A stretch of 64,000 nucleotides of DNA from Psammoneis japonica. Its lineage: Eukaryota. Location of the stretch: positions 62,001-126,000 of the forward strand of contig QPGO01000121.1 in the NCBI GenBank assembly GCA_008632985.1, read 5' to 3'. Positions within the stretch are counted from its first letter, which is position 1, and each line of letters opens with the position of its first letter. This document shows positions 1-64,000 of this stretch, one piece after another. A program made the position numbers and the translations under genes. The notes beneath the pieces were generated by a model that worked only from the letters and a program-made list of their open reading frames with translations, was not told the DNA's origin and did not search any database.

Positions 1-682
1 TTGTTTGTAACATAAATTATCTTTTACCTCCCCAACCTAAAGCCTCGTGTTCTAATAGCAAAGCTGTTGAGAGAGTTGTAGGTAAATAAGCAGTCGCTAC
101 ACTCGGTGCCTTGTACCGGAACGACGGTCTACATCAGACCTGGCAACACGGCTGCCTGATTCGTGACTAGCCAGCGTTTCGAAATTCCCGTGACTCATGT
201 TTGAGGATGTGTCCAGCGTTCGCGCTTTCATTTTGCATCTTGTTGGACTTTTAGGCCGTGCTTTGAAGTTGTGACCGACACCATACGCCGGGTCAATCTT
301 CTGCGGTAATGAGTTCCTCCCCATTGGGCGCGCAACAACGAAGGCACACCGTGCAACTAGAAAGCGCGACCGACAGCGACAACGGAAGGGCAAACCGCTG
401 ACGCTCGCACAGATGCAACGTTTCTTACTTGTAGATCCACTGCAGCAGTAGACTTGTAGGAGGGAGACTGCTTCTAGCTAGACTACTACGAGCAGCATCA
501 AGAATTGAGCTAAGGCGCAAAACGAATGCGATGCCGCAATCATTGAGTCGTGCCGCCATCACCGTGTCGTGTCGCGCCGCGCCCCTGCCACGATCATCAG
601 CCGCCGACAGTTGTTGTGTTGCCTCTTTCTTGCAAAGAAATGTTTTTTGGGTTCGACTACACCGCACGGGTTTGTGCAGCTT

Positions 683-1438
683 CTAGGGTCGTGGTTCGTG
701 AGTCAAGTTGAAAAAGACTCCAAAAGAGCCAGGGGGTGAGTTGAAAGACTCTCCACACCTCAGCTGGTGCCGCACAAGAAATGGGTGCTGAGAGGGCATG
801 TTGAAAAGAACACCTCTGCTCCTGAAGTGTGGCTGCACCTCTCTGTCTCTTTTCTTCTTGCTGTTTGTGTTTGCACAGCTCCCATTGACTTTTTTTTTAT
901 CCTGGAATTGCCTTTGCATTTGAATTGAATTTTTTTGCAGTGCTCATTTTTTAAAATGCAAAAATTGTTCACAGCCACACCACCACTCACACCCGATCGC
1001 GCACCAAAAAACGAGAACATCATGCACCGCGATCAAAGCACGATGATGTGATGGCAATGGTTGATGTTTCTCCAAAATGCAGTGGTCTAACCACAATAAT
1101 TTGATGTGCGTGTGACCTTTTACACACAACAAACACAAAATGCATGGGAGTTGGTGGTTGGACCACCTCCTTCCCACAGACTTGTGGCTTGATGTTTTTC
1201 ACTTTCACCATGGTGAAGCACGGTGAAACTCAGAAAAAATCATGCAAATCACAAGCTGTTTAACCAAATTCAAGCTAAAAAAAACAGCAACCAGCTCCCA
1301 TTGAGCTGTGCAAAAACATGCACCAAAAACTTGGGTTCCAAGTGGGCAAATTTCAGGCTGGCAGAGCAAGTTTAAAAACATGCCTGAGCGGCACTGTGCG
1401 CAACAGAGCACACAGCAGCACCATCCTGGTGTCACACC
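683..1438. mobile_element. Unclassified TpA/CpG-depleted repeat fragment, possibly a DNA-transposon end, abutting the truncated 3' LTR of Copia-1
   Basis: Composition switches at about 690 to the TG/CA-rich, TA/CG-poor pattern of the neighbouring retroelements. No recognisable protein motif. It sits where the missing part of the Copia-1 3' LTR should be. Confidence 0.3.
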
Positions 1439-1776
1439 AACAAGTCAATGTCGCCAAAAGGGAATCCTGTGAGGTCTTCCATGCTGCTTCTTGCAGTTGT
1501 TGTGGCAGTCTGTGGCAGCTGTGGTTTGCCTTGGCATCAATGTAAACTGAACAACTGCTGAAATGACAGGCACCTCTTGATGCTGAGTGACAATCATGCA
1601 AACCAAATGATTCACTCCAAAGAGTGAGAGACACTCGCAGGGAATGTGGTGACACTTGTGATCTCATCAGAGAAGAACACTCCATCCAACCACACATCAG
1701 GACCAACATCCTTCTCATTCAACATGTCTGGGTCACATGATGTGACACCCATGTCTCACATTTTGATCTTCCAACA
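1439..1776 (-). repeat. 3' LTR of Copia-1 (outer end truncated)
   Basis: Aligns with 8163-8503 from aacaagtcaatgt..ccaaaagggaatcctg to tctcacattttg..ccaaca. Homology stops abruptly near 1439. Confidence 0.8.
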
Positions 1777-4700
1777 CACACTCCTGCTGCTCCTCGCATT
1801 GATGATCTGACATTCCCTGGCTTCATGATTGCACTGAGGCTTGGCATTGCCCTCTGGCATGCTCATTGCAAATTTGTCAGGTGCGTCAATGCTGTTGTCT
1901 GACAGCTCACACAAAGCGAACATCTGAATTGAGCTGCAATCTTCAAAGTCAAGGGGAGGAGCATGTGTCAAATTTCTTGTTTGCAATCCACCCCACTTGA
2001 TCATCAAAGCTCTTCACATGAGTGCAACAATCATTCTCTCACACTTCCTTGCTGTGCAGACCCACCCAGGTGACAAAATTTCACTTCATTGCAAGCCCAC
2101 TTCTGTCTGGGTTTTGCTTCAACAACTTCATGTTGGAAAAACCATGTCAACCTCAAAGTGTCCAGACAAGAACTGCGCTGTCATCTGTTGTCAAACCAAA
2201 CCAACAATGCATCAAATGGTCATGTCAGTTTGGTGCACATTCCACAAGGGGTCCACATGTTCTGTTCAGGGTCATGCCATGTGGGTGGGACAACTTGCTG
2301 ATGACCATTCCCACAGAAGGTCAATGTCTTCTTTGTCAAGGGCAAGCCGGAGCCTGTTCCCTTTTGACCTCACTGTCATTTCTTCACTGTGCTTGTCAGG
2401 ACAATCCGGGTCAGCGCCCTTTCCACAACATCTGCATCCTTGGATCCAGGTGTGTCCTCCAAGAATCTGCCAATGCTCCTTGGTCTTGTGTGCCACTCAT
2501 GCATGCTCCAGCATCTGGCACAAAACTTCACTTCCTTCACCAAACACAGAGATCATTGGTGAGGCAGCAAACATGTGTTGACATGCTGACAAACTTCACT
2601 TGTCCATCCCTTCTTTTGGTGTCATGTGCAACACCCATCACATTGAACCTCTCTGTCAACAGCTTGTGACATTTTTCTTCAAGTTCTTTCTTGCACTCAT
2701 CTTGCATGCCATCACAAAATTCCAGATGATCTTTCCATCCTTCTCAAATTCCAATGTCAACAATCTCATGTCAACCACCTTGCATGTGCAGGACAAATGG
2801 GTCCATTGGTGTTGACACATCTCCACTCTTTGCAAATCTGCCACATTCTTCCAGCACCTTCTGGGAATCTTGATCTTGGAATTGTTTCTTCTTCTCTTCT
2901 GACAATTCACTCAACTTCTTGAACTTGTCCCAATTGTGTCTTGATCACTGTTTTGCAAGAATGCATCATGTGGCTCCATGCCTTTGTTGATGTGTCCTGG
3001 TTCCTCATTGACAACACCGGTGTGCACAGTTGTCAACATCATGGTTGCTCTGAAGTTGAGCTGTGATTGGTTGAACTGCACGGTTCACCACATCCATGTG
3101 CATCAGAGTTCTTGTCTGACAACACAAACAACATTGATTTGTGCACCCTTGTGCTTGCCTTCTCTTCAGCAGCAGTCCATGATGGCTTGCTTGAACTTGC
3201 TGAACTTGTTCCTGCCCTGCAATGGCTCAGTCATGAAGTTTCCCAACATGTTGTCTGTTGAACAGCACACTGCAATCTAAGGTTGCCCTTCTCAATCTGG
3301 TCTGTTGCAAAAAAGTTGGATGTCGAGTGCTCCAGACCATTTTCCCATGCTCTTGTGCCCATTTGTCTCTGGCAGAACATTGCTCTGATTGTCCTGACAC
3401 AGGACATTCCAGTCAATCAGGTGTTCTTGGTGTCCCACAAACAACTTGGTCCACAGCATCATGGTTGTCACATTGTTGACTCCAACTGGTTTGGCCTCTC
3501 AGCACTGCTTTGGGTGCTCAGCTTCTGGCACTTGGAAATGGCTTGTGCCACACCATCACCCACAGTCATTGCACCTCCAGCGTGGCTTTTGAAATCTGGG
3601 TGCACTGCAAACAATGCACCCGTGCACCACTTGATGACTTGGAGGCATTTTGCACTTCTTTGGTGCAGTGACTTTGGTGCTTGATGAACAGGGCTGGCTT
3701 CTCCCAATCCTTGTTGGCAGGTTCTCTGACTCATGTGCACAGCTGTCCAGGTGTGGATTGTCTGTGCCTTGTCAGTTGGCAACCCACCCACATCACATGG
3801 TGGGTTCTCTCCTGCTGGTGTCATTGCAGCATCTTGGTGTTCTTGAACTTTTCCAGGAACTGGCTGACCATCTTGTGTGTGCAGTTGGTCACATTGATCT
3901 TCACCTTGCCCTTTTTGGTGAAGTCCAGAGTCATCCCCAGGGAGTCACACCTCTTGCCTTGAGCAGCAACAACATCACCACAGCTCCCATGCATCTTGGT
4001 GAGCCAACTCAGGAACATGTCATTAACCTTGGAGACCAATGGGTGTCATCCATGTGAAATCAGATGGTGTGCTGCTTGCCGTTGACTGCGCAGTTGGCAG
4101 TGCACTGATTGCATGAATTGAGCTTAACCCAACTTCTTCAAGTCTTTGCAAAATGATTGGTTGCACCACAGCAGGGATGCAACAAGCATGTTGCATGTTG
4201 CCCTGACAACAACTTGGATTCAGAGGACTCTCTCCCCCCTCTCCATGACCACAGGTTGTCTGCACAGGTTGGGATCAATGCTCACTGGCATGTTGACCAA
4301 CACTCCTGCAATCTTCATCACAATTTGGTCTTGTCACTGCTTGGGCTCTGGCATCTGTGTCTGGATGAACAAGTTTGGCATGTCCACACTCACAATGTCA
4401 TGCCCTTCCATGGCATCAATGATGGTCATCATTGTGATCCCTTCTGGCAATGCCATCAGACTGGCTAACTCATCCATGTCTGGCTGTTTTCTTGTTGGTT
4501 TCCCATTGCAGATGACTCATCCTTTCACACAACCATGTCTTGTTTCTCTGTGAGGAACATTGAGGCTGTCATGGGCCTCTTCCTCTCTGCTGGAGAAATG
4601 TCTTTGTCTCACACTGGTGCACAGCACCCTCTGTCATGGAGCCATCCAATCTCCTTTTCCAACATGTTTTGCCCTTGTTGGCCAAATGCTTTGAGGCCCT

Positions 4701-4986
4701 TGTGCAGCAATTGTTGCAGGGAGGCCAAATGAGGTGCCCTTTCCTGACCAGCCTCAGCCATTGATCTTGCACATGAATTGTGCCATTAACACTCCTGCTT
4801 CTGTGTTGCATTCTGTGCCCTTCTCCAGGTCACTGCTCACACTGGTTTGCAAATGATGGCAGCGCTCAAGTTCAGGCTGTGTCTGTTTCTCTTTTTTGGC
4901 ATCTGCCACTCCTGCAAATTGCACTTTTTGTTCTTCTCTCCATGGTCATTGTGGCATGATGGGATCCACTGCTTCCAGTCTGTTCA

Positions 4987-5094
4987 GGCTCATGTTGGTC
5001 TCTCTGTGGTTTGTTTCCATCCTGTGACATGTTGTGTCATGGCTCATGTTGGTCTCTCTGTGGTTTGTTTCCATCCTGTGACATGTTGTGTCAT
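4987..5094. repeat. Perfect 54-bp tandem duplication inside Copia-1
   Basis: ggctcatgttggtctctctgtggtttgtttccatcctgtgacatgttgtgtcat occurs at 4987-5040 and 5041-5094. Confidence 0.9.
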
Positions 5095-8000
5095 CACGTT
5101 CTTCTTGATCACCGTGTTTGTCTTCTTGACCATCACCATCATCATCATCCTCATGATGCTGGTCTGAACTGGAGACATTTCATCTGCAAGCATGTCTTGA
5201 GCTGTTTCACATTCATCATCAGAGTCTTCTGTTTCTTCCTGTTCTTCATGGTTTTTGTCATCAGTTGTTGCCTTTCTGGTTCAGTTTCCATTTTCTTCAT
5301 CAGCTTCATCATCTTTGTCATCACTTTTGGTGTTGCTTTCTTCTTTGTGGTCCAATCCTGCAGTCCAATCTGCATCGCACAGGTTGTCTCACATTCATCC
5401 ACAAATGCTCAACCACACGCACATGTGTGTCAGTCAGGGAGATTGGGGCACACTCGAAGGGGTTGAGTGACTTGCTCATGTGCAAGTTCACAGTGTGGTG
5501 TCTGCCCTTTGGAATGTCACAGCATGGTTTGAGGCAGACACTGTTAACGCCACATGCATCCCCAGTGTTTGATGGGTTGGGCTTGGTGTGGGGCAGGACA
5601 AATTCTCCAAAACAGCATCCAAGCTGTTTGTCACAGGTGAGGCTCTTTTGTTGCACAGTGGTGTGTGGACTTTGCATGTCTGAGATTCTTTCTTTCTGTG
5701 GGTGCATGTTCAACATGACAGTGTTCTCAATCACGGCATGCTTGCACATCAAAATGGGTGTCATCTTGCATGGCAGGTGGTGCACAGTTGCCCGAGTTTG
5801 CTCTTTGACAGTCTGAATGCTCCTCTCAATTTTGGGAACATGATTGCTGGCTTTTGCAGATGTCAACTCTGGGTCCATGCCATCAGCCACCGCTGCCAGC
5901 ATGTTCTTGAACTCTGGGTCACAATGAAGTCAATCTTGAATGCAGCCACATTGTGCTGTTGCAAGATCATGTCCTGTGCATTGCATGCATTGGCGTGGTT
6001 CTTTTGGACTTTGGTTTCATGCTTGATTGGTGCTTGATTGTTTTGTCCACTGCATGTGGCAGTTTGACTCCACACACTTCCATGATGTCAATGCAGAGTG
6101 TCATGCCTTCCCTCTGCTTCTCTTGTGCATTTCACAGGCGGCAATGCTGTGATGTCGTTCCTCTCATGGGAATGGTGCACACACTTGGCTTTGCCTTTTA
6201 CAGTGCATCTGTTGGTGGGTCCCATGTGCCCACCATTCTTTTCACATCCTCAGGTGCAATGGTCAGATCCTTCACCTGGTTTGATTGTAGAAATGGTGTG
6301 AAGTCATTCACACTTGGGGTTCCAGCTTTGTGGCACAATCTGAGTGCTTGCTCAGCATCAGCCACCTCTCTCTTAGAGCAGCCCTTGGCACTCTGTTCTG
6401 CCACGGGAACTGCCACTCTTGATGTGCCATTGTGCTTCTTCTTGGTCTTGCTCTTCTCATCCTTTGACAACATGCTCACATCCTTCTTGCACTCTGGCAG
6501 ATCTTCAGTGCAGTCAAAGAATCTCAAACTTGGGGCAAACATGTGCAGTCCAATGTTGTTGACCTTGATCACCACAACCTTCTCCCCAGTTTTCTCATCC
6601 AGCAGTCAGAACACATCCACCACTTGGTTGTCACAAGTCACATGGCACTTGTTCTTCATGTCCTTTAAATGTTTGATGTTTGCCACAGCATTGTCTCCCC
6701 ATCCTGGCTTTGTGCAGTCCTTGTCTGGGGCACCCAAAATTGCTCCACATTGCTGGTTGATTGGTCAATCTTGATCCTTGTCAGATGCACATTGTGCACC
6801 AGTTTCCAGCTTGCTGCCATGCCAAGGGAGGAGCCATTGTTGAGGAGAATCTCCTTGGAATCAATGTTTGTGTTCACTTGGTTCATGCTCACCTCTGATC
6901 TCTTGGTGACCAGCTGCAACCCATGCCATGCAGCACCTCTGCTTTTGCTAGAATGGGTTGATCCATTGGAGCTTGTGGTGCTGTCCACCAACAAATCATC
7001 ATCATTTCCACCTTGTGTTTGCATGTGGCTTTGTCAAGCAACACCCAGTTTCTTGCTGGCATTCTTGTGCCAAATGTCACAGGTGGTGACATCCCCTCTG
7101 TGTGATCACAATCTGGGAACTTGTGACCCTTCATTTGCCATGACAGTGACACATCATTTTGTCACTCTGGTTGCTCTGTTGAGCATGACTCTGGTGCTTC
7201 TGCCTCTCTGTTCCAGTGTGTTCCCATTGTTGTCATTGTTCCTGTTGTTTTGGCTGTGGTCATTCCTTGCAGCAATGCTCTGTCATTTGCGTGGATCATT
7301 GTCTTTTAGATGACCAAGCATTGCATTCATTGCCTCATCTGAGGTCTTCAGTTGGGCACCCTCCTTGCCTGGACTGCAGTCTCTCATGAAGCTCTTCTTC
7401 AGGCTCTTGCACTGGAAATGTGCAATCATTGCTGATCTCCATGGACAGATGTGCATCATCCCTCTGTCTTGCATGCAGACTCTTGCATCTCTTTCTGCTT
7501 TGCAGTGTTGACATCCTTGAACTCCTTCCTGTTGGAGATGAGCACACTCAGCATCTTGTCTCCCCCAGCCCTTCTTTGGCGTTGCATCTTGTTGGTTCTT
7601 GAACCTTGACAGGCAGTCATTCAGTGGCTCATTGTCTTGCTGTCTCACAGCTGGGATGTTCTTCAGGGCCCTTGCAAGGGCATTGAATGGGTGCCAACCT
7701 CTGGTTCTCTGTGTTTGACACTGCTTTCACCTGACAGAACAATCTTGGATCCTTCAAATGCTGGCATCTTGCTTGTGAAGTCCTCACACTTCATGTCTTT
7801 GTGGATCTTGCCAGATGTGCACCTTGGCTGCATTCCTTCTCTGCATCTGTCAAACAATCTTTTTTTTTTGACTTTCTTGAGTGTTGCATTTCAGGAAATG
7901 CTGCTCAGTGACAAAGAACAGAATTTTGTCTTGGACTGAAAGTGGTGTTTCTTGGTGTTGGTCTTTGTCTTTTCATTTGTTGACCTGTGACTTCCATCAC

Positions 8001-8162
8001 CTCTGCTGCAAACATGTCCTTGGGCCTGACAGCTTGTCTTGCCAACTCCCCTGCCACTCATTGTGCATGCATTCTGACAACTTGGCATTGGCAGTTGGCA
8101 GTGGTCTTGAAGCAAGTGAGGGCCAAACAAGCACTCCTGACTCTTTGGAGTAAATGTAGAAC

Positions 8163-8503
8163 TAACAAGTCAATGTTGCCAAAAGGGAATCCTGCAAGAA
8201 GGTCTGCTGCTCCACTCGCTGCACTTGTCTTGGCAGTCTGTGGTGGCTGTGGTTTGCCTTGGTGTGTCAATGTAAAATGAGTGACTGCCAAAACAACAGG
8301 TGCCTCTTGATGCCAACAGATGATCATGCAAACCAAATGTGGCTCACTCTGAAAAGTGAGAATGAAACACATGCATGGAGAATGTGGTGCCAACATTGGA
8401 GAAGATTGCTCCAGCCAACCATGTCAGGATCAACATCCTTCTCATTCAACACATTTGGGTCACATGACATGACATCTGGGTCTCACATTTTGGCACTCCA
8501 ACA
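8163..8503 (-). repeat. 5' LTR of Copia-1 (inner boundary may extend to about 8083)
   Basis: Homologous to 1439-1776. Ends ...ccaaca at 8503, followed by CCTGCC. Confidence 0.8.
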
Positions 8504-10490
8504 CCTGCCCCCCAGACAGCAAGAGCTGCTGCAAGGTGCTGGGGGTTGGCGCACCTCCTTGGCATTGTTGCTCCCCCAATGCCAACAGTTTGATGACCAA
8601 GGACACTTTTTGCAGCATTTCAGAGGGCAAAAACAATGGGTGCACACAAGCAACTTCCGGCTCTTCTCATCTGCCAGGCAGAAAGAGAGGGGAGCCAAGC
8701 ACCGCTTTTTGCTCCAAAGAGGAGGCAGTGTGCAAAGCAGCCGGGGGCTCCAAAGTGATTGACAGTGAAGGGGACAATGTGGATGCCAGCATCATGGAGG
8801 GCAGATGCAAGGGTTGCTTCATGTTGAGTTTTGTGTGTTCTGCAGAACTTCCGTTTGGTGCTTGTGTGGTGTGCCTTGGTGTGAGGGTTGAGGATGAGGG
8901 CAGGCAAGCCAGGAGCAGGCAATGGAGGAGGTTTGGGAATGATGATGGCAATCGCAAGGCAGCAGTGGCCAAGAGAGGGGAGGCAGCAGAAGCAGCTGGA
9001 TTGAGCTGGGGACACCTGCATCAGCGAGGCATTTGTTGAGGGGCAAGTGGGGCATGAGGTTGGTGGATTCATGATGGATGGCAGAAGAGTTGGTGCAAAT
9101 GCCAGAGAGGGGGGCAAGGGTGCATCTGAAATGCAGCAAAGAGGGCATCTTGGATGGCATCAGATGTGGTGGTCTTGTGTCCAAGGGATCAGCAACAGAA
9201 AGCATGGTCACCGCAGGGGTCAGCGGCGCCATTGCAGGAGGGGCAGCAGATGGATTCAAGGTGATCTGGGGAAATGGGCAGCCTTGGCTTGCATTGTGGC
9301 ACAAGGCAGAAATGGTCTGAGGCCAGGTGGTGTTGAAGAAAGTGAGCAAGCGAGGGATTGGAGGGAAAAGCTTGCAAGTGGAGAGAGGAGGGATGGGAGT
9401 GCAAGGAGGGCAAGGTGCAGAGGGCCTTGTTGTTGGAGCATCTGCAGTTGGTGGTGAAAGTGGGCATGGTGTGGGGCATGGAAGAGGTTGCAGAGCAGGT
9501 GTGATTTGACAAGGGCGGCAAGGGAGGGCTGAGTGGGGTCAAGCAGTGATGTGGTCGTGGTGGTGCCACAGTGTGTTTGAAGACTTGGCAAAGGCACAAA
9601 GGGCGGTGAGAGGTGGTCCATGTGCAAAGGGAGCGGGCACAAAAGGGAGAGAGTTTGAGGGAGTTGTTGTTGCCAGTGGTGGGCCGTGTGTGGTGCAGCA
9701 CAGGGAACGGGTGTGAGTTGGGGATGAGGAAGTGGATGGCAGCAGAGGTGGAGATGGAGCGGCGCCCGATGCCACCATCGGCACGCGGGGAGGTGGGCAC
9801 ACAAGAAGCAGGGTGTGGGGTGGCAAGCATTGTGATTGTGCTGTCAGGTGTTGCAGGAAGGCATTGCAGTGGCGTTGGACCTCTTGTTGGAAAGGCGAGG
9901 TCCAGGAAGTGAGGGGTGGTGGGGTGTCTGGGTCGAAACTGAAGTGGACGTCTGATGCCAGGAGGTGCGGAAGTGAGGAGATGGCACAAGTGCGGTGCAG
10001 GAAGCTTTTTGTTTGGGAGTCATGCAGGCAGAGGAAGAGAGTCAGTCAAGGTTGGTGCAAAATGTGGATGCTTTCTGGTCGAGGCAAGTGCTGGCAAAGT
10101 CAATGTGCTGCTGCCGATGGGTTGGCCAAGAAGGAAGCGGAGACCGGCGGTGATTTCAGGGCAAAGGGAGTGGGGTTGTTGGTGGGGTTGAGGAAAATAA
10201 GGGCTTCTTGAAGGGTGGTGGCATTTGCTGGAGGCAGCAGCACTTGCTGGAGGCAGGTTGGGCGAGGGGCTGGTGCCGAATGAAGAGGTGAGTGTGCGAG
10301 TCTTGGAGTGGTTGAGGTGCACTCAGTGTGTTCAGCCCAGTTCCTCGAGACATTGCAAGGACAACCATGGCAGTTCCGTGTGTGGCAACCAAATGCTGGT
10401 GTCGTCGATGAGGAAGGCAGTGGACGTGACGTTAGAAGATGGGAGTCATTGGTGTAGTTCGGCATTGAGCTGTTCGAGAACATTGTTTCT
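8504..10490 (-). mobile_element. Degenerate, 5'-truncated non-LTR retrotransposon with restriction-like endonuclease (CRE-like)
   Basis: Minus-strand fragments in the expected order: YTND (YxDD-like, about 10450), LNHSKT, GLRFLLGQPIGS, DGGIGRRS, zinc knuckle CPSCNGAADPCGDHAFCC (about 9190-9250), and REL motif HIVPFTVNHFGAPG (about 8760). Confidence 0.7.
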
Positions 10491-10858
10491 GCCGGGGGGC
10501 ATGTGCATCCGTGCGTCCGGTGAGCCGTGTTGTGCACAGTGCGCGCGCGGGGGCACACGTCATCGCGGTCAATCTTACGAAATCGGCAAACCGCCGAACT
10601 CCACAACGGAAGAAAAGACCAAGAAACAATTCTCAAAATCGTGTACATTCTACGAAGGCCGCTCGTATTACGTAGGCAGAATATGCACTGAACACGTGGC
10701 CATGCATATACTGCGATCTACGTGATTTCTACGCCACGCGAACACCGTTGGCGCAATGCCGAACTTTCGTCATTCCTCCTTTTGAGATTCCATTCCATTC
10801 GCATCATTGTGTGCAACATCAACCTGTTGTTGGAGGGAGATTTGTAACGACAATTGTT

Positions 10859-12553
10859 ATGAGGAAGACAATGAAACGTAGAATATCAACCGATGAATAT
10901 GATCCGTTGAGGGAGTCGAAGCGGCTGGGTATTTGCTTGCCTGTTGATGACGTAATTACAATTTCGCCTGTTGCCGAGGAAGAAGCGAAGAGAAGCATTC
11001 CTACTTTATCGACAATACCGAGGGTTTCCTCTCTTCATGCAATATCATGTAGTTCTTCCGAGGGAGCTTGTAGCGAAGATGAAGAAATGGAAGACCACCA
11101 GTCGTTAGGCGAGGCAGTGATGGAGGCAGGAAATCGTACTCACGAACCTACCAATCACGAATCATCATCATTGTTCACCAAACGTGTGTCCTGTAGTGAT
11201 TTGGAAGAACTGCCAGACAATGTGACGGCTGTAGTGTTTGAAGCCGGACATGGTCATTACGACCGAAACAATAGATGTCAACGAGAGCGACCGCTCCGTG
11301 TAACGAGTGTGATGGAGCACTTGAAGAAATCATCCGAGAATCTTCAAGAAAGGTGTCGGTATTATGATGAGCAAATACCCGGGGAGTCCTCAGCCGAGCA
11401 AGACTTTTTGGACGATGATGATTACTTGCGGGTTCACTTACCTGGGTATATGCAAAGGTAAGAGATTATTTTCCCATCATTTATTAAGCTGAAACAGCTT
11501 GTAAGTTTATCGATGCGTTTTCTGTTTTGCTCATAATTGTACATTCTATTCTTCAGGCTCGACAGATTGTCTACATGTACTTGCTGTGAACGCCTGGATG
11601 ATGAAGCACAGCAGTTTCAGTCTATTTTCTTCACTCCAGAATCCGTCAAGGAAGCCAAGGCTGCTGCTTCGTCTCTGTGTCGCCTCGTGAGTAGCGTGGT
11701 CCAAGGCCACGTGGACAATGGCTTTGCAGTGATTCGGCCTCCAGGACACCACGCGGAGCCTGGCCTAGCGGGTGGCTTTTGCATCATTAACAATGTCGCC
11801 GTGGCGGCAGCCTATGCAAGAGCCAAGCTCGGAATCAAGCGAGTCTTGGTGGTGGATTATGACGTTCACCATGGGCAGTCGACCCAGTCGATCTTTTGAA
11901 GGATCCCAACGTACTGTACTTTTCTGTTCATCGTTGGGAGGGAGGGCGATTCTACCCACACTCGTCTGCCGGAAGTCCAAAAGTTGTTGGAATCGAAGAG
12001 GGTGCGGGATACAATATCAATGTTGGTTGGAGCCGCAAGGGAATGGGAGACGAGGAGTACTTTGCGGTATGGGAACGCTTGCTCATGCCTGTCGCTCAAG
12101 AGTTTCAACCCGAGCTGGTTCTCGTGAGCGCAGGTTTCGACGCTGCCAAGGGAGACATGGGTGAGTTACATTGACGCGCTGAATGAAGTTTGTAGTCATG
12201 TTTCGTTTGCCATTGCTCGTGCTTACAAAGGCTTTTGTTGTTGTGTTGCTACAGGTGAATGCAATGTCTCACCAGAATGCTTTGGCAAGCTAACAGGTCG
12301 ACTCATGTCACTCGCAAACGGAAAGGTGGTTTGCGCTTTGGAAGGTGGTTACTTGCGAAGTATCTTGGGAAAGAGTGTGGAACGCGTCATTGAAACGCTG
12401 TTGTCTCGCGATAGCTGCCAAGAGGAGGAGGAGGCGGATATCGTAGGAGCCGACATTATGAATGACATTGACAAGACTGCAGCCAAGAATATCCGTGACA
12501 CCATTGAGGCTCACAAACCGTACTGGAGATGTCTCAATGATTCAGACCTGTAA
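10859..12553 (+). CDS. Histone deacetylase, class II (HDAC6/HDA-like)
   Basis: Motifs ERPLRV, RPPGHHA, GGFCIINN, DYDVHHG, SVHR, SAGFDA and LEGGY. GT-AG introns at 11458-11556 and 12161-12254. One-base frameshift in a T run near 11896. Confidence 0.9.
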
Positions 12554-12844
12554 AAAAATATGCGGCAACGCTGCCGCTGTGGTTGTGCCTTCCTGGTGCA
12601 CCTACAACGTGCTAAGTTGAAAGTTGGTCTTTTAGCATTCATGCATACCCGTAGCAATAGGCAATGTAGTATTTCATAGCCCTCACAGTAGGTTATACTT
12701 TTATACAGTATAGCATTACACAGCTTACAACAGATTACAACATTCACTTCAAATTTGTACATGACAGCTCTGTTATTGCACAGAACATTACCCATCCCTA
12801 TCCCCGCATACACCCCAACAAACATTCACTGTAGCTCAAGAGCA

Positions 12845-13622
12845 TCAAAAGAAAAGAAACCGACGCTTCCTTTCATGCTTGAGTGGATCCTTACCAACAA
12901 GATCAACATACTGTTGATACGTTAACCGATGCTTGGAACTCTGGTATCGTGTTAGTTTGATCTTTTGCAGCAAACCCTTCCGTACCGGCCCGGAATATCC
13001 AGATTTACGCACCAAGGATACAACAGTCTCCTGCTGGGACCATCTAGTTTTATGAAGAAGAATGTACCATAGAAAGAATAGGTTGAGAGATTGAGAAAGC
13101 CCTGAGCCGGTCTACTCCACCTCCACTCAATAAGAAACCAAGTACGACTCACCCTTGCTCCTTTGCAACTTCCGGGAGATACGTTGCAGAGTATTCAATA
13201 CCCCCTTCGCTGAACTTGATAATAATCCCATGAACGCCAACAACCCAATCATGACAGTCCAATGACTCCTCATAATTGACAAGCAGTGAAACCGCAACCC
13301 TGAGATGCGGGACTTCATCTGTTTTGATGGGTTCGAACCGCCGATCACGGAATGCAGAAGTCAACGCATACTCGCCCACGGCTGTCAGTAGTGGTCGCGG
13401 ACTCAGCGTCCCGATACAACCTCGTAACTCGAAATTCTCGGATGCAAATCGCCGTTTATCCCAGGTAACAAACAGGGGCGCTTCCGCCGCTGGAGGTATG
13501 GTGTCAGCAAAGAGTGGTCGACTCTGTTGTTGTCGCTGCTCGCTACTGAATCGTTTGCTCCTACTGGACGAGGATGAAGGTGCTAACTCATTGACCAAAA
13601 CATCAAAGCAATAGTGGCACAT
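12845..13622 (-). CDS. AMMECR1-domain protein
   Basis: Motifs PLFVTW, LRGCIGT, SAFRDRRF and ATYLPEVAKEQGW. Intron at about 13045-13152. Exon 2 reads WSQQETVVSLVRKSGY...TRYQSSK...FLFF*. The true start may lie up to about 100 bp upstream. Confidence 0.9.
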
Positions 13623-14129
13623 TTCGGAAGTTGCCTGGAGTTGGAGAGATGCGACATTTTCGTCCTTCTCTTCGACATCTCTCGGACTACATTGACACGT
13701 GGTGACAACAAAAAATTCAGCCCGTCATGAGAAGAAAAAGTTTGAAGTACGACTATCCCGAAAGCGCTCGATCACACAGTTTGCTCACCTCATCACTTCT
13801 CCTTCCTCCCTCCTGCGCTCACCCTGGACGCCACTGAACCGAATTACAGATAACAAGTTTCCTTGTGCTTGCTGCGAGAACTAACAATGTGTCAAAAGAA
13901 TTGTCTTGTCCAGCGCAGCACCATTCCGAGTCGTGTCAGTCATGAGTCAGTCATGACAGACGGTTCGATTTCGCGCGCTGAAATCACGGTAGTAGTCTAT
14001 CGTACAGTACGGCCGGAGAGGTTGTGCGACGCCCGTTTTTCGCGGCAAAACCTCCCCGTTAGAGAGACATCCACTGGGCTGGCTGCCCATCTCCCATCAA
14101 CAACAACCCCCCCCACTCCCCCAACCCCC

Positions 14130-14221
14130 ATTTCTCTCCGCCTTTTGGCTTTGACTTTGTGTAGTAACTCAGCCATTTAAGGTTCCTACACAAAGTCATA
14201 GCGCGAAAGGGCTGAGTGGAG
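14130..14221 (+). pseudogene. Truncated U2 snRNA 5' fragment (nt 1-40) followed by an imperfect antisense arm forming a hairpin
   Basis: 14130-14169 nearly matches the first 40 nt of the U2-like gene at 21520. 14181-14221 is its approximate reverse complement (ctacacaaagtcatagc against gctttgactttgtgtag). Confidence 0.6.
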
Positions 14222-14501
14222 TGCGCGCAAACAGGAAGTGATCAGTCCCGCCTGCCAGAAACATTCGGGACTCACCGAGGTTGCGTCCGTCATGCTTCAC
14301 CGCGACAAAAAATTCCGAACGATTGACGATGGTGCGCCGATGTCGATAACTTTTGCTAACAAGCATGTTCTCTGCACCTGTTGGGTATTTAGTCTTTATC
14401 TATATACAAACAGTCTACTTTATGCATTAGGTGCGGCCAATTCGACGAAATGGCGCCAAAATGACCAACTGTCCACAGGCTTCTGCTGGCTGGGCCCTGC
14501 C

Positions 14502-14734
14502 TGTTGAGATTCACCCTTCCAGCGGCAGTCCAAGGGCCACTTCAGTCCTCCAAGGCTGATCCTGGGCAAAATAGACAAGCTCGTTGTCACAATGCTTTCT
14601 AAGAGTTAAAAGAGAACAGTGACTGCTTCATTGGCAGTTCTTGTGCTTCGCGCAGAGCACATCAGTGCTGGCACACACGTCTTCTTCACGCTGTCCAATT
14701 TCGTCTTTGTGCTTTTGGTGCACACTTTCCAACA
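14502..14734 (-). repeat. 3' LTR of Copia-2
   Basis: Close match to 19600-19831. Preceded on the minus strand by cagcaggagtg. Confidence 0.9.
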
Positions 14735-17700
14735 CACTCCTGCTGACCAATGAAAAGATTTGTTTGCATTTCCAAGTTTACCCATCTTGGGCACTTGGAG
14801 ATGTTCTTGACAGTTTGACAACCAACAATGAACTTCTCACCAAGCAACCACAGGCTTGGCCATGCAATCTCCAATCATCTTGTCTGTTGGGCAGAACTCA
14901 ATCTCAAGTTCTCTGCACTTGATGAGGTCAGTGATGTAAAAACACTTGATGTTGAAGTGTCTTGTGCATTTGCCTGAACTGGCCTTTCCATTTTCTTCTA
15001 ATTTTGCGCAACTCTGGTTGCCACGATCATGCATGATGTTGTGTTTGACTGGAAACCTTGGGCTTCAACAAACAGCTTGGTCCAAAGGACCTTTGACACA
15101 ACATCACCTCCTGCAACAATTTCTGCTTTGGCAGAACTTCTGGTGTTGATCTTCTGCTTTGTGCTGACAGATGTGATGACACCCTTTCCAAGAGTCATCA
15201 TTGCTCCAGTGTGGAGTCTGAGTGAGCTGCAAAGGTGGCATCAACATGCCATTCAATGTTGACTTCATCTCCAGCAGACATTCATGCTGGGTTTTCTTGA
15301 GGAAATTCATGACCCTCACCAGCTTCATCCAATCTGATTTGTTTGATTCTTTGACTCTGGTGGAGAGAAAAGAAATGCGAGGCCGGATGTCCTGTCTGTG
15401 GCTCTCTTGCAAAGAAACATGCCCTTCATCACAAAAGTGCAAAATGTTTCAGCACGCTTGGGATCCAACTTCTTGGCCTTCTTGTCCACCTTTTTTTGCT
15501 TCTTGTTCCATGGGCAATCTACATTGCCAGACAATTCTTCCGGGAAGTCCCTGACCATGCCTTGAATGCAGAGCACCATGTCCACTTGCAGCATTCCTGG
15601 AATGTTGTAATCCAGAATCATGGCCAAGCAATTGTGCCTCTTTCCACACGTCACTTTGACCTCTCCAATCTTGTCTGCACAAGTTTTGTCAAGCCAAATC
15701 TTAAACTTGTTGTTGACTTTGCTGTCAATGTGGCTCAACTTCAAATCATCAACATGCCATGTCACCATGTGCTGCTTTCCATTCATGATGCAGTTGGCCA
15801 CACATGGATCATGTGGATTGACCTTGAAGCCAACTCCTTTGATGTCTTGAGGACAGAACTTCTTGCAACAAAGAATGGAAGACACCAACATTCCACAGAG
15901 TGCCTTCAACATTTCCATGTGCAGGACCTTGTGCTTGCCTTTGTGCACAATGCAGTCCTGACAAGTTTGGGATCTAATTCAAGCAGCATGTCTGCCATCC
16001 TTCCACAAATCTTCGTGATGATCTTCTCATCCTTGACCTCAATGTCTGTCTGCCCAAATGCATGCAGAATGTCTGCTGTCATGACATCTCGGCCTTGCTT
16101 GGCATTGGTTGCTCCTGTGATGAGAATGGACTCAGTGGATGCTGTGGGAACACTGGCTGTTTTGTCACGGTCCATGTGCTCTCATTGCGTGCTTCCATTT
16201 GCACACAATCTGGACTTGATTCGTCCATCTCTTTTCTCTGTGAGAAACATGAGGCTCTCCATGGCCCTCTTCCTCTCCAGAGGAGTCATGTCATTGATGT
16301 GAATGGGCTTGAAAACTGCTCTGTCATGGATCTGCTGCAGCTCTGATGTGGCCGACTTGGGGCCTTCTTCTCCAAACTTCTGGAGTCCTCGTGCCAAGCT
16401 GCAAGTCTGAATGAATTGATGTGCTTCCTCAACAGTGGTGACAGCACTGATCTTTTCATTCCATTGGCACACTGTCATGGCCACAATCCTGGCTGTTTCC
16501 AAGCTGTGCTCTTTGACTTGCGAGTGAGCCTGAGTCTGTAAATTGTGGCGCTGGCAATCGCCAAATCTTGCTGGAGGTTTGAGAGTCCTTCCGGTCCTCA
16601 ACTTGGCAACAGGCTCTTCTTCAACACTCTCTTCAGTTTCACTCTGTTCATCTCCAGACTCGTCTTTGGATTCTGGCTCTTGCATTGTGGCAATGAGCTC
16701 TTGCACTTCTGGAGAGAATTCCTGCTCTTGATTCTGCAGCTCATCAATGTGTTCAATCATGTCATTGATTTCTTGGGAGATTCCACTTCCTTCTGATGAT
16801 TGGGAACCTTCTTTGTCATTCACTCTGAGATGCTCTTCTTGTTGGGATTCTTCATCTTGTGCTTCATCTTGCTCCTCGCTGATGTGGCTGGCTTCTTCAC
16901 CCAGCTCTTGATCTCAGATCATTTCTTGCAGCTCTTCTTGGCTGACTCTTTTGCAGTCTCCCCCCCAGCCCAGCTTGTCTCCTTGTCGTCTTCCTTGTCC
17001 CTTGCTTCAATGTCTTCTTTGAGATTGCAGTCTTTGTCTTTGAGTTGATCTTCATCACAATCCACTCCTGCAAGCCAAGCACTGTCACCAAAACAATTCC
17101 AGTGCGGTTCTCAATCTTGAGACCATTTTGGGCATCTTGTTCATTTCAGCCAAACGATGAACCTGTTTGATGATGGCGGGAGTGATGGGTGGCACAGGGG
17201 TGACCTTGCAATGGGTGATCTTCTTGCCAGTGTGCAAGTGCAGCAACTCATGTCCAATCTGGTTGCTGTTGGTGGGGCACAAACAAATGCAATCCAAGGT
17301 CCATGACTCTTGGGTGTTGTTGGGATCCGGGTCATTTTGAGCTTGCACACAAGTGCCAAACATGATTTTGCAGCTCTTGTTGTAGTCTAGATTCTTTTGA
17401 TGGAGAATCATCCTTGGGCTGCAATGCTTTGAAACACCATGCTTGGCTGGAAAATGACTGAGCTTCTTGGCAGCCTCGGTGACCATGACTTCCACCATGA
17501 GGTTTGGAAGATGCTTGAATGGCAGTTGATGACAGACTGTCCTGGCACATTCTTGAATGACTCTGTTGTTCCACTTGGCTTCTGGGACATGTTCCTGAGC
17601 ATGAGCACAGCTCATCTTGAGATTGAACTTGTCTTCAAGTGCACCCCAATGGGCCTGAACTCATTGTGGCAATGAATGCACGTGACCTTTAAATCAGCCT

Positions 17701-19599
17701 TGTTGCAGTCTTGCAGCATGCCTTCCAGAGCTTTCTGATGGGTGGCTTGGGTCAAATCCTTCAACGGCTGCACAGTGCGACAAAAAATGTTCCGTGACAC
17801 TGTGGTGAGGAACAGCAATCCATTCACCTTGAGTCCATCCAGGCAAAGAGCGACTTTGTGCTGAGCTGCAATGAGCTCCTTCGGAATCTCAATGCAGTCT
17901 TTGACAACTGGCTCTGGCTTTCACCTGGTGACCTTGCCTTTCAGGCTTCCAATGTCTGGTCCAAAGATCTTCTTGGCCAAATCCACGTCCTTGGTTGCAA
18001 CGGGATTGCTCTTGATGCTGTTTGTGTGAATGATGGCCTTCAGATTGTTTGCGGTTGGGTTTCCCAGCAGGTGCAACAATTCTTGAGCTCTCTTGGCTTG
18101 CTCAAATTGGTGTGAAGTGCAGAACTTCTTGTTTTCCTCAACGCTCTGCATGAGTTGGAGCTCAGCTCCAGTGTCTTGGATTGTGGGCTTGCAGACATGC
18201 AGCCCGCTTGTGCCCTCCTTGAACTTGACCTGCTTGTGGGGCAAATGAACGGTGAATGCATTGTCTTGGAAGGAATCACAAGTGATCCTGTGCTTCTTCT
18301 TCATGCCAGAGCAAGCAAAAATGTTGGTGCTGATCACACCTTGCATCTGGGTTGAACCAGGCCTCACTGAGTCCAGGCACAGCAGCCTTGTGAGAGTCGT
18401 GATTGGCGCTCCTCCATTGGTGTGCAATCTCATGATTTCATCAGAAGACAGACGAATGTTTGCAACCAGCTTCTCATTTCAGAAGATGGTGGTTGTGGAC
18501 TGATTGTCCAATGAAGTCCAGTCTTTCATGTTGTCAGACTGTCCTTGCAAGAGAGACACATCAATGTGCATGCCAGCCCATTCAGAACTGGCAGACTTGG
18601 TTCCAGTGGTTGCAGCACTGGCATCATCAGCTGCCTGAATGTTGCTTGCTTCTTCTTTGGCCTTGGCCTTGTTGATGGCCCATTCTGATTGATCTCTTGA
18701 GCCTCTCTCTCTCTGCAATTTGTGGACTTGCATCCTGCCTTTCCACAACAGTGGCACACCTGCCTTCCATCTGAGCAAAAGACAGGGCGATTTCTTGGTT
18801 TTCTTCTTGTTTCTTGGAATCGAAGTTGTTGTTTTGATTGTTCCTGTTCCTGTTGTTGTCAGACTGTTTGACGCAATCAAAGGTGTGGTTGCTCAATGCT
18901 GTGTTGGCTTCCGCAACAGACTTGGGATGCTGGTTGTTCTTGAGTGACTGCCAAGTGTTCAATCCTGTGAGAATTGATCCACACTTGCATTGATCTGCAT
19001 TCTCCAAGTGCATGAAACCCATCAGCTGGCTGAATGCCTTCTCTTGGCATTTTTTTGCAGCGTCTGAATTGGACTTGTCACAATCCAACATGCCCTCTGA
19101 CTTTGGTGAGGATGATTGGTCCCCCGATGTGAGACTTTATGACGTCTCTTGCAACCCTGAATTGCTTGGTGCAATCTTGCAGACTCTCCTTTTTCTTTTG
19201 TTTGAATTCCAGCACAGCCCCATGGAATCTGAGATGATGGCCATGTTGCATCTCTGTGCTCTTGACAACTCAATGCATGCTCCTTGATGGCCTTGAGCAG
19301 TTCAGTGGGACTGTTCTCAATCTTGGTTTGAAATTCATTGCAATCTGAAAATCAGATGCTTGCTTGGCATTTCCAACGCAGCAGACGCAGTCTTCAACAT
19401 GCTCTTGTGGCTCTGCTTGCCCACACGCTTGTTTCCTCTTCTACAGGATCCTTTTCCATGGCTCCTGTTGCCACCTCTGCCTCTGCCTCTTCCACTCATG
19501 TTGGATTGGCAAAGCAGGAAAATGTCTCCCACTTGGCGAGAATGACTCTTTTCTTCTCTCTTGTTTTTGTGCCTCTCAGCTGGTTTGCTCTCTTTCAAC

Positions 19600-19831
19600 T
19601 GTTGAGATTCGCCCTTCCAGTGGCAGTCTAAGGGCCACTTCAGTCCTCCAAGGCTGTTCCTGAGGGCAAAATAGACAAGCTTGTTATCACAATGCTTTCT
19701 AAGAGTTAAAAGAGAACAATGACTGCTTCATTGGCAGTTCTCGTGCTTCACGTGGAGCACATCAGCGCTGGCGCACACGTCTTCTTCACGCTGTCTAATT
19801 TCGTCTTTTGTGCTTTGTGCACAATACAGCA
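19600..19831 (-). repeat. 5' LTR of Copia-2
   Basis: Close match to 14502-14734 except for the terminal 10 or so nt. Confidence 0.9.
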
Positions 19832-21519
19832 CCTGCCTGCCTGCTGCTGCCTGCCTACCTACCTCTCAGGCACGTAGGACTCGCTATTGTAGGTCTAGCC
19901 ACGCGACGCCTCGCGTCTCTCGATGGGCCCGTTGGGCAAGTAGTGTAGCTTGATTGACTGAATTAGAGATCTCATGAGCGAGTAAGGATACTGTGGTACC
20001 ACAAATGACCAGTGGATTGAAAAAATATCCTGATCACAGACCTCACCTGAAGAACGATCCACGACTCGACGCCAGCATACGTGCTGTTGTCAGAGTCTCA
20101 AGTCGTTCCAAGCCAAATAAACCAAGACATAAAAGGCTATACGTAGTAACATTTTTATAAATACATCTATTGGTAGTTTTATTTGTAGAAATAGATTTCC
20201 TAGAGTCGAAACTGTAGATGTTTGGTCCAGGATGCGTTGCAACATGTCCCCGCAAACCGAGATTCTTGTTGACGTAGTCTACAGCTTGTTTAAAGCTTAC
20301 CCGAACGGTATTGTCATTGTCTAGCTTTCTCAGCTCTACCTTGAGTGATGCTTTCTTTTAATGTAGTGCTGGTGTTTTCTCGCCGGCATCAGCATGAAAT
20401 TATACTGTCGCATGCCTTTCACACCTGAAAGCGCAACAAAATGGGAAAGATGAGACATGGTGCAGTGTGAAATAACAATTTGTACTGCAACCGTAAACCA
20501 ACTTACCTAAAAACAACCCCGGTCGTTTCCTCTTTTTGGTTTGTGGAATTTAGCTTGTCGTTAAGATGTTTATACAGCAAAAACTGTCGCTAGTGAGGGC
20601 ACGGGAGATAATACTTCTAGCATCACGGACTTTCGTTCAGTAATTGGTGTCGTCAATAAAAGAGTGACTCACCATTCGTACCCAACCCATTGCACATTAT
20701 AATACTCATTATTCGTGATAGTAACAACTGTAGGTTGCTTGTTTCGGTCCAAAAGGGAGTGCAGGGCACGCCACAGCCCCGTTCCGATATAATGAAGAAT
20801 GTTGATTGAAACAAAATGGTATCGACACCGACACGAAATATCAGCCGTTGCTATTCGTTGGGGCTGCTAGCATGACCTAAATCCTTTATCTATAAGTGTT
20901 CGAAACGAATGTATCAAAGAAAATGAGTGAGATAATGAAACAAAAGCGCAATAAAGATTCAATCGCGACAGAGAGCAAAGATGAGCAGCGAATCGTGGTG
21001 CCAATATAAAATTCTTTTTTTCATCTTACAATCGGCCAATTACCTTCCAACAAGCAATGTATATTCATTTTATATGATAGTAAAGACTAGTAGATAGCGT
21101 TGGTATTGTTGAAAGGATTGGAAATAGTCTAAAATGCCGCTCCGATTGGTTCTCATGGTGTGTGCTGATTTTTTGAGGAATGATGTGTACACGTGACTGA
21201 ATCAGTCCCGTCTAACTTCCTTGAGCCGCGCGCGCGAAAATGCGAAAGAGTGCGCCGTAATAAAATGCACGTACATTGTACGTGCAGATGATTTTGGGAG
21301 CGGGCGACTTGCGATTCGTCACCGATTTTCACCGCAAAAACGCAGTCACGACAACCCCGCCGAACCCCCGGACCCAACCCAGACGCCGGAGGGGCTTGGG
21401 GGTACAGCGTGCGATGCTGCGCGCTGAAAGTAAGAGCAAATATCTGCATATCATACGCGCTGAATGAAGATTTCGCCACCCGACTGTTCTCGTTGTCACC
21501 TGATCTTCCCTATCAAACC

Positions 21520-21702
21520 ATCTCTCTTCGCCTTTTGGCTTTGACTTTGTGTAGTAACTGTTCTAATACTTTTAACAAAGTATTGACCGCCATTGGCGGT
21601 CACTTGTTAATCTACTTTTTGACAATGGGCGTTTCCCTTGAGCTTGCTCAAAATTCGCCACGCATGGTCATGGCATTTCACTAGCCGCCATGACTCGTGC
21701 AC
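21520..21702 (+). ncRNA. U2: U2 spliceosomal snRNA (sequence variant)
   Basis: Stem I gcc-tttt-ggc. Branch-recognition region GTGTAGTAacTGTTCT. Stem IIa aatactt/aagtatt. Stem IIb gaccgcc/ggcggtc. Sm-like site actttttg. Stem III, then stem IV gtcatggc-atttcacta-gccatgac with a U2B''-type loop. Length about 183 nt. Confidence 0.8.
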
Positions 21703-21731
21703 CCCCCCCCAACCCACTTAAACCCTATCAT

Positions 21732-22050
21732 TCCCGTGTGGAGGTTCAACCTTTGTTGGCTGTGGACTGCATTTGGACGAGAGACAGAACTTGTGGAGGT
21801 TCAACCTGCATTGGCTGTGGACTGCATTTGGACGAGCTAGGGCAGAAAATGACGAGCGGTCTGCGGATCTCATAATTACATCCAAAAATAGTGAGACATC
21901 CTTATCTATATATCATCCCCACCTAAACCCGACTATCCCGTGGAGGTTTAACCTGTATTAGCTGTGGACTGCATTTGGACGAGCGACGGAAGAAAATCTG
22001 CGGTTCTCGTCATGACAGCGAAAAATTGTGAGACATCCTTATCTATATAT
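21732..22050. repeat. Imperfect local tandem repeats downstream of U2
   Basis: gtggaggtt.aacct...t.gctgtggactgcatttggacgag occurs three times (about 21737, 21793, 21940). gtgagacatccttatctatatat occurs twice. Confidence 0.8.
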
Positions 22051-22363
22051 TAACGCTGGAATATATAACATTTGGGCCAAATTTTCAAAAAAAATCGCAA
22101 CGGCGGCTTACTATGATGTAAAGTGATCGATTGAAAACTAAAAAAGAGTATTGAGTTATTCAGATACAATTAAGTATTTATTTGCATATCCCGTAACAAG
22201 CCGGTAGCGAACCCGCAAGGAAAATTTCGCTCACAATATCACACAATCTGATGCGTGCGTGAACGTGAAGTCAGTTCCTCTTTCCGTCCCTTCCTCTTTC
22301 CGTCCCTTTCATTCTCGACGAAATTATTCCATCTCCTAGGCGCCACAAGAGGAGTAAAAGAGA

Positions 22364-24304
22364 ATGTGGCGTCGTCGACTCTTCAGACACCGGGTTTGGG
22401 AAGTCGATCTAGAAGCGAAAGAAAAGTTTGACAACGTCAGCAGGTTCGAACCAGTGATTGATCAAACAACTGGATCAACTAGTGAACTCCCAGAAACTTT
22501 GGCTTCTCCAGAGAGTTTGAGTATTAAATTCAATCGCGATGGAAGCATCGAGCACACACGAAAGGGTGACACTGAATCAGGCGACGAATCGTCGATGAAA
22601 CGAGCACGAGATGCCTTGGCGACGCTTGAGGATCAGATTCAAGCAGCGAAAAATAACGAGGAAGAAATCGATCGGAAGGAGTTGGTCAAGGCTCTTCTTC
22701 TCTTAATCGATTCGTCTAAAGAACGAGAAGATGTCGCAAAGCTGCTACTGGAGGCGGATATGGACGCACACGATGACTCGTCGAACCCTGCTAACAAGCC
22801 CCATCCTGATTGCAGCCTTGCCGATAGTGATGAAGAAAGCGACTACTTCTCGGGTGCTGGAATAGAAAGCTGGAGGAATGGAAACATGGAAGGGTATAAA
22901 AAAGTGTCGCGAAGAAAAGATAGGTACAGCACGAGTGAAACTAGCGATAAGAGCAGACGAACTGGTGGCAAGCAGACGAAGGGCCTTCGTAGCAAGGACG
23001 GAGATAGGAATGAACGTATTAGAACTTCAGGCATCCGAAAGAAAGGCCTACAAAGTTTACGTAACGCCGAGGATGAAAGTACCCGAACCAGTGAAACTGA
23101 CACTATTTCAGGGGACGATTACAGTTCGGTCTTTACAGAGAAAAGCCAGAACGGTTGCGATCCTTGCGCCGGTTTAGGCTTTCGTAACGGTGACGTGCGC
23201 GAAGCATTCATTGATATTTTATGGGGTGGTAGTTACATTCGACGGAGTAGATGCGGTATGAATACCGCCAGTGATTATTCTACTTCCGTAACGAATTCGT
23301 TGAAATCTTCGGAAGGCCAGAGGTCAGAGACGGATTCACCGAGTTCGGACGACAAGTTACTGCAGAAGACAACGAGAAAGAATAAGTCACTGCGGAGTCT
23401 CCAGCTTAAGCGCTCCACTAAAAAGTCACCCAGTGCTTTTAACGTCGGCAAAGATGTCAAAGGTGAGGATGATGATGACCTTCCCGCCGATATCTTAGTG
23501 CAGACCAATTCAAAAACAAAGCCAAATGATCCGAGCTCAAAGGATCATTCGTCTGATGATATTGACGAGGTGGATTCTTTTTTGTTCAATGAGGCTTTAT
23601 TTGAAACCCCCGATATTTTCTTCACTGACAAACAAATCGAAGCAAAACGAAAGCAAGTTGTAGAGCTGACGGGAAGGGAGCGTTCTGCATCAGTTGATGA
23701 CATCGGTCCGCCTGCAAGTGTCAGTATACGACGATCTCAACGCATCACTGAGAAATTCTCAACTCAAGAAAGTTCCACTATTGATTCCTCCACACGCTCA
23801 AAGTCTCGTCGTCGGTATTCTCCTTTCCGACGTTCTAGATCAAGAACAAAAGCTGGCAATGATGAACGTATCCATCCTACTTCTAATTTCGCCGATCTCG
23901 AGAACGCGGTGTCAACAAGAAGGCGGGGTAGAAGCCGCTCGCGTCGGGGTCGTTCCAAAACGCCTGATCCTAAACTCAAGGAAGAAGATGAATGGGTTGC
24001 ATTTCCCCCAAGTGGTGACTACACATCTGTGAAAGCCGATCCATCCAAGCTCAAAGTACCGTTTTCACCAGCGGAAAGAAAACACTCAAAGTCCGTTGGG
24101 TCCTTCATCAAGAAGCGTTTGCCTCGTCGTCGTTCAAAATCAAAGCAACGAAACGACAATGACTCTGAAAGGTGCAAGGTCACAGTGCACGATACATCCC
24201 GCAGTGAAAACCCCGATGATGACCAGAACCTCCAGGATTGTCCCTCGCAATCTGAGGACTCAATATGGGATGGACTGATAAAGCAAGCAACTTTGATGTT
24301 GTAG
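22364..24304 (+). CDS. Hypothetical low-complexity Ser/Arg/Asp-rich protein, 646 aa
   Basis: Long uninterrupted ORF with host-like dinucleotide composition. No recognised domain. Confidence 0.7.
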   Translation: MWRRRLFRHRVWEVDLEAKEKFDNVSRFEPVIDQTTGSTSELPETLASPESLSIKFNRDGSIEHTRKGDTESGDESSMKRARDALATLEDQIQAAKNNEEEIDRKELVKALLLLIDSSKEREDVAKLLLEADMDAHDDSSNPANKPHPDCSLADSDEESDYFSGAGIESWRNGNMEGYKKVSRRKDRYSTSETSDKSRRTGGKQTKGLRSKDGDRNERIRTSGIRKKGLQSLRNAEDESTRTSETDTISGDDYSSVFTEKSQNGCDPCAGLGFRNGDVREAFIDILWGGSYIRRSRCGMNTASDYSTSVTNSLKSSEGQRSETDSPSSDDKLLQKTTRKNKSLRSLQLKRSTKKSPSAFNVGKDVKGEDDDDLPADILVQTNSKTKPNDPSSKDHSSDDIDEVDSFLFNEALFETPDIFFTDKQIEAKRKQVVELTGRERSASVDDIGPPASVSIRRSQRITEKFSTQESSTIDSSTRSKSRRRYSPFRRSRSRTKAGNDERIHPTSNFADLENAVSTRRRGRSRSRRGRSKTPDPKLKEEDEWVAFPPSGDYTSVKADPSKLKVPFSPAERKHSKSVGSFIKKRLPRRRSKSKQRNDNDSERCKVTVHDTSRSENPDDDQNLQDCPSQSEDSIWDGLIKQATLML

Positions 24305-24908
24305 GGGGGAGCCAAAGTAGGAGGGGCTCTCAGGTTCTGTTCTCCGTTCCTGTAGATGTGTGCCCTACCTATGCTTCCTCCTTGCAAGCCTGCCTTGTCT
24401 CAGAACAAGATAGGATGCCTCATCCCGACCATCCAATTGTCTCCTCTCTTTACTAGCAATGATAGCGCTCTAAGCCTACATAATTTATAGCAATGCATAC
24501 GTACCTTATGATCAAGAAGCGTTTGCCTCGTCGTCGTTCAAAATCAAAGCAACGAAACGACAATGACTGCGAACGGTGCAAGGTCACAGTGCACGATACT
24601 TCCCGCAGTGAAAACCCCGATCATGTCCAGGACGTCCAGGATTGTCCCTCGCAATCTGAGGACTCAATATGGACTGATAAAGCAAGCAACTTTGATGTTG
24701 TAGGGGGGAGCCAAAGTAGGAGGGTTTCTCAGGTTCTATTCTCTGTTCCTGTAGATGTGTGCCCTGTCTATGCTTCCTCCTTGCAAGCCTGTCTCGTCTC
24801 AGAACAAGATAGGATGTCTCATCCCGACCATCCATTGTCTCCTCTCTTTTGTACTAGCAATAATAACGCTCTAAGCCTACAAATTTATAGCAAGCATACG
24901 TACCTTAT
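24107..24908 (+). repeat. Tandem duplication of about 400 bp covering the 3' end and 3' flank of the 646-aa gene
   Basis: atcaagaagcgtttgcc...gcatacgtaccttat occurs at about 24107-24510 and 24511-24908, with scattered differences. Confidence 0.9.
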
Positions 24909-25320
24909 CATACATGGCGCTCAACCGCATACGGATGCACGTCAATCACCTACGCATTATTTTTGACTCGACCTTTTGTTGTTGCGGCTTGTCTCTGACC
25001 CATCTCTTGACAATACCTTCCTTTGGATTCAGACGAAGCTGGTCCCGCCGATTTTGGGTCTGGAAGGCTTTGTTTTTTGAGGGCTTTGGCGCGCGCTCCA
25101 AACTCAGAGAAAACCACAACCGCTTCCGCTTCCACCCCAAATTCAAAGAACTTAGTAGTATTACATCCAATCCGACCTTCGTGGACGATGTTCTCAGTTT
25201 TCGGAATGCTCGAGATGCGTCCCAAGGTGGTCGTTATCTTTCCGCAGCTATACTACAATATGTGAAAGCCCACTGTACTACAGCATATGCAACATGTTCT
25301 TTTAAAAATTCTTTCTTGCT

Positions 25321-26429
25321 TTAATAGTATATTTCACGACGTGGTCCCGGGAGATTTGTGGGTCGGTTTGCTGTAAGCTGAATGCGTCGCTTATCCACAT
25401 CAATGTTGGATACCCAGGCACGAATGCGGTCTCCAGTGGCCATAAACGCACTTGGTGGTTCGCCAATGTTGTCTGAGAAGTCAGGATGATCCATAAAGTG
25501 AAGAAACCCGTCTACTTCAGCACCGACTTCAACATAGGCTCCATACGCAGTCACACGACGAATCTCTCCCCACAGTTCATCATCAATATCAAGCTCGTCC
25601 AAAGTAATGCGATCCTCGTCATCGTCTTCCTCGTCCCTCCTCGTCTCTCTCCTCTGGTGGTAACATGCTGAGTTGTAGTTTTTTTCGTTCTGGATTGGTA
25701 GAGGTAACACGAACCGTGACTTCATCGCCAGGAGACATTATTTGACGAGGGTGTTCGACAAAAAACGTGTTTGACATTTGAGAAATATGCAAGAGTCCGT
25801 CACATTCTGTACCAATATCAATGTAGGCACCAAAATTTGTCAACGAAATGACAGTCCCGGTGGTTTCCATTCCAATTTCAAGTGCTGATAAAGGTGTGCG
25901 TTCATCAAACGGAATGGAACGACGGATGCGAGACGCACGTTTCTTGCCTCGTTGTGATTTTTTCCAAGCATCAAGAGACCTGAGAAATGAGATAATAGCA
26001 GGGGAAGAACACATAAGTACAGAATAAGCAGAAGACAGTGACATTCATCACTTCCATAATTTCTTTTCAACTCACGTCTCTTTTTCGCATCGGCAGGTTC
26101 TCTCTTTTGCTTGTTTCGAATCGCTCTCTCCTGTGCCTCCTTGACTATGCGAGCCTTTACTTTTGGATTCAACGAGTTCCATCGTGCATTCTTTTTCCAC
26201 GGCACACTTTGCTCTACAGTAGTTTCACTTTCTTCTGGCGGAATTCCGTCTTCAAACTCATCGGAATACAGCAAAACATCATTGTCGTCGGCCACAGCAC
26301 TAAATCTAGATGATGAATGATGAGCAGCGTTTGTCGGATGCCTTCCAACAAAGGCTTCAACAGAATTACCTCCATTAAGAAACAAAAACCCAGAGGAGCC
26401 GCAAGTATAGAGAATGCTCTTCTTGACAT
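25321..26429 (-). CDS. Plastid-targeted RNA-binding protein with two S1 domains
   Basis: Signal peptide ending VEA|F. S1 motifs GTVISLTNFGAYIDIGTECDGLLHISQM and GEIRRVTAYGAYVEVGAEVDGFLHF. Intron at about 25980-26075. Apparent 1-bp frameshifts. Confidence 0.8.
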
Positions 26430-26852
26430 GGTAGTCTCTTTTGGTTATAGTCTACCTTGTTGATGGCTAGAACTCTGCACCGCAACAGCGCAACGTGTTG
26501 AGTGTGTGATGGTGATGGGTGCGTGATGGGTGGGTGCGGCGGAATGTGCCGCCGATCATGCTTACCTTCCTTGATTCCTCTAATTGATATATTTAGTAGT
26601 AAAATCACTTAGACAGTTGAGAAAAGGAATTTCACTATTTTGTTGCAAATCACAACAAATCATTCAGATTTCCCGCGCAATCGTCTTGCGATCCGTCCGT
26701 GAGGTGACGTCATTGAGCTGAACTTCCTCACATTTTGATGCCAGGTGGAAGACGGTTTTGACGTATCTCTTTGTCCTTTTTGTTCATGCTTGATGCATCA
26801 CATCTCTCATCAAAATCGCTCCTGTTCCTTTTCAGTGAGGCCAAAAAGCGAC

Positions 26853-28004
26853 ATGACGCGTGATTCTTTATTTCGTTCATCGGCATTTTTCGCCCTTCAA
26901 TTGCTATTTGCGCTCTCAATACCAAAATTCGCCGTGGCCGCAACACAATCCATCAGTTCCGCTTTTATTACAAGACGACCGTTTTCGCCGTTAATCAAAG
27001 TATCAGTCAATACAGGAGGGGCTTCGTGGAGATCTTCTTCTCTCCTAACTACTCGTGGTGGTGCGATATCAGATGATGAATACGATGAGGAAGAAGAATA
27101 TGATGAGGAATCATCCGAATTCGAAGACGACGACGATCTTTTCGAATTGGACGGCGCAGATTTTGATGAAGCAGAAGACGAATTTTCCGAAGAGAAGCTT
27201 GTAGAGCAAGTTTGGGCAGCTTGGCAAAAGACACCACCTGTCACCAAGGGATACATGACTGCCTCGTTTGCAGCAACCATGTTGGGTTACGTGATGAATC
27301 AAAACAAGTTTCCCGACATTTTCTTGCTCAAGTGGACACCCGTTTTGAAAAAGATGCAGATATGGAGACCCTTTACGGCATTTTTGAATTTTGGTTCCTT
27401 CGGCCTGGCCTACATTATGACATCTCACTTTGTCTGGACGTACATGAGTACCTTGGAGCGACTTCATCACAACCGACCGTATGACTTTTGGATCATGATT
27501 GCGTTTGGATGCATATCCATGTTGGTCGGATACGGTTGCCTCGGTATGAGTTCTGTCTTTTTGGGACACAACCTGTCGCAGTACTTTGTTTACGTCTGGA
27601 GCCGATATTTTGAAGGAATGGAAGTCAACATGTTTGAAATGTTTACACTCAAAGCAGAGTTACTGCCGTGGGCCTTTCTTGCACAGGTGAGTGGGAATGC
27701 GTGAATCTGGATTGTAGAGCAAAAGGCGCAACGTTGCGTTCGTTGGAGCCCTGTCGTATTTTCGTAATCTCATCGCCTTGCTTTCTTTCTTTTACAGACT
27801 TTCTTGTTGGAGGGTCAACCACCGATTCTCGACTTTCTAGGAATTGTTTTTGGACATGTGTACCATCACTTAAAGACGACTGGGGCGATTCGAGCTCCTC
27901 CTTTTGTTGTAAGCTGGTACGAGAGCGATAGTCCATTGAGCACGGCTATTCGAAATCGATACAAAACAATATCATCAGATTTTGAGCTGCAGGAGATGCC
28001 ATAA
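26853..28004 (+). CDS. Derlin (Der1 family), probably the symbiont-specific SELMA sDer1
   Basis: Der1 motifs TPPVTK, QIWRPFTAF, YVWSR, KAELLPW and GIVFGHVY. N-terminal signal peptide plus a transit-like segment ending RGG and an acidic tract. Intron at about 27687-27798. Confidence 0.85.
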
Positions 28005-28813
28005 AACTAAAAGTAAAGCACTACAGTACGAAAGTTTCTCTCTCCCTAGAATGAACTGTAAAAGGTATAAACTGTACAAACTGATAGCTCAACTACTCTT
28101 TCTGTGTAGGTATTCGTTTCCGCTTTCTGCTACCTGTCTACTAGCTCATCATCATCAAATGTTTAGAAAAAAGCAAAATCGATCATTTTCGAGGTCAACG
28201 ACTTGAGCCCTGTTACAGCACAAAACATGATTGAGCTCAACGCTACTCCTTGGTTCAACACCTTGGTCCATATCCCATCACCAGAGTCGATGCCAATGGT
28301 ACAGTCTCTCTCAAAAGAGCTCCTCATGTACAAGAAAGGATCTCACTGCCCCTGATTTACCCTGATAGCTCTGTATGATTCCAGCAGTGCTGTTATCATA
28401 TAGAAGGGAAGAACGCAGCATCTCGCCCTGCTTACTGTATGCCTTATTCACGATTGAAGCAACTTCACGTCTCTTGCGAACAGGATTAAAAGGATGACTC
28501 AGATGTCCAGTCATGCATTGACGGTATGGACTTATGCCTGACTTTGAAGATAAATCGAACCAGAACTGCGGCCACCATGCAAGCAAATACCGTGGTGATC
28601 TTCCCTCAAGTAGGGCCCTAGAGATCTGGAAAGGCGTCTCGCCTATCTTTGCCAACACGGCTGGGCCAGCCCGCACAAGTCTTGATCTTGGAATCAAGCT
28701 GAAACACAAGGTTTTTAGAACTTTTAGAGACAGTTTCGCGGAACCCTCGTGTGTAGCAAAGGCAACACTTCCCAAATCGCACCTTGGAGAGAAACAAGAC
28801 CAGACTGCATTCC

Positions 28814-30751
28814 TCAATGTTTTCTACGAGTTTTTCTCTTCTCCTGCACCAGAATACGACACAGCGTCGCCAGTCCCAAAATAATTGCAGCGGTCCCAAT
28901 AACCCAAAGGGGCCCTCGACGCAAAGGGCCATCGTTCTGACATTCTTCATCGTCTTCTTGCAAAGTCGATATCATCGGGGTGGAATCGTTGCCTCCAGGT
29001 TTGTCTTCATCAATTTCTTGCCCTTCCTTACTTACTTCCATAGTTTCAATATTGCTCGGATCACCGCCTTTGCCTTCTTCAAGTCTCCAGGTCACCCGTC
29101 TGAGGTCAACTGCGGTTGGCGTGATTCCAACACGCATGGCTTTTACACACAATTCCTTTCGCAGAACCGTTGCGTCGTAAACGTTTGGGCCACGTAAAAT
29201 CACCATCATATTTGACTGCGTCCCGTCAAAATGAGTGTAGCATATAGTGATGAGATGCATGTCAGGTTCAACCGGAGTTCTTCTAGCCTGAATGCGCTGG
29301 TACACTGGAGCAAACACGTCCGAATCCCAGAACGAATCTGGAACATCCAGTAGATTGTGCGGAATCCACTCCTTCAATACGTTCCAAGAAGATGACTTTG
29401 GCTTTCTTTCGTCCCCATGTCTCTTACTGCTTCGATACATCGCCAGCATGCTTCGAAGACAGTTGGACGGTGACCACCAAGAGATCATCTCCATTAAGCT
29501 GTATAAGAATGGTTCGCCGTAGACGAACTTGGAAGATTCCATTCCAACAGTAACCCGAGGCGCTTTGTACGTCGCGAACATCGCCCATTTTATAAGACCC
29601 TTAGCATCTTCTTCCCAGAGCCGGTTCTGCCTTATCATGTCCGTCATGAGAATGAGTTGTGCAGCATTTTTGACGACGGTGTGAATGTCGAACGCTGGAC
29701 TGATTCGTCTGTGGTCTCCGGATTGGACGGGTTCAAAAAGGCCTAGTTCACTATCACTTTGGTCCGCCGTCGACTGGGATTCCAAGCGCTGTGTCAATCC
29801 AAAACTTACTCCAGCAACGAACCTCTCCAGGCGACACCAATAGCTATCCTGAATGTCACTGTTTGTGGTGACTACTTCACAAGACATGTAGGCCAGGATC
29901 CCACCCCGTGACCAAGATTGCGATTTGGTGCGATTTCTAGAGTACTCAATGTCAATCCACAAAAAATACTCGCAAAAGTAGTCGTCCATGGCTCGTTTGG
30001 AGGCAATCTTGTGGATTTCAAGCCAATCGGAAATATCCATGCGTTTCGATAACCCCCCCGGGCCGTTGTGCTTGTATGAAACCGCAAAAATGGGATCACC
30101 CAAGGCAATCTTTCGACCACGAAGTACAACACCATCGCCTCGAGTGGCCGTGTCGACGTTTTGCCACCATTCAATCAACTTTTGTTCCGACTCACCAACT
30201 AAAAAGGGCCCGACAATACCCAGCTCCATTTCGTCCAAATCGTCGTTCGTGAGAACGGAGAGTCCCATATTGTACACTGGACAGTCTTCGTGTATTTCTG
30301 ACAGTCGAGCATAAAGGCTTACTTCACGTATCAACATTTGGATAAGAGTCTCAACCTTTTGTTGGTAGGGACCCATGGGGTTGGCAAGTGAAATGGCGTC
30401 GCTGGCCCTGGAATGAGCGGCCGTGGCCGCAGTGAGGACTGCGTTGGCAACATCGACCAGCTCCTCTTGGGGACCGTGCAATCTGGGACAAAGCTGATAT
30501 CGGGATCCGGTGGGATCATGCTCCGTGCTGGTTCGGAAATTGGCAAATTGTTGTACAATGGACTGTAGTTCTTCGACGCGATTTGGGTCTTCGGATAGTG
30601 TGTCGTTCCGCCCAAATCCCAATTCACACTGATACTCAATGTGCTCTTGAAGTCGACGCAAACTTTCTTTTATCGCCGCATCGGGAATTCGGAAGTAGCT
30701 TCCTTGTCTTTCAATCATTGTTCGCTCTCTGTCTCTCTTTGGGGGTGTCAC
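28814..30751 (-). CDS. Intronless 645-aa protein with HET/TIR-like motifs and a C-terminal hydrophobic helix
   Basis: Long ORF. Motif order FAVSYKH, YFLWID, GILAY, SYWCRLE resembles HET-domain signatures. C-terminal PLWVIGTAAIILGLATL. Confidence 0.6.
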   Translation of the reverse strand: MTPPKRDRERTMIERQGSYFRIPDAAIKESLRRLQEHIEYQCELGFGRNDTLSEDPNRVEELQSIVQQFANFRTSTEHDPTGSRYQLCPRLHGPQEELVDVANAVLTAATAAHSRASDAISLANPMGPYQQKVETLIQMLIREVSLYARLSEIHEDCPVYNMGLSVLTNDDLDEMELGIVGPFLVGESEQKLIEWWQNVDTATRGDGVVLRGRKIALGDPIFAVSYKHNGPGGLSKRMDISDWLEIHKIASKRAMDDYFCEYFLWIDIEYSRNRTKSQSWSRGGILAYMSCEVVTTNSDIQDSYWCRLERFVAGVSFGLTQRLESQSTADQSDSELGLFEPVQSGDHRRISPAFDIHTVVKNAAQLILMTDMIRQNRLWEEDAKGLIKWAMFATYKAPRVTVGMESSKFVYGEPFLYSLMEMISWWSPSNCLRSMLAMYRSSKRHGDERKPKSSSWNVLKEWIPHNLLDVPDSFWDSDVFAPVYQRIQARRTPVEPDMHLITICYTHFDGTQSNMMVILRGPNVYDATVLRKELCVKAMRVGITPTAVDLRRVTWRLEEGKGGDPSNIETMEVSKEGQEIDEDKPGGNDSTPMISTLQEDDEECQNDGPLRRGPLWVIGTAAIILGLATLCRILVQEKRKTRRKH

Positions 30752-33700
30752 TTCAAATTAAAAAATGGGATCATCCATCGTGGATGTTGATCCTGTACCG
30801 GTAATAGGGTTAGGGTTTATAAATGGGCAAGTAGATAGGGCGGCAGTAGCGGGAGTTCGTGAAGTACAGCACCATGACCCGTCAGATCTTTTTTTTTGAG
30901 TTTTGTTGGTGTACTTCTGCTCCTGGACCGCAACGCAACGCCTTTTGTTGTAAGTGACAGGGATCCCACATGACCTGCGAAGACCGCTCGCCGTCGCACC
31001 CAACGTGCTCTTCATCGCTCCATTGCTTCGGTCAAATGCACTCCGGCTCCTGCTCCACCTGCACCCGACAAGCTCCGTCTCTCTCGTGTCAAAGCCAACG
31101 TCCGTGCCGCTCTCAGCAAACGTCTCGCTCAGGCCCAGGCCCGCATTGATCGTCTCCAACTGAGACTGACAAGATCTGCTCCAACTTTCACGTCATCAAG
31201 CACTCTCGTGCTCGACTCGACAAGTCATTGGAATGAGCCACTGACGACAAATCCGAGTTTTTCGACCCCGAGCACAATCTCTGTGACCGCGCGATCCGTG
31301 ACCAATTGACAGCAGTCGACAACTCTTTTGACACTTTGGATGTCGATTTGGACACTTTGCACAACCGCCTTCGGAAACCTTCCGCACGTGACAACCCCGT
31401 GCCCTCTGCTCACTTTTCTGGGCCGCGCCCCCGCAAACATCGAACCAAATCCCGCTCGAGGCAATCACTCCGGATGACTCCCAACCAGGAACACCATGCA
31501 CTGCGATCCTGCCGTCACCGCCACGGCATGTCCCGATCCGAACCCTTTCACCATCCAGAAGCCGACTCCTGCTTTCGGCCTGAAACAAGGAAGTGTCAAG
31601 ACAGTGGCCCACAGCAGTCTCCACACCCCTCGTCGGATCACTTCATCTGTGCCACAGTTGACACCGTGCAATCCGACGATGAGGATGATGCTCCAATTCA
31701 AGGGGGGTCTCAACCCACTGCTGACGACCCGCCACCCCATGTCACTGCACCACTGGGGTCCCCAGAGGAATTCCCCCCGCTTTCATCTCCAACGGATCAT
31801 GCCACCCCTGCACTCTCCCATGTCGACCCATCCTCTTCAACCTCTGCGACTCACCTTTTTGATGTCGTCACTCCTGTGTTGAACAAAATGGATGAAGCAC
31901 TCGACGAGGCCCTTGCCTCCCCCACTCGTGCACCTGCTGTTGACTCGCCCGCTCCAGCTTCGTCCGACACCTCTGATGCACCTGATCCATCCGTGGACAA
32001 TGACATCAACGTCCAAGTTTGTCTCGTCACCTTCGAGGCTCTCTTCGACACCCAACAAGCTCTCGCACTGTTTTTCCATCGTGAGAATGAACGTGCCGTT
32101 GAGCTTCGCGACACTGTCGATTCGGCTAAAATGTCTTTCGAGCGCTTCCTTCATCGCTGCCCTGCTTGTGAAGCAAGCACTCTTGCACTTCGTTGTTTTC
32201 AGGACATGATGCATGCCGCCGAGTCTCTTTACCTGGAACTTGTGTTCCATCTTGCTCTCACACCGCGACGACATCCCGCTTCCCCGTCCGACCATCACTC
32301 ATCAGCCGACGACACCGTCTTCTCTCATGGTGCACCCGAGCACTCCTCGGAATCCCTTTCGAATTCATTGACAAAGCACGCGTCCTACACAAATTTGTGC
32401 ACTCTGAAACACCATCAGAATCCGCACACGCGACGACAAAAGTTTTGTGCATTTTTGAATGACTTGCGTGGGACCTTCGCATCTTTTCCGGAATTCAATG
32501 GCCCACTCAATGATTTTCCTTCTGTCCCTCTTCGCCCACTTCCAGACCATGCTGACAGTGCTCTCCATGCTCTCCTCTGGACGCATGTGGACGCGACGCA
32601 CCAATCTGACATTTCCGACCTTGAATCTCGATCTGGCAAACTTGCTCTCGAAGAACTCCAGCTGCGCTGTGCGCCCATCACTCAGGAACACAGCAACTGC
32701 TGTTCCAACGACTGTCTGCAAGTCTTCCTCAACTCCAACGAGTCCGCCAGCAGCTTCATCCAATGCTTTGAGCGAAAACTCTGGAGCCACAAGAATGCCG
32801 GCCTTCCAGTCAAGACTGACGCGGATGTCAGCACCCATTTTCTCAGCCAAATGGGCAGCCATCCCCGCTGCGATGCATCCATCAAGCAACTCGAATCCGA
32901 ATTTCGCACTGCCGCTCGTCTCTCCACTGCCACAGCTCCCCGGTTCAAGGACATCCGGCAAATGTTCTGTGACATCGACGAGCAGCATCACAACCAACAG
33001 CATCGTGATCGACTCTCGCATGGCTCTCGCTCCCGCTCTCACAACAACCATGCTCACCTTGCTGCCGTCAAACGCACTCCTCGGACTGCACAACGACAGC
33101 AACAGCAGCAACGTCGCCCAACCCAACCTCACGCCACCGAGATCTGTGACTGCTGTGGAAAGCGCAACCACAACGCTGCTGAATGTCGCTCTCGGCTCCG
33201 CGATCTGAAGAAGGGCACACCCAAGGATCAACCTGCCACCAAACCTCCTTGCAACTTGAGCGAAGTCACGTGTTTTCACTGCAAAAAAAGGGGCACCTTC
33301 GTCCCGACTGTCCCGAACTTGCAAAGGACGCAAAACAAACCGCTCTCGCCGCCACTGCACCTGCCATGCACTGCCGAGCAAAGGCACCTCCACAGAACGA
33401 CCAAATCATTTTCTGTGCTGCTTGAGCTGATGTGGAGGATGCTCACTCTTTTTCCTCCTCCTCAGACTCTGTCCCACCTCTGGAACCACGCCACGTCTCC
33501 TTTGACGACGAATCATCGGCCGGCTGCTCCAAGAGTGACTCCATCGCATCTTCCTCGACTCATGGAACAATGCCCACCATCACTCTCCAGGAACTCCTCA
33601 CTGACACTGCTTCAATTGATGGCAACGAAACTTTCTCCGCCACCTCAACCTCCACTGGTCCTCCGCCTCTGGCACATCATGACTGCGACTCCAGCACGGA

Positions 33701-36108
33701 TTCATCATCCACCATGCTGCCTTTGCTCTGTCGCTCATGCAAACCTGATGGCAACAAATCTTCATCCGCCTGCTCGACCTCCACTGGTCCACCTCCTCTT
33801 GCCCATCATGACTGCGACTCCAGCACGGATTCATCATCCACAATGCCGTCTTTGATCTGTCATCCATGTGCACCGGACGACAACACAGCCTGTCCTTTTG
33901 ATGAACCGCCTCCCGAGCACTCTCCTGCAGCATCCCCTGTCTGTTTCGATTTCCATGATGCTTTCACCACGGCATCTCATGCATCCAGGCACACCACAAT
34001 CTCTGACGATGACGACAAATCCGTAATCTCTGATCTCAGCTGTGACTCCATGGATGCGGTCGACACCGTCCCCTGTTTCTCATGCGACACCGCTGATTGT
34101 CACGTTCAAGTTGCATGCATGGCCGACGATCCCGACCAGTGCTGACCTCACCAACTGCCCCGCGACTCTGACCTCACGGACATCAGCAGTTGGTCTGTCG
34201 ACTCTGGTGCTTCTTCTCATTTCGTTCGTCATGACTCACTTGATGACAGCACCCCCTGTCACGTCCCTGTTGTCATTGCAGACGGCGCCACAGTCCATGC
34301 CACGAAAGTTGGGTCCATCACCCTCCGCTTCCAAGACGACCAAGGACATCCGGTCAACCTTGTCCTTGATCATGTTTGTCACATCCCAGGCCTCAACCGG
34401 AACTCATTCTTGGCACCCTCCTTCACGGCCAATGAACTCTTCAATGTCTGCATCACCACCAACATCACGACACTCGATTTTGGCGACGGGCACACTTTCA
34501 GTTTCCCGATGCTCCATCACAAGCGCTCCTGTCACCCACTTCTGACCCTCCCTCCGCAGAAGCAACCGATGCCCATGGCACCTCGAAACCAACAACCCAT
34601 GCAATCGACCTTGATCTTGCAGGCCGCCGTTTCGGTTGTCGCTCCTCTCAGAGTCTTTTGGCGGGCACAGTTGGCGAAGTTTGGCGCGACTGCCATGTTG
34701 CCCCCGGGACTGACGACTGTCTGGACAACGCGCACATCGCCATCTCCCAAAAGCGCAACCGCGTTAAATGTGACCCAACTGAACCGACACACACATTTTC
34801 ACGTGTGTTCATGGATGCAATTCCCAACCCTCACACAGTCGCACTCACCCCAAAAACGTCTTTTCCCTGCCATCTCTTTTTGGCAACCCACAAAGGACAC
34901 CACTGCGGTGTTCGTGGTCTCGAGAGTCCATCATCTGGCAATGTCATCGCCGCCTTTAAATCATGGATGACCGAAGTGCAATCCCAGGGACAAGTCCAAG
35001 ACACAAACTTCATCCGCGCCGACTCAGCGCAATGTTTTCTGTCCTCCGAATTTCTTGCCTTTGGTGAAGACAATGGAATCAAGGTCGAGGTCGCCGCTCC
35101 ACAACACCAGGAACAGAACGGGTTGCGGAACGCATGTGGCAAGTCACAAGCAATGTGATTCGATGCCCACTTGTCAACGCAAGACTCTCGGCACACTTCT
35201 GCCACCAAGCATTCATTCACGCCGTCGCCATCCTGAACGTCCTCCCGGCTAAAGGCACACGGCTCCCTGATGGCTCACTGGCTACACCGTACTTCCATGC
35301 ATTCAACAGACTCCCCAAGATTGGCAATTTTTGTGTTTTTGGATGTCCCGTCACTTTCGACCGACACCAACCTCTCAACCTGGACACTCGTCGCCCGACC
35401 ACCACCCAACAACAGATTCAACGTCGATCTCGTGGCATTCATGTCGGTTTTGCACCAAACCAAGCTGGACACCTCATCTGTGTTCCCGAGGGCATCGGCA
35501 CCAAGAATCTGATTGTTGTGTGCAACGCTGTTTTTGACAAACTTTTTGAATCATCACTCGTGTACAACCACGTCCCCTTCTCTGGCGCACTCCCGATCCG
35601 GAACATCTCAAACGATGCCTCTGGTCTCAAGTCACACAACGAGACTCCATTGGATGAACACACGGGAACCATTCAAGATTTCTTTGATGTTGACTCACCC
35701 CCTTGTTCTCCCACTCTTGCTGAAGTGCCTCCGGAATCCAACAACTCTGATTCGGATGAACCACCTCCAGCACCTGCTGCGACCGGACTCGGACGATCCA
35801 CTCGCACCAACGCTGGCCTCCACAATTCTGTGCGCTTCGCAGACAAGGAGCAACTCTACGCTGTGACCTCCTCCACTCCCCCAGTCGATCTTCTCGAGCA
35901 AACTCTCTTCGACGACTCACTCGCCATGGAATCTGCATGCAGTGCCTCGCTCGAATCCCCTTGGCCTGACTGCAACTGGCATCAATGCCCGGACCCCTTG
36001 CAACAAGCTTTGGAAGCCGTCCGTGCCACCACTTCAACCCCCATTGATGACTGCTCACCGGTTCCTCGCTCTTTTCGAGCCATCCTCAGACAACCTCCTG
36101 CAATTCGC

Positions 36109-36555
36109 TGCAGCATGCATGCAGACAAAAGGTTGTTTTTGTCACGCCCTTTGTGACATTTAAAGGCTGTGACACGTCGCCGTGATGCATTGGCTCTTGC
36201 CAGCAGCTGCACATTGCACTCCTCCCCATGCATCACGCGTCCATGCGGCTCTTTACCAACGTGCACTGACACTGCACGGTTTTGGCGGAACAGTGTGGGT
36301 ACGTGCAAAGGAACACACAGAACTGCACAGAGTTTTATGCGTTCGACAGTGATCAACGTTGCTGCAGACAACTCCCACTCAGGGTTTCGAACCCCTGGCC
36401 TCCTGCCCAATGGTTGCGATGAACCACTCCACTGTGAATTCACAATGCAGCATGCATGCAGACAAAAGGTCATTTTTGTCACGCCCTTTGTGACATTTAA
36501 AGGCTGCAACACGTCGCCGTGATGCATTGACTCTTGTTGGCAGCTGTGCATTGCA
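36109..36555 (-). mobile_element. TRIM-like miniature LTR element nested in the Copia-3 pol region
   Basis: 110-bp direct repeats at 36109-36218 and 36446-36555 with TG...CA ends. 4-bp TSD TCGC. Minus-strand PPT ggggaggag. Removing the element restores the host frame PPAIRDAWLRAIRSEL. Confidence 0.9.
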
Positions 36556-38258
36556 TCGCGACGCCTGGCTTCGTGCCATCCGATCTGAGCTCAAGAACCT
36601 CATCGTGGACAATGAAACCTTCGCTCTTCATGAATGTCCCCATCCAGACGATGAGATCATCAGCACCACACTTGCTCTCCATGCCAAAGAGAAATCTGAC
36701 GGCTTTCTGGAGAAACTCAAGGCTCGACACTGTGCGCGCGTCGACGTGCAACGCAAATCAGCCGATGACGACAATTGGTCACCAAATGCATCCTCTCGTG
36801 CCATCAAGCTCTTCCTGGCTTTTGCAGCAAAGGCCAAACGGCACGTCAAGAATGGTGATTTTGTCGGTGCTCACCTTCAAGCCCCTGCTCGAGGCCGTCT
36901 CTTTGTTCGCTTCGACCCGATTCTGAAGCAACATTTCCCCGAGTGCACCGAACATTTTGGTGCACCCCTCCGCCTCAAGAAAGGCATGCACGGGACCATC
37001 CGCAGCGGTCTTTGGTGGTCCACCGAGCTCTCCGAATTCTCACTTGCCCAAGGACACACCAATTCCAAGGCAGATCCCACCTTCTTTGCCAAGCACTTCC
37101 CCGACGGCTCACATCTCAAGCTCATTTTCTACACGGATGACATCATCCACTTTGGGTCTCACGACAGAGTCGAGAAGGATTTTGAGAACCTCACACGATC
37201 CAGGTGCAACATCACATTCAACGGTGACGTCACCTGGTTCTTGCAGATGCGCATTCACTGATGCGCCGATGGCTCCTTCTCTCTCGACCAACATCGACAT
37301 GTGCGCAATCTCCTCAAGCGGTTCCTCACTCCCAACTCACCTTGGGGCAGCCCCAGCTTTCAGGGTGCTCCAGCTCCCGTTGATTGTGTGCACTCCAAGG
37401 CGAATCAACCCAAGGACGCTGCCAAATCCAAGCAAATCGCGAACAAGTGTCCTGGTCTCCATTTTCGCTCCGCTGTCTGCTCCATCCTTTGTCTCGCTTG
37501 CAACACTCGCGCTGACATTCTCTGGATCACATGCAAACTTGCAAAGGCTTGCACCAACCCTGGCATGAAGGATTTTGATGCTCTTGTCCACCTTTTTGGC
37601 TTCCTCCGCAAACATCAAGACCTCGCCATCAAATTTTATTCTGATCCCACCGCGAGCCCTGTTCACGCGATTTGCGAAGCTCACAATGTCAGTCATTCTG
37701 AATTTGCAGTCTTCGCCGATGCCAGCTGGCAGGATTGTCCGGACACCGCCAAGTCAACCATTGGATTTATGGTCCACTTCAATGGGGCAACAGTGGAAGC
37801 CAATTCCACTGTCCCAACCCCTGTTGCAATGTCCACTGCCGAATCCGAGTGGATGGGTGCCTGCACTGGCGCTGTGGCTGTTGCTCACCTGCACATGTTG
37901 GCCTGCGACTTCACCTTCCTTGGCACCCGCCATCACTCCATTGACTCCCAACGCCCATCCACTGCTCCTACAATCCTCATGTTGGACAACCAAGCCGCAG
38001 TCCAAATGGCCCAAAACGACCAACAGACTCGACGGACCTGACATGTCGAGCGACGTTTCCAACATGTCCGCGAAGGGCAGCGCCTCGGTCATCACTTACT
38101 TGTTTGGATCCCCGCGGAAAGTCAATTAGCGGACTGCCTCACCAAAACTCAATGTGCAGACAAAATTTGGGTCATGGTCGACCGTGTCCTATGGCGCCTA
38201 CCTGCACACATGTTGTCATGAGCTCCTTATCACCTTCCCTCATTCGGTTCAAGGGGGG

Positions 38259-38568
38259 TGACAGGGATCCCACATGACCCTTTTATATTGGAACCTCATG
38301 ATCGAAGATAGTATATATCTTCAGTCGGGTTTATGACTGAAATTTACTGATCTTTCGGAGTGTTTCAGCAACCTGTCGGAATCTATCCGATCTAACAACT
38401 ATATCGATTCTGAGACTAGCTCAGAATCTCTCACAACTTCTAGACAACGCATTATCGCAAGGTACTGCTTCTAGATCAGGCTCTAGCTTACTCTCTCCTG
38501 TTTGTGCACGGACTTGATCACCCAGGTCACACTCAGGCGAGTACCCAGCTCTCTCTTCATCCCTATCA
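38259..38568 (+). repeat. 3' LTR of Copia-3
   Basis: Starts TGACAGGG right after the PPT and ends CTATCA before the TSD. First 21 nt identical to 30955-30975. Confidence 0.85.
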
Positions 38569-38905
38569 GTAAGTTGGTAGAAGTACGAGAGGGATAGTCC
38601 AATTAGCACGGGTTTTTGGAATCGATACAAAAAAAAATTATCAGACTTTGAGTTGCAGGATATGCCATACTACTGAAAGTAAAGCACTACGAAAGTTTCT
38701 CTTTCCCTCTAGAATTTAGTATCGAAGCTAAAAACTGCTAGCGCAACTACTCTCTCCCTCCCTCTCTCTGCCGTATCTCACTTCGAAGCGTACTGTAGGT
38801 CTTAATTATCGCTTTCTACTACCTCTCTAGCTCACCATCATCAAATAATGTTTATAAAAAATGCAAAATCTATCTTTGTCGCGGTCAGCGACTGCTTTCG
38901 GCGCT

Positions 38906-40716
38906 TCACTCCTTGTCCATTAAAGATCGGACATGTATCAAACACTGATCAGCAAAGTCTTCATGGGCATCATCGTTATCTTCGTCGCTTTCGCCACACA
39001 AAAGCTCGTAAGCTACCTCGACCTTGCTAAATTCACCCTTGGCAGAGCACGAAATAATGTCGGACAGCAGCAATCTCTTATGTCTCTGAGTGATGGAGCC
39101 CTGTATATAACGGTACAGTACAAAAACATTGCATAAGATTGCGCTCAGCACTACTCTTTGGTTCAACACCTCTGAAAGACACTATCGATTCTGTCCGGTA
39201 CTTACCTGGTTGCAGAGTTTCCGTATCGCCGAGATGCAGTTCTGGCGAAGAGCATCCTTTGGGGCATTGGAGCCGTTGGTCTGCGAGTTTGTGAGGGTGT
39301 TTGACTGTTTGGGTGAAGAAGGCTTTACTCCGCCTCTGTTTCCAGCCCATTCGTTCATCATCGAAAGAGCTTCGTTTATCTCACTTCCCAAGTCATCGTC
39401 TCCCTCATTTTCGCCGTCGGTTGTATCATCGTCATCAGAAGTAAACTTGAAGCGAATAATCTTGCCCATACCGTCATTGTCATTTCCGTTTCCATTAGCA
39501 TTGTTGTTGTTGATACCCTCGGGGCCACCCAACATATCTCCGAGTCCCTCCTTCAAATATCCGATAAGCTTCCCCCCATTATGATCCGTTTTGGAGGGTT
39601 GCTCTTATTGTCAGCAGACGAGCTTCCTCCAAGCAATGGTCCAAGGCCAGATTTCCCGACTGTTCCGTCCAAAAGATTCTTACCGGTAGCATCGGCGTCA
39701 GTGATATCACCTCCTTTTGGATAAATCACCTGCATACCACTTTCTCATCTGCCGGTAAAGTACTAGCAGGAGCTGCTTGGACTCGTCCATTGCCCTCCTT
39801 GCAAAAGTGCTATCTTCGTGCCAACTTGCGTGGTGATGATAGAGGAACCACTTGCCACCAACTTTTCTGAAAATGTTGGTGGCTCTCAATTTATTGACCA
39901 GTTGTGTTTCCCTCGTCTTTCCTCGGACAAACTGTCTTATGTAGATATCTTCGTCACAGGTAAGAGTAGCGGTAGCCCCCGGACAACAAGACGCATCTCT
40001 GACGGTTCTGTCCAGGTTCTGTGCATGGCACCCCTTTCCGAGGTTTCAAAAAGTTCCTTCCAGCTTGCCATGACGTCTCTACCACCAACTTGAACAGGCG
40101 ACGCAGGATGAATACAGAGCACCGACTTGTCTTTGAGCCAAACACTATCCATCAAGTCATAGTCTTTCTCAGAAAACGCCTTGTAAAATGCAGAATTCAC
40201 TTGAAGTACGGCACCACAGTCGTCCACGTGCATCTTTCCGAGTTCTTCCTTTTTGAGAATGGCAACGTCAAAGTCCTCTCGTTCGATTGCATCAAATAAA
40301 TCTGTTTCAATCTCACTGACTGTATCTTCGATGCTCTGCTCTTCCGGTGCGAGTCCTTCTATCGACGTGTCGACCACTTTTGACATTTCTTTTTCCACGT
40401 CAAATTCCATACTCTTTTGAATTTTTTCGACTTTTGCTTTCGCTTTAGCAACTCGCACGGCTTTCTTGAAGCTCATGTCACTGAATCGAATGTCATCAAT
40501 GTTCGAATCATTCTTTTCGTCATCCTCGATCGGTGCGTTCTTTCTTCTCGCATGCAACGGTATGATGTTTCGTCGGTGCAAAGAATTCTCAGTTGAACGT
40601 TGCCCTGTTCTGATTTCACTTCCGATACATTTTGTGACGGGAACGAGGGCGGTCACTGCTGTCCCTATTCCATGAATACCGCAAAGAATGCAGAAAAGAG
40701 CGCTTGCTTTCGTCAT
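38906..40716 (-). CDS. Signal-peptide protein with UVR-like and SnoaL/NTF2-like domains
   Basis: LFDAIEREDFDVAILKKEEL (UVR-like), then VNSAFYKAF...VLCIHP...ATNIFRKVGGKWFLYHHHAS (SnoaL-like). Intron at about 39102-39206 and final exon GSITQRHK...MDKE*. Apparent frameshifts. Confidence 0.75.
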
Positions 40717-41313
40717 GGTCGACACGAAAAAAGTGACAGCCGCGAACGCACGAACGAATCGTGTGACTGGCTTGCCGGCCACGAGATTTTCAACGTGAAT
40801 TTCAGTACTGGACTTGACGGGTTGCGGATAGACGGGATTATTGAAGATGACGTCGCGAATGATACGCAACGCCTTCGCATTTCTGGCGTCATTCAAATTT
40901 TGCTAACTTGAAGTTCCTTGGAATTGCGCCTCTTCGTTACAAGTCATATGCACCAATGGAATCTTAAAGTTGCGTTCTTGTTGGGTTCCGTAATGTTAAA
41001 GAATCCTGACGCTGAACTGACGTCACCTTCTTTGATCCCAGGCCAGCCATTCTCTCTGGTTGAGATGCACAAGATTTCACGTGGAAGGAAGAAGCTCACG
41101 TTGCTGCCAGTACAGTTTCTACGTGTGACACTTTTTACACTGCGTCAGAGATATTTGAGTCGATCAAGTCAATATTTTGGATCATAACCCGAAGTACGTT
41201 TTTTTGTTCAACTTCAACAAAACTTCGAGCCAACACCGGCCGAGAAAAAAGCGCGGCGAATCCAACAACTGTCTCACAACTCTCGTTTAGGGTAACGCAA
41301 ACCGAAAGCAACC

Positions 41314-43151
41314 ATGAAGTTCTCCCTTGCTATTGTTAGTTTGGCCACGACGGCTCTGCCTTCTCCTTCACTGGAGCACCGGTGGCACACCGTGCCGCCT
41401 CTTCTTCTGCTCTCTCCATGAAGTACAAGGTTGCCGTCGTTGGAGGAGGACCTTCAGGTGCTTGCGCCGCCGAGATCTTTGCCCAGGAAAAGGGTATTGA
41501 TACCGTCATGTTTGAGCGTAAGATGGATAACGCCAAGCCATGCGGTGGTGCCATCCCACTCTGTATGGTTGGCGAGTTTGACCTTCCCGAGACAGTTGTC
41601 GACCGCAAGGTATGTTTCATCGTTGTTCGTCGATTTTGTTCTCCAGCGTTCGAAACAAGGTCTCTTCTGTGATAGCGAATGTACGAATCCGTGTGTTATT
41701 GTTCCTATCATATTGGAAGAAGTGCGACACCTCTGTTACAACTCCATGACGCGTTTCGCAATCGTCCATCGTCCCGTGCTTTCTCGGCTCATCGGCATGC
41801 CGATGGCTCTGCATCGATCTTCGGATTGTTGAAGTCGAGAAATTTAGCCAGTAGGATTTCTACAGCGGTCGCGCGTAGAAACTTTTGGCTGAGTCGTCGT
41901 CGAGCGACCTTCTTCAAAATCTTTTCTTTCAATTGACGATGTGTCGATTGTCGAGCGAATTCGACAAAGATTCACGGTCCCCTCCTCTTTCTACTGCGTC
42001 GTTATAGACCATGACTTAGCGTAGCTCACCATGCCCTTTCTTGTTCTTCGTTCTTTCTTCAGGTGCGCAAGATGAACCTCATCTCGCCCACTGGTGTTGA
42101 GGTCAACATTGGCGAGACTCTTCAGCCCGATGAATACATTGGTATGTGCCGTCGTGAAATCCTCGACAAGTACCTTCGCGACCGTGCCATTGAATACGGT
42201 GCTGAGGCGATCAACGGTCTTGTTACGGCCATTGATGTTCCCAAGGACCACAAGGTCTCGGAGAACCCCTACACTATCCACTACATGGAGTTCGAAGAGG
42301 GAACTTCTGCTGGTACCCCCAAGACCATGAAGGTCGATGTTATTGTTGGAGGTGATGGTGCTAACTCCCGTGTTGCCAAGGCTATGGATGCTGGACAGTA
42401 CAACTTTGCTATTGCCTTCCAAGAGCGCATTAAGATCCCGGACGAGAAGATGGAATTCTACGAGGAAATGGCTGAGATGTATGTCGGTGATGATGTCTCC
42501 CCTGACTTTTACGGATGGGTCTTCCCCAAGTATGACCACGTTGGTGTTGGAACCGGAACTGTTGTCAACCGCCCTGCTATCAAGCAATACCAAAAGGCTA
42601 TCCGCGACCGTGCCGGAGATAAGATCGAGGGAGGAAAGATTATCAAGGTTGAGGCTCACCCCATCCCCGAGCACTACCGCCCCCGCCGTGTCCAAGGACG
42701 TATTGCTCTTGTCGGTGATGCCGCTGGATATGTTACCAAATGCTCTGGAGAAGGTATCTACTTTGCTGCCAAGTCTGGCCGCATGGCTGCCGAAGAAATT
42801 GTCAAGCTCATGGATGGTGGAAAGAGACTTCCCACTCAGGCCGAGATTGAAGATACCTACATTGCCAAATATGACAAGGCTTACGGACCCACTTACGCTG
42901 TTCTCGACGCCCTCCAAAAGGTTTTCTACGTCAACAACGGTGCCCGGGAAGCATTTGTTGAGCTTTGCAACTCCAAGTACGTCCAACAAGTGACCTTCGA
43001 TTCTTACCTTTACAAGAAGGTCCAGGGAAACAACCCTCTCGATGACCTCAAACTCCTTGGCGAGACTGTCGGATGCTTGGTCAAGGGATACGCCAAGGCC
43101 AAGCCTGATGCTGAATTCTCCAACCCTATTGAAAGCAAGAAGCGAATCTAA
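41314..43151 (+). CDS. chlP: Geranylgeranyl diphosphate reductase, plastid-targeted
   Basis: Motifs VAVVGGGPSGACAAE, NAKPCGGAIP, PDFYGWVFPKYDH and GEGIYFAAKSGR. Intron at 41610-42062. Signal peptide with an ASAF-like motif, apparently missing 1 base. Confidence 0.95.
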
Positions 43152-43515
43152 ATGGCCCTTTTTTCAAGCCTCTGCACAGAAACGTGCGTCAACATAGACT
43201 GAAGACGTACTGGGGACGAATCATCAAACGTGATTGCTAGTGTGCAGTGCTCTAGCAGAGTAGAGCAGTATAAACTTTAATTGTTTATTGCATTTTTGAT
43301 ACAAAAAGATAGTTTGGTTTACACGCGCGTAGTTTATTTTCCCCACGGACAAATGTTTGGCACACTCGCGTGTACCGTAAGGTTACTTCTTTCTTAGCTG
43401 ATCTCTCGAGTAGACGTTGCGAAAATGCCACAACCGATGTCAGCAACCTTACAATTCTTTTTTGAGCGTCAAAAATGATTATTACACAGCGTTTACTGTA
43501 ATCTACGTGAATTAC

Positions 43516-46500
43516 CTACACTGTTTCTTTGTTGCATGCGTCGCTTGAGACGAATACTGGACCGTGGCGACAACGTTTGATCCAAGGGGGCCGCCCCGGC
43601 TGCTGACTCAACGTTGATTCTGAATGATCGGTCGTTGACGATGTCGATTGCGCCTGTCGAGGCTTTGCCTTCGCCACCTGCTGCTGTCGTCTAAGCCTAG
43701 CTTTCTGCCGTAACGAGCTCTGCTGAGATCCTTGCTGCGAGGAACTGGAATTGTAAGGGTCGACGGGGATACTAGGAGCAGACTTCGTTTGCACATTGGC
43801 TTCCCGTTGGGCTTGGGAAAGCCGTTGCTTGAACTAAGTCGTGCTGTACATACCCGTTTCGTTGCTCCATGGCTCTTTTCACATCAACCCTCTGGTTTGT
43901 ATGTAAGCAGGTCGTAGTCCAGGGTCCGACCTGGATGTTGGACTAACTGGTGCAATCCCCGGCATACCAGCCTTCGATTTCTTACTACTAGCTTGTCGTT
44001 TCCGTGCATCCCTCAGCTTCTTTTTCTCGTTCGCGGCCACTTGTTCTCTTGCTTTATCGAAATCCTTGCAAAAATCGGACATAATTGTGAAGAGCTCATG
44101 CGGTTGCATCTCGGATCGCTTGTCTTCTTCCCCGAAGTATTCCAGAAGGCGCCCAAACTTTTGTTGGTAACTTCTACCTGCGCACGAAGCGAAGACACAG
44201 TCTTGATGGCAAAGAGCGTGAACTGCCCGATTTGTGTTCGCCGAAGATTTTCGACCTCCTCTTCTAGCGACAGTTCAACTTCGCTCAGACAATCTTCTTC
44301 GTCATCGTCACCCTTCTTGAGGAACTCTTGTTTTTCTTCTTCAACTGTATGGATGAGCAAGGCGCGCCTGGTGAAGTGAGATCCGACGAGCGTTCTCGAG
44401 TTGATTTTCCACCTCTTCTAGGTCGATCAAACACTGCTCCCAGTAAACCTTGGCAGCCTTCATAACCGTAGGAAGATCGTCCTTAAAGTTAAGTAGCAGC
44501 TCGTTGTTTCGCTGAACAATCAAGACAACGTAGTTCAAGAACGTCGTCTTCCGGTCGAATGCCTTTGCATGAGAAAGCTTCAAAAGAGACTCCAAAGTAA
44601 AAGCCCCAGCCTTGCTCTTGTTGCCGTTTCCTGCGGTATTAAGACGGTTTCCAATATTCAAAACAATTCCAAGCAGCTTCCTAAGGCGAACAGAATTACT
44701 CAGTTCATCGCAAGCTGTTTCCACCGTTGTTGCATCTGAAAAGACGAAGCGGAAAAGAGAGATAAGCTCGCAGTCATCGCCACCGAATGCCACTATTCAG
44801 CAATACTCGAAAATCAGACGAACTCTACACTTACCGGCCTCCAAAGCACTAAGGCAGCTTTGAAATTGAAGCTTGAACAACAGACATCGCACTTTCCGTT
44901 TGGCATGCTTGACAGTCATCATAGCTACCATGAATTTCTCGCATTCGCAGAGCATATCGAACTTCTCAGCCGCATCCTGGTCGCCTTCAAGCATGTATTT
45001 TTCGAGGTTCTTCCGCTCTTCCGAGTCGGCAAGTACTCCACAATGTGTTGCATTTGTTCGGCTGTCATGACGGTATCATCACTACAGGAAGGAGAAATAG
45101 AAAATACAATCAGACGGGAAATGAAACAAGACAAGTACTCGCGATACCCATCAAACGGTCTTACATTTTGTCGACAGCATCGGCCAGATCATCCTGCGAT
45201 ATCTTAGTCTCGCAAGAACAATCCCTCCATTGTTCGCCCGTTTGGGGTCGATTACGCGCACAGAGGGGCCTCTCTTCTTCGTTGGACTAGATGGAGTCGG
45301 ACTTTTCTTCTTTGGAATGTCGAGGGCGTCAATTCGGCTTGGAATAGCCGAGCGAACTCGTCTTCGTCAATATTTAGTTGCTGCAATTCCGGGTCTTCAT
45401 TAATCTTGCCCACAAGGAATTCTTTCTCACTTTGCGAAGCGTCTCCCAATGTAACCGCGTTCTCCTGTGTGTGTCCTTGGCTTTTTCTCTTCGTGACTAT
45501 CTGATGCAAAACTAACCCGTGCAGGTGCATTGTGGTCCCCGTCCATGATAGATGGGTCAAGTCCATCGCGCTGCATTGCATTGCGGACAGCTCCCATTGG
45601 AAGCCCCATTTTCAACATGGTGAAGTACTTCTGGAACTTCGGATCATCTTTCAGTGGCACGCCACCAGCCGGTGCGTTGTGATCACCATCCATAACCGAA
45701 GCATCGATACCGTCTCGAGTCATCGCATGTTTCACGACCTCCAACGGCATGCCAACCTTTAGCATTCTGAAATATTTCTCATACTTCGGGTCGTCTTTCA
45801 GAGCAACGCCACTACTGATCGATTGAGCCTTGGAATCAGTGGGCGACAACAAGGGATCAGGAAGACTTGCAGCTTCAGGCGATCCAGTGTTGTCTCGTTG
45901 CGTCGACTGCGTAGATGCGCGGTCTTCTTGATTCTTCTGCATTAGAATTGCTGCAGCTGCCGCGATATCCACGCTCGGAGAACTCGGCTTCTCGCTTGTT
46001 TTGCTTTCACTGACATCGACTGACAGTTCCGAAGCCGCAGTTGTTTTACTAGGTGTGTTCACTTGCTGATCCTTGCTCATCTGGTCATCCTCAGGTAATG
46101 AGACAGAAAGAGGCTGTTCTGCTCGAGGCTGTGGTTTCGGCTCATCTTGAATCGGTTCTTCTTTCGCTGGGGCCGGCGGAAGTCCCGCTCGTTTACCAAA
46201 GAATGCATTCAAGAACGATTTCTTCGATTCTTTGTCAACGTCTGGTGAATATTCCACACCGTCCGTTTCGACTGGAGGTTCCTCGTCTGTCGGTGTTTGC
46301 TTCACGTCATTTTCCGTTGTGGATCTCGGTGAGCTTTGAAGCGGGGTTTCGTCACTATCAATATGGAGTACATTCGCTTCCTTGACACCCTCACCCGGAT
46401 CTGAAGCAATATACTCGACGACGTCGTCTTCGTCAACATTCGCTGGAGGAGCATCGATATGAGTGGGAACTTGATGAGAAAGACCGTTGTCTGACGACCG

Positions 46501-49500
46501 CTGACCCCCGTTACCAGAACTAGACGGATAATCGTAATTTCGTTGAGCGATGTGATCCACCCCTATTCTCTCCAAACTATTGGAAGAATAGGAATTTTCA
46601 GTGGTAAGTGTTTCCTCTTCTGGTGCAATAGGAGACGGCTGTCCTGCGAAGAAATGTCCTTCTCTACAGAAACTTTTTCAGCCTATTCCGAATCGAAGAG
46701 ATGTCCTCTGCAGGTTTGGCGTCGTTATTGTCGACATCCGAGGATTTCTTCTTGTTCATAGCAACGCGTCGTCGAATAAGCGAAGCAACGTCACGATCTT
46801 GGCTGTTCTTGGTTTTGTCTTCGGCTTCCTTCTTCTCTTGCTCGTCTCGTTGCTTCTTCAACTCTAATTCCCTCTGTTGACGATATGATAGCTTTGGCTT
46901 TGAAGGCGCTGCAAAAGACTGGGGTTCTCGATCTGCAGCTTCCTGTTCCTGTTGCTGCATCAGCTCTAGCTCTCTACGCTCCCGATATGTAAGCTTCTTT
47001 GGCTCTGGTTGCTGCACAGTGTTGTCCATTTCTTGAGGTTCCTCGCGGTCAAGCTCGGTGGGAGTTTCGCGTGAACCTTCCAAGACGCTTTCGCTACCGG
47101 CAACAAGTTTAGAAATACCACCCGTGTTCCGCAGCTTCACCGAAGAAAGAAAGCCTGACGATGCACCGACTTCTGACTTCGTCTCCCGAAAAGACTGATT
47201 ATGCTCAAACTTGTTTAATAACGAATTCATATCGGAACGTCCCGAAATACCCGAAACGCCAACTTCTGACTTGGCAGACGACGGGTCTTTTCTCAAATGC
47301 GCTGGCTTTAGCCTCTCCTTGTAGCTTCCAAACGACGTTCGCTGGGCGGCGCACTCATCTGCACGTTTCTGCTGTTCGGTTACTTTCTCGGTTTTGACTT
47401 TATTAAGAATCTCAGGCCCAACAATCTCCCCATTTCGTACATCATTAAGTTGTTGCCGCTTGGTATCTAATTCAGACACCGGTTCCTCGGTAGGACTGGG
47501 AGAGCTTCGAGTGGATTCAACATGAGCTGGTTTTGTCTTGGGTATGCTCTCCTCGACAGCATGATCATTACCAGGAGTCTGCGGTGGGCGCCACTTCTTT
47601 TTCGTACTTGGAATTGGAGCGGGTTCAGTTTTTCTTTCCTTCTTTTCCCACCTAGCTGCCAAGCTCGAAACCTTTTGAACAGGAAAGTTTTCCGACGTCT
47701 CTGGACTCGCACTGGTAGGCGCGGTACTCGCTCTGAACGTGTCTGCCCCTCCTTCCATTGTGCTCATGTCACCTGAATTGTCTTCGTTCTTTTTGGATTT
47801 CGACTTTTTCTTTCCAACAATTTCATCCGGAATGGATACGCCGCCAAAGTCACTCTTTACGCCCATATCCGATGCGATTCCAATATCCGAACCAAATTCC
47901 ATTGCAACACCGACATCCGAAGGAACTCCCAAGGCCGAGGATGCACCTGCTTCCGATCGAGGCGCACCACTTACAGATGAAGGAGCGCCGGCATTCGAAA
48001 AGGCAAAACCTGCCGCAGAGGACGGGGCACCGGCTTCAGAAAAGGTAAAGCCAGCGGCAGAAGATGGTGCGCCCGCATCCGAAAACGCAAAATCAGCGGC
48101 AGACGATGGTGCACCGGCATCCGAAAATCCAAAATCCGCAGCAGACGAAGGCGTGTTGACGTTTGAAAATGTAAAATTGGATGGAGAGGTCTTTTCGTTG
48201 ACTTTGAAGAAACCAAAACCATCATTTCCGTCAGTCGCAAAGCCATCCGAAATGGGAGTTGTCGCAAACCCTTGATTCACGGGGGTGGAAACAGAAAACC
48301 CATCGTCGCCGCTTGCCGATTGGTTCAATTGTTGCGCTGCCTCGGGAGACAGCTCGCCATCCGAGTCACCCTGCCATGAGGACTGCGAGAATCCGTCATC
48401 CGAACCTTTATCCGACGACTCGCTGAACAAATTAGGTAATTGCGGAGCTCGACTAGCCGATTGTGGCCAGGCACTCGTGAAAAAGTTTGTCGACGTGCCA
48501 GGTTCGGATTGGGCATACCGCGAATTCGATGGTGATGGTGCAAAGGATTCCCACCCATCTGAAGCAATTTGTAAATCAGGTTTCGTTGCTTGTTTACTCG
48601 TGTGGAAGCCCGCTTGCTGCTTAAACATATTTATTCTGCCGCTTCCTTGATCATCCGCCGGAGAACTGCTCGTCAATGTTGATCGTTCCGAACTTTCTGG
48701 ACTGGGCTTTGCAATATTCATGGGAAGCGACTTAAAGCCATCCACACTATCGACATCCAACGTGGGAGTGCTGGCACTGCAGCTGCCGGCTGGAGAATCC
48801 GTCGTGGGAGGAGGAAAGCCATCAAACATTCTCGAAAAGGCTGGATGCGATCCTGCCAAATCCTGAATCGCCGCATTCACTTCACTATCCACTTCATCGG
48901 CATCCAACCCGAATGCGTCAAAACTAAAGCCGTGAGAAACGTTTGCAGCGACATCGAAACTCTTTTGAGAAGAAGAGTCGTCCACGTTGTTGCTGGTGTT
49001 TGGAGACTCATCATTTTTCAATTCAGCATAAAAATCAGAAGGAGTCGTCTCCACTGGAGGAGGCGGCGGCAATCCCCTACTTTTATTTCTCATTCTCCGT
49101 CGAGCCGCCGCACTGCTACTGCTTCCAATACTCCTGCTCGAGCTAGAATGCTGTTGTTGTTGTTTCTGAGCAAAACTCCGTTGCATGGACGAGTTGGATG
49201 GAAAGGTGGGCATGCTATTGACAGTACGATCCGTGCTGCTATTGTATTTCGCCTTGGATCGAGCCAAGCGTCGTGCAGCCGCAGCCGAAGGGGATCGCGA
49301 GGATGCTTCGGAACCCACACTGGCGGTACCGTCCTGCTGTTGTTGTTCCATAAACATGTCGAGAGCCACCTTTTTTCGATTCTGTGCTGGAGGTTTCAAC
49401 GGAATTTTGTTGACAGGTCGGTCCTGGGGTACCGGTAATTCTTTTCGATGCATCATATCGGGTGTTTCAATCTGTTGAGCAATCTGGCCGGTACGTTCTC

Positions 49501-49651
49501 GTATCCGTCTCATGGAGGCAGAGTTGCTTTTTCGTCCTGGACTGTACTTCATAAACGCAAAAGACCGCCGTGCTGGACTGGGAGGCGCTTCGCTCTGTTG
49601 TTGTCGCTTGGATGAGCTGCGACTTGGGGAGCTGCTAAAGATTCCTCTCAT
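43516..49651 (-). CDS. Large formin (FH2 domain) with two WASH/CCDC53-like KDDPKY repeats and a long disordered N-terminus
   Basis: FH2 motifs CEKFMVAMMTV...LLFKLQF and LLGIVLNIGNRLN...AFTLESLLKL...TTFLNY. Two KDDPKYEKYFRMLKVGMP-type repeats. The 995-aa and 382-aa ORFs appear to join across frameshifts. Introns near 44740-44830 and 45085-45165. Confidence 0.8.
47975..48150 (-). repeat. Four 42-bp coding tandem repeats (SSAAxFxFSxAGAP) in the formin N-terminus
   Basis: Translation PSSAADFGFSDAGA PSSAADFAFSDAGA PSSAAGFTFSEAGA PSSAAGFAFSNAGA. Confidence 0.85.
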
Positions 49652-50470
49652 GGTTGATTTCGTGGACTAAAAATGTGGAGACTCCAATACCGGTATGCAC
49701 ACGCAAGACTAGATGCAACTTTTTCTGAAAATATTGTTCGGTAGTTTCGGTGTGTTTAGGCTTGAAACTTTCTCGAATCGATTGTCGGTTTCACTGATGA
49801 ATAGTACCACTCCTCCTATGGACCTGAGGCTTTCAGAGCAAGGGTACGATGGAAACGTTCGGTCTTCTTTTTGTTCCAATCCACTCTGCCGCGACCATGG
49901 CCATTCGCACTGATGCGTTGCTGTGCGGCGACGGTGGACAAAATACCGGACGTGCGTGCTTCGGAAACCTGGTACATTTTCTACGCAGGAAAGTTCTGGA
50001 TGGAGTCTTGCCGCGTAACAGAGAGTGTAATACGATTATTAGATACTGGATGAGATAAATACAATTGTCCATTATAAAGCCCTGATGAACATTTTAATGA
50101 ATGAAGGCGATATCAGATTTAGATAGCATTGGTCAATATGAAAGGTGTAGAGATTAATATAAATAAAATTATTTACATTTTTGAATATAGTTCATTAAGA
50201 ACAGTTCGTGGCAACGCCCGAATATGTAGCCTAGTAACGAATATATATCAATAGCAGTATTGACACGGGAGAGCAATGTGCTCACAAAATGGAGTTGTTG
50301 TGAACGAATCTGCCATTCACGAAGAACTGAAAGGGTTATTGCAGCGACTTCCTTGTCGCCTAGCACCTACAGTATGCCCCATTTGCAATGCCGAACGGTG
50401 TGCTGGTGTGCATGTTGAGCTAGGTAGCATTGATGCCCTGCATCGTTTGGATCAAGAGCACGAACATACT

Positions 50471-53400
50471 TTAGTCACCTCTTGAAGATGAAGTGATCCC
50501 ATTCTTGGAGATTGACCCACCCAAAATGCCATCTAATTGCATCACCTTGGCAGCAGCGCCCCATTCATGATAGATGGCCCGTGCCTTTCTAAAGAATTCT
50601 AGACTGCTAGAGCCTTGGTCACCGCTGGACCTCAAAGCATCTGCCATTCGCTCACAGGCAATACCGTGGTCACACGAAAAACCTTCCTTTTCGGCAAGTT
50701 CAATGGAAAGGGTATACTTGGCTCGTGCTCTCATGGTGTCTCCTGTGACACTTGCAATCTCCGCGTCCAAAAGAAGAACCTTGTTGGAAAAGTTACTTGG
50801 AGCCTTCTTTTCCCATTGCACCAGTTTCTTCAGGCTACGGCGTGCTCGAGACACGTGACGCCGGCGTTCTTGTTGTCGAATCGTTGTCTGTCGTGCCAGT
50901 GCAAGACACGTCAAGCCATCGTAAAATGCTTGCACCGAGTTGGAGAGCGACGATACAATTTCCTTGTTGATGCTCTTGCACTTTTCAGCGCACTCGAATG
51001 CCAAATGGAAGTTATTCATAATGTAGGCACCGACAAGTCGACGCATATGAAGAGTAACGACCGCTGCCGAGCTCTTGCTGCCTTGCAGTTGCTGCAATAG
51101 TCTGTCTTCGTTCATAAACTCCCCAGTCAAAACACACGGATCGTTGCTATTACCCATGAGACCGTCCACCAACTGCGCTGCGGGAAGCAGCAGGGAAAGA
51201 ATAGCAGTCTGACTGTGAACCTTCATTTCTTTCAGAAACGCACGCATCTCCTCGACAAGGGTCGCAAGTGAAACTCCAGCGAAAAACGACATGAACGAGT
51301 AAAGCATGGCACTCAGAGATGCAAACTACAAGCAGAGTGTTGGTTCATGTCTTGAAGGGGCGAAGAGCAGTATCTTTGCAATATCTAGAATCGACTCACC
51401 TCAATATCACCAGACTCAAACCCTGCGCGATGAGCATCGTTCAACTTTCCCAAACACTCTCGAACAGGTCTCTTCCAAGGAGTCACCATACCCCATACCG
51501 GAACGTAGACTCGCGCAGTGTATGCCTTGGCCTGAAATTTATCCATTATCTGTAGCGCCACCTGACAGTACTTGTATCCTTCATCGATCTCACCGAGTAC
51601 ACCGCATAACAACATCCCGTATATACCGAACCCCGAGCTGCCCATTCCGCTCAAACCGTACTTCAAAGTCGCTTGTACAAACCGTGTTGATAGTAAAGGA
51701 ATGTAGGCTTGCCTCGTGAAGAAAACGTAAAGATAAACCAGATTCATCATTCGCATCACCGCTAAGTGAGTGGTGTTTGTCATGATTGGAAGCTTCAAAA
51801 TGTCATCCGGAGACGTCTTTCGCAGCATGCGCTTTGTTTTTATTAGATCTACCACCACGCGCACCTTTCCCGCTCGGGATGGGAAGGGCTCGCCCAGTTC
51901 TCCTAAAACATAGAACGCAACGTCGATCGCCTCTGAAAATTTCTGCTGTGCGCCAAGACTAAAAACGTGAGTTGAGTAGGACTGTATCTTGTCTTCAAAG
52001 CATCGGGCATTCTCAAAAACCTCGTCAACGTGAGTGCTCATCTTGTCAAATCGTCCGTTGCAATACTCCACTTCGGCAGCGGCGTCGAAGAGTGCGAGAC
52101 TCAAAGCGTAATGGGTTCGCCAGTAGTTTTGAGATGTGGATGCAAGACATTTTATTCCGAGATCAAAACACTCTGACGCTGTACTAAAGGCTGAAGAGGC
52201 CGCCGCCTTCTCCCCCGCACGGAGGCATAGCTCTGCTAAACGAGCTAGGTCTTCAGAGTCCTTAATCTCATTCATTCCAGATCCTAGCTGGTTCACAACC
52301 AGAAACAGATAGTCATCCAGCTCATCCTCTGGCAGCTTCCGTAGCAACCCAAGTCCAATCAAGGCATGAATTCTGGCCCTCTCATCCACGGGAATTAATT
52401 TGTATGCAGCTTCTTGCAGTCGATCATGGGTAAACTTGCACTTGGTTGATGAATAAGTTATGATTTCCTTTTGAGAAGCAATCTGAAGGGCGCCCCGAAT
52501 GTCGTGTGAAGAATCGTCCAGAACCAACTCAAGGTGTGACACGAGGAACACCGCGCCCAAGCTCGCAGCACACTGCAAAACAATTTGAACATTCTTTGGT
52601 AATTCTTGCAGTACTTCTCTCATTACGTCCGATATATTCTGCTTCAGATTCGGGATCAGCTCTAAATCCCATTGCCAGGAATCCTTTATAGCTTCCTCGC
52701 TATTGGCCAGCTTACTCAGAACACCCTGCTCCTGGTACAGCTTGACGAGGCGTACAATGTAGAATACTTTTCCTTCTGTCTGGTTATAAACAGATTTTGA
52801 AACCATGCTCAAATCACCATTGGGTGAGGGATAGTATTCCACCAACATGTTTCGGACCTCGTCTTCTGAAAAGTTGTACAACGAAATATTCGTGATCTTC
52901 ACGCCCTTCTCTTCCATGTCACGAAATGTGACCGCAAGCGGATCATCGATTGCCACCTCATTCCCACGACACGCACCTAGCAACATGAATCCCTTTATTG
53001 AAGTGCAAGCTAAAAATGAAAGTAACTCCAAACTCCCCTTGTCGGCCCACTGTAAGTCATCCAAAAACAGCACGAGTGGGTGTTGCTCGCTACAAATACT
53101 ATGAACGTATTCGGAAAAGGCGGCCAAGAAGCGCTGTTTCTGGGCGAGACTCATATTAACATTGCTAGGCCTTGATAAAGATGTTCTTTGTCGTGCTTTC
53201 GTCGTTGAAGCATCTCCAAGTGCAGGTATGACATCAACCAAAATCGGATCGAGTTTCAAGTTTCCGACGCTTGGCTTGGGAGTTCTACGAGTCCATTCTG
53301 AGAAAGCACCAACAAAAGCAGAGAGAGGTTCCGATCGACAGTGCTGGTCAAACTTCCCTGAGAGCAATGTACAGTTTTCGAATGATCGTACCGACTGGGC

Positions 53401-53556
53401 TAGTGCCGACTTTCCGGTTCCAGATTTGCCGCAGATCAAGACAAGCTCTTTGTGTTGCTGAGGTGCGAAACAGCACCGCTCGTAGGCCTCTTGAAGTCGA
53501 CGCTTCTCTTTCTCGCGACCAAAGAGATGCTCATATTCTGATGTTTGATCTTTCAT
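50471..53556 (-). CDS. AAA_16/STAND-like P-loop ATPase with a helical C-terminus (multi-sensor kinase-like)
   Basis: LFGREKE, Walker A GKSGTGKS, SGKFDQ, Walker B PLVLFLDDLQWAD, FTHDRLQEAAY, YHEWGAAAKV. One intron at about 51320-51397. Confidence 0.85.
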
Positions 53557-54128
53557 AATGATGATGAGAACAGCAAAGCCATAGGAACGTCATTTCAATA
53601 CGAACAAAACTTGAACAACGAAACTCTGTGAGAAGGGAGAAGGTGGTTGAGTGATGCGAGAGTGAATTCCGTGCATGCGTGATGATGCGAGAACGACAGC
53701 GAAAAGCGGGAATCGGAAAAGCGGACAGGATTAGGCTGTTGTACCTTATCCCTCTCTAGTAGATCATACTGTAGCATATTGATTGCGATTGCCTGTACCG
53801 TAGCTACTCTAGAGCTATGCTTCTCGCTTGCTTTAGCTGTTTCCTTTTAGTACTTCTACTCTCTAGTGGTTGTCTGTTAGTCTCTCCCTCTCTCTATCTT
53901 TTAAGTAGTACTTCTACTCTAGATATGCAAGTCCCGCACACTCCCGATATCACCGCTCGCCAACATACGGTAGCTCATCAGCTCACGATAGATAAATGAA
54001 ACCATACCATTACGCTGAGCTGGCCATACTGCAAGGCGTGGATGGATGAATATTGTAGGATGCGAAACAAAATGTAGAATATGAATTACACCTATCAAAG
54101 AATGATCCCAGGCACAGCAAAAGCTCCG

Positions 54129-54881
54129 CTACACTGACAATATTCCACGCATTTTACCGCCCCCACTCCACCACTCGTAGAATTCCTCGTACGTTAATCT
54201 CTCGTCAAAATTCTTGTCAAGAGCCATAAAAGCTGCAGATGTTTCGTTCTTTGTCATTTCAACACCAGCTGCCTTTGAGAATGCAAGAAGTTCCTGAACA
54301 TCAAGATCACCATCTCCGTTTTTATCGTGCTCTTTCCATAGAGCTTTGAGGTCTTTGTCATTGGTGATGCTACCCTTGAGTTCTCTTAGTCGTGAAGCAG
54401 CGGCAAAACCCACCATGATGGCTGTCACGCCAACAAAAATCATGTATCCACCTACTATCCAATCTGTGATGCTCCAGTTTGCAATTTGCAACACCCCACA
54501 AAACAGGTAGAGCAGTCCACGACCCCACACGTACTCCAAAAACTTGGCATAGAAGCGAATGCCTTGTTTCAGTCGAGAACAGATAATATTTGGGCCTTCG
54601 AGAAACACAATTACAAATCCAAAAAGAATACAGTACACTGCAATCACAACGCCTGCAACGTCGAGACTCATTGCTCTTGTTGAAATGTTGACAATGTTGG
54701 ATACAATCATGGCACCTCCACCAATCAACGCTAGGGTATGAAACCCAAGCGGTCCTTGTCTGCGAATCTTTTCAGTGTTTTTTACTGCCTCATTCTTTTT
54801 CGTATCTGCCGCTGTTGTTGAAGCCTGTGTTGTTGTCGTTTCAGCAGCCGACTCCTTTTTCTCCTTTCTTCCAAACACCAT
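54129..54881 (-). CDS. COPI-associated/TVP15-like membrane protein with two EF-hands
   Basis: Transmembrane segments with FLEYVWGRGLLYLFCG. EF-hands DKNGDGDLDVQE and DKNFDERLTYEE. Confidence 0.8.
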   Translation of the reverse strand: MVFGRKEKKESAAETTTTQASTTAADTKKNEAVKNTEKIRRQGPLGFHTLALIGGGAMIVSNIVNISTRAMSLDVAGVVIAVYCILFGFVIVFLEGPNIICSRLKQGIRFYAKFLEYVWGRGLLYLFCGVLQIANWSITDWIVGGYMIFVGVTAIMVGFAAASRLRELKGSITNDKDLKALWKEHDKNGDGDLDVQELLAFSKAAGVEMTKNETSAAFMALDKNFDERLTYEEFYEWWSGGGKMRGILSV

Positions 54882-55219
54882 GGTGAGCTTCTCTCTATAT
54901 ATCCTACTCTAGCTACAGTAGCCGTGGCTTCAAAATGCGTCGTCCCTGTCAATGAGGAGAATGGCGACAGTAGACCGAAAGAACTGCACTTTGGAAGGCT
55001 GATCCCGTTTTTTCCTTCCGATTGGCGTGTCACGACGCAAGGTTTGTGTGGGAAGCCCGCGCGAAACTGAAATTTTGAAATCGCAAAATATCCCTCCAAC
55101 AGAGGGCAATAGAGTTTAGAACTCCAGCGAGCGCCAAACGGGTTATGTGCCACTCGTAGATTGAACGCATCGACCGTCGACCATGGGCCATGGCAGGAGA
55201 GCTCGGACCGGGATCGAAA

Positions 55220-56274
55220 ATGACAAGCAGCATGTTGCGTTCACGGCTTATGCCGACGGCACGACTTTCCATTACTCTTCTATTATCATATTTGTTGAAA
55301 AGATGCTCCTGTTACCCTCTTATATCAGAAGTTCCAGCTTATGACGAAACGGTAAGCAATGCGCTCATTTTCACCGTGCAGCGTCCCCTCGTCGACTCGC
55401 ATTAGTCTCAACTCGTGATACTTGTTCGCTGTCTAGTGTTTTCGTTTCAATATACCAGAAAATGATGAAGCACACATGATATTTATGGTTATACCGGCTC
55501 ACATGGAAGAGTTTGTGGAAGACTTTTTTGTGGATCAAATCGACAAGGTCGTCCAAGCACGTACCCAGACACCGAAACGAGTCTTTGCCAGAAAACTACC
55601 GGATCCCATTTCGCCAAAAGTTCAAAAAGCAATCACGGATGTATTTGAGGGAGCAAACGTCAATCAAAAGTCGGGTGTAACACTCAAGGTGGAAAAGCCT
55701 CGTCATCCTGGTGAGAAGGAGCAAGATTTTATCTGGTTCAAACCGATTGTTCTCAATCATGTGGAGCGTGCCGAGAAAGGCAATATCGATTTGGACTTGG
55801 GCTTTAAAATCTGCTTTGAAAATCACAATGACGATGAAGATACCCAAGTTATTTTTGATATTGTTGTCGTGTCAGAGGCAGAAGAGGAGGAATTTAAAAA
55901 GCAGGGCTCTGACACGCTGAAGAAAGAACACTTGACGCCGTTGGAAGAGACCTTAAAGGCCAGTAAGTTTATCGGATCTTTGGAGTGTGTGTCGTTGTGT
56001 TTGGGTAATTCTTCTTAAAAGACGTTTGCTCACGCAAATTTTGCATTGCACCTACCCCCCACCCCCCACGCCCCTAGCCATCAACACAGCCCAGTCGATT
56101 CTGAGCGAGATGAGATACATGGAAAAGCGAGAGTCAAGGATGAAGCAGACCGCGGATAGCATCAATTCCAAAGTGAGATTGTTCTCGTGGATGTCAGCCA
56201 TTGTACTGCTTTCCGTTGCGTACGCCTATGTCGCGTATCTCAAACGATATTTTCACAAAAAGAAGCTCATGTAA
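55220..56274 (+). CDS. p24/emp24 (GOLD) family protein
   Basis: Signal peptide, KICFEN, coiled coil EMRYMEKRESRMKQTADSINSKV, transmembrane helix and tail YLKRYFHKKKLM. Two probable introns. Confidence 0.85.
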
Positions 56275-56400
56275 CTTGGGTTGCTACACTCATAGTCTTA
56301 ACAGTAGTGTTGCTCTGTCGCTATCATCTTTATAAATAGCTCTATCTAGACTGTCCAGCTGGGCGGAGATGGTATCAATCGCGAAAGTGAGACGAGTGTC

Positions 56401-57747
56401 TCATGCCTTGAAATCAGTCTGTGCTGGGCTTATGTTGGGAGTCAAAGTGAAAGCGTTGGCTGCCCTCCGGTATGCACTCCAGCCGTGGTATCGACGCCAC
56501 AACTCTCTCATTACATACACAAGCTTTATATTGTGTTCTTCCTCTTCAGGCAAAGCCTTTGCCACCACACTTGCCCACAAGCTTTCGTCTTGCGCCAAAT
56601 TCTCATGGGGCTGAGATGACAGATCAAGAGCCGCAGCATCCAATGCCTTTGCGGTTGGAAATCCACCGGCCGATGTGGCCAACAAACAAACCAAGATGGA
56701 AAAGTAGCGCTTGAGCGCCTCCCTCGTGGCATTCTCTTCGGCAATAACCTTGGACACCTGCTCCGCTCCCCACAAACTTGTAATCAAATGAAGAACGAGG
56801 AAGTTTCCGTTTCCTTGGCCGTCACGAGTTGCCCAGTACACAATGGTGCTCATTCGATACAATTCTTCCCATAACGAATCAAGCTCCAAATCATCCAACC
56901 AGGACGGTAAGTTTGTGGCGACTTTGTGAGGGTGCGCAAGGACCTTGCTCAACTCCCATTGAAAACCAGCCGGAATGAGCTCTTTGTGAAATCCAGAGTC
57001 TTTGCCATATCGTTTCTTGGTAGCTTCAATCCAAGTATCTTTCAAGTTGTTTGTATGAAACTCATTGGCGATTCTTGTCAAGGACGCAATTGGTGTTTTA
57101 TCGGCGTGTGCACGTGACACCAGAGAGTCCTCCGGCAAACCAACATAGGCAAAATTAATGTAGGCCAGACCTTCGATTATCATCCAAGTATTCCCAGAGT
57201 CAACGGCCCATCCTAAATGAATAATACCATGTGTCAATGCACCTGCCATTCCTGGCAGAGTAGGTGGCGCGTATTGCTTGATCAATGCATTCACGTCGCC
57301 ATTAAACTTGTCACGTAACTCATTCTCAAGAAAGACACACTGCTCTTGCCATTTCTCCTTCTTGCCGCGAAGGCTTTCGAATTCTTCCGCTGTCACTGGC
57401 GACACTTGATCCCATGGCGTGGGAACTGGTTCAACCGTCAAATCGTAAGGAGTAGTCTTAACGTAGTTATCCCAGTATTCCTCAACTCTTGCGGGAGGTG
57501 CCTCAAGCCCGTGAAGGGCAATCACGGCGTGCTTGACATGGTTCGAGAGGTATCCGTTGAACTCGATATCATAGGATTTGTCGGATAGAAGAGTCTGCCA
57601 GTCGCGTGGCTGTGTCGACATGGTTCTCGTGGGGATATCAGCAGTCACAAAAGAAGAATGAAGCTTGCTCGTTGCTGCAAAGGCGCCGACGAAAATAGGT
57701 GGACGTGCGTAGGTCAAGAATGATATGCTGAGGGCTTTTCTTATCAT
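56401..57747 (-). CDS. Questin oxidase-like / DUF4243 protein
   Basis: Motifs YLSNHVKHAVIALHGL, ALTHGIIHLGWA, NFLVLHLITS and EEHNIKLV. Confidence 0.75.
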   Translation of the reverse strand: MIRKALSISFLTYARPPIFVGAFAATSKLHSSFVTADIPTRTMSTQPRDWQTLLSDKSYDIEFNGYLSNHVKHAVIALHGLEAPPARVEEYWDNYVKTTPYDLTVEPVPTPWDQVSPVTAEEFESLRGKKEKWQEQCVFLENELRDKFNGDVNALIKQYAPPTLPGMAGALTHGIIHLGWAVDSGNTWMIIEGLAYINFAYVGLPEDSLVSRAHADKTPIASLTRIANEFHTNNLKDTWIEATKKRYGKDSGFHKELIPAGFQWELSKVLAHPHKVATNLPSWLDDLELDSLWEELYRMSTIVYWATRDGQGNGNFLVLHLITSLWGAEQVSKVIAEENATREALKRYFSILVCLLATSAGGFPTAKALDAAALDLSSQPHENLAQDESLWASVVAKALPEEEEHNIKLVYVMRELWRRYHGWSAYRRAANAFTLTPNISPAQTDFKA

Positions 57748-58166
57748 TTACTGAAGCTTTTTCAAGTTTCCTGTTGCTTCGTTGATGTTGTTTTAGTTCG
57801 TCTCTTTTTACCATACAGAATAAAATTATGTGAGACATTCATCGTCTTGTGTCGATGATCACCTTTTTCGACCGAATTCCCGCGCGTTTTCTCGCTCATG
57901 CATCTTTTGAAAAATTGCCGTGACGTCATATGTACGTCATTGACCTGGACGGAATGCCGATGCGCAGTGCGCGCGATCGAGGACTGCCCGACTGCGCCCG
58001 GCGCCCGGCGCCCGACGCGACATCAAAGCAAAATGGCATGGCGGTGTCATGGTGTCAACCTGAAACCGGTGGCTTGTATCTAGCAATGAGCATTCTTGGG
58101 CAAGGTCTACGTACCCTTGGAGTTCTTTAAGGACACACAGTAATAGATTCACTGCTCTGCTTGAAT

Positions 58167-61100
58167 ATGGTGGCGACAAAGCTTCATGAGGTCACAAACA
58201 AAGGCATCGATTGGGCGTATGGGTCTACCACAGAACAAAACACTCCCAACCAGATGAATCTTGAGCCATCAAGAGATGCTGTGAACGATGAAGGTTACTT
58301 TTCGTATGCTACTAACTCATTGTGGTACGCCTATGATCAGACGCAGTCGACCTTGTCTGGCCTCGTTTCCTCGCTGTACACGGATTCCTCTTCGCCCTCC
58401 GTGCGGGACTATGAAACGACCGAGGTTCTGACTGCCGCACCATCACCTGCCGCATTGGATAAGAAAGAATGGCGACAAAGAGCTTCAAAGATAAAGTTAA
58501 AGTATCCGGAACTGGAGTGGTTGTTGAAGAACCCTTACAGTAATGCTAGAGGCGTTCACGATCGTCCTTCACCTTTATCGGACGTCCGCTCCCTCTTGGT
58601 TCACGTGCACAATATGCCGGATGAAGAATTACCAAGGATTGATTCGGCAGAAAATAACATCGAGTTACCGGTTTCCGCTGCATCAAAGGGTGCTCCGATG
58701 TTGCGTGAACATTCAAACTCGAGTTTGCCGGATGAAGCACCTGCACGACAGAGGAACAAGCAAGTGAAGAGCGTTGAAACCGCCCAGAAGCTCGCTGAGG
58801 GTAGTATCAGAGCGCTGCGGGACCTGACGCTAATAGAGGCCAGTGAGTTGCATCATGCATTGAATTATTGGACGATTAGATGGGAGCGTCCACTACTTTC
58901 TTGGCTGGAAGCCGGTCCGTGGGGTGAGTTGCTTGTGCATTGGAAACACCTCACGCTTGTGTGCCTGGCCTCACTCACTTTTCTAATTCTGGCATTGTCA
59001 GTGTGGTTCTCAGAGGAAGGGTACAATCATCAAGCAATTGGTCAGAGAGTCTCACAAATTCAGGCGGTGCTTGCCCGGCGTTGCGCTTCTATTGGGGAGC
59101 TTCAGCAGCACTTGCTCCGTGCTGGTTGGCGAAAAGGCGTGGCCCAATGGGGTGTTCTTGGCCAGGGTGAACAAGTAAGATCTGACTTGTCGAATCATAA
59201 ACGCAGTACGATTCCTGTGTCTAATGATATTTTCGCTCGCTTTAGTGGGCCCAAATTGCTGGTGGGGATGGTACTATGGAGGAGACCAGTCCAACGAGAC
59301 GGAGATCAAACGACTCTAAACGCTTAACCTCTGAAGCAGAATTTACAAAACTAGCAGCACATCGCTTTCGCCGTCGATCACTCCTGATCGGAGGAACCCT
59401 CGATGATAAGGACTTACTTTCGAATGTAGAGAAGGATGCAGAGCAGGAGGAGCAAATCCATCCCGCCTACTACGGTGATACCAACATGCAGGTGAAAAAC
59501 ACACGTGGCGGGGAGATTGTAAAGGACGATCCTGCACTGGCGGCATGGTCCGTCGATGCAATGCGCCTTGTTCGTGGTAGTCTTTATGGGGCCATGGGTA
59601 GATCAAATCCAATGCCTCTACCGTTTGCAAGCAATTGGTCCAAAGACGATGAAGTTCGGGAAGAATACTCCGCGTCGTCTCAACTATCCGACGGGGCTTC
59701 TGTCAAATCGAAGGACGACAGCGAGGGAGACAGTCTTCCAGCCTGGGCAACATACACGAGTCCAGGCACAGTGGAGGATGATGTAATTGTAGGCGGTGAA
59801 GAGTTACCGCCAAATAAAGAAAGCCGAGAGGTAACCATATCAGACCTCCCACTCATGGCCTCAGAGGTCTCCGAGCTACTCGATTCCATGGAAGTGATAC
59901 TCGAAGCACAGCGAAACCGTCGGAGGGGAAAGTTAAAGCCACTGTCGAGGTTTCGGAGAAACTGGTACGTCGTGGGGGTAGGAGTGCCGCTACTGAACTA
60001 TGTCGTCCGCACGTTGCTGGAGGAAGGAAAAGCAGCGCGTCTTGCCAAACACGTACTACACACAATAACATCATTTTATCAAGATCATGTTTCGGAACCC
60101 CTGAGAGCTGTGTAAGTGCAACTGTTCGATGATTTGTTTTCGTGATTTTTCGAGAGCAGCGCTCATTGCTTACTCGCGTCTGACGTGTTCTTCTCTGCTT
60201 TTGCTTCCATCAAGGTTTTACGAACTTTTTACACGACAAGATCGCGAGACAATCAGTGACCGCCAAGCAAGAATGGATGCCATCGCCAGTTGCAAGAACA
60301 TGATTAGGAGTTGGTTGGACGAAACATACCCTGAAATGGATGAGATAGAGCGCCAGGCTAGGGCTGACAAGATGGACTTTTCGCTGATTGAAAAAAAGAA
60401 GGTAAGGTTCTACCTGAATAAACTCGTCACATCCAAGAACTACGCAGCCTTTCTGACTTGATGTTTCTTTTGTGAAGGAAGAAAGTATCAAAACCATATT
60501 CGAGATCAATAGCGTTGTGCGAATGTCTTTGATTGAAATCCAATTCATTAAGAAGGTAAGGTTCAACTGAATAAACTCGGAATATGTCACAATCCAAGAA
60601 CTAAGTAGCCTTTCTGACTTGTTGATATGTCTTTTGTGCTTTTCAGGAACTCATGAACGCGCTTTACGCAATGGATGAAATGATGTCTTCCAACGAGATC
60701 AACATCAATCTTGCAGCTGTAACACCGGCTCTCTTGGTACTCTACACCGCCAAGCATGCCTTTCGTGTCTTGTTTTATGCCTTGTTCAAGTTGGGACGTA
60801 GTAGGGAAGAGACGTATGCATCCTTTCGCCATGTAATTCTCGACATTGAGAGACTATTGGTCATGCGTGATAACCCTCCCACCGCACCGCCACCTTTGGG
60901 TTGGCGAGAGGATCATCAATCCATGCACCCCTATCAGACGACAGTTGCTCATGGAGACTCAAACCAGAGCGTCCTTAGTGCCGATGACTTGGGTATGCTG
61001 GTTCTCCACATTCATTTATGTAGAACTATTCTTTGGCGAGACCAAAGGCGTTTTTCACCAACAATACGGCGCCATGTGTCAGAGGATCTCGCCGAGCTCG

Positions 61101-61329
61101 CGGGAGAACGAGGTAGGAGGGGGAAAATCGTATCGTCCTATTGTTTTCCAAAATGACCCTCACAAATGTTTTGACTCGTCTTTTGATCCATTGTTTCTTG
61201 TTTCCGCCGCTTCAAGGCCCGGTGAGCGTTCAACAGCAACTCCAAATCATTGAGCGAATGTGTCGTACATATCCGTTTCTGAAGGTTTTCGGTTCCGGCG
61301 TCAGCTTGGGTGAATCGATTTTGCCGTGA
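58167..61329 (+). CDS. NCA2-like (nuclear control of ATPase) protein, multi-exon
   Basis: FRRNW, FYQDHVSEPL, and VRMSLIEIQFIKK|ELMNALYAMDEMMSSNEININLAAVTPALL. Several GT-AG introns, including 60402-60477 and 60556-60646. Confidence 0.75.
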
Positions 61330-61435
61330 GGTTCTTTGAAATATTTTGGACGAGAAAATAGCGTCAACAGATATTTAGAATTTTGAACAGTTGCATTTGT
61401 CTATCAGCTCGTTGTAACGTAGACTAAATCGCACC

Positions 61436-62707
61436 TCAACCTCTCGGGCCACGATGACCGGGAGGATAATCGGGGCGACGCCCATCCGTACGAGGCCCGG
61501 AATTCCAGCCTGGTGGTGGGGGACCTTCCCCACCCCTTCTGCCACGATCATCCCATCCTCGTGGATCAGGTCCACCACGCATACTACCTCCATCCATGCG
61601 GCCATGATGAGGCCAAGGAGGTTGTTGCTGTTGTGCGTGTGGAGGTACGTTACGCTGCCAAGCCTCACGAAAGTGTGGTGGTGGTGGTCCTTGGGGACGA
61701 TTCTGCCAATCTTCATTCTGCCAATCCATTTCGTATCCTGGTGCAGCAGCATCTGGTTTTGGTGTATTGCTTTTTGGCGCAAGCATGGGATCCACAATAC
61801 CCCACCAAGACAAGGGCCATTCCTTTTTGCCGGGAGCAAAGTCTTCCGGAAACATTGGTAACGGCGGCTGAATCACAATTTCGTCCTTGTCGTTTACATC
61901 ATAAAAGTCATATCGACTTTCCTCATCATAAAGAAAGGAGCCTGATAGGTCAATCGCTCGAGTTTTTGACTCCATCCTCGGAACGTCTTTCATCACGTCC
62001 GACACGAGCTTTTCCAGAAGCTTGTAGTTTGGTTCGATAACTTTCGTTTCCTCCTTGACTGCAGGAGCCTGCTTCACTGGTGGCTGTGAGGCATTCCCAG
62101 TGAGGTCTACCTGCGGCCGAGGAGACTCTCGTGGTGGAGGAGCGTTGTTTGCGGCTCGGTTGGTACTTGGCCGGTTCTTGGAAGTCTGTTGCTGGTCTGT
62201 AGGTTTCGGTGCGCTGGGTTTCGGTACTACAGGAGGCTTTACTGCCATTATGGGCTGCTGCTGTTGAAGTGACTTTGATATAAGCGTCATGTCTGATTTG
62301 GAACCCTCCTCTGGGTTTTCGAGCTTTTTCTTTTTGAGTCGAGGAATCATACCTGGTTTTGTCGCGGACGCTTCTTCTTGTTCCTTGTTTGATTCCTCCT
62401 TTTCGTCAGCATGTTGCGCCTTTCTCTTTTTCGTTCGTCCTCTCTGAAGGCGTTTCCTCGTCTTTGAAACCACGGGTTCATCTTCTTCTTCGTCGTCACT
62501 ATCGTCCACGTTAAACACGTCGTCCATGTCGTCGTTGTCCGCTTGACTGCTCGTTGCCGTTTCTTTTTTTGTGGTCCTTGAAGGATTTCTACGTTTTGGA
62601 ATCTCTTCTTCTTCTAGTATAGCTTGCACCTCCTCCTCCTTGTTGGAGGCAGCAGCAGCTTCTTCCTGGAGCTTTTTCAGTTGCTGCCGTTCCGTAAGAC
62701 GTCCCAT
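61436..62707 (-). CDS. Hypothetical charged, Pro/Gly-rich protein
   Basis: Long ORF with host-like composition. Likely start MGRLTERQQ at 62707. No recognised domain. Confidence 0.65.
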   Translation of the reverse strand: MGRLTERQQLKKLQEEAAAASNKEEEVQAILEEEEIPKRRNPSRTTKKETATSSQADNDDMDDVFNVDDSDDEEEDEPVVSKTRKRLQRGRTKKRKAQHADEKEESNKEQEEASATKPGMIPRLKKKKLENPEEGSKSDMTLISKSLQQQQPIMAVKPPVVPKPSAPKPTDQQQTSKNRPSTNRAANNAPPPRESPRPQVDLTGNASQPPVKQAPAVKEETKVIEPNYKLLEKLVSDVMKDVPRMESKTRAIDLSGSFLYDEESRYDFYDVNDKDEIVIQPPLPMFPEDFAPGKKEWPLSWWGIVDPMLAPKSNTPKPDAAAPGYEMDWQNEDWQNRPQGPPPPHFREAWQRNVPPHAQQQQPPWPHHGRMDGGSMRGGPDPRGWDDRGRRGGEGPPPPGWNSGPRTDGRRPDYPPGHRGPRG

Positions 62708-63280
62708 TGTTATCGTTTGCTCGCGGCCACGGCCACCGGCCACGACATGATGGTGCAGCATGTTCTTGTCTCTTGTCTGCGTGTCTTTTGTGTTGGGTGC
62801 TGGAAAAAGCACACAACCGGACCAAAATGCTACAATGCAGGATATTCCTACTAGATCACTCTATTTTACTTGTACGGGACAACCTAATCTATCGGTATGA
62901 TAGAATAGAGGCCTCGTCAAATAGCAGTTCTGTTATCCTTCACTGACACAATGATGACGAGCACATCATTCTGTGTGTTCTTCTTCCCTTATCTCCTCCG
63001 GCATTTGGCATCCTGTGTGATGACCGCATCGCCATTGCCACGCAAGAGCCATTATTCATTACCCTCATACAATATAACACTCCCATCCTTGACACTGTCC
63101 CTTCTCGTCAGATACACCAACACATTTGCTCCGTTCCATTCGAGCAGTTTCATCGCAGAGAGGCAACGCAGCCAACGAATGTGACGGACGACGACTCATC
63201 CTTGCGCAAAATATTCGAGTGAAACGAAAAAGATACTGGCGCTGCAGGAGTGCTTGGAAACAAGTCTCGTTTTCAAAATC

Positions 63281-64000
63281 ATGGAACAGTCTTCGTCAAG
63301 TTCCAGCAGCAGCATTGACATGTCAGCGGATTGGTTCTGCGCTTTGTCACAAGATGAGCAAGAGGATGTTCGTCGCTTCCAAGAGAATGATCCAACATTG
63401 ACGGTGCTTAATCTCTGGGGCAATTCCATTGGAGACGAGGGTGCCGCGGCCATTGGAAAAGCGCTAGAGACGAATAAAACATTGAAGCAGCTTAATCTCT
63501 TCAGCAATTCCATTGGAGACGAGGGTGCCGCGGCCATTGGCAAAGCGCTAGAGAAGAATAAAACATTGACGAAGCTTGTTCTTGGCTTCAATTCCATTGG
63601 AGACAATGGTGTCTCGGCCATTGGAAAAGCGCTAGAAAAGAATAAAACATTGACGAAGCTTGTTCTTGGCTTCAATTCCATTGGAGACAATGGTGTCTCG
63701 GCCATTGGAAAAGTGCTGGCAATGAATACAACATTGACGGTGCTTGATCTCAACAGCAATTCCATTGGATTTGAGGGTGCTGCGGCCATTGGAAAAGCAC
63801 TAGAAACAAATGAAACATTGAAGGAGCTTTATCTCGACAGCAATTCCATTGGAGACGAGGGTGCCGTGGCTTTTGGAAAAGCTCTAGAGACGAATAAAGC
63901 ATTGACGGTGCTTTATCTCTACAAAAATTCCATTGGAGACAAGGGTGCCGTGGCCATTGGAAAAGCGCTAGAAAAGAATAAAACATTGACGGAGCTTTAT
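63281..64000 (+). CDS. Leucine-rich repeat protein (RI-like/NLRC3-type, 28-aa repeats), running off the window
   Basis: Open frame ...ENDPTLTVLNLWGNSIGDEGAAAIGKALETNKTL... with 84-bp repeats to the window end. Absent from the ORF track because there is no stop within the window. Confidence 0.9.
   Translation, partial: MEQSSSSSSSSIDMSADWFCALSQDEQEDVRRFQENDPTLTVLNLWGNSIGDEGAAAIGKALETNKTLKQLNLFSNSIGDEGAAAIGKALEKNKTLTKLVLGFNSIGDNGVSAIGKALEKNKTLTKLVLGFNSIGDNGVSAIGKVLAMNTTLTVLDLNSNSIGFEGAAAIGKALETNETLKELYLDSNSIGDEGAVAFGKALETNKALTVLYLYKNSIGDKGAVAIGKALEKNKTLTELY

Follow-up and report, generated by a model that had tools for sequence, protein, structure and literature searches.

The closest described counterpart of the pattern reported here comes from the chlorarachniophyte Bigelowiella natans, in which viral DNA integrated into the genome undergoes TpA-specific hypermutation (Mettrop et al., bioRxiv 10.64898/2026.01.13.699255, 2026-04-14). 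In mutation-accumulation lines of that alga, two integrated viral regions gathered 231 mutations, of which 230 were A>G or T>C, all GC-biased mutations lay at TpA, and the rate was about 1000 times the baseline; 324 coding sequences with a TpA frequency of 0.0018 were enriched in reverse transcriptase and DDE domains. The process was interpreted as a RIP-like defence, possibly carried out by an ADAT2-like DNA adenine deaminase, and the same source states that ADAR and ADAT enzymes prefer a 5' U (bioRxiv 10.64898/2026.01.13.699255). A TpA-erasing signature thus has a single precedent so far, this 2026 preprint, and the alga concerned is only distantly related to diatoms. A preliminary description of the diatom DNA analysed below had implied complete novelty, which this preprint precedes, but its statement about diatoms stood: our literature search for TpA hypermutation in diatoms found none.

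Fungal RIP, known from ascomycetes, resembles the present case in its saturating, gene-destroying transitions at one dinucleotide, its restriction to mobile or repeated DNA, and its dinucleotide-ratio footprint. RIP, however, converts C:G to T:A mainly at CpA, making TpA and lowering GC, whereas here TpA is destroyed, CpA and TpG are gained, and the GC content of one element is raised to 53-57%; with TpA lost and GC raised the polarity is opposite, and RIP was rejected as the cause. RIP also depends on duplication; B. natans, with its single-copy target region, seems to lack such a dependence. Cytosine methylation offers another comparison, since 5mC is confined to transposable elements (TEs) in the diatom Phaeodactylum tricornutum (PMC12344493). 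APOBEC3, which makes C to U changes in minus-strand cDNA, and ADAR, which makes A to I changes in dsRNA, edit retroviruses and retrotransposons (for example PMC5224506). These are likewise deaminase-driven hypermutations of retroelements, and the 5' U preference of ADAR and ADAT fits a TA motif, but both enzymes act on replication intermediates with a one-strand bias, whereas here the two strands are affected about equally and the outcomes are interleaved.

Our window, the whole stretch of 64,000 nucleotides that was analysed, comes from Psammoneis japonica (assembly GCA_008632985.1, contig QPGO01000121.1, positions 62,001 to 126,000), and coordinates below are counted from its first letter. 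It resembles the published account of B. natans in that the changes read as TpA to TpG or CpA transitions only, on either strand, in that foreign or mobile DNA alone is affected and host DNA spared (here six flanks and a host tandem duplication are normal), and in the long-term outcome of low TpA with high CpA plus TpG and TpA-free reverse transcriptase genes. The two cases differ in host, a rhizarian there and a diatom (stramenopile) here; in target and extent, Ty1/copia elements here having lost 93-96% of their TA while the viral regions there hold 3.3-9.2% TpA; and in evidence, the rate having been measured there and the process being known here as a footprint alone. The preprint reports neither a dependence on the 3' neighbour (survival of TAA, erasure of TAT), nor the escape of young LTRs and of the tail of one element, nor CpG decay that runs alongside yet independently; LTR, CpG and diatom have 0 mentions in its text.

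Three TA-depleted blocks

Three blocks, at about 690-10433, 14430-19825 and 30952-38096, had TA observed/expected ratios (o/e) of 0.04-0.06, compared with 0.58 in the rest of the window. The TA counts were 26 in block 1 (700-10430; o/e 0.04), 22 in block 2 (14430-19825; 0.06) and 20 in block 3 (30952-38096; 0.05), against 1614 in 40,303 bp of non-TE background (0.58), a depletion that far exceeds chance. Per-kilobase TA o/e was 0.00-0.10 across 1001-10000, 15001-19000 and 31001-38000 and 0.29-0.79 elsewhere, block-border windows left out. CA and TG reached o/e values of 1.39-2.07 in the blocks versus 1.12-1.13 in the background, a combined gain approximately equal to the TA loss, and AA, TT and AT kept their background values, indicating that TpA alone was hit. 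These ratios agree with the preliminary description, which had reported retroelements nearly free of TA and rich in TG and CA, with normal genes between them. We regard a TE-confined, TpA-specific hypermutation footprint as probably real.

The confinement to retroelements that had been claimed is borne out by sharp borders. The six host flanks of 300 bp hold 11-23 TA each versus 12 expected, and the first 300 bp of the element in block 3 hold 0. A 400-bp host tandem duplication retains 20 TA per copy with zero TG<->CA doublets; as for repeat context, multi-copy families were mutated and this host duplication was not.

CpG followed a different course, with CG o/e of 0.15 in block 1, 0.23 in block 2 and 0.87 in block 3. 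CpG decay is a separate process, present in blocks 1 and 2 and absent from block 3, and the loss in the first two blocks is the decay of methylated CpG, a second and independent process. Such decay accounts for CG to TG/CA there (CG o/e 0.15-0.23), but TA to TG/CA is outside its reach, and the element in block 3 lost TA and kept CG. An account in terms of TA alone, as originally given, holds for block 3 (CG 0.87), but not for blocks 1 and 2, which are CG-poor too (0.15 and 0.23).

Error-prone patch repair of the Pol-eta type (WA to WG), set off by cytosine deamination of methylated TE DNA and resembling phase II of somatic hypermutation, had been listed among the candidate causes. Pol-eta is known to make A to G changes preferentially at TA, and blocks 1 and 2 do show CpG loss together with TpA loss. 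Such repair is nevertheless disfavoured because AA, which is also a WA motif, shows no depletion (o/e 1.15-1.32 versus 1.19 in the background); in block 3 TA was lost without CpG loss, and conversion above 93% far exceeds polymerase error rates. We consider this route highly improbable.

The blocks are dead Ty1/copia LTR retrotransposons of the diatom, together with some repeat DNA without assigned identity. An RVT_2-type reverse transcriptase (RT), integrase upstream of RT, and LTRs were found (in element 3, a 22-bp terminal repeat only), and in the inner element of block 1 and element 2 the alignments to copia polyproteins place integrase ahead of RT. The retroelement families are multi-copy, with summed contig depths of 270-1060 versus about 55 for unique DNA. 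Block 1, taken in the preliminary description for a retroelement, does contain one, an inner LTR element spanning 1436-8512, but is composite, this element lying inside other TA-poor DNA:

690-10433, no strand: block 1, TA-poor and CG-poor, composite (inner LTR element within other hypermutated DNA); o/e TA 0.04, CG 0.15, CA 2.07, TG 1.68
700-1435, no strand: outer-left segment, partly TA-depleted; 8 TA versus 29.5 expected, 12 CG
1436-1785, minus: LTR of the inner copia element, pairing with 8161-8512; 1 TA versus 14 expected
1786-8160, minus: interior of the inner copia element, integrase followed by RT/RNase H; 14 TA versus 255 expected
8161-8512, minus: second LTR of the inner copia element; 2 TA versus 14 expected
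8513-10430, no strand: outer-right segment, GC-rich, with Pro/Ser/Thr/His-rich frames; 1 TA versus 77 expected, 42 CG

In tblastn searches the copia polyproteins P0009, P0010 and P0017 matched this inner element from 6761 to 3172 and element 2 from 19203 to 14843. A Pfam scan of one outer-right ORF gave no match, and five scanned ORFs of element 2 gave 0 matches, although its RT ORF (15325-15978) had 3658 relatives at E<=0.001. Element 2 is organised as follows:

14501-14725, minus: 3' LTR of element 2, 93% identical to 19599-19825; 3 TA, 7 CG
14726-19598, minus: interior of element 2, of Ty1/copia type with gag, integrase, RT and RNase H; TA o/e 0.04, CG o/e 0.19
19599-19825, minus: 5' LTR of element 2; 6 TA versus 9.1 expected, 8 CG

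The third element, a Ty1/copia element whose 3' LTR is reduced to 22 bp, carries the following features:

30955-38279, plus: element 3 (Ty1/copia), 3' LTR down to 22 bp, from Pfam Pol_BBD and RVT_2, tblastn and the terminal repeat
31237-33855, plus: Gag-like open frame with CCHC zinc-knuckle motifs, an 872-codon stop-to-stop frame with CX2CX4HX4C in translation
36109-36220, plus: 112-bp duplication, copy 1, 100% identical to 36446-36557 in purine/pyrimidine code
36446-36557, plus: 112-bp duplication, copy 2, the purine/pyrimidine-coded match to 36109-36220
38097-38279, plus: 3' tail of element 3, which escaped TA loss; 5 TA versus 7.4 expected

The 22-bp direct repeat occupies 30954-30975 and 38258-38279, with a purine run (38251-38258) before the 3' copy, and P0001 matched 34805-38257 by tblastn, the 3' tail of about 185 bp being homologous to the pol C-terminus of P0001. 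Element 3 was described as TA-poor to about 38100 (30952-38096: TA o/e 0.05, CG 0.87, GC 53-57%), but it runs to 38279, and the last 185 bp or so are not TA-depleted. Its TA loss of approximately 93-96%, with CpG kept at o/e 0.87, leaves CA about 146 and TG about 149 above background o/e against some 210-270 missing TA. Its pol region is interrupted by just three in-frame stop codons and a handful of frame changes. This near-complete TA loss with normal CpG and few frame breaks supports the earlier suggestion of a targeted mutator, as against slow decay.

Direction, strand and sequence context

The preliminary description had inferred the direction of change from tyrosine codons, and the peptides that it quoted, LKALCGMLVSSILCCKKF, NPHDPC, KRHNCL, KARHCAR, GAHLQAP and KGMHG, were all present in the ORFs at 15325-15978 (minus) and 36494-37261 (plus). 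We polarised the changes against relatives that are about 50% identical in protein. Of 20 columns in which three relatives all have Tyr, element 3 keeps it at 1; His stands at 9, Cys at 5, Phe at 3, and Ile and Trp at 1 each, so that His or Cys occupies 14 of 20, while other invariant residues were retained at 31-88%. In the RT of element 2, Tyr conserved in at least 60% of 149 relatives was replaced at six of six columns (Cys 4, His 2). At the tyrosines of P0009, element 2 retains Tyr at 3 of 53 positions, the others reading Cys (20), His (9), Phe (9) or another residue (12), and the inner element of block 1 retains it at 0 of 36, with Cys at 10, His at 5, Phe at 6 and another residue at 15.

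The comparison at the DNA level points the same way. Three metagenome contigs encoding intact relatives (L001-L003) have TA o/e of 0.65-0.80 and GC of 42-47%, whereas the homologous stretch of element 3 has 0.05 and 54%, and element 3 retains TA at two of 102 aligned places, compared with 16-57% for the other 15 dinucleotides. Polarisation at both levels thus supports the proposed direction, TAY to TGY or CAY, read as TA to TG/CA by an A:T to G:C transition at TpA on either strand. The depletion is uniform, the sole point in favour of a composition inherited within the family or of selection against TA in functional elements. Such an origin is barely credible, as conserved Tyr was replaced even around the active site of the RT, the reading frames are broken by stops and frameshifts, intact relatives have normal TA, and repeat copies resolved the same sites differently. 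The Tyr of the catalytic YxDD region of the RT reads His.

Repeat pairs within the elements record the strand. The LTRs of the block 1 inner element could be detected as a pair only by purine/pyrimidine-coded BLAST (361 columns, 90%), and their nucleotide alignment holds 19 adjacent TG<->CA doublets in 369 columns; four such doublets are among the nucleotide differences between the 112-bp duplication copies of element 3, both of which retain the CGs and one TTTAAA. Differences of this kind indicate that the copies were converted independently, on either strand. Because TpA and CpG were both lost in block 1, the doublets of its LTR pair may stem from CpG as well as TpA. The two outcomes at Tyr codons also occur side by side (His 15 and Cys 9 in element 3; Cys 20 and His 9 in element 2), interleaved along the elements, and runs tests found no clustering and no strand-coordinated runs. 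The lack of a dominant coding-strand direction and of clustering does not fit editing of intermediates of the APOBEC/ADAR type. To our knowledge, ADARs are confined to animals.

Conversion varied with the 3' neighbour, being most efficient at TAT, less so at TAC/TAG and least so at TAA. Among the 59 surviving TA, the 3' neighbour is A in 49% versus 21% in the background and T in 6% versus 29% (chi-square p = 1.5e-13); relative to background, retention across all three elements was 0.13-0.19 for TAA and 0.01-0.02 for TAT.

Element 2 was described as almost free of TA throughout, which is true of its interior (13 TA left versus about 195 expected) but not of its LTRs, which have near-normal TA density (3 and 6 versus about 9 expected). 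Three TA of the 5' LTR face CA or TG in the partner LTR, and the LTRs differ by CG versus TG/CA at seven sites, the latter differences being explained by methylated-CpG deamination. The spared LTRs of element 2 and the spared tail of element 3 are not predicted by uniform action on an integrated element, and this sparing needs an extra assumption: an edited domain smaller than the element, editing of the interior before insertion, or copy-switching in the assembly.

Editing before insertion would mean that a deaminase acted on RNA, single-stranded cDNA or both during the retrotransposition cycle, as ADAR and APOBEC3 do, and that mutated copies were then inserted. In favour of this, the mutated domain ends exactly at the element ends without leakage into host DNA, and a converted interior (about 95% in element 2) between little-diverged LTRs that kept their TA and were identical at insertion is what would be expected if the interior was mutated first. 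Single-strand intermediates, however, predict one dominant direction, and both directions were seen at similar frequency and interleaved. The 19 discordant doublets in the block 1 inner LTR pair and the three TA sites at which the element 2 LTRs differ indicate that changes went on after the LTRs had formed. An APOBEC3-type model also places most editing just upstream of the polypurine tract, which in element 3 is the spared part, and the B. natans process acts on integrated, single-copy DNA (bioRxiv 10.64898/2026.01.13.699255). We therefore consider editing before integration unlikely.

Candidate mechanism and its implications

The reading we prefer is that a TE-confined, TpA-specific mutational process has turned nearly all TpA into TpG or CpA, hitting either strand of a site about equally, at a speed that would lie orders of magnitude above ordinary mutation. 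It would be the diatom counterpart of the TpA-only A:T to G:C hypermutation of silent integrated viral DNA in B. natans, possibly homologous to it, and would act in situ after integration: a host defence system would detect silenced foreign or mobile DNA in place and edit it until its genes are destroyed, with Tyr codons turned into Cys or His as the gene-destroying outcome. The cause would be enzymatic, by deamination of adenine in 5'-TA-3' to hypoxanthine, which is read as G; this chemistry is our leading guess, and one that we favour somewhat. More tentatively, diatoms might share the DNA-editing immune system of Bigelowiella, in which a complex would deaminate adenine in 5'-TA-3' of silenced DNA on either strand.

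Because TpA is palindromic, A to G and T to C changes there leave identical footprints, and the change could instead begin at the thymine, with a TET/JBP-type oxygenase or another modifier making it pair with G. In the DNA of dinoflagellates, 5-hydroxymethyluracil is concentrated at TpA, and 5-formyluracil, one candidate product, mispairs with G. The sequence, however, gives no preference for this route over adenine deamination, and the sole published proposal is an ADAT2-like adenine deaminase (bioRxiv 10.64898/2026.01.13.699255); we give the thymine route a minor but appreciable chance.

A mutator that raises GC, acts at TpA only and strikes mobile DNA only is the mirror image of fungal RIP and was not known before the 2026 preprint. 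If adenine editing of silenced DNA is shared between diatoms and B. natans, the system would be ancient and broadly distributed, spanning at least the SAR supergroup, with a readable sequence rule (TAT > TAC/TAG > TAA). The edited domain could be smaller than the element, with LTRs spared, and this sparing could let hypermutated copies still transpose in trans. A diatom footprint would mean more than a curiosity of one alga and may point to a general defence of a major phytoplankton group, with genetically tractable diatoms as systems in which to look for a naturally occurring adenine editor of eukaryotic DNA; a natural A:T to G:C DNA-editing enzyme with a defined motif would be of interest for base editing. 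The reading of TE age, TE annotation and GC content in these genomes would change, and hypermutated copies escape Pfam, as with the five scanned element 2 ORFs. Any mechanism is constrained by action on both strands, the 3'-neighbour effect, the sparing of LTRs and element edges, and independence from CpG methylation decay.

Sequencing reads

A modified base at TpA, and 5mC at CpG, could have been miscalled as TG or CA during sequencing or assembly, the true sequence being TA. The changes are located in the DNA that is likeliest to carry modifications, blocks 1 and 2 have changes at both palindromic pyrimidine-purine steps, and the reads examined represent one technology. The runs that contain this DNA, X1 among them, come from one sample of one study and may be the assembly's own source data. 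Within X1, 0.62 of sampled 31-mers of 29500-39400, a stretch of which element 3 makes up 74%, were present, above the estimated maximum of about 0.48 if all converted sites were truly TA. Contigs built from X1 k-mers had a depth of about 55, lengths up to 1.9 kb, and 0-5 substituted letters in most pieces listed (0-64 over all listed), and the reads are therefore accurate. Contigs span both junctions of element 2, one covering 14140-14618 with 0 differences; several element 2 sites are covered solely by contigs from other copies.

Miscalling is also at odds with near-identical repeat copies that carry opposite calls, TG versus CA, with the TA kept in the element 2 LTRs and the element 3 tail, and with the CpG kept in element 3; we judge it very unlikely. 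The window differs from other copies in both transition directions (A>G at 137 places, T>C at 179, G>A at 145 and C>T at 169), not solely in the one that restores TA, and among the 40 best-supported differences only one restores a TA by itself.

Composition and identity of the TA-poor blocks

Across 1-kb windows, the observed/expected ratio (o/e) of TA was 0.00-0.10 in 1001-10000, 15001-19000 and 31001-38000, compared with 0.29-0.79 elsewhere in the window when the blocks and the windows straddling their borders were left out. Positions of individual TA dinucleotides placed the block borders at ~690/10433, 14430/19825 and 30952/38096. The preliminary description of retroelements almost devoid of TA, set in host DNA of normal composition, was borne out (o/e 0.04-0.06 vs 0.58), as was confinement of the signature to transposable elements (TEs).

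Table. Dinucleotide composition of the blocks and the non-TE background.
Block 1, 700-10430: TA n = 26; o/e TA 0.04, CG 0.15, CA 2.07, TG 1.68
Block 2, 14430-19825: TA n = 22; o/e TA 0.06, CG 0.23, CA 1.72, TG 1.69
Block 3, 30952-38096: TA n = 20; o/e TA 0.05, CG 0.87, CA 1.39, TG 1.57
Non-TE background, 40,303 bp: TA n = 1614; o/e TA 0.58, CG 0.99, CA 1.12, TG 1.13

Six host flanks of 300 bp each contained 11-23 TA vs 12 expected, and the first 300 bp of element 3, the retroelement of block 3, contained none. The o/e values of AA, TT and AT in the blocks were at background level; Pol-eta mutagenesis at WA was rejected, as AA is not depleted. Dinucleotide counts for element 3 indicated an excess over background o/e of ~146 CA and ~149 TG against ~210-270 missing TA, so that the loss of TA is balanced by a gain of TG and CA in about equal shares. 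Decay of CpG as the sole cause was also rejected, because element 3 has lost TA yet keeps CpG. The depletion of CpG seen in blocks 1 and 2 is consistent with decay of methylated CpG; in the diatom Phaeodactylum, 5mC reportedly occurs only in TEs (PMC12344493).

The blocks resolved into the following features:
700-1435 and 8513-10430: outer parts of block 1, TA- and CG-poor, matching no protein family
1436-1785 and 8161-8512: LTRs of the block 1 inner element, from a BLAST made insensitive to transitions by purine/pyrimidine code
6761 to 3172, minus strand: copia pol of the block 1 inner element, flanked by these LTRs
14501-19825, minus strand: element 2, with LTRs of 225 bp at 93% identity; alignments of copia polyproteins place integrase before reverse transcriptase (RT)
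30955-38279, plus strand: element 3, Ty1/copia, with Pfam matches to Pol_BBD and RVT_2; tblastn of the relative P0001 matches 34805-38257

Block 1 is composite, and its outer DNA is probably an older element that is no longer recognisable; the right outer part (8513-10430) has a GC content of 52-58% and frames rich in Pro, Ser, Thr and His on both strands. Within the inner element there is a 54-bp tandem duplication at 4987-5094, the copies of which are identical in purine/pyrimidine code. Pfam gave no match in the five element 2 ORFs and seven block 1 ORFs scanned, despite which the element 2 RT ORF had 3658 relatives at E<=0.001 in a HMMER search of a representative library. Element 3 encodes a gag-like frame with CCHC knuckles, and its ends share only a 22-bp direct repeat (30954-30975 and 38258-38279); an LTR pair was sought for this element and not found, even by BLAST in purine/pyrimidine code. 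Since a purine run precedes the 3' copy of the repeat, the 3' LTR appears to be truncated, apparently just past its start, where TA-rich, host-like normal DNA adjoins directly.

Direction of change and read support

The preliminary description had read Cys and His at conserved Tyr positions as TAY changing to TGY or CAY, a direction that is supported both by the Tyr columns and by intact relatives with normal TA. At 20 columns with invariant Tyr in the three relatives P0001-P0003 (~50% identical), element 3 has His at nine, Cys at five, Phe at three, and Tyr, Ile and Trp at one each; retention of the other invariant residues in the same three-relative alignment was 31-88%. In element 2, the RT has Cys (4) or His (2) at all six columns for which Tyr reaches >=60% among 149 aligned relatives. 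Relative to P0009, the closest long relative, element 2 has Cys 20, His 9, Phe 9, Tyr 3 and other residues 12 at 53 Tyr positions, and the block 1 inner element has Cys 10, His 5, Phe 6 and other residues 15, with no Tyr, at 36 positions.

It had also been considered, as the main ground for refutation, that intact relatives might carry the same Cys and His residues and low TA, and they do not. Metagenome contigs encoding such relatives were obtained with P0001 as query, which gave three loci, all of them used (L001-L003); a query with alignment A2 gave no relatives among 597 pattern matches. These contigs have TA o/e of 0.65-0.80 and GC of 42-47%, compared with 0.05 and 54% in the homologous part of element 3, which has kept their TA at 2 of 102 aligned places and the other fifteen dinucleotides at 16-57%. 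Close copies of element 3 were not found in the protein collection, where longer proteins gave four matches (best 50% identity) and near-length proteins one (48%).

It is very unlikely that TG and CA at these sites are an artefact and not the true sequence. The reads came from three runs of one sample in one study, and may be the source data of the assembly itself; support over the elements comes from run X1, with X2 and X3 lacking cover there and X3 contributing no aligned contigs. Contigs built from X1 k-mers reached 1.9 kb at a depth of ~55 over unique DNA, most of those listed differed by 0-5 substitutions (range over every listed X1 piece, 0-64), and one runs without a difference across the left junction of element 2, which together indicate that the reads are accurate. 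Of 921 X1 contigs aligned to the window, 197 matched at >=99% identity. Of the 31-mers sampled from 29500-39400, a region that is 74% element 3, X1 contained a fraction of 0.62, against an estimated maximum of ~0.48 if every converted site were truly TA. Places at which the window differs from other copies comprised 137 A>G, 179 T>C, 145 G>A and 169 C>T changes and 281 transversions, and of the 40 best-supported differences shown only one by itself turned TG to TA. Summed contig depth over the elements was 270-1060, indicating that the element families are multi-copy and diverged.

Sequence context, strands and tempo

Surviving TA dinucleotides (n = 59) were followed on their 3' side, counting both strands, by A in 49% of cases vs 21% in the background and by T in 6% vs 29% (chi-square p = 1.5e-13). 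Survival relative to background across all three elements was 0.13-0.19 for TAA and 0.01-0.02 for TAT. The neighbours of TG and CA are nearly uniform in the elements, so the surviving TA are not simply back-mutations. Gains of TGN vs CAN by 3' neighbour did not agree between elements, and TE composition confounds them.

Editing does not always extend across an entire element. In element 2, the LTRs contain 3 and 6 TA vs ~9 expected, with 7-8 CG, and the interior 13 vs ~195 expected; the last ~185 bp of element 3 contain 5 vs 7.4 expected. Given diverged multi-copy families, the assembly may have jumped from one copy to another at the LTRs or the element 3 tail. Between the two element 2 LTRs there are differences at seven CG sites, three TA sites and two doublets (adjacent TG<->CA differences between repeat copies), together with five other transitions and four transversions, some of them at ragged alignment ends. 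From the CG and TA differences it follows that the CpG and TpA processes both went on after LTR formation.

Copies of a repeat within an element were converted independently at the same sites. Between the LTRs of the block 1 inner element there are 19 doublets in 369 aligned columns, some of them possibly from CpG. In purine/pyrimidine code, the two copies of a 112-bp duplication in element 3 do not differ; they show four doublets, with the CGs kept in both copies, and these doublets should derive from TpA. A host tandem duplication of ~400 bp, used as a negative control, had no doublets and 20 TA per copy; it lies at 24107-24908, at and past the end of ORF 22358-24304, and its copies are 95% identical with a mixed substitution spectrum. 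His (TA to CA) and Cys (TA to TG) outcomes alternate along each element, with runs no fewer than in shuffles, and a search along the elements for strand-coordinated runs of either outcome found none.

The loss of TA in element 3 is fast relative to other decay: ~93-95% of TA has gone and CpG is kept, and the pol region has three in-frame stops and a few frame changes. The targeted mutator proposed in the preliminary description is supported by these results.

Possible mechanism and a probable counterpart in Bigelowiella natans

The conversion is TE-confined, specific to TpA, active on both strands, context-dependent and independent of CpG loss; selection or inherited family composition was rejected as its cause, and GC-biased gene conversion was rejected by inference, being without dinucleotide specificity. 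We infer that the process is enzymatic and that it serves as defence. Adenine deamination at 5'-TA on either strand would be the simplest chemistry, with one edited strand per daughter duplex giving TG or CA and never CG. A thymine-side modification at TpA, which would yield an identical footprint, may be responsible instead. The exact element borders and the TA-rich element 2 LTRs would be accounted for if replication intermediates were edited, but this reading fits poorly with the symmetric use of both strands, the discordant LTRs and the sparing of sequence immediately 5' of the polypurine tract; the process appears rather to act on integrated DNA.

A signature of the same kind was first reported in 2026 from another lineage, in mutation-accumulation lines of Bigelowiella natans (Mettrop et al., bioRxiv 10.64898/2026.01.13.699255, 2026-04-14). 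In that preprint, 231 of 302 nuclear mutations are reported within two integrated viral regions; 230 of the 231 are A>G or T>C, the GC-biased ones all at TpA, and the rate is ~6e-7 per site per generation, ~1000x baseline, with the effect seen in only 11 of 15 lines. The genome is described as having 124 clusters of TpA-poor, CpA+TpG-rich windows and 324 CDS with a TpA frequency of 0.0018, enriched in reverse transcriptase, endonuclease-RT and DDE domains, and an ADAT2-like protein is the proposed DNA adenine deaminase (10.64898/2026.01.13.699255). The diatom process may be the same system. Nowhere does the text of the preprint refer to diatoms, stramenopiles, LTRs, retrotransposons or CpG. 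No description of TpA hypermutation in diatoms was found in literature searches on hypermutation, TpA, RIP-like, deaminase, mutation-accumulation and dinucleotide topics, and the preprint was the sole match for TpA dinucleotide, hypermutation and deaminase combined. The suggestion that the phenomenon is new agrees with these searches as far as diatoms are concerned, but a process of this kind had already been described. The finding is of high interest because it widens the known range of TpA hypermutation to include diatoms and LTR retrotransposons and places further constraints on the mechanism.

The preprint's 211 mutations over 3,132 generations and 6,169 TpA correspond to a rough estimate of ~1e-5 per TpA per generation. 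At this rate a 95% loss of TA would take a few hundred thousand generations, a span in which ordinary mutation would alter ~1 site in 10,000, and such a tempo would fit element 3, which is saturated at TA and otherwise little decayed.

Several other features of the window were recorded. A dispersed repeat of ~137 bp at 27916-28052 and 38582-38715, the latter copy ~300 bp downstream of element 3, is 85-89% identical, is not depleted of TA and may be a small non-autonomous element or fragment. A tandem repeat array at 63393-64000, with register shifts of 84, 168, 336 and 504 bp, reaches the window end inside an open frame on the plus strand (63254-64000). Host ORFs included the following:
13149-13724: AMMECR1-domain ORF; best named relatives in Helicotheca, Attheya, Cylindrotheca, Craspedostauros and Mayamaea, best match overall 68% identical, identifying the host as a diatom
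51385-53556, minus strand: ORF of 723 residues with an AAA_16 / STAND-type NTPase domain and weaker NACHT and nSTAND1 matches, possibly an immune-type NTPase gene in host DNA

Follow-up and report, generated by a model that had tools for sequence, protein, structure and literature searches.

TA-poor blocks and the elements inside them

The window, the whole stretch of 64,000 nucleotides of Psammoneis japonica contig QPGO01000121.1 that we analyzed, carried three TA-poor blocks that coincided with LTR elements, and the neighboring genes were spared. The TpA odds ratio per kb was 0.00-0.10 at positions 1001 to 10000, 0.00-0.05 at positions 15001 to 19000, and 0.00-0.09 at positions 31001 to 38000, compared to 0.29-0.79 in the other kb bins, which included the gene-bearing DNA between the blocks. 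Block A (801 to 10400, no strand assigned), a TA-poor and CpG-poor tract, retained 26 TpA in 9.6 kb, and block B (14801 to 19600) retained 12; these 38 sites remained where about 570 were predicted from the rest of the window. Block C (31001 to 38000, plus strand), a TA-poor tract with normal CpG that lay over a plus-strand Copia element, retained 20, which brought the survivors studied to 58 sites in this one window. Approximately 93% of the T-A steps of the window's dead retrotransposons were gone. TA density dropped from 39.7 to about 2.7 per kb in the blocks, and CA and TG went up, with a CpA/TpG odds ratio of 1.3-2.7 next to a TpA odds ratio of 0-0.10. The gain in CA plus TG equaled the loss of TA, and the depletion was limited to TA, since AA, CA, and GA were not depleted. 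In blocks A and B, CpG decay had taken more sites than TA loss.

Element A had a left LTR at positions 1436 to 1785 and a right LTR at positions 8161 to 8512, neither with an assigned strand, and the two aligned with 261 identical columns, 62 transitions, 16 transversions, and 24 gap columns. One copy had CA and the other had TG at 19 of the 79 shared YR sites, which indicated that both LTRs were hit independently after insertion. The internal part (1786 to 8154, strand likewise unassigned) had no recognizable domain and retained 13 TpA (10 YTAR, 2 RTAR, and 1 YTAY). No Pfam family was found in the element A ORFs at E values up to 0.001, and the element did not match our own RT-RNaseH profile. 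In total, 206 ORFs of blocks A and B were examined for retroelement domains, and none was found; of the 115 that were 70 aa or longer, 102 had no family and 13 had weak matches, all under the curated cutoffs, and no family was found in the 91 ORFs of 38 to 69 aa.

Element B lay on the minus strand, with LTRs at positions 14501 to 14724 (which retained 3 TpA shared with the partner) and 19599 to 19823 (which retained 6 TpA). The LTR alignment had 208 identical columns, 13 transitions, and 1 transversion. Its internal part (14725 to 19598, minus strand) was a Copia remnant with 13 TpA left in 4.9 kb, and our RT-RNaseH profile matched it collinearly on the minus strand at 16038 to 16358 (E = 8e-9), 15502 to 15921 (3.5e-5), 15176 to 15400 (4e-3), and 15022 to 15216 (3.7e-7). 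An earlier note on this DNA had labeled the elements Copia-1, Copia-2, and TRIM; element B was indeed a minus-strand Copia remnant, but element A had no protein domain and no TRIM was found. When the LTR pairs of A and B were taken together, TA was paired with CA or TG at 4 sites and CA with TG at 20 sites, in agreement with changes of TpA to TpG or CpA only.

The Copia element in block C contained the Pfam domains Pol_BBD (34146 to 34967) and RVT_2 (36494 to 37258), and its homology to P0001 extended to position 38257. It was interrupted by a 448-base insertion (36109 to 36556, plus strand) that was flanked by 110-base direct repeats and held 5 of the 20 TpA of the block. No LTR pair was found for this element in the window, and an RY-recoded search returned only a spurious long alignment. 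A tblastn search of the window with its ORFs had no match in A or B with an E value under 0.24. Protein searches for copies of the same family yielded only relatives at no more than 55% identity, and the closest of the 150 listed representatives had 60% identity, over a fragment. Read-set contigs were found for the element as well (2054 contigs with 1233 differing places). These contigs, which may be from the window's own sample, reproduced the locus, and other copies carried different states at the same sites.

Contexts of the surviving TA sites

Counts of all 16 NTAN tetramers in the blocks and in the rest of the window indicated that the contexts were unequally depleted. The 38 survivors in blocks A and B were TTAA (10), CTAA (7), GTAA (6), GTAG (3), and two each of CTAG, TTAG, TTAC, CTAC, TTAT, and ATAA; the remaining six tetramers were absent. 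YTAR accounted for 21 of the 38 survivors compared to 276 of the 1692 TpA elsewhere in the window. The corresponding numbers were 11 and 450 for RTAR, 6 and 450 for YTAY, 0 and 516 for RTAY, and 4 and 815 for sites containing ATA or TAT.

The ancestral context distribution had to be estimated from proxies, and four nulls were used: the remaining DNA of the window, every YR site in the blocks, the CA plus TG sites of the blocks, and 13,107 TpA from 80 unmutated Copia loci. These loci came from a metagenome scan, had TA odds ratios of 0.47-0.95, and contained no TA-poor stretch in windows of 600 bases. Across the four nulls, binomial p values ranged from 7e-5 to 5e-8 for the excess of YTAR, from 3e-4 to 1e-6 for that of TTAA, from 4e-5 to 1e-6 for the deficit of RTAY, and from 2e-5 to 2e-6 for that of ATA/TAT. 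The non-random contexts of the survivors were thereby confirmed, and the earlier note was correct that the remaining TA were mostly TTAA, CTAA, TTAG, or CTAG, that some GTAA or TTAC were left (6 and 2), and that ATA/TAT and RTAY were nearly absent.

The same note had proposed that YTAR was protected on both strands, and this did not hold. YTAR sites were 77-86% lost, with 21 left compared to about 93 expected from the window density or about 155 from the Copia density. Survival calculated from the window density was 45% for TTAA, 22% for CTAA/TTAG, 11% for GTAA/TTAC, and 5% for ATAA/TTAT, and CTAG (7%) fared about the same as CTAC/GTAG (6%). None of the 235 expected ATAT, ATAC/GTAT, ATAG/CTAT, and GTAC sites was left in blocks A and B.

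The proposed TAY target, under which a pyrimidine after the A speeds its loss, fitted blocks A and B better than uniform loss did (chi2 = 41.6 or 34.4, 1 df). However, a four-level order of the base next to the A (T > C > G > A, from fastest to slowest loss) was better still (chi2 = 15.7 or 14.1, 2 df; p = 4e-4 or 9e-4), with log survival relative to A of -0.8 to -0.9 for G, -1.3 to -1.6 for C, and -2.6 to -2.8 for T. TAA outlived TAG by 25 to 7 (p = 0.001). All 16 tetramer counts were reproduced by a multiplicative model, and a strand-specific model was not needed in these two blocks (p = 0.17).

The second flanking base, which the earlier note had overlooked, was as important as the first. 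In blocks A and B, an A at position +2 was present in 46 of 76 flanks compared to 25% at reference sites (p = 7.5e-11), and in block C it was present in 22 of 40 flanks compared to 23% (p = 2.8e-5). Adding position +2 to the model with position +1 improved the fit by a chi2 of 31-33 in A and B and about 16 in C, and an A at +2 slowed loss approximately threefold, whichever base came first. TA-G-A and TA-C-A were protected as well (13 and 12 flanks compared to about 5-9 expected). Of the flanks in which C, G, or T came after TAC, 1 was left in A and B compared to about 15 of 76 expected, although CpG decay confounds TACG there. Positions +3 to +6 showed no effect in A and B (p = 0.19-0.37). Because both strands were read alike, the best-protected double-stranded site was T-N-TA-N-A, with the consensus TTTAAA. 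This arrangement, with the A at +2 on both flanks, was found at 16 of 38 survivors in A and B and at 5 of 20 in C, compared to 131 of 1691 sites outside (p = 7e-9 and 0.016). The dependence on two flanking positions was thus replicated in the third block.

Block C had some peculiarities. Relative to the homologous DNA of the 80 unmutated loci, CA was raised by 29.6 per kb and TG by 8.0 per kb. A larger bias that was calculated against the window's own background (CA +36 and TG +4 per kb) was rejected as overstated next to the homologous Copia figures. The symmetric flank model leaves this strand bias out, and the block C survivors needed a strand-specific model (p = 0.001). The binary pyrimidine rule was not significant in this block (p = 0.05-0.11), where YTAY made up 10 of the 20 survivors, and TACG survived in 4 flanks compared to about 2 expected. 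At least one survivor, at position 37130, aligned to His in relatives and was possibly a newly arisen TA, and in-frame Tyr codons accounted for 5 of the 13 survivors located in coding segments. Conserved Tyr codons of the block C Copia had become His (CAY) five times and Cys (TGY) three times, in only 12 conserved columns, which are too few to separate the models.

Bases and strands that may set the loss rate

The reading that we favor, and to which we give about an even chance, is in-place, both-strand, TpA-restricted hypermutation of A:T to G:C with a dependence on two flanking bases on each pair's side. LTR retrotransposons and adjoining non-genic DNA would have been hit in place on both strands, with TA changed to TG or CA, and how fast each A:T pair was lost would depend on the two bases that flank the TA on the side of that pair. 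On the A strand, 5'-TA-T would be lost fastest, followed by TA-C, TA-G, and finally TA-A, and TA-N-A would be lost more slowly. The flank dependence would stem from an enzyme whose own sequence preference spans four bases, T-A-[T>C>G>A]-[not A], the deciding bases would adjoin the mutated pair rather than lie beyond the other pair, and the chemistry would be adenine deamination. The strong dinucleotide-plus-flank specificity points to a sequence-reading enzyme, of which it is the trace that one would expect. The earlier note had also read an enzyme from the context specificity; flank specificity fits that suggestion, but the division into Y and R was too coarse.

A possible, though clearly less probable, alternative is that the enzyme reads the 5' side, so that the bases before the T set the rate (5'-[A>G>C>T]-T-A, with a base other than T at the next position outward). 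This is how AID and APOBEC deaminases read their -1 and -2 positions. The survivors do not tell whether the neighbor of the A or the base beyond the T is decisive: with respect to survival, both descriptions are mathematically the same and fit equally well. All four polarized LTR differences of A and B (CTAA to CCAA three times and TTAT to TTGT once) were near-neighbor products, which run opposite to 5'-side reading. The near-side share of products in A and B was 0.69 (bootstrap 0.57-0.83), close to the 0.65 or so predicted by the fitted rates. This value assumes that CpG decay split evenly over both products, and most of its signal would vanish with a 60:40 bias. Block C, with its CpG intact, had a near-side share of 0.42 (0.19-0.61). 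Among the differing places of the read-set contigs that were listed (40 of 1233), 5 with CA in the window and TA in another copy were usable and 4 were informative; 1 of these 4 fitted the near side and 3 agreed with 5'-side reading, as did the five changes of Tyr to His compared to three to Cys. However, this support from block C could also stem from the strand bias of the block. Taken together, the product data weakly favor the base beside the A as the deciding one.

An A:T pair gives the same counts whichever of its bases is attacked, so the sequence does not tell A from T. Attack on thymine is therefore a second alternative, somewhat less probable than 5'-side reading. For example, a TET/JBP-type dioxygenase might oxidize the T in 5'-[A>G>C>T]-T-A to 5-hydroxymethyl- or 5-formyl-uracil, which would mispair with G. 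Oxidized thymines are mutagenic in the T-to-C direction, and this alternative explains every count equally well, with the flank rule as the description of the complementary strand. Against it, a preprint on Bigelowiella natans prefers, as an unproven hypothesis, the deamination of adenine (10.64898/2026.01.13.699255).

The protected consensus joins a run of T to a run of A and the two strands show the same effect, as would be the case if TA steps at a T-tract/A-tract junction such as TTTAAA were shielded structurally or by chromatin from a mutator that needs only TA. We consider this explanation improbable, since the effect ended sharply past the second flanking base and TA-G-A and TA-C-A, which are not A-tracts, were protected too. 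The least probable explanation by far is that the survivors are uninformative on the mutator, as TpA that arose later, selected sites, or sequencing errors at modified bases: the survivor at 37130, the in-frame Tyr codons in block C, and the age of element A (16 LTR transversions, so many new TpA must have arisen) fit it, but the contexts of the CA plus TG sites, the source of new TpA, were rejected as a null (ATA/TAT, 4 in A and B compared to 16.4 expected; TTAA, 10 compared to 2.8), elements A and B have no intact genes for selection, and the read-set contigs reproduced the locus, albeit perhaps from the same sample. If new TpA do arise, the fact that they are scarce implies that context-dependent removal has continued, which leads back to the favored reading of the flanks.

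Comparison with known mutators and editors

RIP of Neurospora and other ascomycetes changes CpA to TpA and enriches TA. Like RIP, the process recorded here is a dinucleotide-specific transition hypermutation that acts on both strands in sharp-edged tracts, kills repeats, and spares neighboring genes. Unlike RIP, it has the opposite chemistry and direction, in that TA was erased and CA/TG enriched. AID/APOBEC enzymes that act on retroelements deaminate C, typically on the cDNA of one strand, and their footprint lies 5' of the target. In both cases, mutation would serve to defend against mobile or viral nucleic acid, with a short stretch of sequence being read at the target, but the base would be A rather than C.

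The closest precedent was TpA-restricted hypermutation of integrated viral DNA in Bigelowiella natans (Mettrop et al., bioRxiv 10.64898/2026.01.13.699255). The changes described there were exclusively A:T to G:C, at TpA only, and gave TpG or CpA depending on the strand; de novo events in mutation-accumulation lines, 231 of them published, occurred about 1000-fold above background, and a deaminase was proposed (10.64898/2026.01.13.699255). The P. japonica blocks share the TpA-to-TpG/CpA changes, the restriction to foreign or mobile DNA, and the sparing of genes. They differ in lineage and in the DNA affected, which in Bigelowiella comprised giant-virus and virophage inserts and here is a fossil record in LTR retrotransposons, read from sequence alone. 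The words "context," "flanking," and "trinucleotide" do not occur in the main text of the preprint, and flank dependence is not described in that text, although its supplement may hold such data. Our literature search on TpA hypermutation and on diatom transposable elements found only this preprint and no earlier flank analysis. TpA-specific hypermutation of mobile DNA is thus represented by one preprint, with no known enzyme behind it. A flank rule of two positions per side would turn the dinucleotide signature into a four-base footprint that is comparable with candidate enzymes, checkable in the 231 published Bigelowiella mutations, and usable for genome scans. The rule also predicts which sites transposons would retain: TTTAAA-type sites would be kept and codons for Tyr would change to ones for His or Cys, which bears on the adaptation of elements to such a defense.

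The earlier note had linked the pattern to TadA-family deaminases. Early evolved base-editor TadA variants prefer YAC. The link is a resemblance only. A U/T directly 5' of the edited A is obligatory in TadA and ADAT2-ADAT3, and loss was likewise confined to TA here. The bacterial TadA sites are described as UACG at all 15 E. coli sites (PMC10027721), with a pyrimidine at +1 and a base other than A at +2 as in the contexts that were lost fast here. In contrast, amphioxus ADAT2, the one natural ADAT shown to edit DNA and the only eukaryotic ADAT2 tested on it, is described as preferring GAA for adenine (PMC10354150). In addition, TadA and ADAT enzymes act on RNA hairpin loops, and TAT was lost here at least as fast as TAC. 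Fungal ADAT-type mRNA editing is reported to prefer A or G at +1 (PMC10027721), the opposite of our order. Among known editing enzymes, the proposed four-base TA eraser most resembles TadA-type tRNA adenosine deaminases with their UACG loop motif, and a DNA-acting TadA/ADAT-like adenine deaminase that serves as a genome defense is a tentative candidate that we think would probably not be borne out. If the resemblance is real, such an enzyme would be a natural adenine base editor in effect, and the palindrome T-N-TA-N-A would be its blind spot. These considerations, together with the flank results above, leave the interpretation in the earlier note partly supported.

In the case of ADAR, hyper-editing resembles the present pattern in that A-to-G changes are clustered in repeats. 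The neighbor preference of ADAR is described as weak, with G depleted at -1 and G or A enriched at +1 (PMC10027721). In contrast, the T at -1 was absolute in the window, and A or G at +1 was least affected. Moreover, RNA editing before integration does not explain the pattern because both LTRs of element A took separate hits once the element was in place.

TA-poor blocks and the elements that carry them

Per-kb dinucleotide odds ratios across the whole window revealed three blocks nearly without TpA. Block A (801-10400) and block B (14801-19600) fell in the range where an earlier note had described TA-poor elements, and block C (31001-38000) lay outside it. The TA odds ratio was 0.00-0.10 in these blocks versus 0.29-0.79 in the window's other kb bins, and the CpA and TpG odds ratios had risen to 1.3-2.7. 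Blocks A and B had almost no CpG (0.04-0.37), and block C had a normal level (0.69-1.03). Because TA-erased block C kept the CpG that blocks A and B lost, TA loss and CpG loss were separable processes, and TA erasure neither required nor produced CpG loss. The right end of block A (9601-10400) had no TA, kept its CpG (5-10 per 200 bases), and was G-rich (GC skew +0.3); it looked like DNA distinct from the LTR element in block A (element A), likewise TA-erased.

In the alignment of the element A LTRs (1436-1785 versus 8161-8512), 261 columns were identical, 62 differed by transitions and 16 by transversions, and 24 contained gaps. Family searches of ORFs and an RT-RNaseH profile built on 80 Copia sequences related to block C found no recognizable protein domain in block A, so the label Copia-1 used in the earlier note was unconfirmed; the TRIM that it named was not found. 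In block B, the same profile matched four RT-RNaseH remnants that lay collinearly on the minus strand (15022-16358, E 8e-9 to 4e-3); the element there (element B) was therefore a Copia remnant. Element C, on the plus strand of block C, was a Copia element (Pfam Pol_BBD and RVT_2) with 50% identity across pol to a Copia relative, P0001.

The 224-base LTRs of element B (14501-14724 and 19599-19823) had 208 identical columns and 13 transitions, ~10 of CpG type and 3 of TA type. They retained 3 and 6 TpA and 7-8 CpG each, and the 4.9-kb interior (14725-19598) retained only 13 TpA. Thus, the edges of the mutated tract matched the LTR/interior junctions. Of the 79 YR dinucleotides shared by the LTRs of element A, 19 were CA in one copy and TG in its partner. 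LTRs are identical at insertion; therefore, both LTRs of element A were mutated independently, after insertion. The 19 discordant sites fit near-random strand choice, given the ~32 ancestral TA and CG sites expected. A perfect 54-base tandem duplication within hypermutated block A (4987-5094, 2.0 copies, 100% identical) must postdate the mutation surrounding it.

Flanking bases of the surviving TpA

Blocks A and B together retained 38 TpA (survivors), and 1692 TpA were present elsewhere in the window. By tetramer, the survivors were TTAA (10), CTAA (7), GTAA (6), GTAG (3), and two each of CTAG, TTAG, TTAC, CTAC, TTAT, and ATAA; the remaining six tetramers had none. We compared these survivors with four nulls: the TpA in the remainder of the window, every YR site within the blocks themselves, the blocks' CA and TG sites as the source of any newly arisen TA, and 13,107 TpA in 80 metagenomic Copia loci that were unmutated. 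Random survival was rejected under all four (p = 3e-4 to 5e-8). Specifically, 21 survivors were YTAR (6.2-9.3 expected; 276 in the rest of the window), none were RTAY (9.2-11.6 expected; 516), 11 were RTAR (450), and 6 were YTAY (450). ATA or TAT occurred in 4 survivors versus 16.2-18.3 expected, and TTAA was expected only 1.5-2.8 times. Thus, the YTAR-rich pattern with RTAY and ATA/TAT nearly absent, which the earlier note had described, was real and statistically strong, and depletion was unequal over the NTAN contexts.

Survival in blocks A and B was fitted with log-linear models in which each of TA's two A:T pairs adds a factor set by its outer neighbor. A pyrimidine-versus-purine rule improved on uniform survival (chi2 = 41.6, p = 1e-10 with the window null; chi2 = 34.4, p = 5e-9 with the Copia null; df 1). 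A four-level rule improved on the two-level rule (chi2 = 15.7, p = 4e-4 and chi2 = 14.1, p = 9e-4, respectively; df 2) and recovered all 16 tetramer counts; moving from a symmetric to a strand-specific model gave a chi2 of 5.0 (df 3, p = 0.17). Relative to a flanking A, log survival was -0.8 to -0.9 for G, -1.3 to -1.6 for C, and -2.6 to -2.8 for T. With the window density assumed to be ancestral, survival was 45% for TTAA, 22% for CTAA/TTAG, 11% for GTAA/TTAC, 7% for CTAG, 6% for CTAC/GTAG, 5% for ATAA/TTAT, and 0 of 235 expected for ATAT, ATAC/GTAT, ATAG/CTAT, and GTAC. The proposed TAY target was therefore a fair shorthand for the fast-lost contexts, but the four-level grading fit better. 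The proposed protection of YTAR did not hold: loss was only slowed, reaching ~77% by window density and 86% by Copia density, and CTAG fared no better than CTAC/GTAG.

When flank positions +1 to +6 after the A were scanned with both orientations pooled, the +2 base was as informative as the +1 base, and no effect was seen at +3 to +6. A occupied +2 in 46 of 76 flanks in blocks A and B versus 25% at reference sites (p = 7.5e-11) and in 22 of 40 flanks in block C versus 23% (p = 2.8e-5). The effect was present inside each +1 class, as in TA-C-A (12 flanks) versus TA-C-[C, G or T] (1 flank) and TA-G-A (13 flanks) versus other TA-G flanks (5), and adding a +2 term to the model gave a chi2 of 31-33 in blocks A and B and ~16 in block C. 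The arrangement T-N-TA-N-A, which satisfies both flanks, was found in 16 of 38 survivors in blocks A and B (p = 7e-9), 5 of 20 in block C (p = 0.016), and 131 of 1691 TpA in the rest of the window. The consensus for protection was TTTAAA, a string already among the examples in the earlier note, whose motif serves as a workable first approximation to a flank rule that is graded and spans two positions.

Block C and the mutated pair

Block C replicated these results in part: it also showed the +2 effect, and ATA was absent from its 20 survivors versus 5.3 expected. The binary pyrimidine/purine rule was not significant there (p = 0.05-0.11), half of the survivors (10/20) were YTAY, and a strand-specific model was required (p = 0.001). 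We compared the RT-RNaseH region of Copia C (36494-38038) with homologous sequence from the 80 unmutated loci, and the changes per kb were -53.5 for TA, +29.6 for CA, and +8.0 for TG. Block C thus had a strand bias, with sense T-to-C change (TA to CA) exceeding A-to-G change (TA to TG) by ~2-4 to 1. The 12 conserved Tyr columns pointed in the same direction (His 5, Cys 3, Phe 2, Tyr 1, Trp 1), and the translated pol contained 0.4% Tyr, 6.0% His, and 3.3% Cys versus ~5.2%, 2.5-3.3%, and 1.5% in the closest relatives. The TA in the Tyr codon at 37130, which is His in aligned relatives, may be newly arisen.

Near-side models place the deciding base next to the mutated A:T pair, and far-side models place it past the other pair. 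The two fit survival identically, and survival depended on both pairs; thus, only the products can separate them. The four polarized LTR differences (CTAA to CCAA three times, TTAT to TTGT once) favored the near side, as the earlier note had it. The near-side product share in blocks A and B, calculated with CpG decay assumed to split evenly between product types, also favored the near side (0.69, bootstrap 0.57-0.83; ~0.65 predicted by the fitted rates). The share in block C (0.42, 0.19-0.61) was against the near side or neutral, and among the five listed places with CA in the window and TA in another copy, one was palindromic, one fit the near side, and three did not. The sequence would be compatible with either A or T as the modified base.

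Relative to P0001, Copia C contained a 448-base insertion (36109-36556) with direct repeats of 110 bases at its ends (36109-36218 and 36446-36555) that shared 91% identity. The insertion held 5 of block C's 20 TpA and may be younger. Summed contig depth over the repeats was 40,000-100,000 versus ~56 in unique DNA, so they belonged to a very abundant short repeat family. In the contigs of one public sample, which may itself be the window's source, 66% of sampled words of 28500-38400 were present. At 80% likeness, 2054 contigs covered Copia C, and its summed depth of 270-1250 versus ~56 on unique flanks indicated that the family was multi-copy. The 1233 places that differed between contigs and Copia C included 277 C>T, 230 T>C, 191 G>A, 186 A>G, and 345 transversions.

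Known systems and the rest of the window

RIP has a comparable mode of action, and its chemistry is opposite to that of the TA erasure described here. The closest case, as presented in the main text of a preprint, was the TpA-only hypermutation reported in Bigelowiella natans (Mettrop et al., bioRxiv 10.64898/2026.01.13.699255); that main text contained no match for "context," "flanking," or "trinucleotide" that would indicate a flank analysis. TpA hypermutation is thus already in the literature, and we found no description of the flank rule in the literature searched. In the sections covered of one source (PMC10027721), bacterial TadA acts at UACG sites, fungal mRNA editing of the ADAT type favors U at -1 and A or G at +1, and the weak preferences of ADAR are for G or A at +1. 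Amphioxus ADAT2 prefers GAA and TCG on DNA, according to the part covered of another (PMC10354150). As these systems are described there, the footprint in the window, T-A-[T>C>G>A]-[not A], was nearest to the TadA loop motif and an exact match to none. The earlier note had proposed an enzyme from context specificity; the non-random, graded flank dependence made a putative sequence-specific enzyme behind the TA loss a reasonable, if unproven, suggestion.

Outside the blocks, both read sets (X1 and X2) had C at full depth at 30050 versus T in the window, an ATAA-versus-ACAA difference within an unannotated minus-strand ORF (28817-30757, 647 aa). Tandem arrays were present at 63394-63997 (84-base unit, 7.2 copies), 24107-24908 (399-base unit, 2.0 copies), and, within a 1000-aa ORF, 47974-48151 (42/84-base unit, 2-4 copies). 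Host-type ORFs with Pfam matches were CCDC53 of the WASH complex (45430-46677), an AAA_16 STAND-type NTPase (51388-53589), a Questin oxidase-like protein (56404-57747), and SnoaL_3 (39940-40902) on the minus strand and DER1 (26739-27701) on the plus strand.

What the first reader, a model, noticed from the sequence alone, without database searches (positions are those of the whole stretch)
30975..38100. Copia-3 has lost TpA but kept CpG, so the A->G process is uncoupled from CpG decay
Seen: Copia-1 and Copia-2 lack both TA and CG. Copia-3 is still CG-rich (gacaccgtgcaatccgacgat, cgcgcgtcgacgtg) yet has very few TA. Inference: TpA mutation is faster than, and not a by-product of, methyl-CpG deamination. 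The three elements may show successive stages, with TA lost first and CG later.
Basis: partly seen in the sequence, partly recalled or inferred. Interest (0 to 1): 0.8.

Follow-up and report, generated by a model that had tools for sequence, protein, structure and literature searches.

The report
Diatom transposon: TA erased, CG kept
A dead jumping gene in a diatom has had about nine in ten of its TA steps rewritten to TG or CA after it landed while most CG steps survive, which shows a fast TA-specific mutation process, so far in print only for one unrelated alga, running ahead of ordinary CG decay in the same silenced DNA.

Summary
Confirmed. Window 30975-38100 holds 21 TA (o/e 0.06; host flanks 0.56-0.63) and 433 CG (0.82). 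It is the body of a Copia element (30955-38568, 5-bp target duplication) in a diatom. Against sister copies it keeps 16 of 128 former TA sites but 334 of 473 CG sites; conserved tyrosines became His or Cys. TA went to TG or CA equally, without strand runs, after insertion (LTR pairs), in piggyBac copies too, and short-read-type contigs carry the same letters. TA loss runs 3-26 times faster than CpG decay, never passes through CG, and does not depend on distance to CpG: not a by-product. 'Uncoupled' is only half right: CpG decay is already 14-fold raised here, and both processes share the same domains. Stage order (TA first) holds, but CpG rate also varies by locus. Closest known: TpA hypermutation of integrated viruses in Bigelowiella (2026 preprint). 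Enzyme unknown; DNA adenine deamination is likeliest. This scan noted the same pattern many times on other DNA of this genome.

The parts
30950..30954 (+). Target-site duplication, left copy (5 bp)
   Evidence: Same 5 letters follow the 3' LTR at 38569-38573
30955..30975 (+). Stub of the 5' LTR (21 nt); about 820 bp of LTR and leader are deleted relative to sister copies
   Evidence: Identical to the start of the 3' LTR; sister copies align from 30980 at their position about 844
30976..38258 (+). TA-erased body of the Copia element (the finding)
   Evidence: TA o/e 0.04 (30976-36108) and 0.10 (36556-38258), CG 0.84 and 0.77; 87-93% identical to L031-L036
31237..33855 (+). Long gag-like frame, 872 aa stop to stop
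   Evidence: no Pfam family over cut-off; gag assigned from position only (inference)
33617..33874 (+). 129-bp tandem duplication inside the element, shared with sister copies
   Evidence: ordinary, transversion-rich differences
34146..36108 (+). Protease and integrase region, broken by frameshifts
   Evidence: Pol_BBD E 7e-10, SH3_retrovirus E 0.0025; tblastn of outside pol P0001 residues 2-423 at 34805-36108
36109..36555 (+). Nested 447-bp miniature LTR element (110-bp terminal repeats, 4-bp target duplication), younger than its host element and already TA-erased
   Evidence: keeps 17% of TA sites and 86% of CG sites; read-word depth about 50,000
36557..38257 (+). Reverse transcriptase-RNase H region, broken by stops and frameshifts
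   Evidence: RVT_2 E 1.2e-13; 51% identical to P0001 residues 423-985
38251..38258 (+). Polypurine tract
   Evidence: purine run directly before the 3' LTR, read from the sequence
38259..38568 (+). 3' LTR, 310 bp, TG...CA, spared: 21 TA, o/e 0.87; the spared zone starts near 38097
38569..38573 (+). Target-site duplication, right copy
   Evidence: one X1 contig joins 30949 to 38569, an empty site (only 24 letters on the short side)
14501..19823 (-). Copia-2, comparison element: TA 0.04, CG 0.19
   Evidence: LTRs 14501-14724 and 19599-19823, 92% alike; RVT_2 E 0.003, under cut-off
1436..8504 (-). Copia-1, comparison element: TA 0.03, CG 0.08; oldest of the three
   Evidence: LTRs 74% alike; no Pfam hit in three frames, Copia class rests on a 75-bp match to Copia-2 and recalled motifs

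Best explanation
A host process acts on chromosomal DNA of silenced mobile elements after they integrate and turns TpA into TpG on either strand (seen as TG or CA), one site at a time and repeatedly, until only resistant contexts (TTAA, CTAA, CTAG) are left. It is some hundred times faster than ordinary transitions and 3-26 times faster than methyl-CpG deamination, which runs in the same domains as a second, slower and more locus-dependent clock. Copia-3 is old enough to be saturated for the first and young enough to keep most CpG. Tyr codons become His or Cys, so the copy is killed without new stops. SHOWN: post-insertion, DNA-level, TpA-specific, strand-symmetric, not routed through CG, not triggered by homology alone. 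INFERRED: targeting by silent chromatin (5mC, histone marks or small RNA). LEAST SURE (about 0.45 on its own): the chemistry is adenine deamination to inosine by an ADAT2/TadA-type enzyme, fixed at replication because inosine is poorly excised.
For: LTR pairs, identical at insertion, differ only at TA sites in L031 (4 of 4) and L035 (10 of 10), 8 of 11 in L036. Independent insertions L035/L036 differ by 48 CA/TG double changes where 1.1 are expected from CG decay. 51 of 110 TA-bearing sites show TA, TG and CA among 8 copies; only 7 are invariant. Other A>G contexts stay at 0.08-0.25%. 362 TG to 370 CA on the sense strand (P 0.80); runs test null in 6 of 7 copies (one P 0.03), neighbours 173 same to 189 opposite. 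Of 23 tyrosines invariant in three outside proteins this copy has 9 His, 6 Cys, 2 Tyr; 10 of 10 metagenome relatives keep TA o/e 0.55-0.77 and 115 Tyr to 10 His, 0 Cys (P 6e-12). PiggyBac-type copies, which have no RNA stage, show it too (L143-L145 TA 0.06-0.18, CG 0.69-0.82; 10 of 16 matches TA under 0.2). The most repeated part, the LTR, is spared here, and host duplicates keep TA (17 of 20 TA sites equal at 24107-24911). Residual TA contexts: ATAT 0.03, ATAC 0.12, TTAA 4.8 times the host share. Same signature measured in a mutation-accumulation experiment in Bigelowiella natans (10.64898/2026.01.13.699255). Genome has ADAT2-like and two A_deamin genes and no detectable MPG/AAG glycosylase where the control rang in 4 of 14.
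Against: No enzyme is singled out: the deaminases found look like the ordinary housekeeping set, none with a chromatin domain in the frames scanned. An endonuclease V gene is present. A and T chemistry cannot be told apart from sequence. Methylation was not measured; CpG transitions are only its footprint. The run that confirms the letters may be the source of the assembly and its library type is not on record. TA and CG retention fall together across copies (TA 0.29 to 0.12, CG 0.91 to 0.55), as a shared cause would also give. Several piggyBac transposase cores keep TA (L139-L142, L148), unexplained unless they are expressed or domesticated.
Confidence: 0.75

Rival explanations
1. Same targeting, thymine chemistry: T of TpA is oxidised (5-hydroxymethyl- to 5-formyl-uracil) in silenced DNA and mispairs with G, giving T>C.
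For: TpA is palindromic, so every result fits T>C as well as A>G. Modified thymine in dinoflagellate repeats with a TA/TC preference is recalled, from no call.
Against: No Tet_JBP match in G000, but the control was silent, so this is weak. T>C before C or T is only 0.21-0.53%, so a TC preference is absent.
Confidence: 0.2
2. By-product of methyl-CpG repair: T:G mismatches call in an error-prone polymerase (eta-like, A>G at WA) or adenine excision followed by Rev1, and neighbouring TpA sites are miscopied.
For: Both decays share domains (438 of 445 tiles with CG under 0.5 have TA under 0.3); CpG transitions are raised 14- to 20-fold in this family; many C5 methyltransferase genes.
Against: AA>AG stays at 0.21% while most TA is lost, unlike the recalled WA motif. 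TA survival is 19-23% at every distance from CG (P 0.71). No strand-coordinated tracts. Two versions of one insertion differ 31 to 8 in CG loss but 23 to 19 in TA hits (P 0.02, weakened by saturation). Across 30 miniature elements TA and CG retention do not correlate (rho 0.17, P 0.38).
Confidence: 0.12
3. Editing at the RNA or reverse-transcription stage (ADAR-like A-to-I on the transcript or the RNA:DNA hybrid), so copies arrive already edited.
For: U before the edited A is the ADAR preference (stated in the preprint); two A_deamin genes exist.
Against: The two LTRs of one copy differ at TA sites; both strands are hit equally; DNA transposon copies are hit; two versions of one insertion keep diverging at TA.
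Confidence: 0.03
4. The family was simply TA-poor from the start (codon usage or avoidance), or the pattern is a long-read base-calling artefact at modified bases.
For: No copy of the family with a full internal TA content was found among the 13 fetched; TA is under-used in host genes as well (0.56-0.63).
Against: Tyr to His/Cys at invariant sites; copies disagree TG versus CA at the same sites; relatives elsewhere are normal; word-based contigs of run X1 carry the same letters at depth 31-45; TA/CG mixtures expected from column-wise miscalls are absent (1 site).
Confidence: 0.03

Closest known systems
TpA hypermutation of integrated NCLDV and virophage DNA in Bigelowiella natans (Mettrop et al., bioRxiv 10.64898/2026.01.13.699255)
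   Same: TpA>TpG and TpA>CpA only, both directions, confined to foreign DNA, TpA-poor/CpA+TpG-rich clusters, no need for a duplicate; A deamination by ADAT2 proposed there too.
   Different: That is a rhizarian; this is a diatom. There the measured targets are viral insertions with most TpA still present (Rho 0.45), transposons only suggested; here LTR, miniature and DNA transposons are erased to o/e under 0.1. The preprint's main text has no occurrence of diatom, LTR, CpG or stramenopile, so the order relative to CpG decay and the flanking-base rule are not given there (its supplements could not be seen).
Repeat-induced point mutation (RIP) of Neurospora and other ascomycetes (features recalled)
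   Same: Works like it: context-specific transitions that saturate repeats and kill them; diatoms even hold RID-related DNMT4 genes (PMC9998398, section read).
   Different: Opposite polarity (destroys TpA, RIP makes it from CpA); no strand-coordinated runs; the most repeated part (LTR) and host duplicates are spared, so homology alone is not the trigger.
Methyl-CpG deamination in DNMT5-methylated diatom transposons (PMC9998398, abstract read)
   Same: Accounts for the CG>TG/CA part: raised 14- to 20-fold, confined to elements.
   Different: Cannot make TG or CA from TA; much slower than the TA process and more variable between loci.
ADAR/ADAT A-to-I editing and APOBEC editing of retroelement cDNA
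   Same: Deaminase-type transition with a 5' neighbour preference.
   Different: Those act on RNA or single-stranded cDNA and leave one-strand clusters; this is symmetric, unclustered and continues after integration.

Membership tests
Ty1/Copia LTR retrotransposon | LTRs TG...CA, short target-site duplication, polypurine tract | tested here: met
   3' LTR 310 bp, 21-nt 5' stub, 5-bp duplication, purine run
Ty1/Copia LTR retrotransposon | Order protease-integrase-RT-RNase H with RVT_2 | tested here: met
   Pol_BBD, SH3-like, RVT_2 in that order; P0001 aligns colinearly
Bigelowiella-type TpA hypermutation | A:T>G:C changes restricted to TpA, in both directions | tested here: met
Bigelowiella-type TpA hypermutation | Confined to foreign DNA, host genes spared | tested here: met
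Bigelowiella-type TpA hypermutation | About 1000-fold rate per generation, active only in some lines | not testable with these tools
   Only a relative figure: most TA lost while other A>G is 0.08-0.25%, some hundred-fold
Bigelowiella-type TpA hypermutation | Same enzyme (unknown there; ADAT2 proposed) | tested here: inconclusive
   ADAT2-like gene present (L131) but such genes are universal
Fungal RIP | C>T polarity, mostly at CpA | tested here: not met
   [C>T]A 3 of 2416, T[G>A] 2 of 1582; CA/TG is enriched
Fungal RIP | Triggered by sequence homology, strand-coordinated clusters | tested here: not met
   LTR and host duplicates spared; runs test null in 6 of 7
Fungal RIP | Needs RID/DNMT4 and the sexual cycle | not tested
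   27 DNA_methylase matches were not assigned to subfamilies
Methyl-CpG deamination | Raised CG>TG/CA in elements | tested here: met
   46 of 1747 CpG positions in six sister copies, 23 of 263 in this copy; explains the CG part only
Methyl-CpG deamination | 5mC present on Copia-3 | not testable with these tools
   needs bisulfite, enzymatic or nanopore methylation data

The most novel reading that the evidence does not exclude
Diatoms and chlorarachniophytes share an old, unrecognised genome defence in which a natural adenine deaminase edits chromosomal DNA at TpA inside silenced foreign elements, working independently of cytosine methylation and ahead of it: an adenine counterpart of RIP that is guided by chromatin and not by homology.
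Probability: 0.3. Interest if true: 0.9.

Novelty: new variant of a known kind. Interest (0 to 1): 0.64.

Why it matters
It extends a mutation process reported once, in a preprint on a rhizarian's viral insertions, to a diatom's transposons and shows it taken to saturation. It gives the order and relative speed against CpG decay and a flanking-base rule that any candidate enzyme must match. Diatoms can be gene-edited, so the enzyme and the need for 5mC become directly testable. A natural DNA adenine editor would interest both genome-defence biology and base-editing work. In practice, transposon ages from LTR divergence in this genome are inflated unless TA and CG sites are masked, and erased elements show long false open frames because TAA and TAG vanish.

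Tried and rejected
Long-read artefact: rejected (X3 laid nothing and X2 only flanks and the miniature element, which proves nothing). Expression: no RNA holder listed. Strand-coordinated burst: not seen (L031 alone P 0.03 of 7 tests). Dependence on distance to CpG: none. CA>CG as a source of the kept CpG: rejected, C[A>G] 6 of 2373. LTR versus coding region as a same-age test of shared targeting: TA kept 0.60 versus 0.33, CG 0.963 versus 0.952, too few LTR CG sites (54) to decide. TET/JBP search blank with a silent control. ESM Atlas search of the Derlin piece gave no useful taxon; the diatom call rests on named hits of a host gene (Odontella, Triceratium-like, Epithemia, Nitzschia among the best named, 44-53% identity). 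Pfam gave nothing for 8505-10450. One search stopped at L063, so cores of L063-L083 were not printed; these loci entered the tile count. Paper searches found no report of TpA erasure in diatoms; two found only the Bigelowiella preprint as relevant; most subscription papers are not searched. A word search of earlier findings for an enzyme candidate was empty.
Full report
Observation. The stretch 30975-38100 has 21 TA (o/e 0.057) and 433 CG (0.82); three host stretches of the window have TA 0.56-0.63 and CG 0.96-1.00; the bodies of Copia-1 and Copia-2 have TA 0.03-0.04 and CG 0.08 and 0.19 (profile). AA and AT are normal, CA/TG is raised.

What it is. A host gene's best named relatives are diatoms, and G000 is a 91-Mb eukaryotic assembly. 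The element spans 30955-38568 between two copies of a 5-bp target duplication; the 5' LTR is cut to 21 nt with about 820 bp lost; protease, integrase, RT and RNase H follow in Copia order and are broken. A 447-bp miniature LTR element is nested at 36109-36555. The RT region has 31 matches in the genome; 13 were fetched in full and the 7 nearest (85-90% identical over the aligned columns) were aligned with this copy. L033 and L034 share target site and flanks and are two versions of one insertion. One contig of run X1 joins the two flanks, and element-specific contigs lie at depth 31-45 against 52-56 for flanks, which suggests that the insertion is on one homologue only; the joint has only 24 letters on its short side.

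The TA loss is real, directional and after insertion. Contigs of run X1 match five listed pieces inside the element with no other letter; the run may be the assembly's own source and its library is not on record, but word-based contigs at this depth do not carry long-read miscalls (inference). Of 23 tyrosines invariant in three outside pol proteins, this copy reads His 9, Cys 6, Phe 3, Tyr 2, other 3, while 17 of 29 arginines survive on CGN codons; old relatives L039 and L040 have lost the arginines as well. All 10 metagenome relatives found keep TA o/e 0.55-0.77 and show 115 Tyr, 10 His, 0 Cys at those positions. Among 8 copies, 110 sites carry TA in at least one copy; 7 are invariant and 51 show TA, TG and CA together. 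The two LTRs of one copy differ at 4 of 4 (L031), 10 of 10 (L035) and 8 of 11 (L036) places by TA-derived changes. Other A>G contexts change at 0.08-0.25%. Direction is even (362 TG, 370 CA) and unclustered in 6 of 7 copies. Ten of 16 piggyBac-type matches have TA under 0.2, three of them with CG 0.69-0.82, so no RNA stage is needed.

Speed against CpG decay. This copy keeps 16 of 128 scored former-TA sites and 334 of 473 scored CG sites. The TA figure is an upper bound on survival, since sites lost the same way in all copies are invisible; the CG figure includes turnover between subfamilies. The rate ratio is at least 6, or about 11 from private CpG changes; it is 14-23 in L034-L036, 26 over 30 miniature elements (136 of 894 TA against 607 of 653 CG kept; 30 fetched of 40 scored of 321 candidates), and 3.3 in six young Copia-2-family LTR pairs, whose TA sites may be rich in resistant contexts.

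By-product or not. TA and CG states meet at 1 of 742 sites. TA survival is 46 of 248, 50 of 236, 36 of 155 and 14 of 71 at rising distance from the nearest CG (P 0.71). L033 lost 31 CG against 8 in L034, with TA hits 23 against 19 (P 0.02, blunted by saturation), and TA and CG retention do not correlate over the miniature elements (rho 0.17, P 0.38). So the two chemistries are separate. But CpG decay is already running in Copia-3 (23 of 263 CpG positions against 10 of 1506 others), the genome has many C5 methyltransferase genes, transposon CG methylation by DNMT5 is established in another diatom (PMC9998398, abstract seen), and 438 of 445 tiles with CG under 0.5 also have TA under 0.3. A shared targeting signal is thus open, and 'uncoupled' is shown for chemistry and rate only.

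Stages. In 1096 tiles of 500 bp from the window and fetched loci (chosen around elements and partly overlapping, so not independent) the plot is L-shaped: 115 tiles lack TA and keep CG, none of 286 CG-poor tiles keeps TA. Among 10 Copia-2 relatives with an LTR pair (15 fetched of 50 matches) internal CG falls with LTR age (rho -0.73, P 0.016) and so does residual TA (rho -0.97). Against this, the window's own Copia-2 has only 2 non-TA, non-CG substitutions between its LTRs but 7 CG differences and CG 0.19; with it the trend weakens to P 0.06. The three elements reflect age and locus-specific CpG rate together. Copia-3 itself has no LTR pair and cannot be dated directly.

Targeting and sequence rule. 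The 3' LTR, the most repeated part, keeps all 21 TA, and TA reappears from 38097; on the 5' side there is no TA for 1.17 kb from the edge. Host duplicates in the window show ordinary spectra. Homology alone is not the trigger; a silenced domain is the simplest reading (inference). Residual TA in erased tiles is poor in ATAT (0.03 of host share), ATAC/GTAT (0.12) and ATAG/GTAC (0.4) and rich in TTAA (4.8), CTAA (3.0) and CTAG (1.9); site-level counts agree and favour the strand that reads TAC or TAT.

Mechanism. Best reading: repeated single hits on chromosomal DNA of silenced elements. Adenine deamination by an ADAT2/TadA-type enzyme is the likeliest chemistry (about 0.45): the 5' T and 3' pyrimidine preference fits such enzymes (recalled), an ADAT2-like gene and two A_deamin genes are present, and no MPG/AAG glycosylase was found while the control rang in 4 of 14 genomes. 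Against: these genes are universal, endonuclease V is present, an incomplete assembly can hide a gene, and the palindrome hides which base is hit. Thymine oxidation (0.2) and error-prone repair around 5mC (0.12) remain; labels such as polymerase eta's WA motif, Rev1 and dinoflagellate 5hmU are recalled, from no call.

Comparison with what is known. The bioRxiv preprint 10.64898/2026.01.13.699255 (parts 1-3 of 5 read: abstract, introduction, results, discussion, conclusion; term search; supplements closed and may hold context data) reports the same TpA>TpG/CpA spectrum in integrated viruses of Bigelowiella natans and suggests transposons as further targets. It does not mention diatoms, LTR elements or CpG in its main text. 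Searches found no diatom report. It works like RIP but fails RIP's polarity, homology and clustering tests. Earlier notes of this scan describe the same pattern on many other pieces of this genome; I found the preprint and reached this reading before looking, and the notes are not independent support.

Verdict. Real, not an artefact; a new variant (new lineage, transposon targets, saturation, ordered against CpG decay) of a process in print once. Interest 0.64.

Noticed in passing
window 36109-36555; L085-L113: Very high-copy 447-bp miniature LTR element (110-bp repeats, 4-bp target duplication, word depth about 50,000). All 30 copies fetched sit in TA-erased flanks, as if it inserts into or survives only in silenced DNA; its CG count correlates negatively with flank CG (rho -0.40, P 0.03).
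   Followed up: partly
L119, L120, L121, L125; L182-L185 (G000:C297, C301): A C5 DNA methyltransferase gene lies in several copies (87-96% alike) inside long TA-erased repeated blocks, with tyrosines almost gone; 31-37% identical to intact host DNMTs L115 and L116. Possibly a methyltransferase carried by a mobile element.
   Followed up: partly
window 8505-10100 and 760-1436: Blocks beside Copia-1 are TA-erased too (0 TA in 1596 bp, GC 0.56, CG 0.24) with no Pfam hit; one 276-bp match at 75% to L060. Unknown element or spread from Copia-1.
   Followed up: partly
L139-L142, L146, L148: Some piggyBac-type transposase frames keep TA (0.36-0.56) while DNA right beside L140-L142 and L146 is erased; expressed or domesticated parts may be spared.
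   Followed up: no
window 38097-38568: The 3' LTR and 160 bp before it are fully spared, while the 5' edge is erased up to the target site; LTRs of copies nested in other elements (L033, L034, L037) are erased.
   Followed up: partly
L033 versus L034: Two versions of one insertion differ fourfold in CpG loss (31 to 8), hinting at allele-specific methylation.
   Followed up: partly
window 37130: One of the few surviving TA steps is the Tyr codon of the RT YxDD motif; context or chance, not tested.
   Followed up: no
window 27917-28203 and 38583-38893: A 300-bp repeat (71% alike) between host stretches; the second copy starts 14 bp after the element's right end.
   Followed up: no
L122 (G000:C34): A chromodomain frame lies just upstream of a DNA_methylase match, as in chromodomain-bearing diatom DNMT4 described in PMC9998398; not confirmed as one gene.
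   Followed up: no
window 63185-64000, 47974-48183, 24107-24911: Host tandem repeats (84-bp LRR units, 42-bp units, a 400-bp duplication) with ordinary substitution spectra where tested; useful negative controls.
   Followed up: partly
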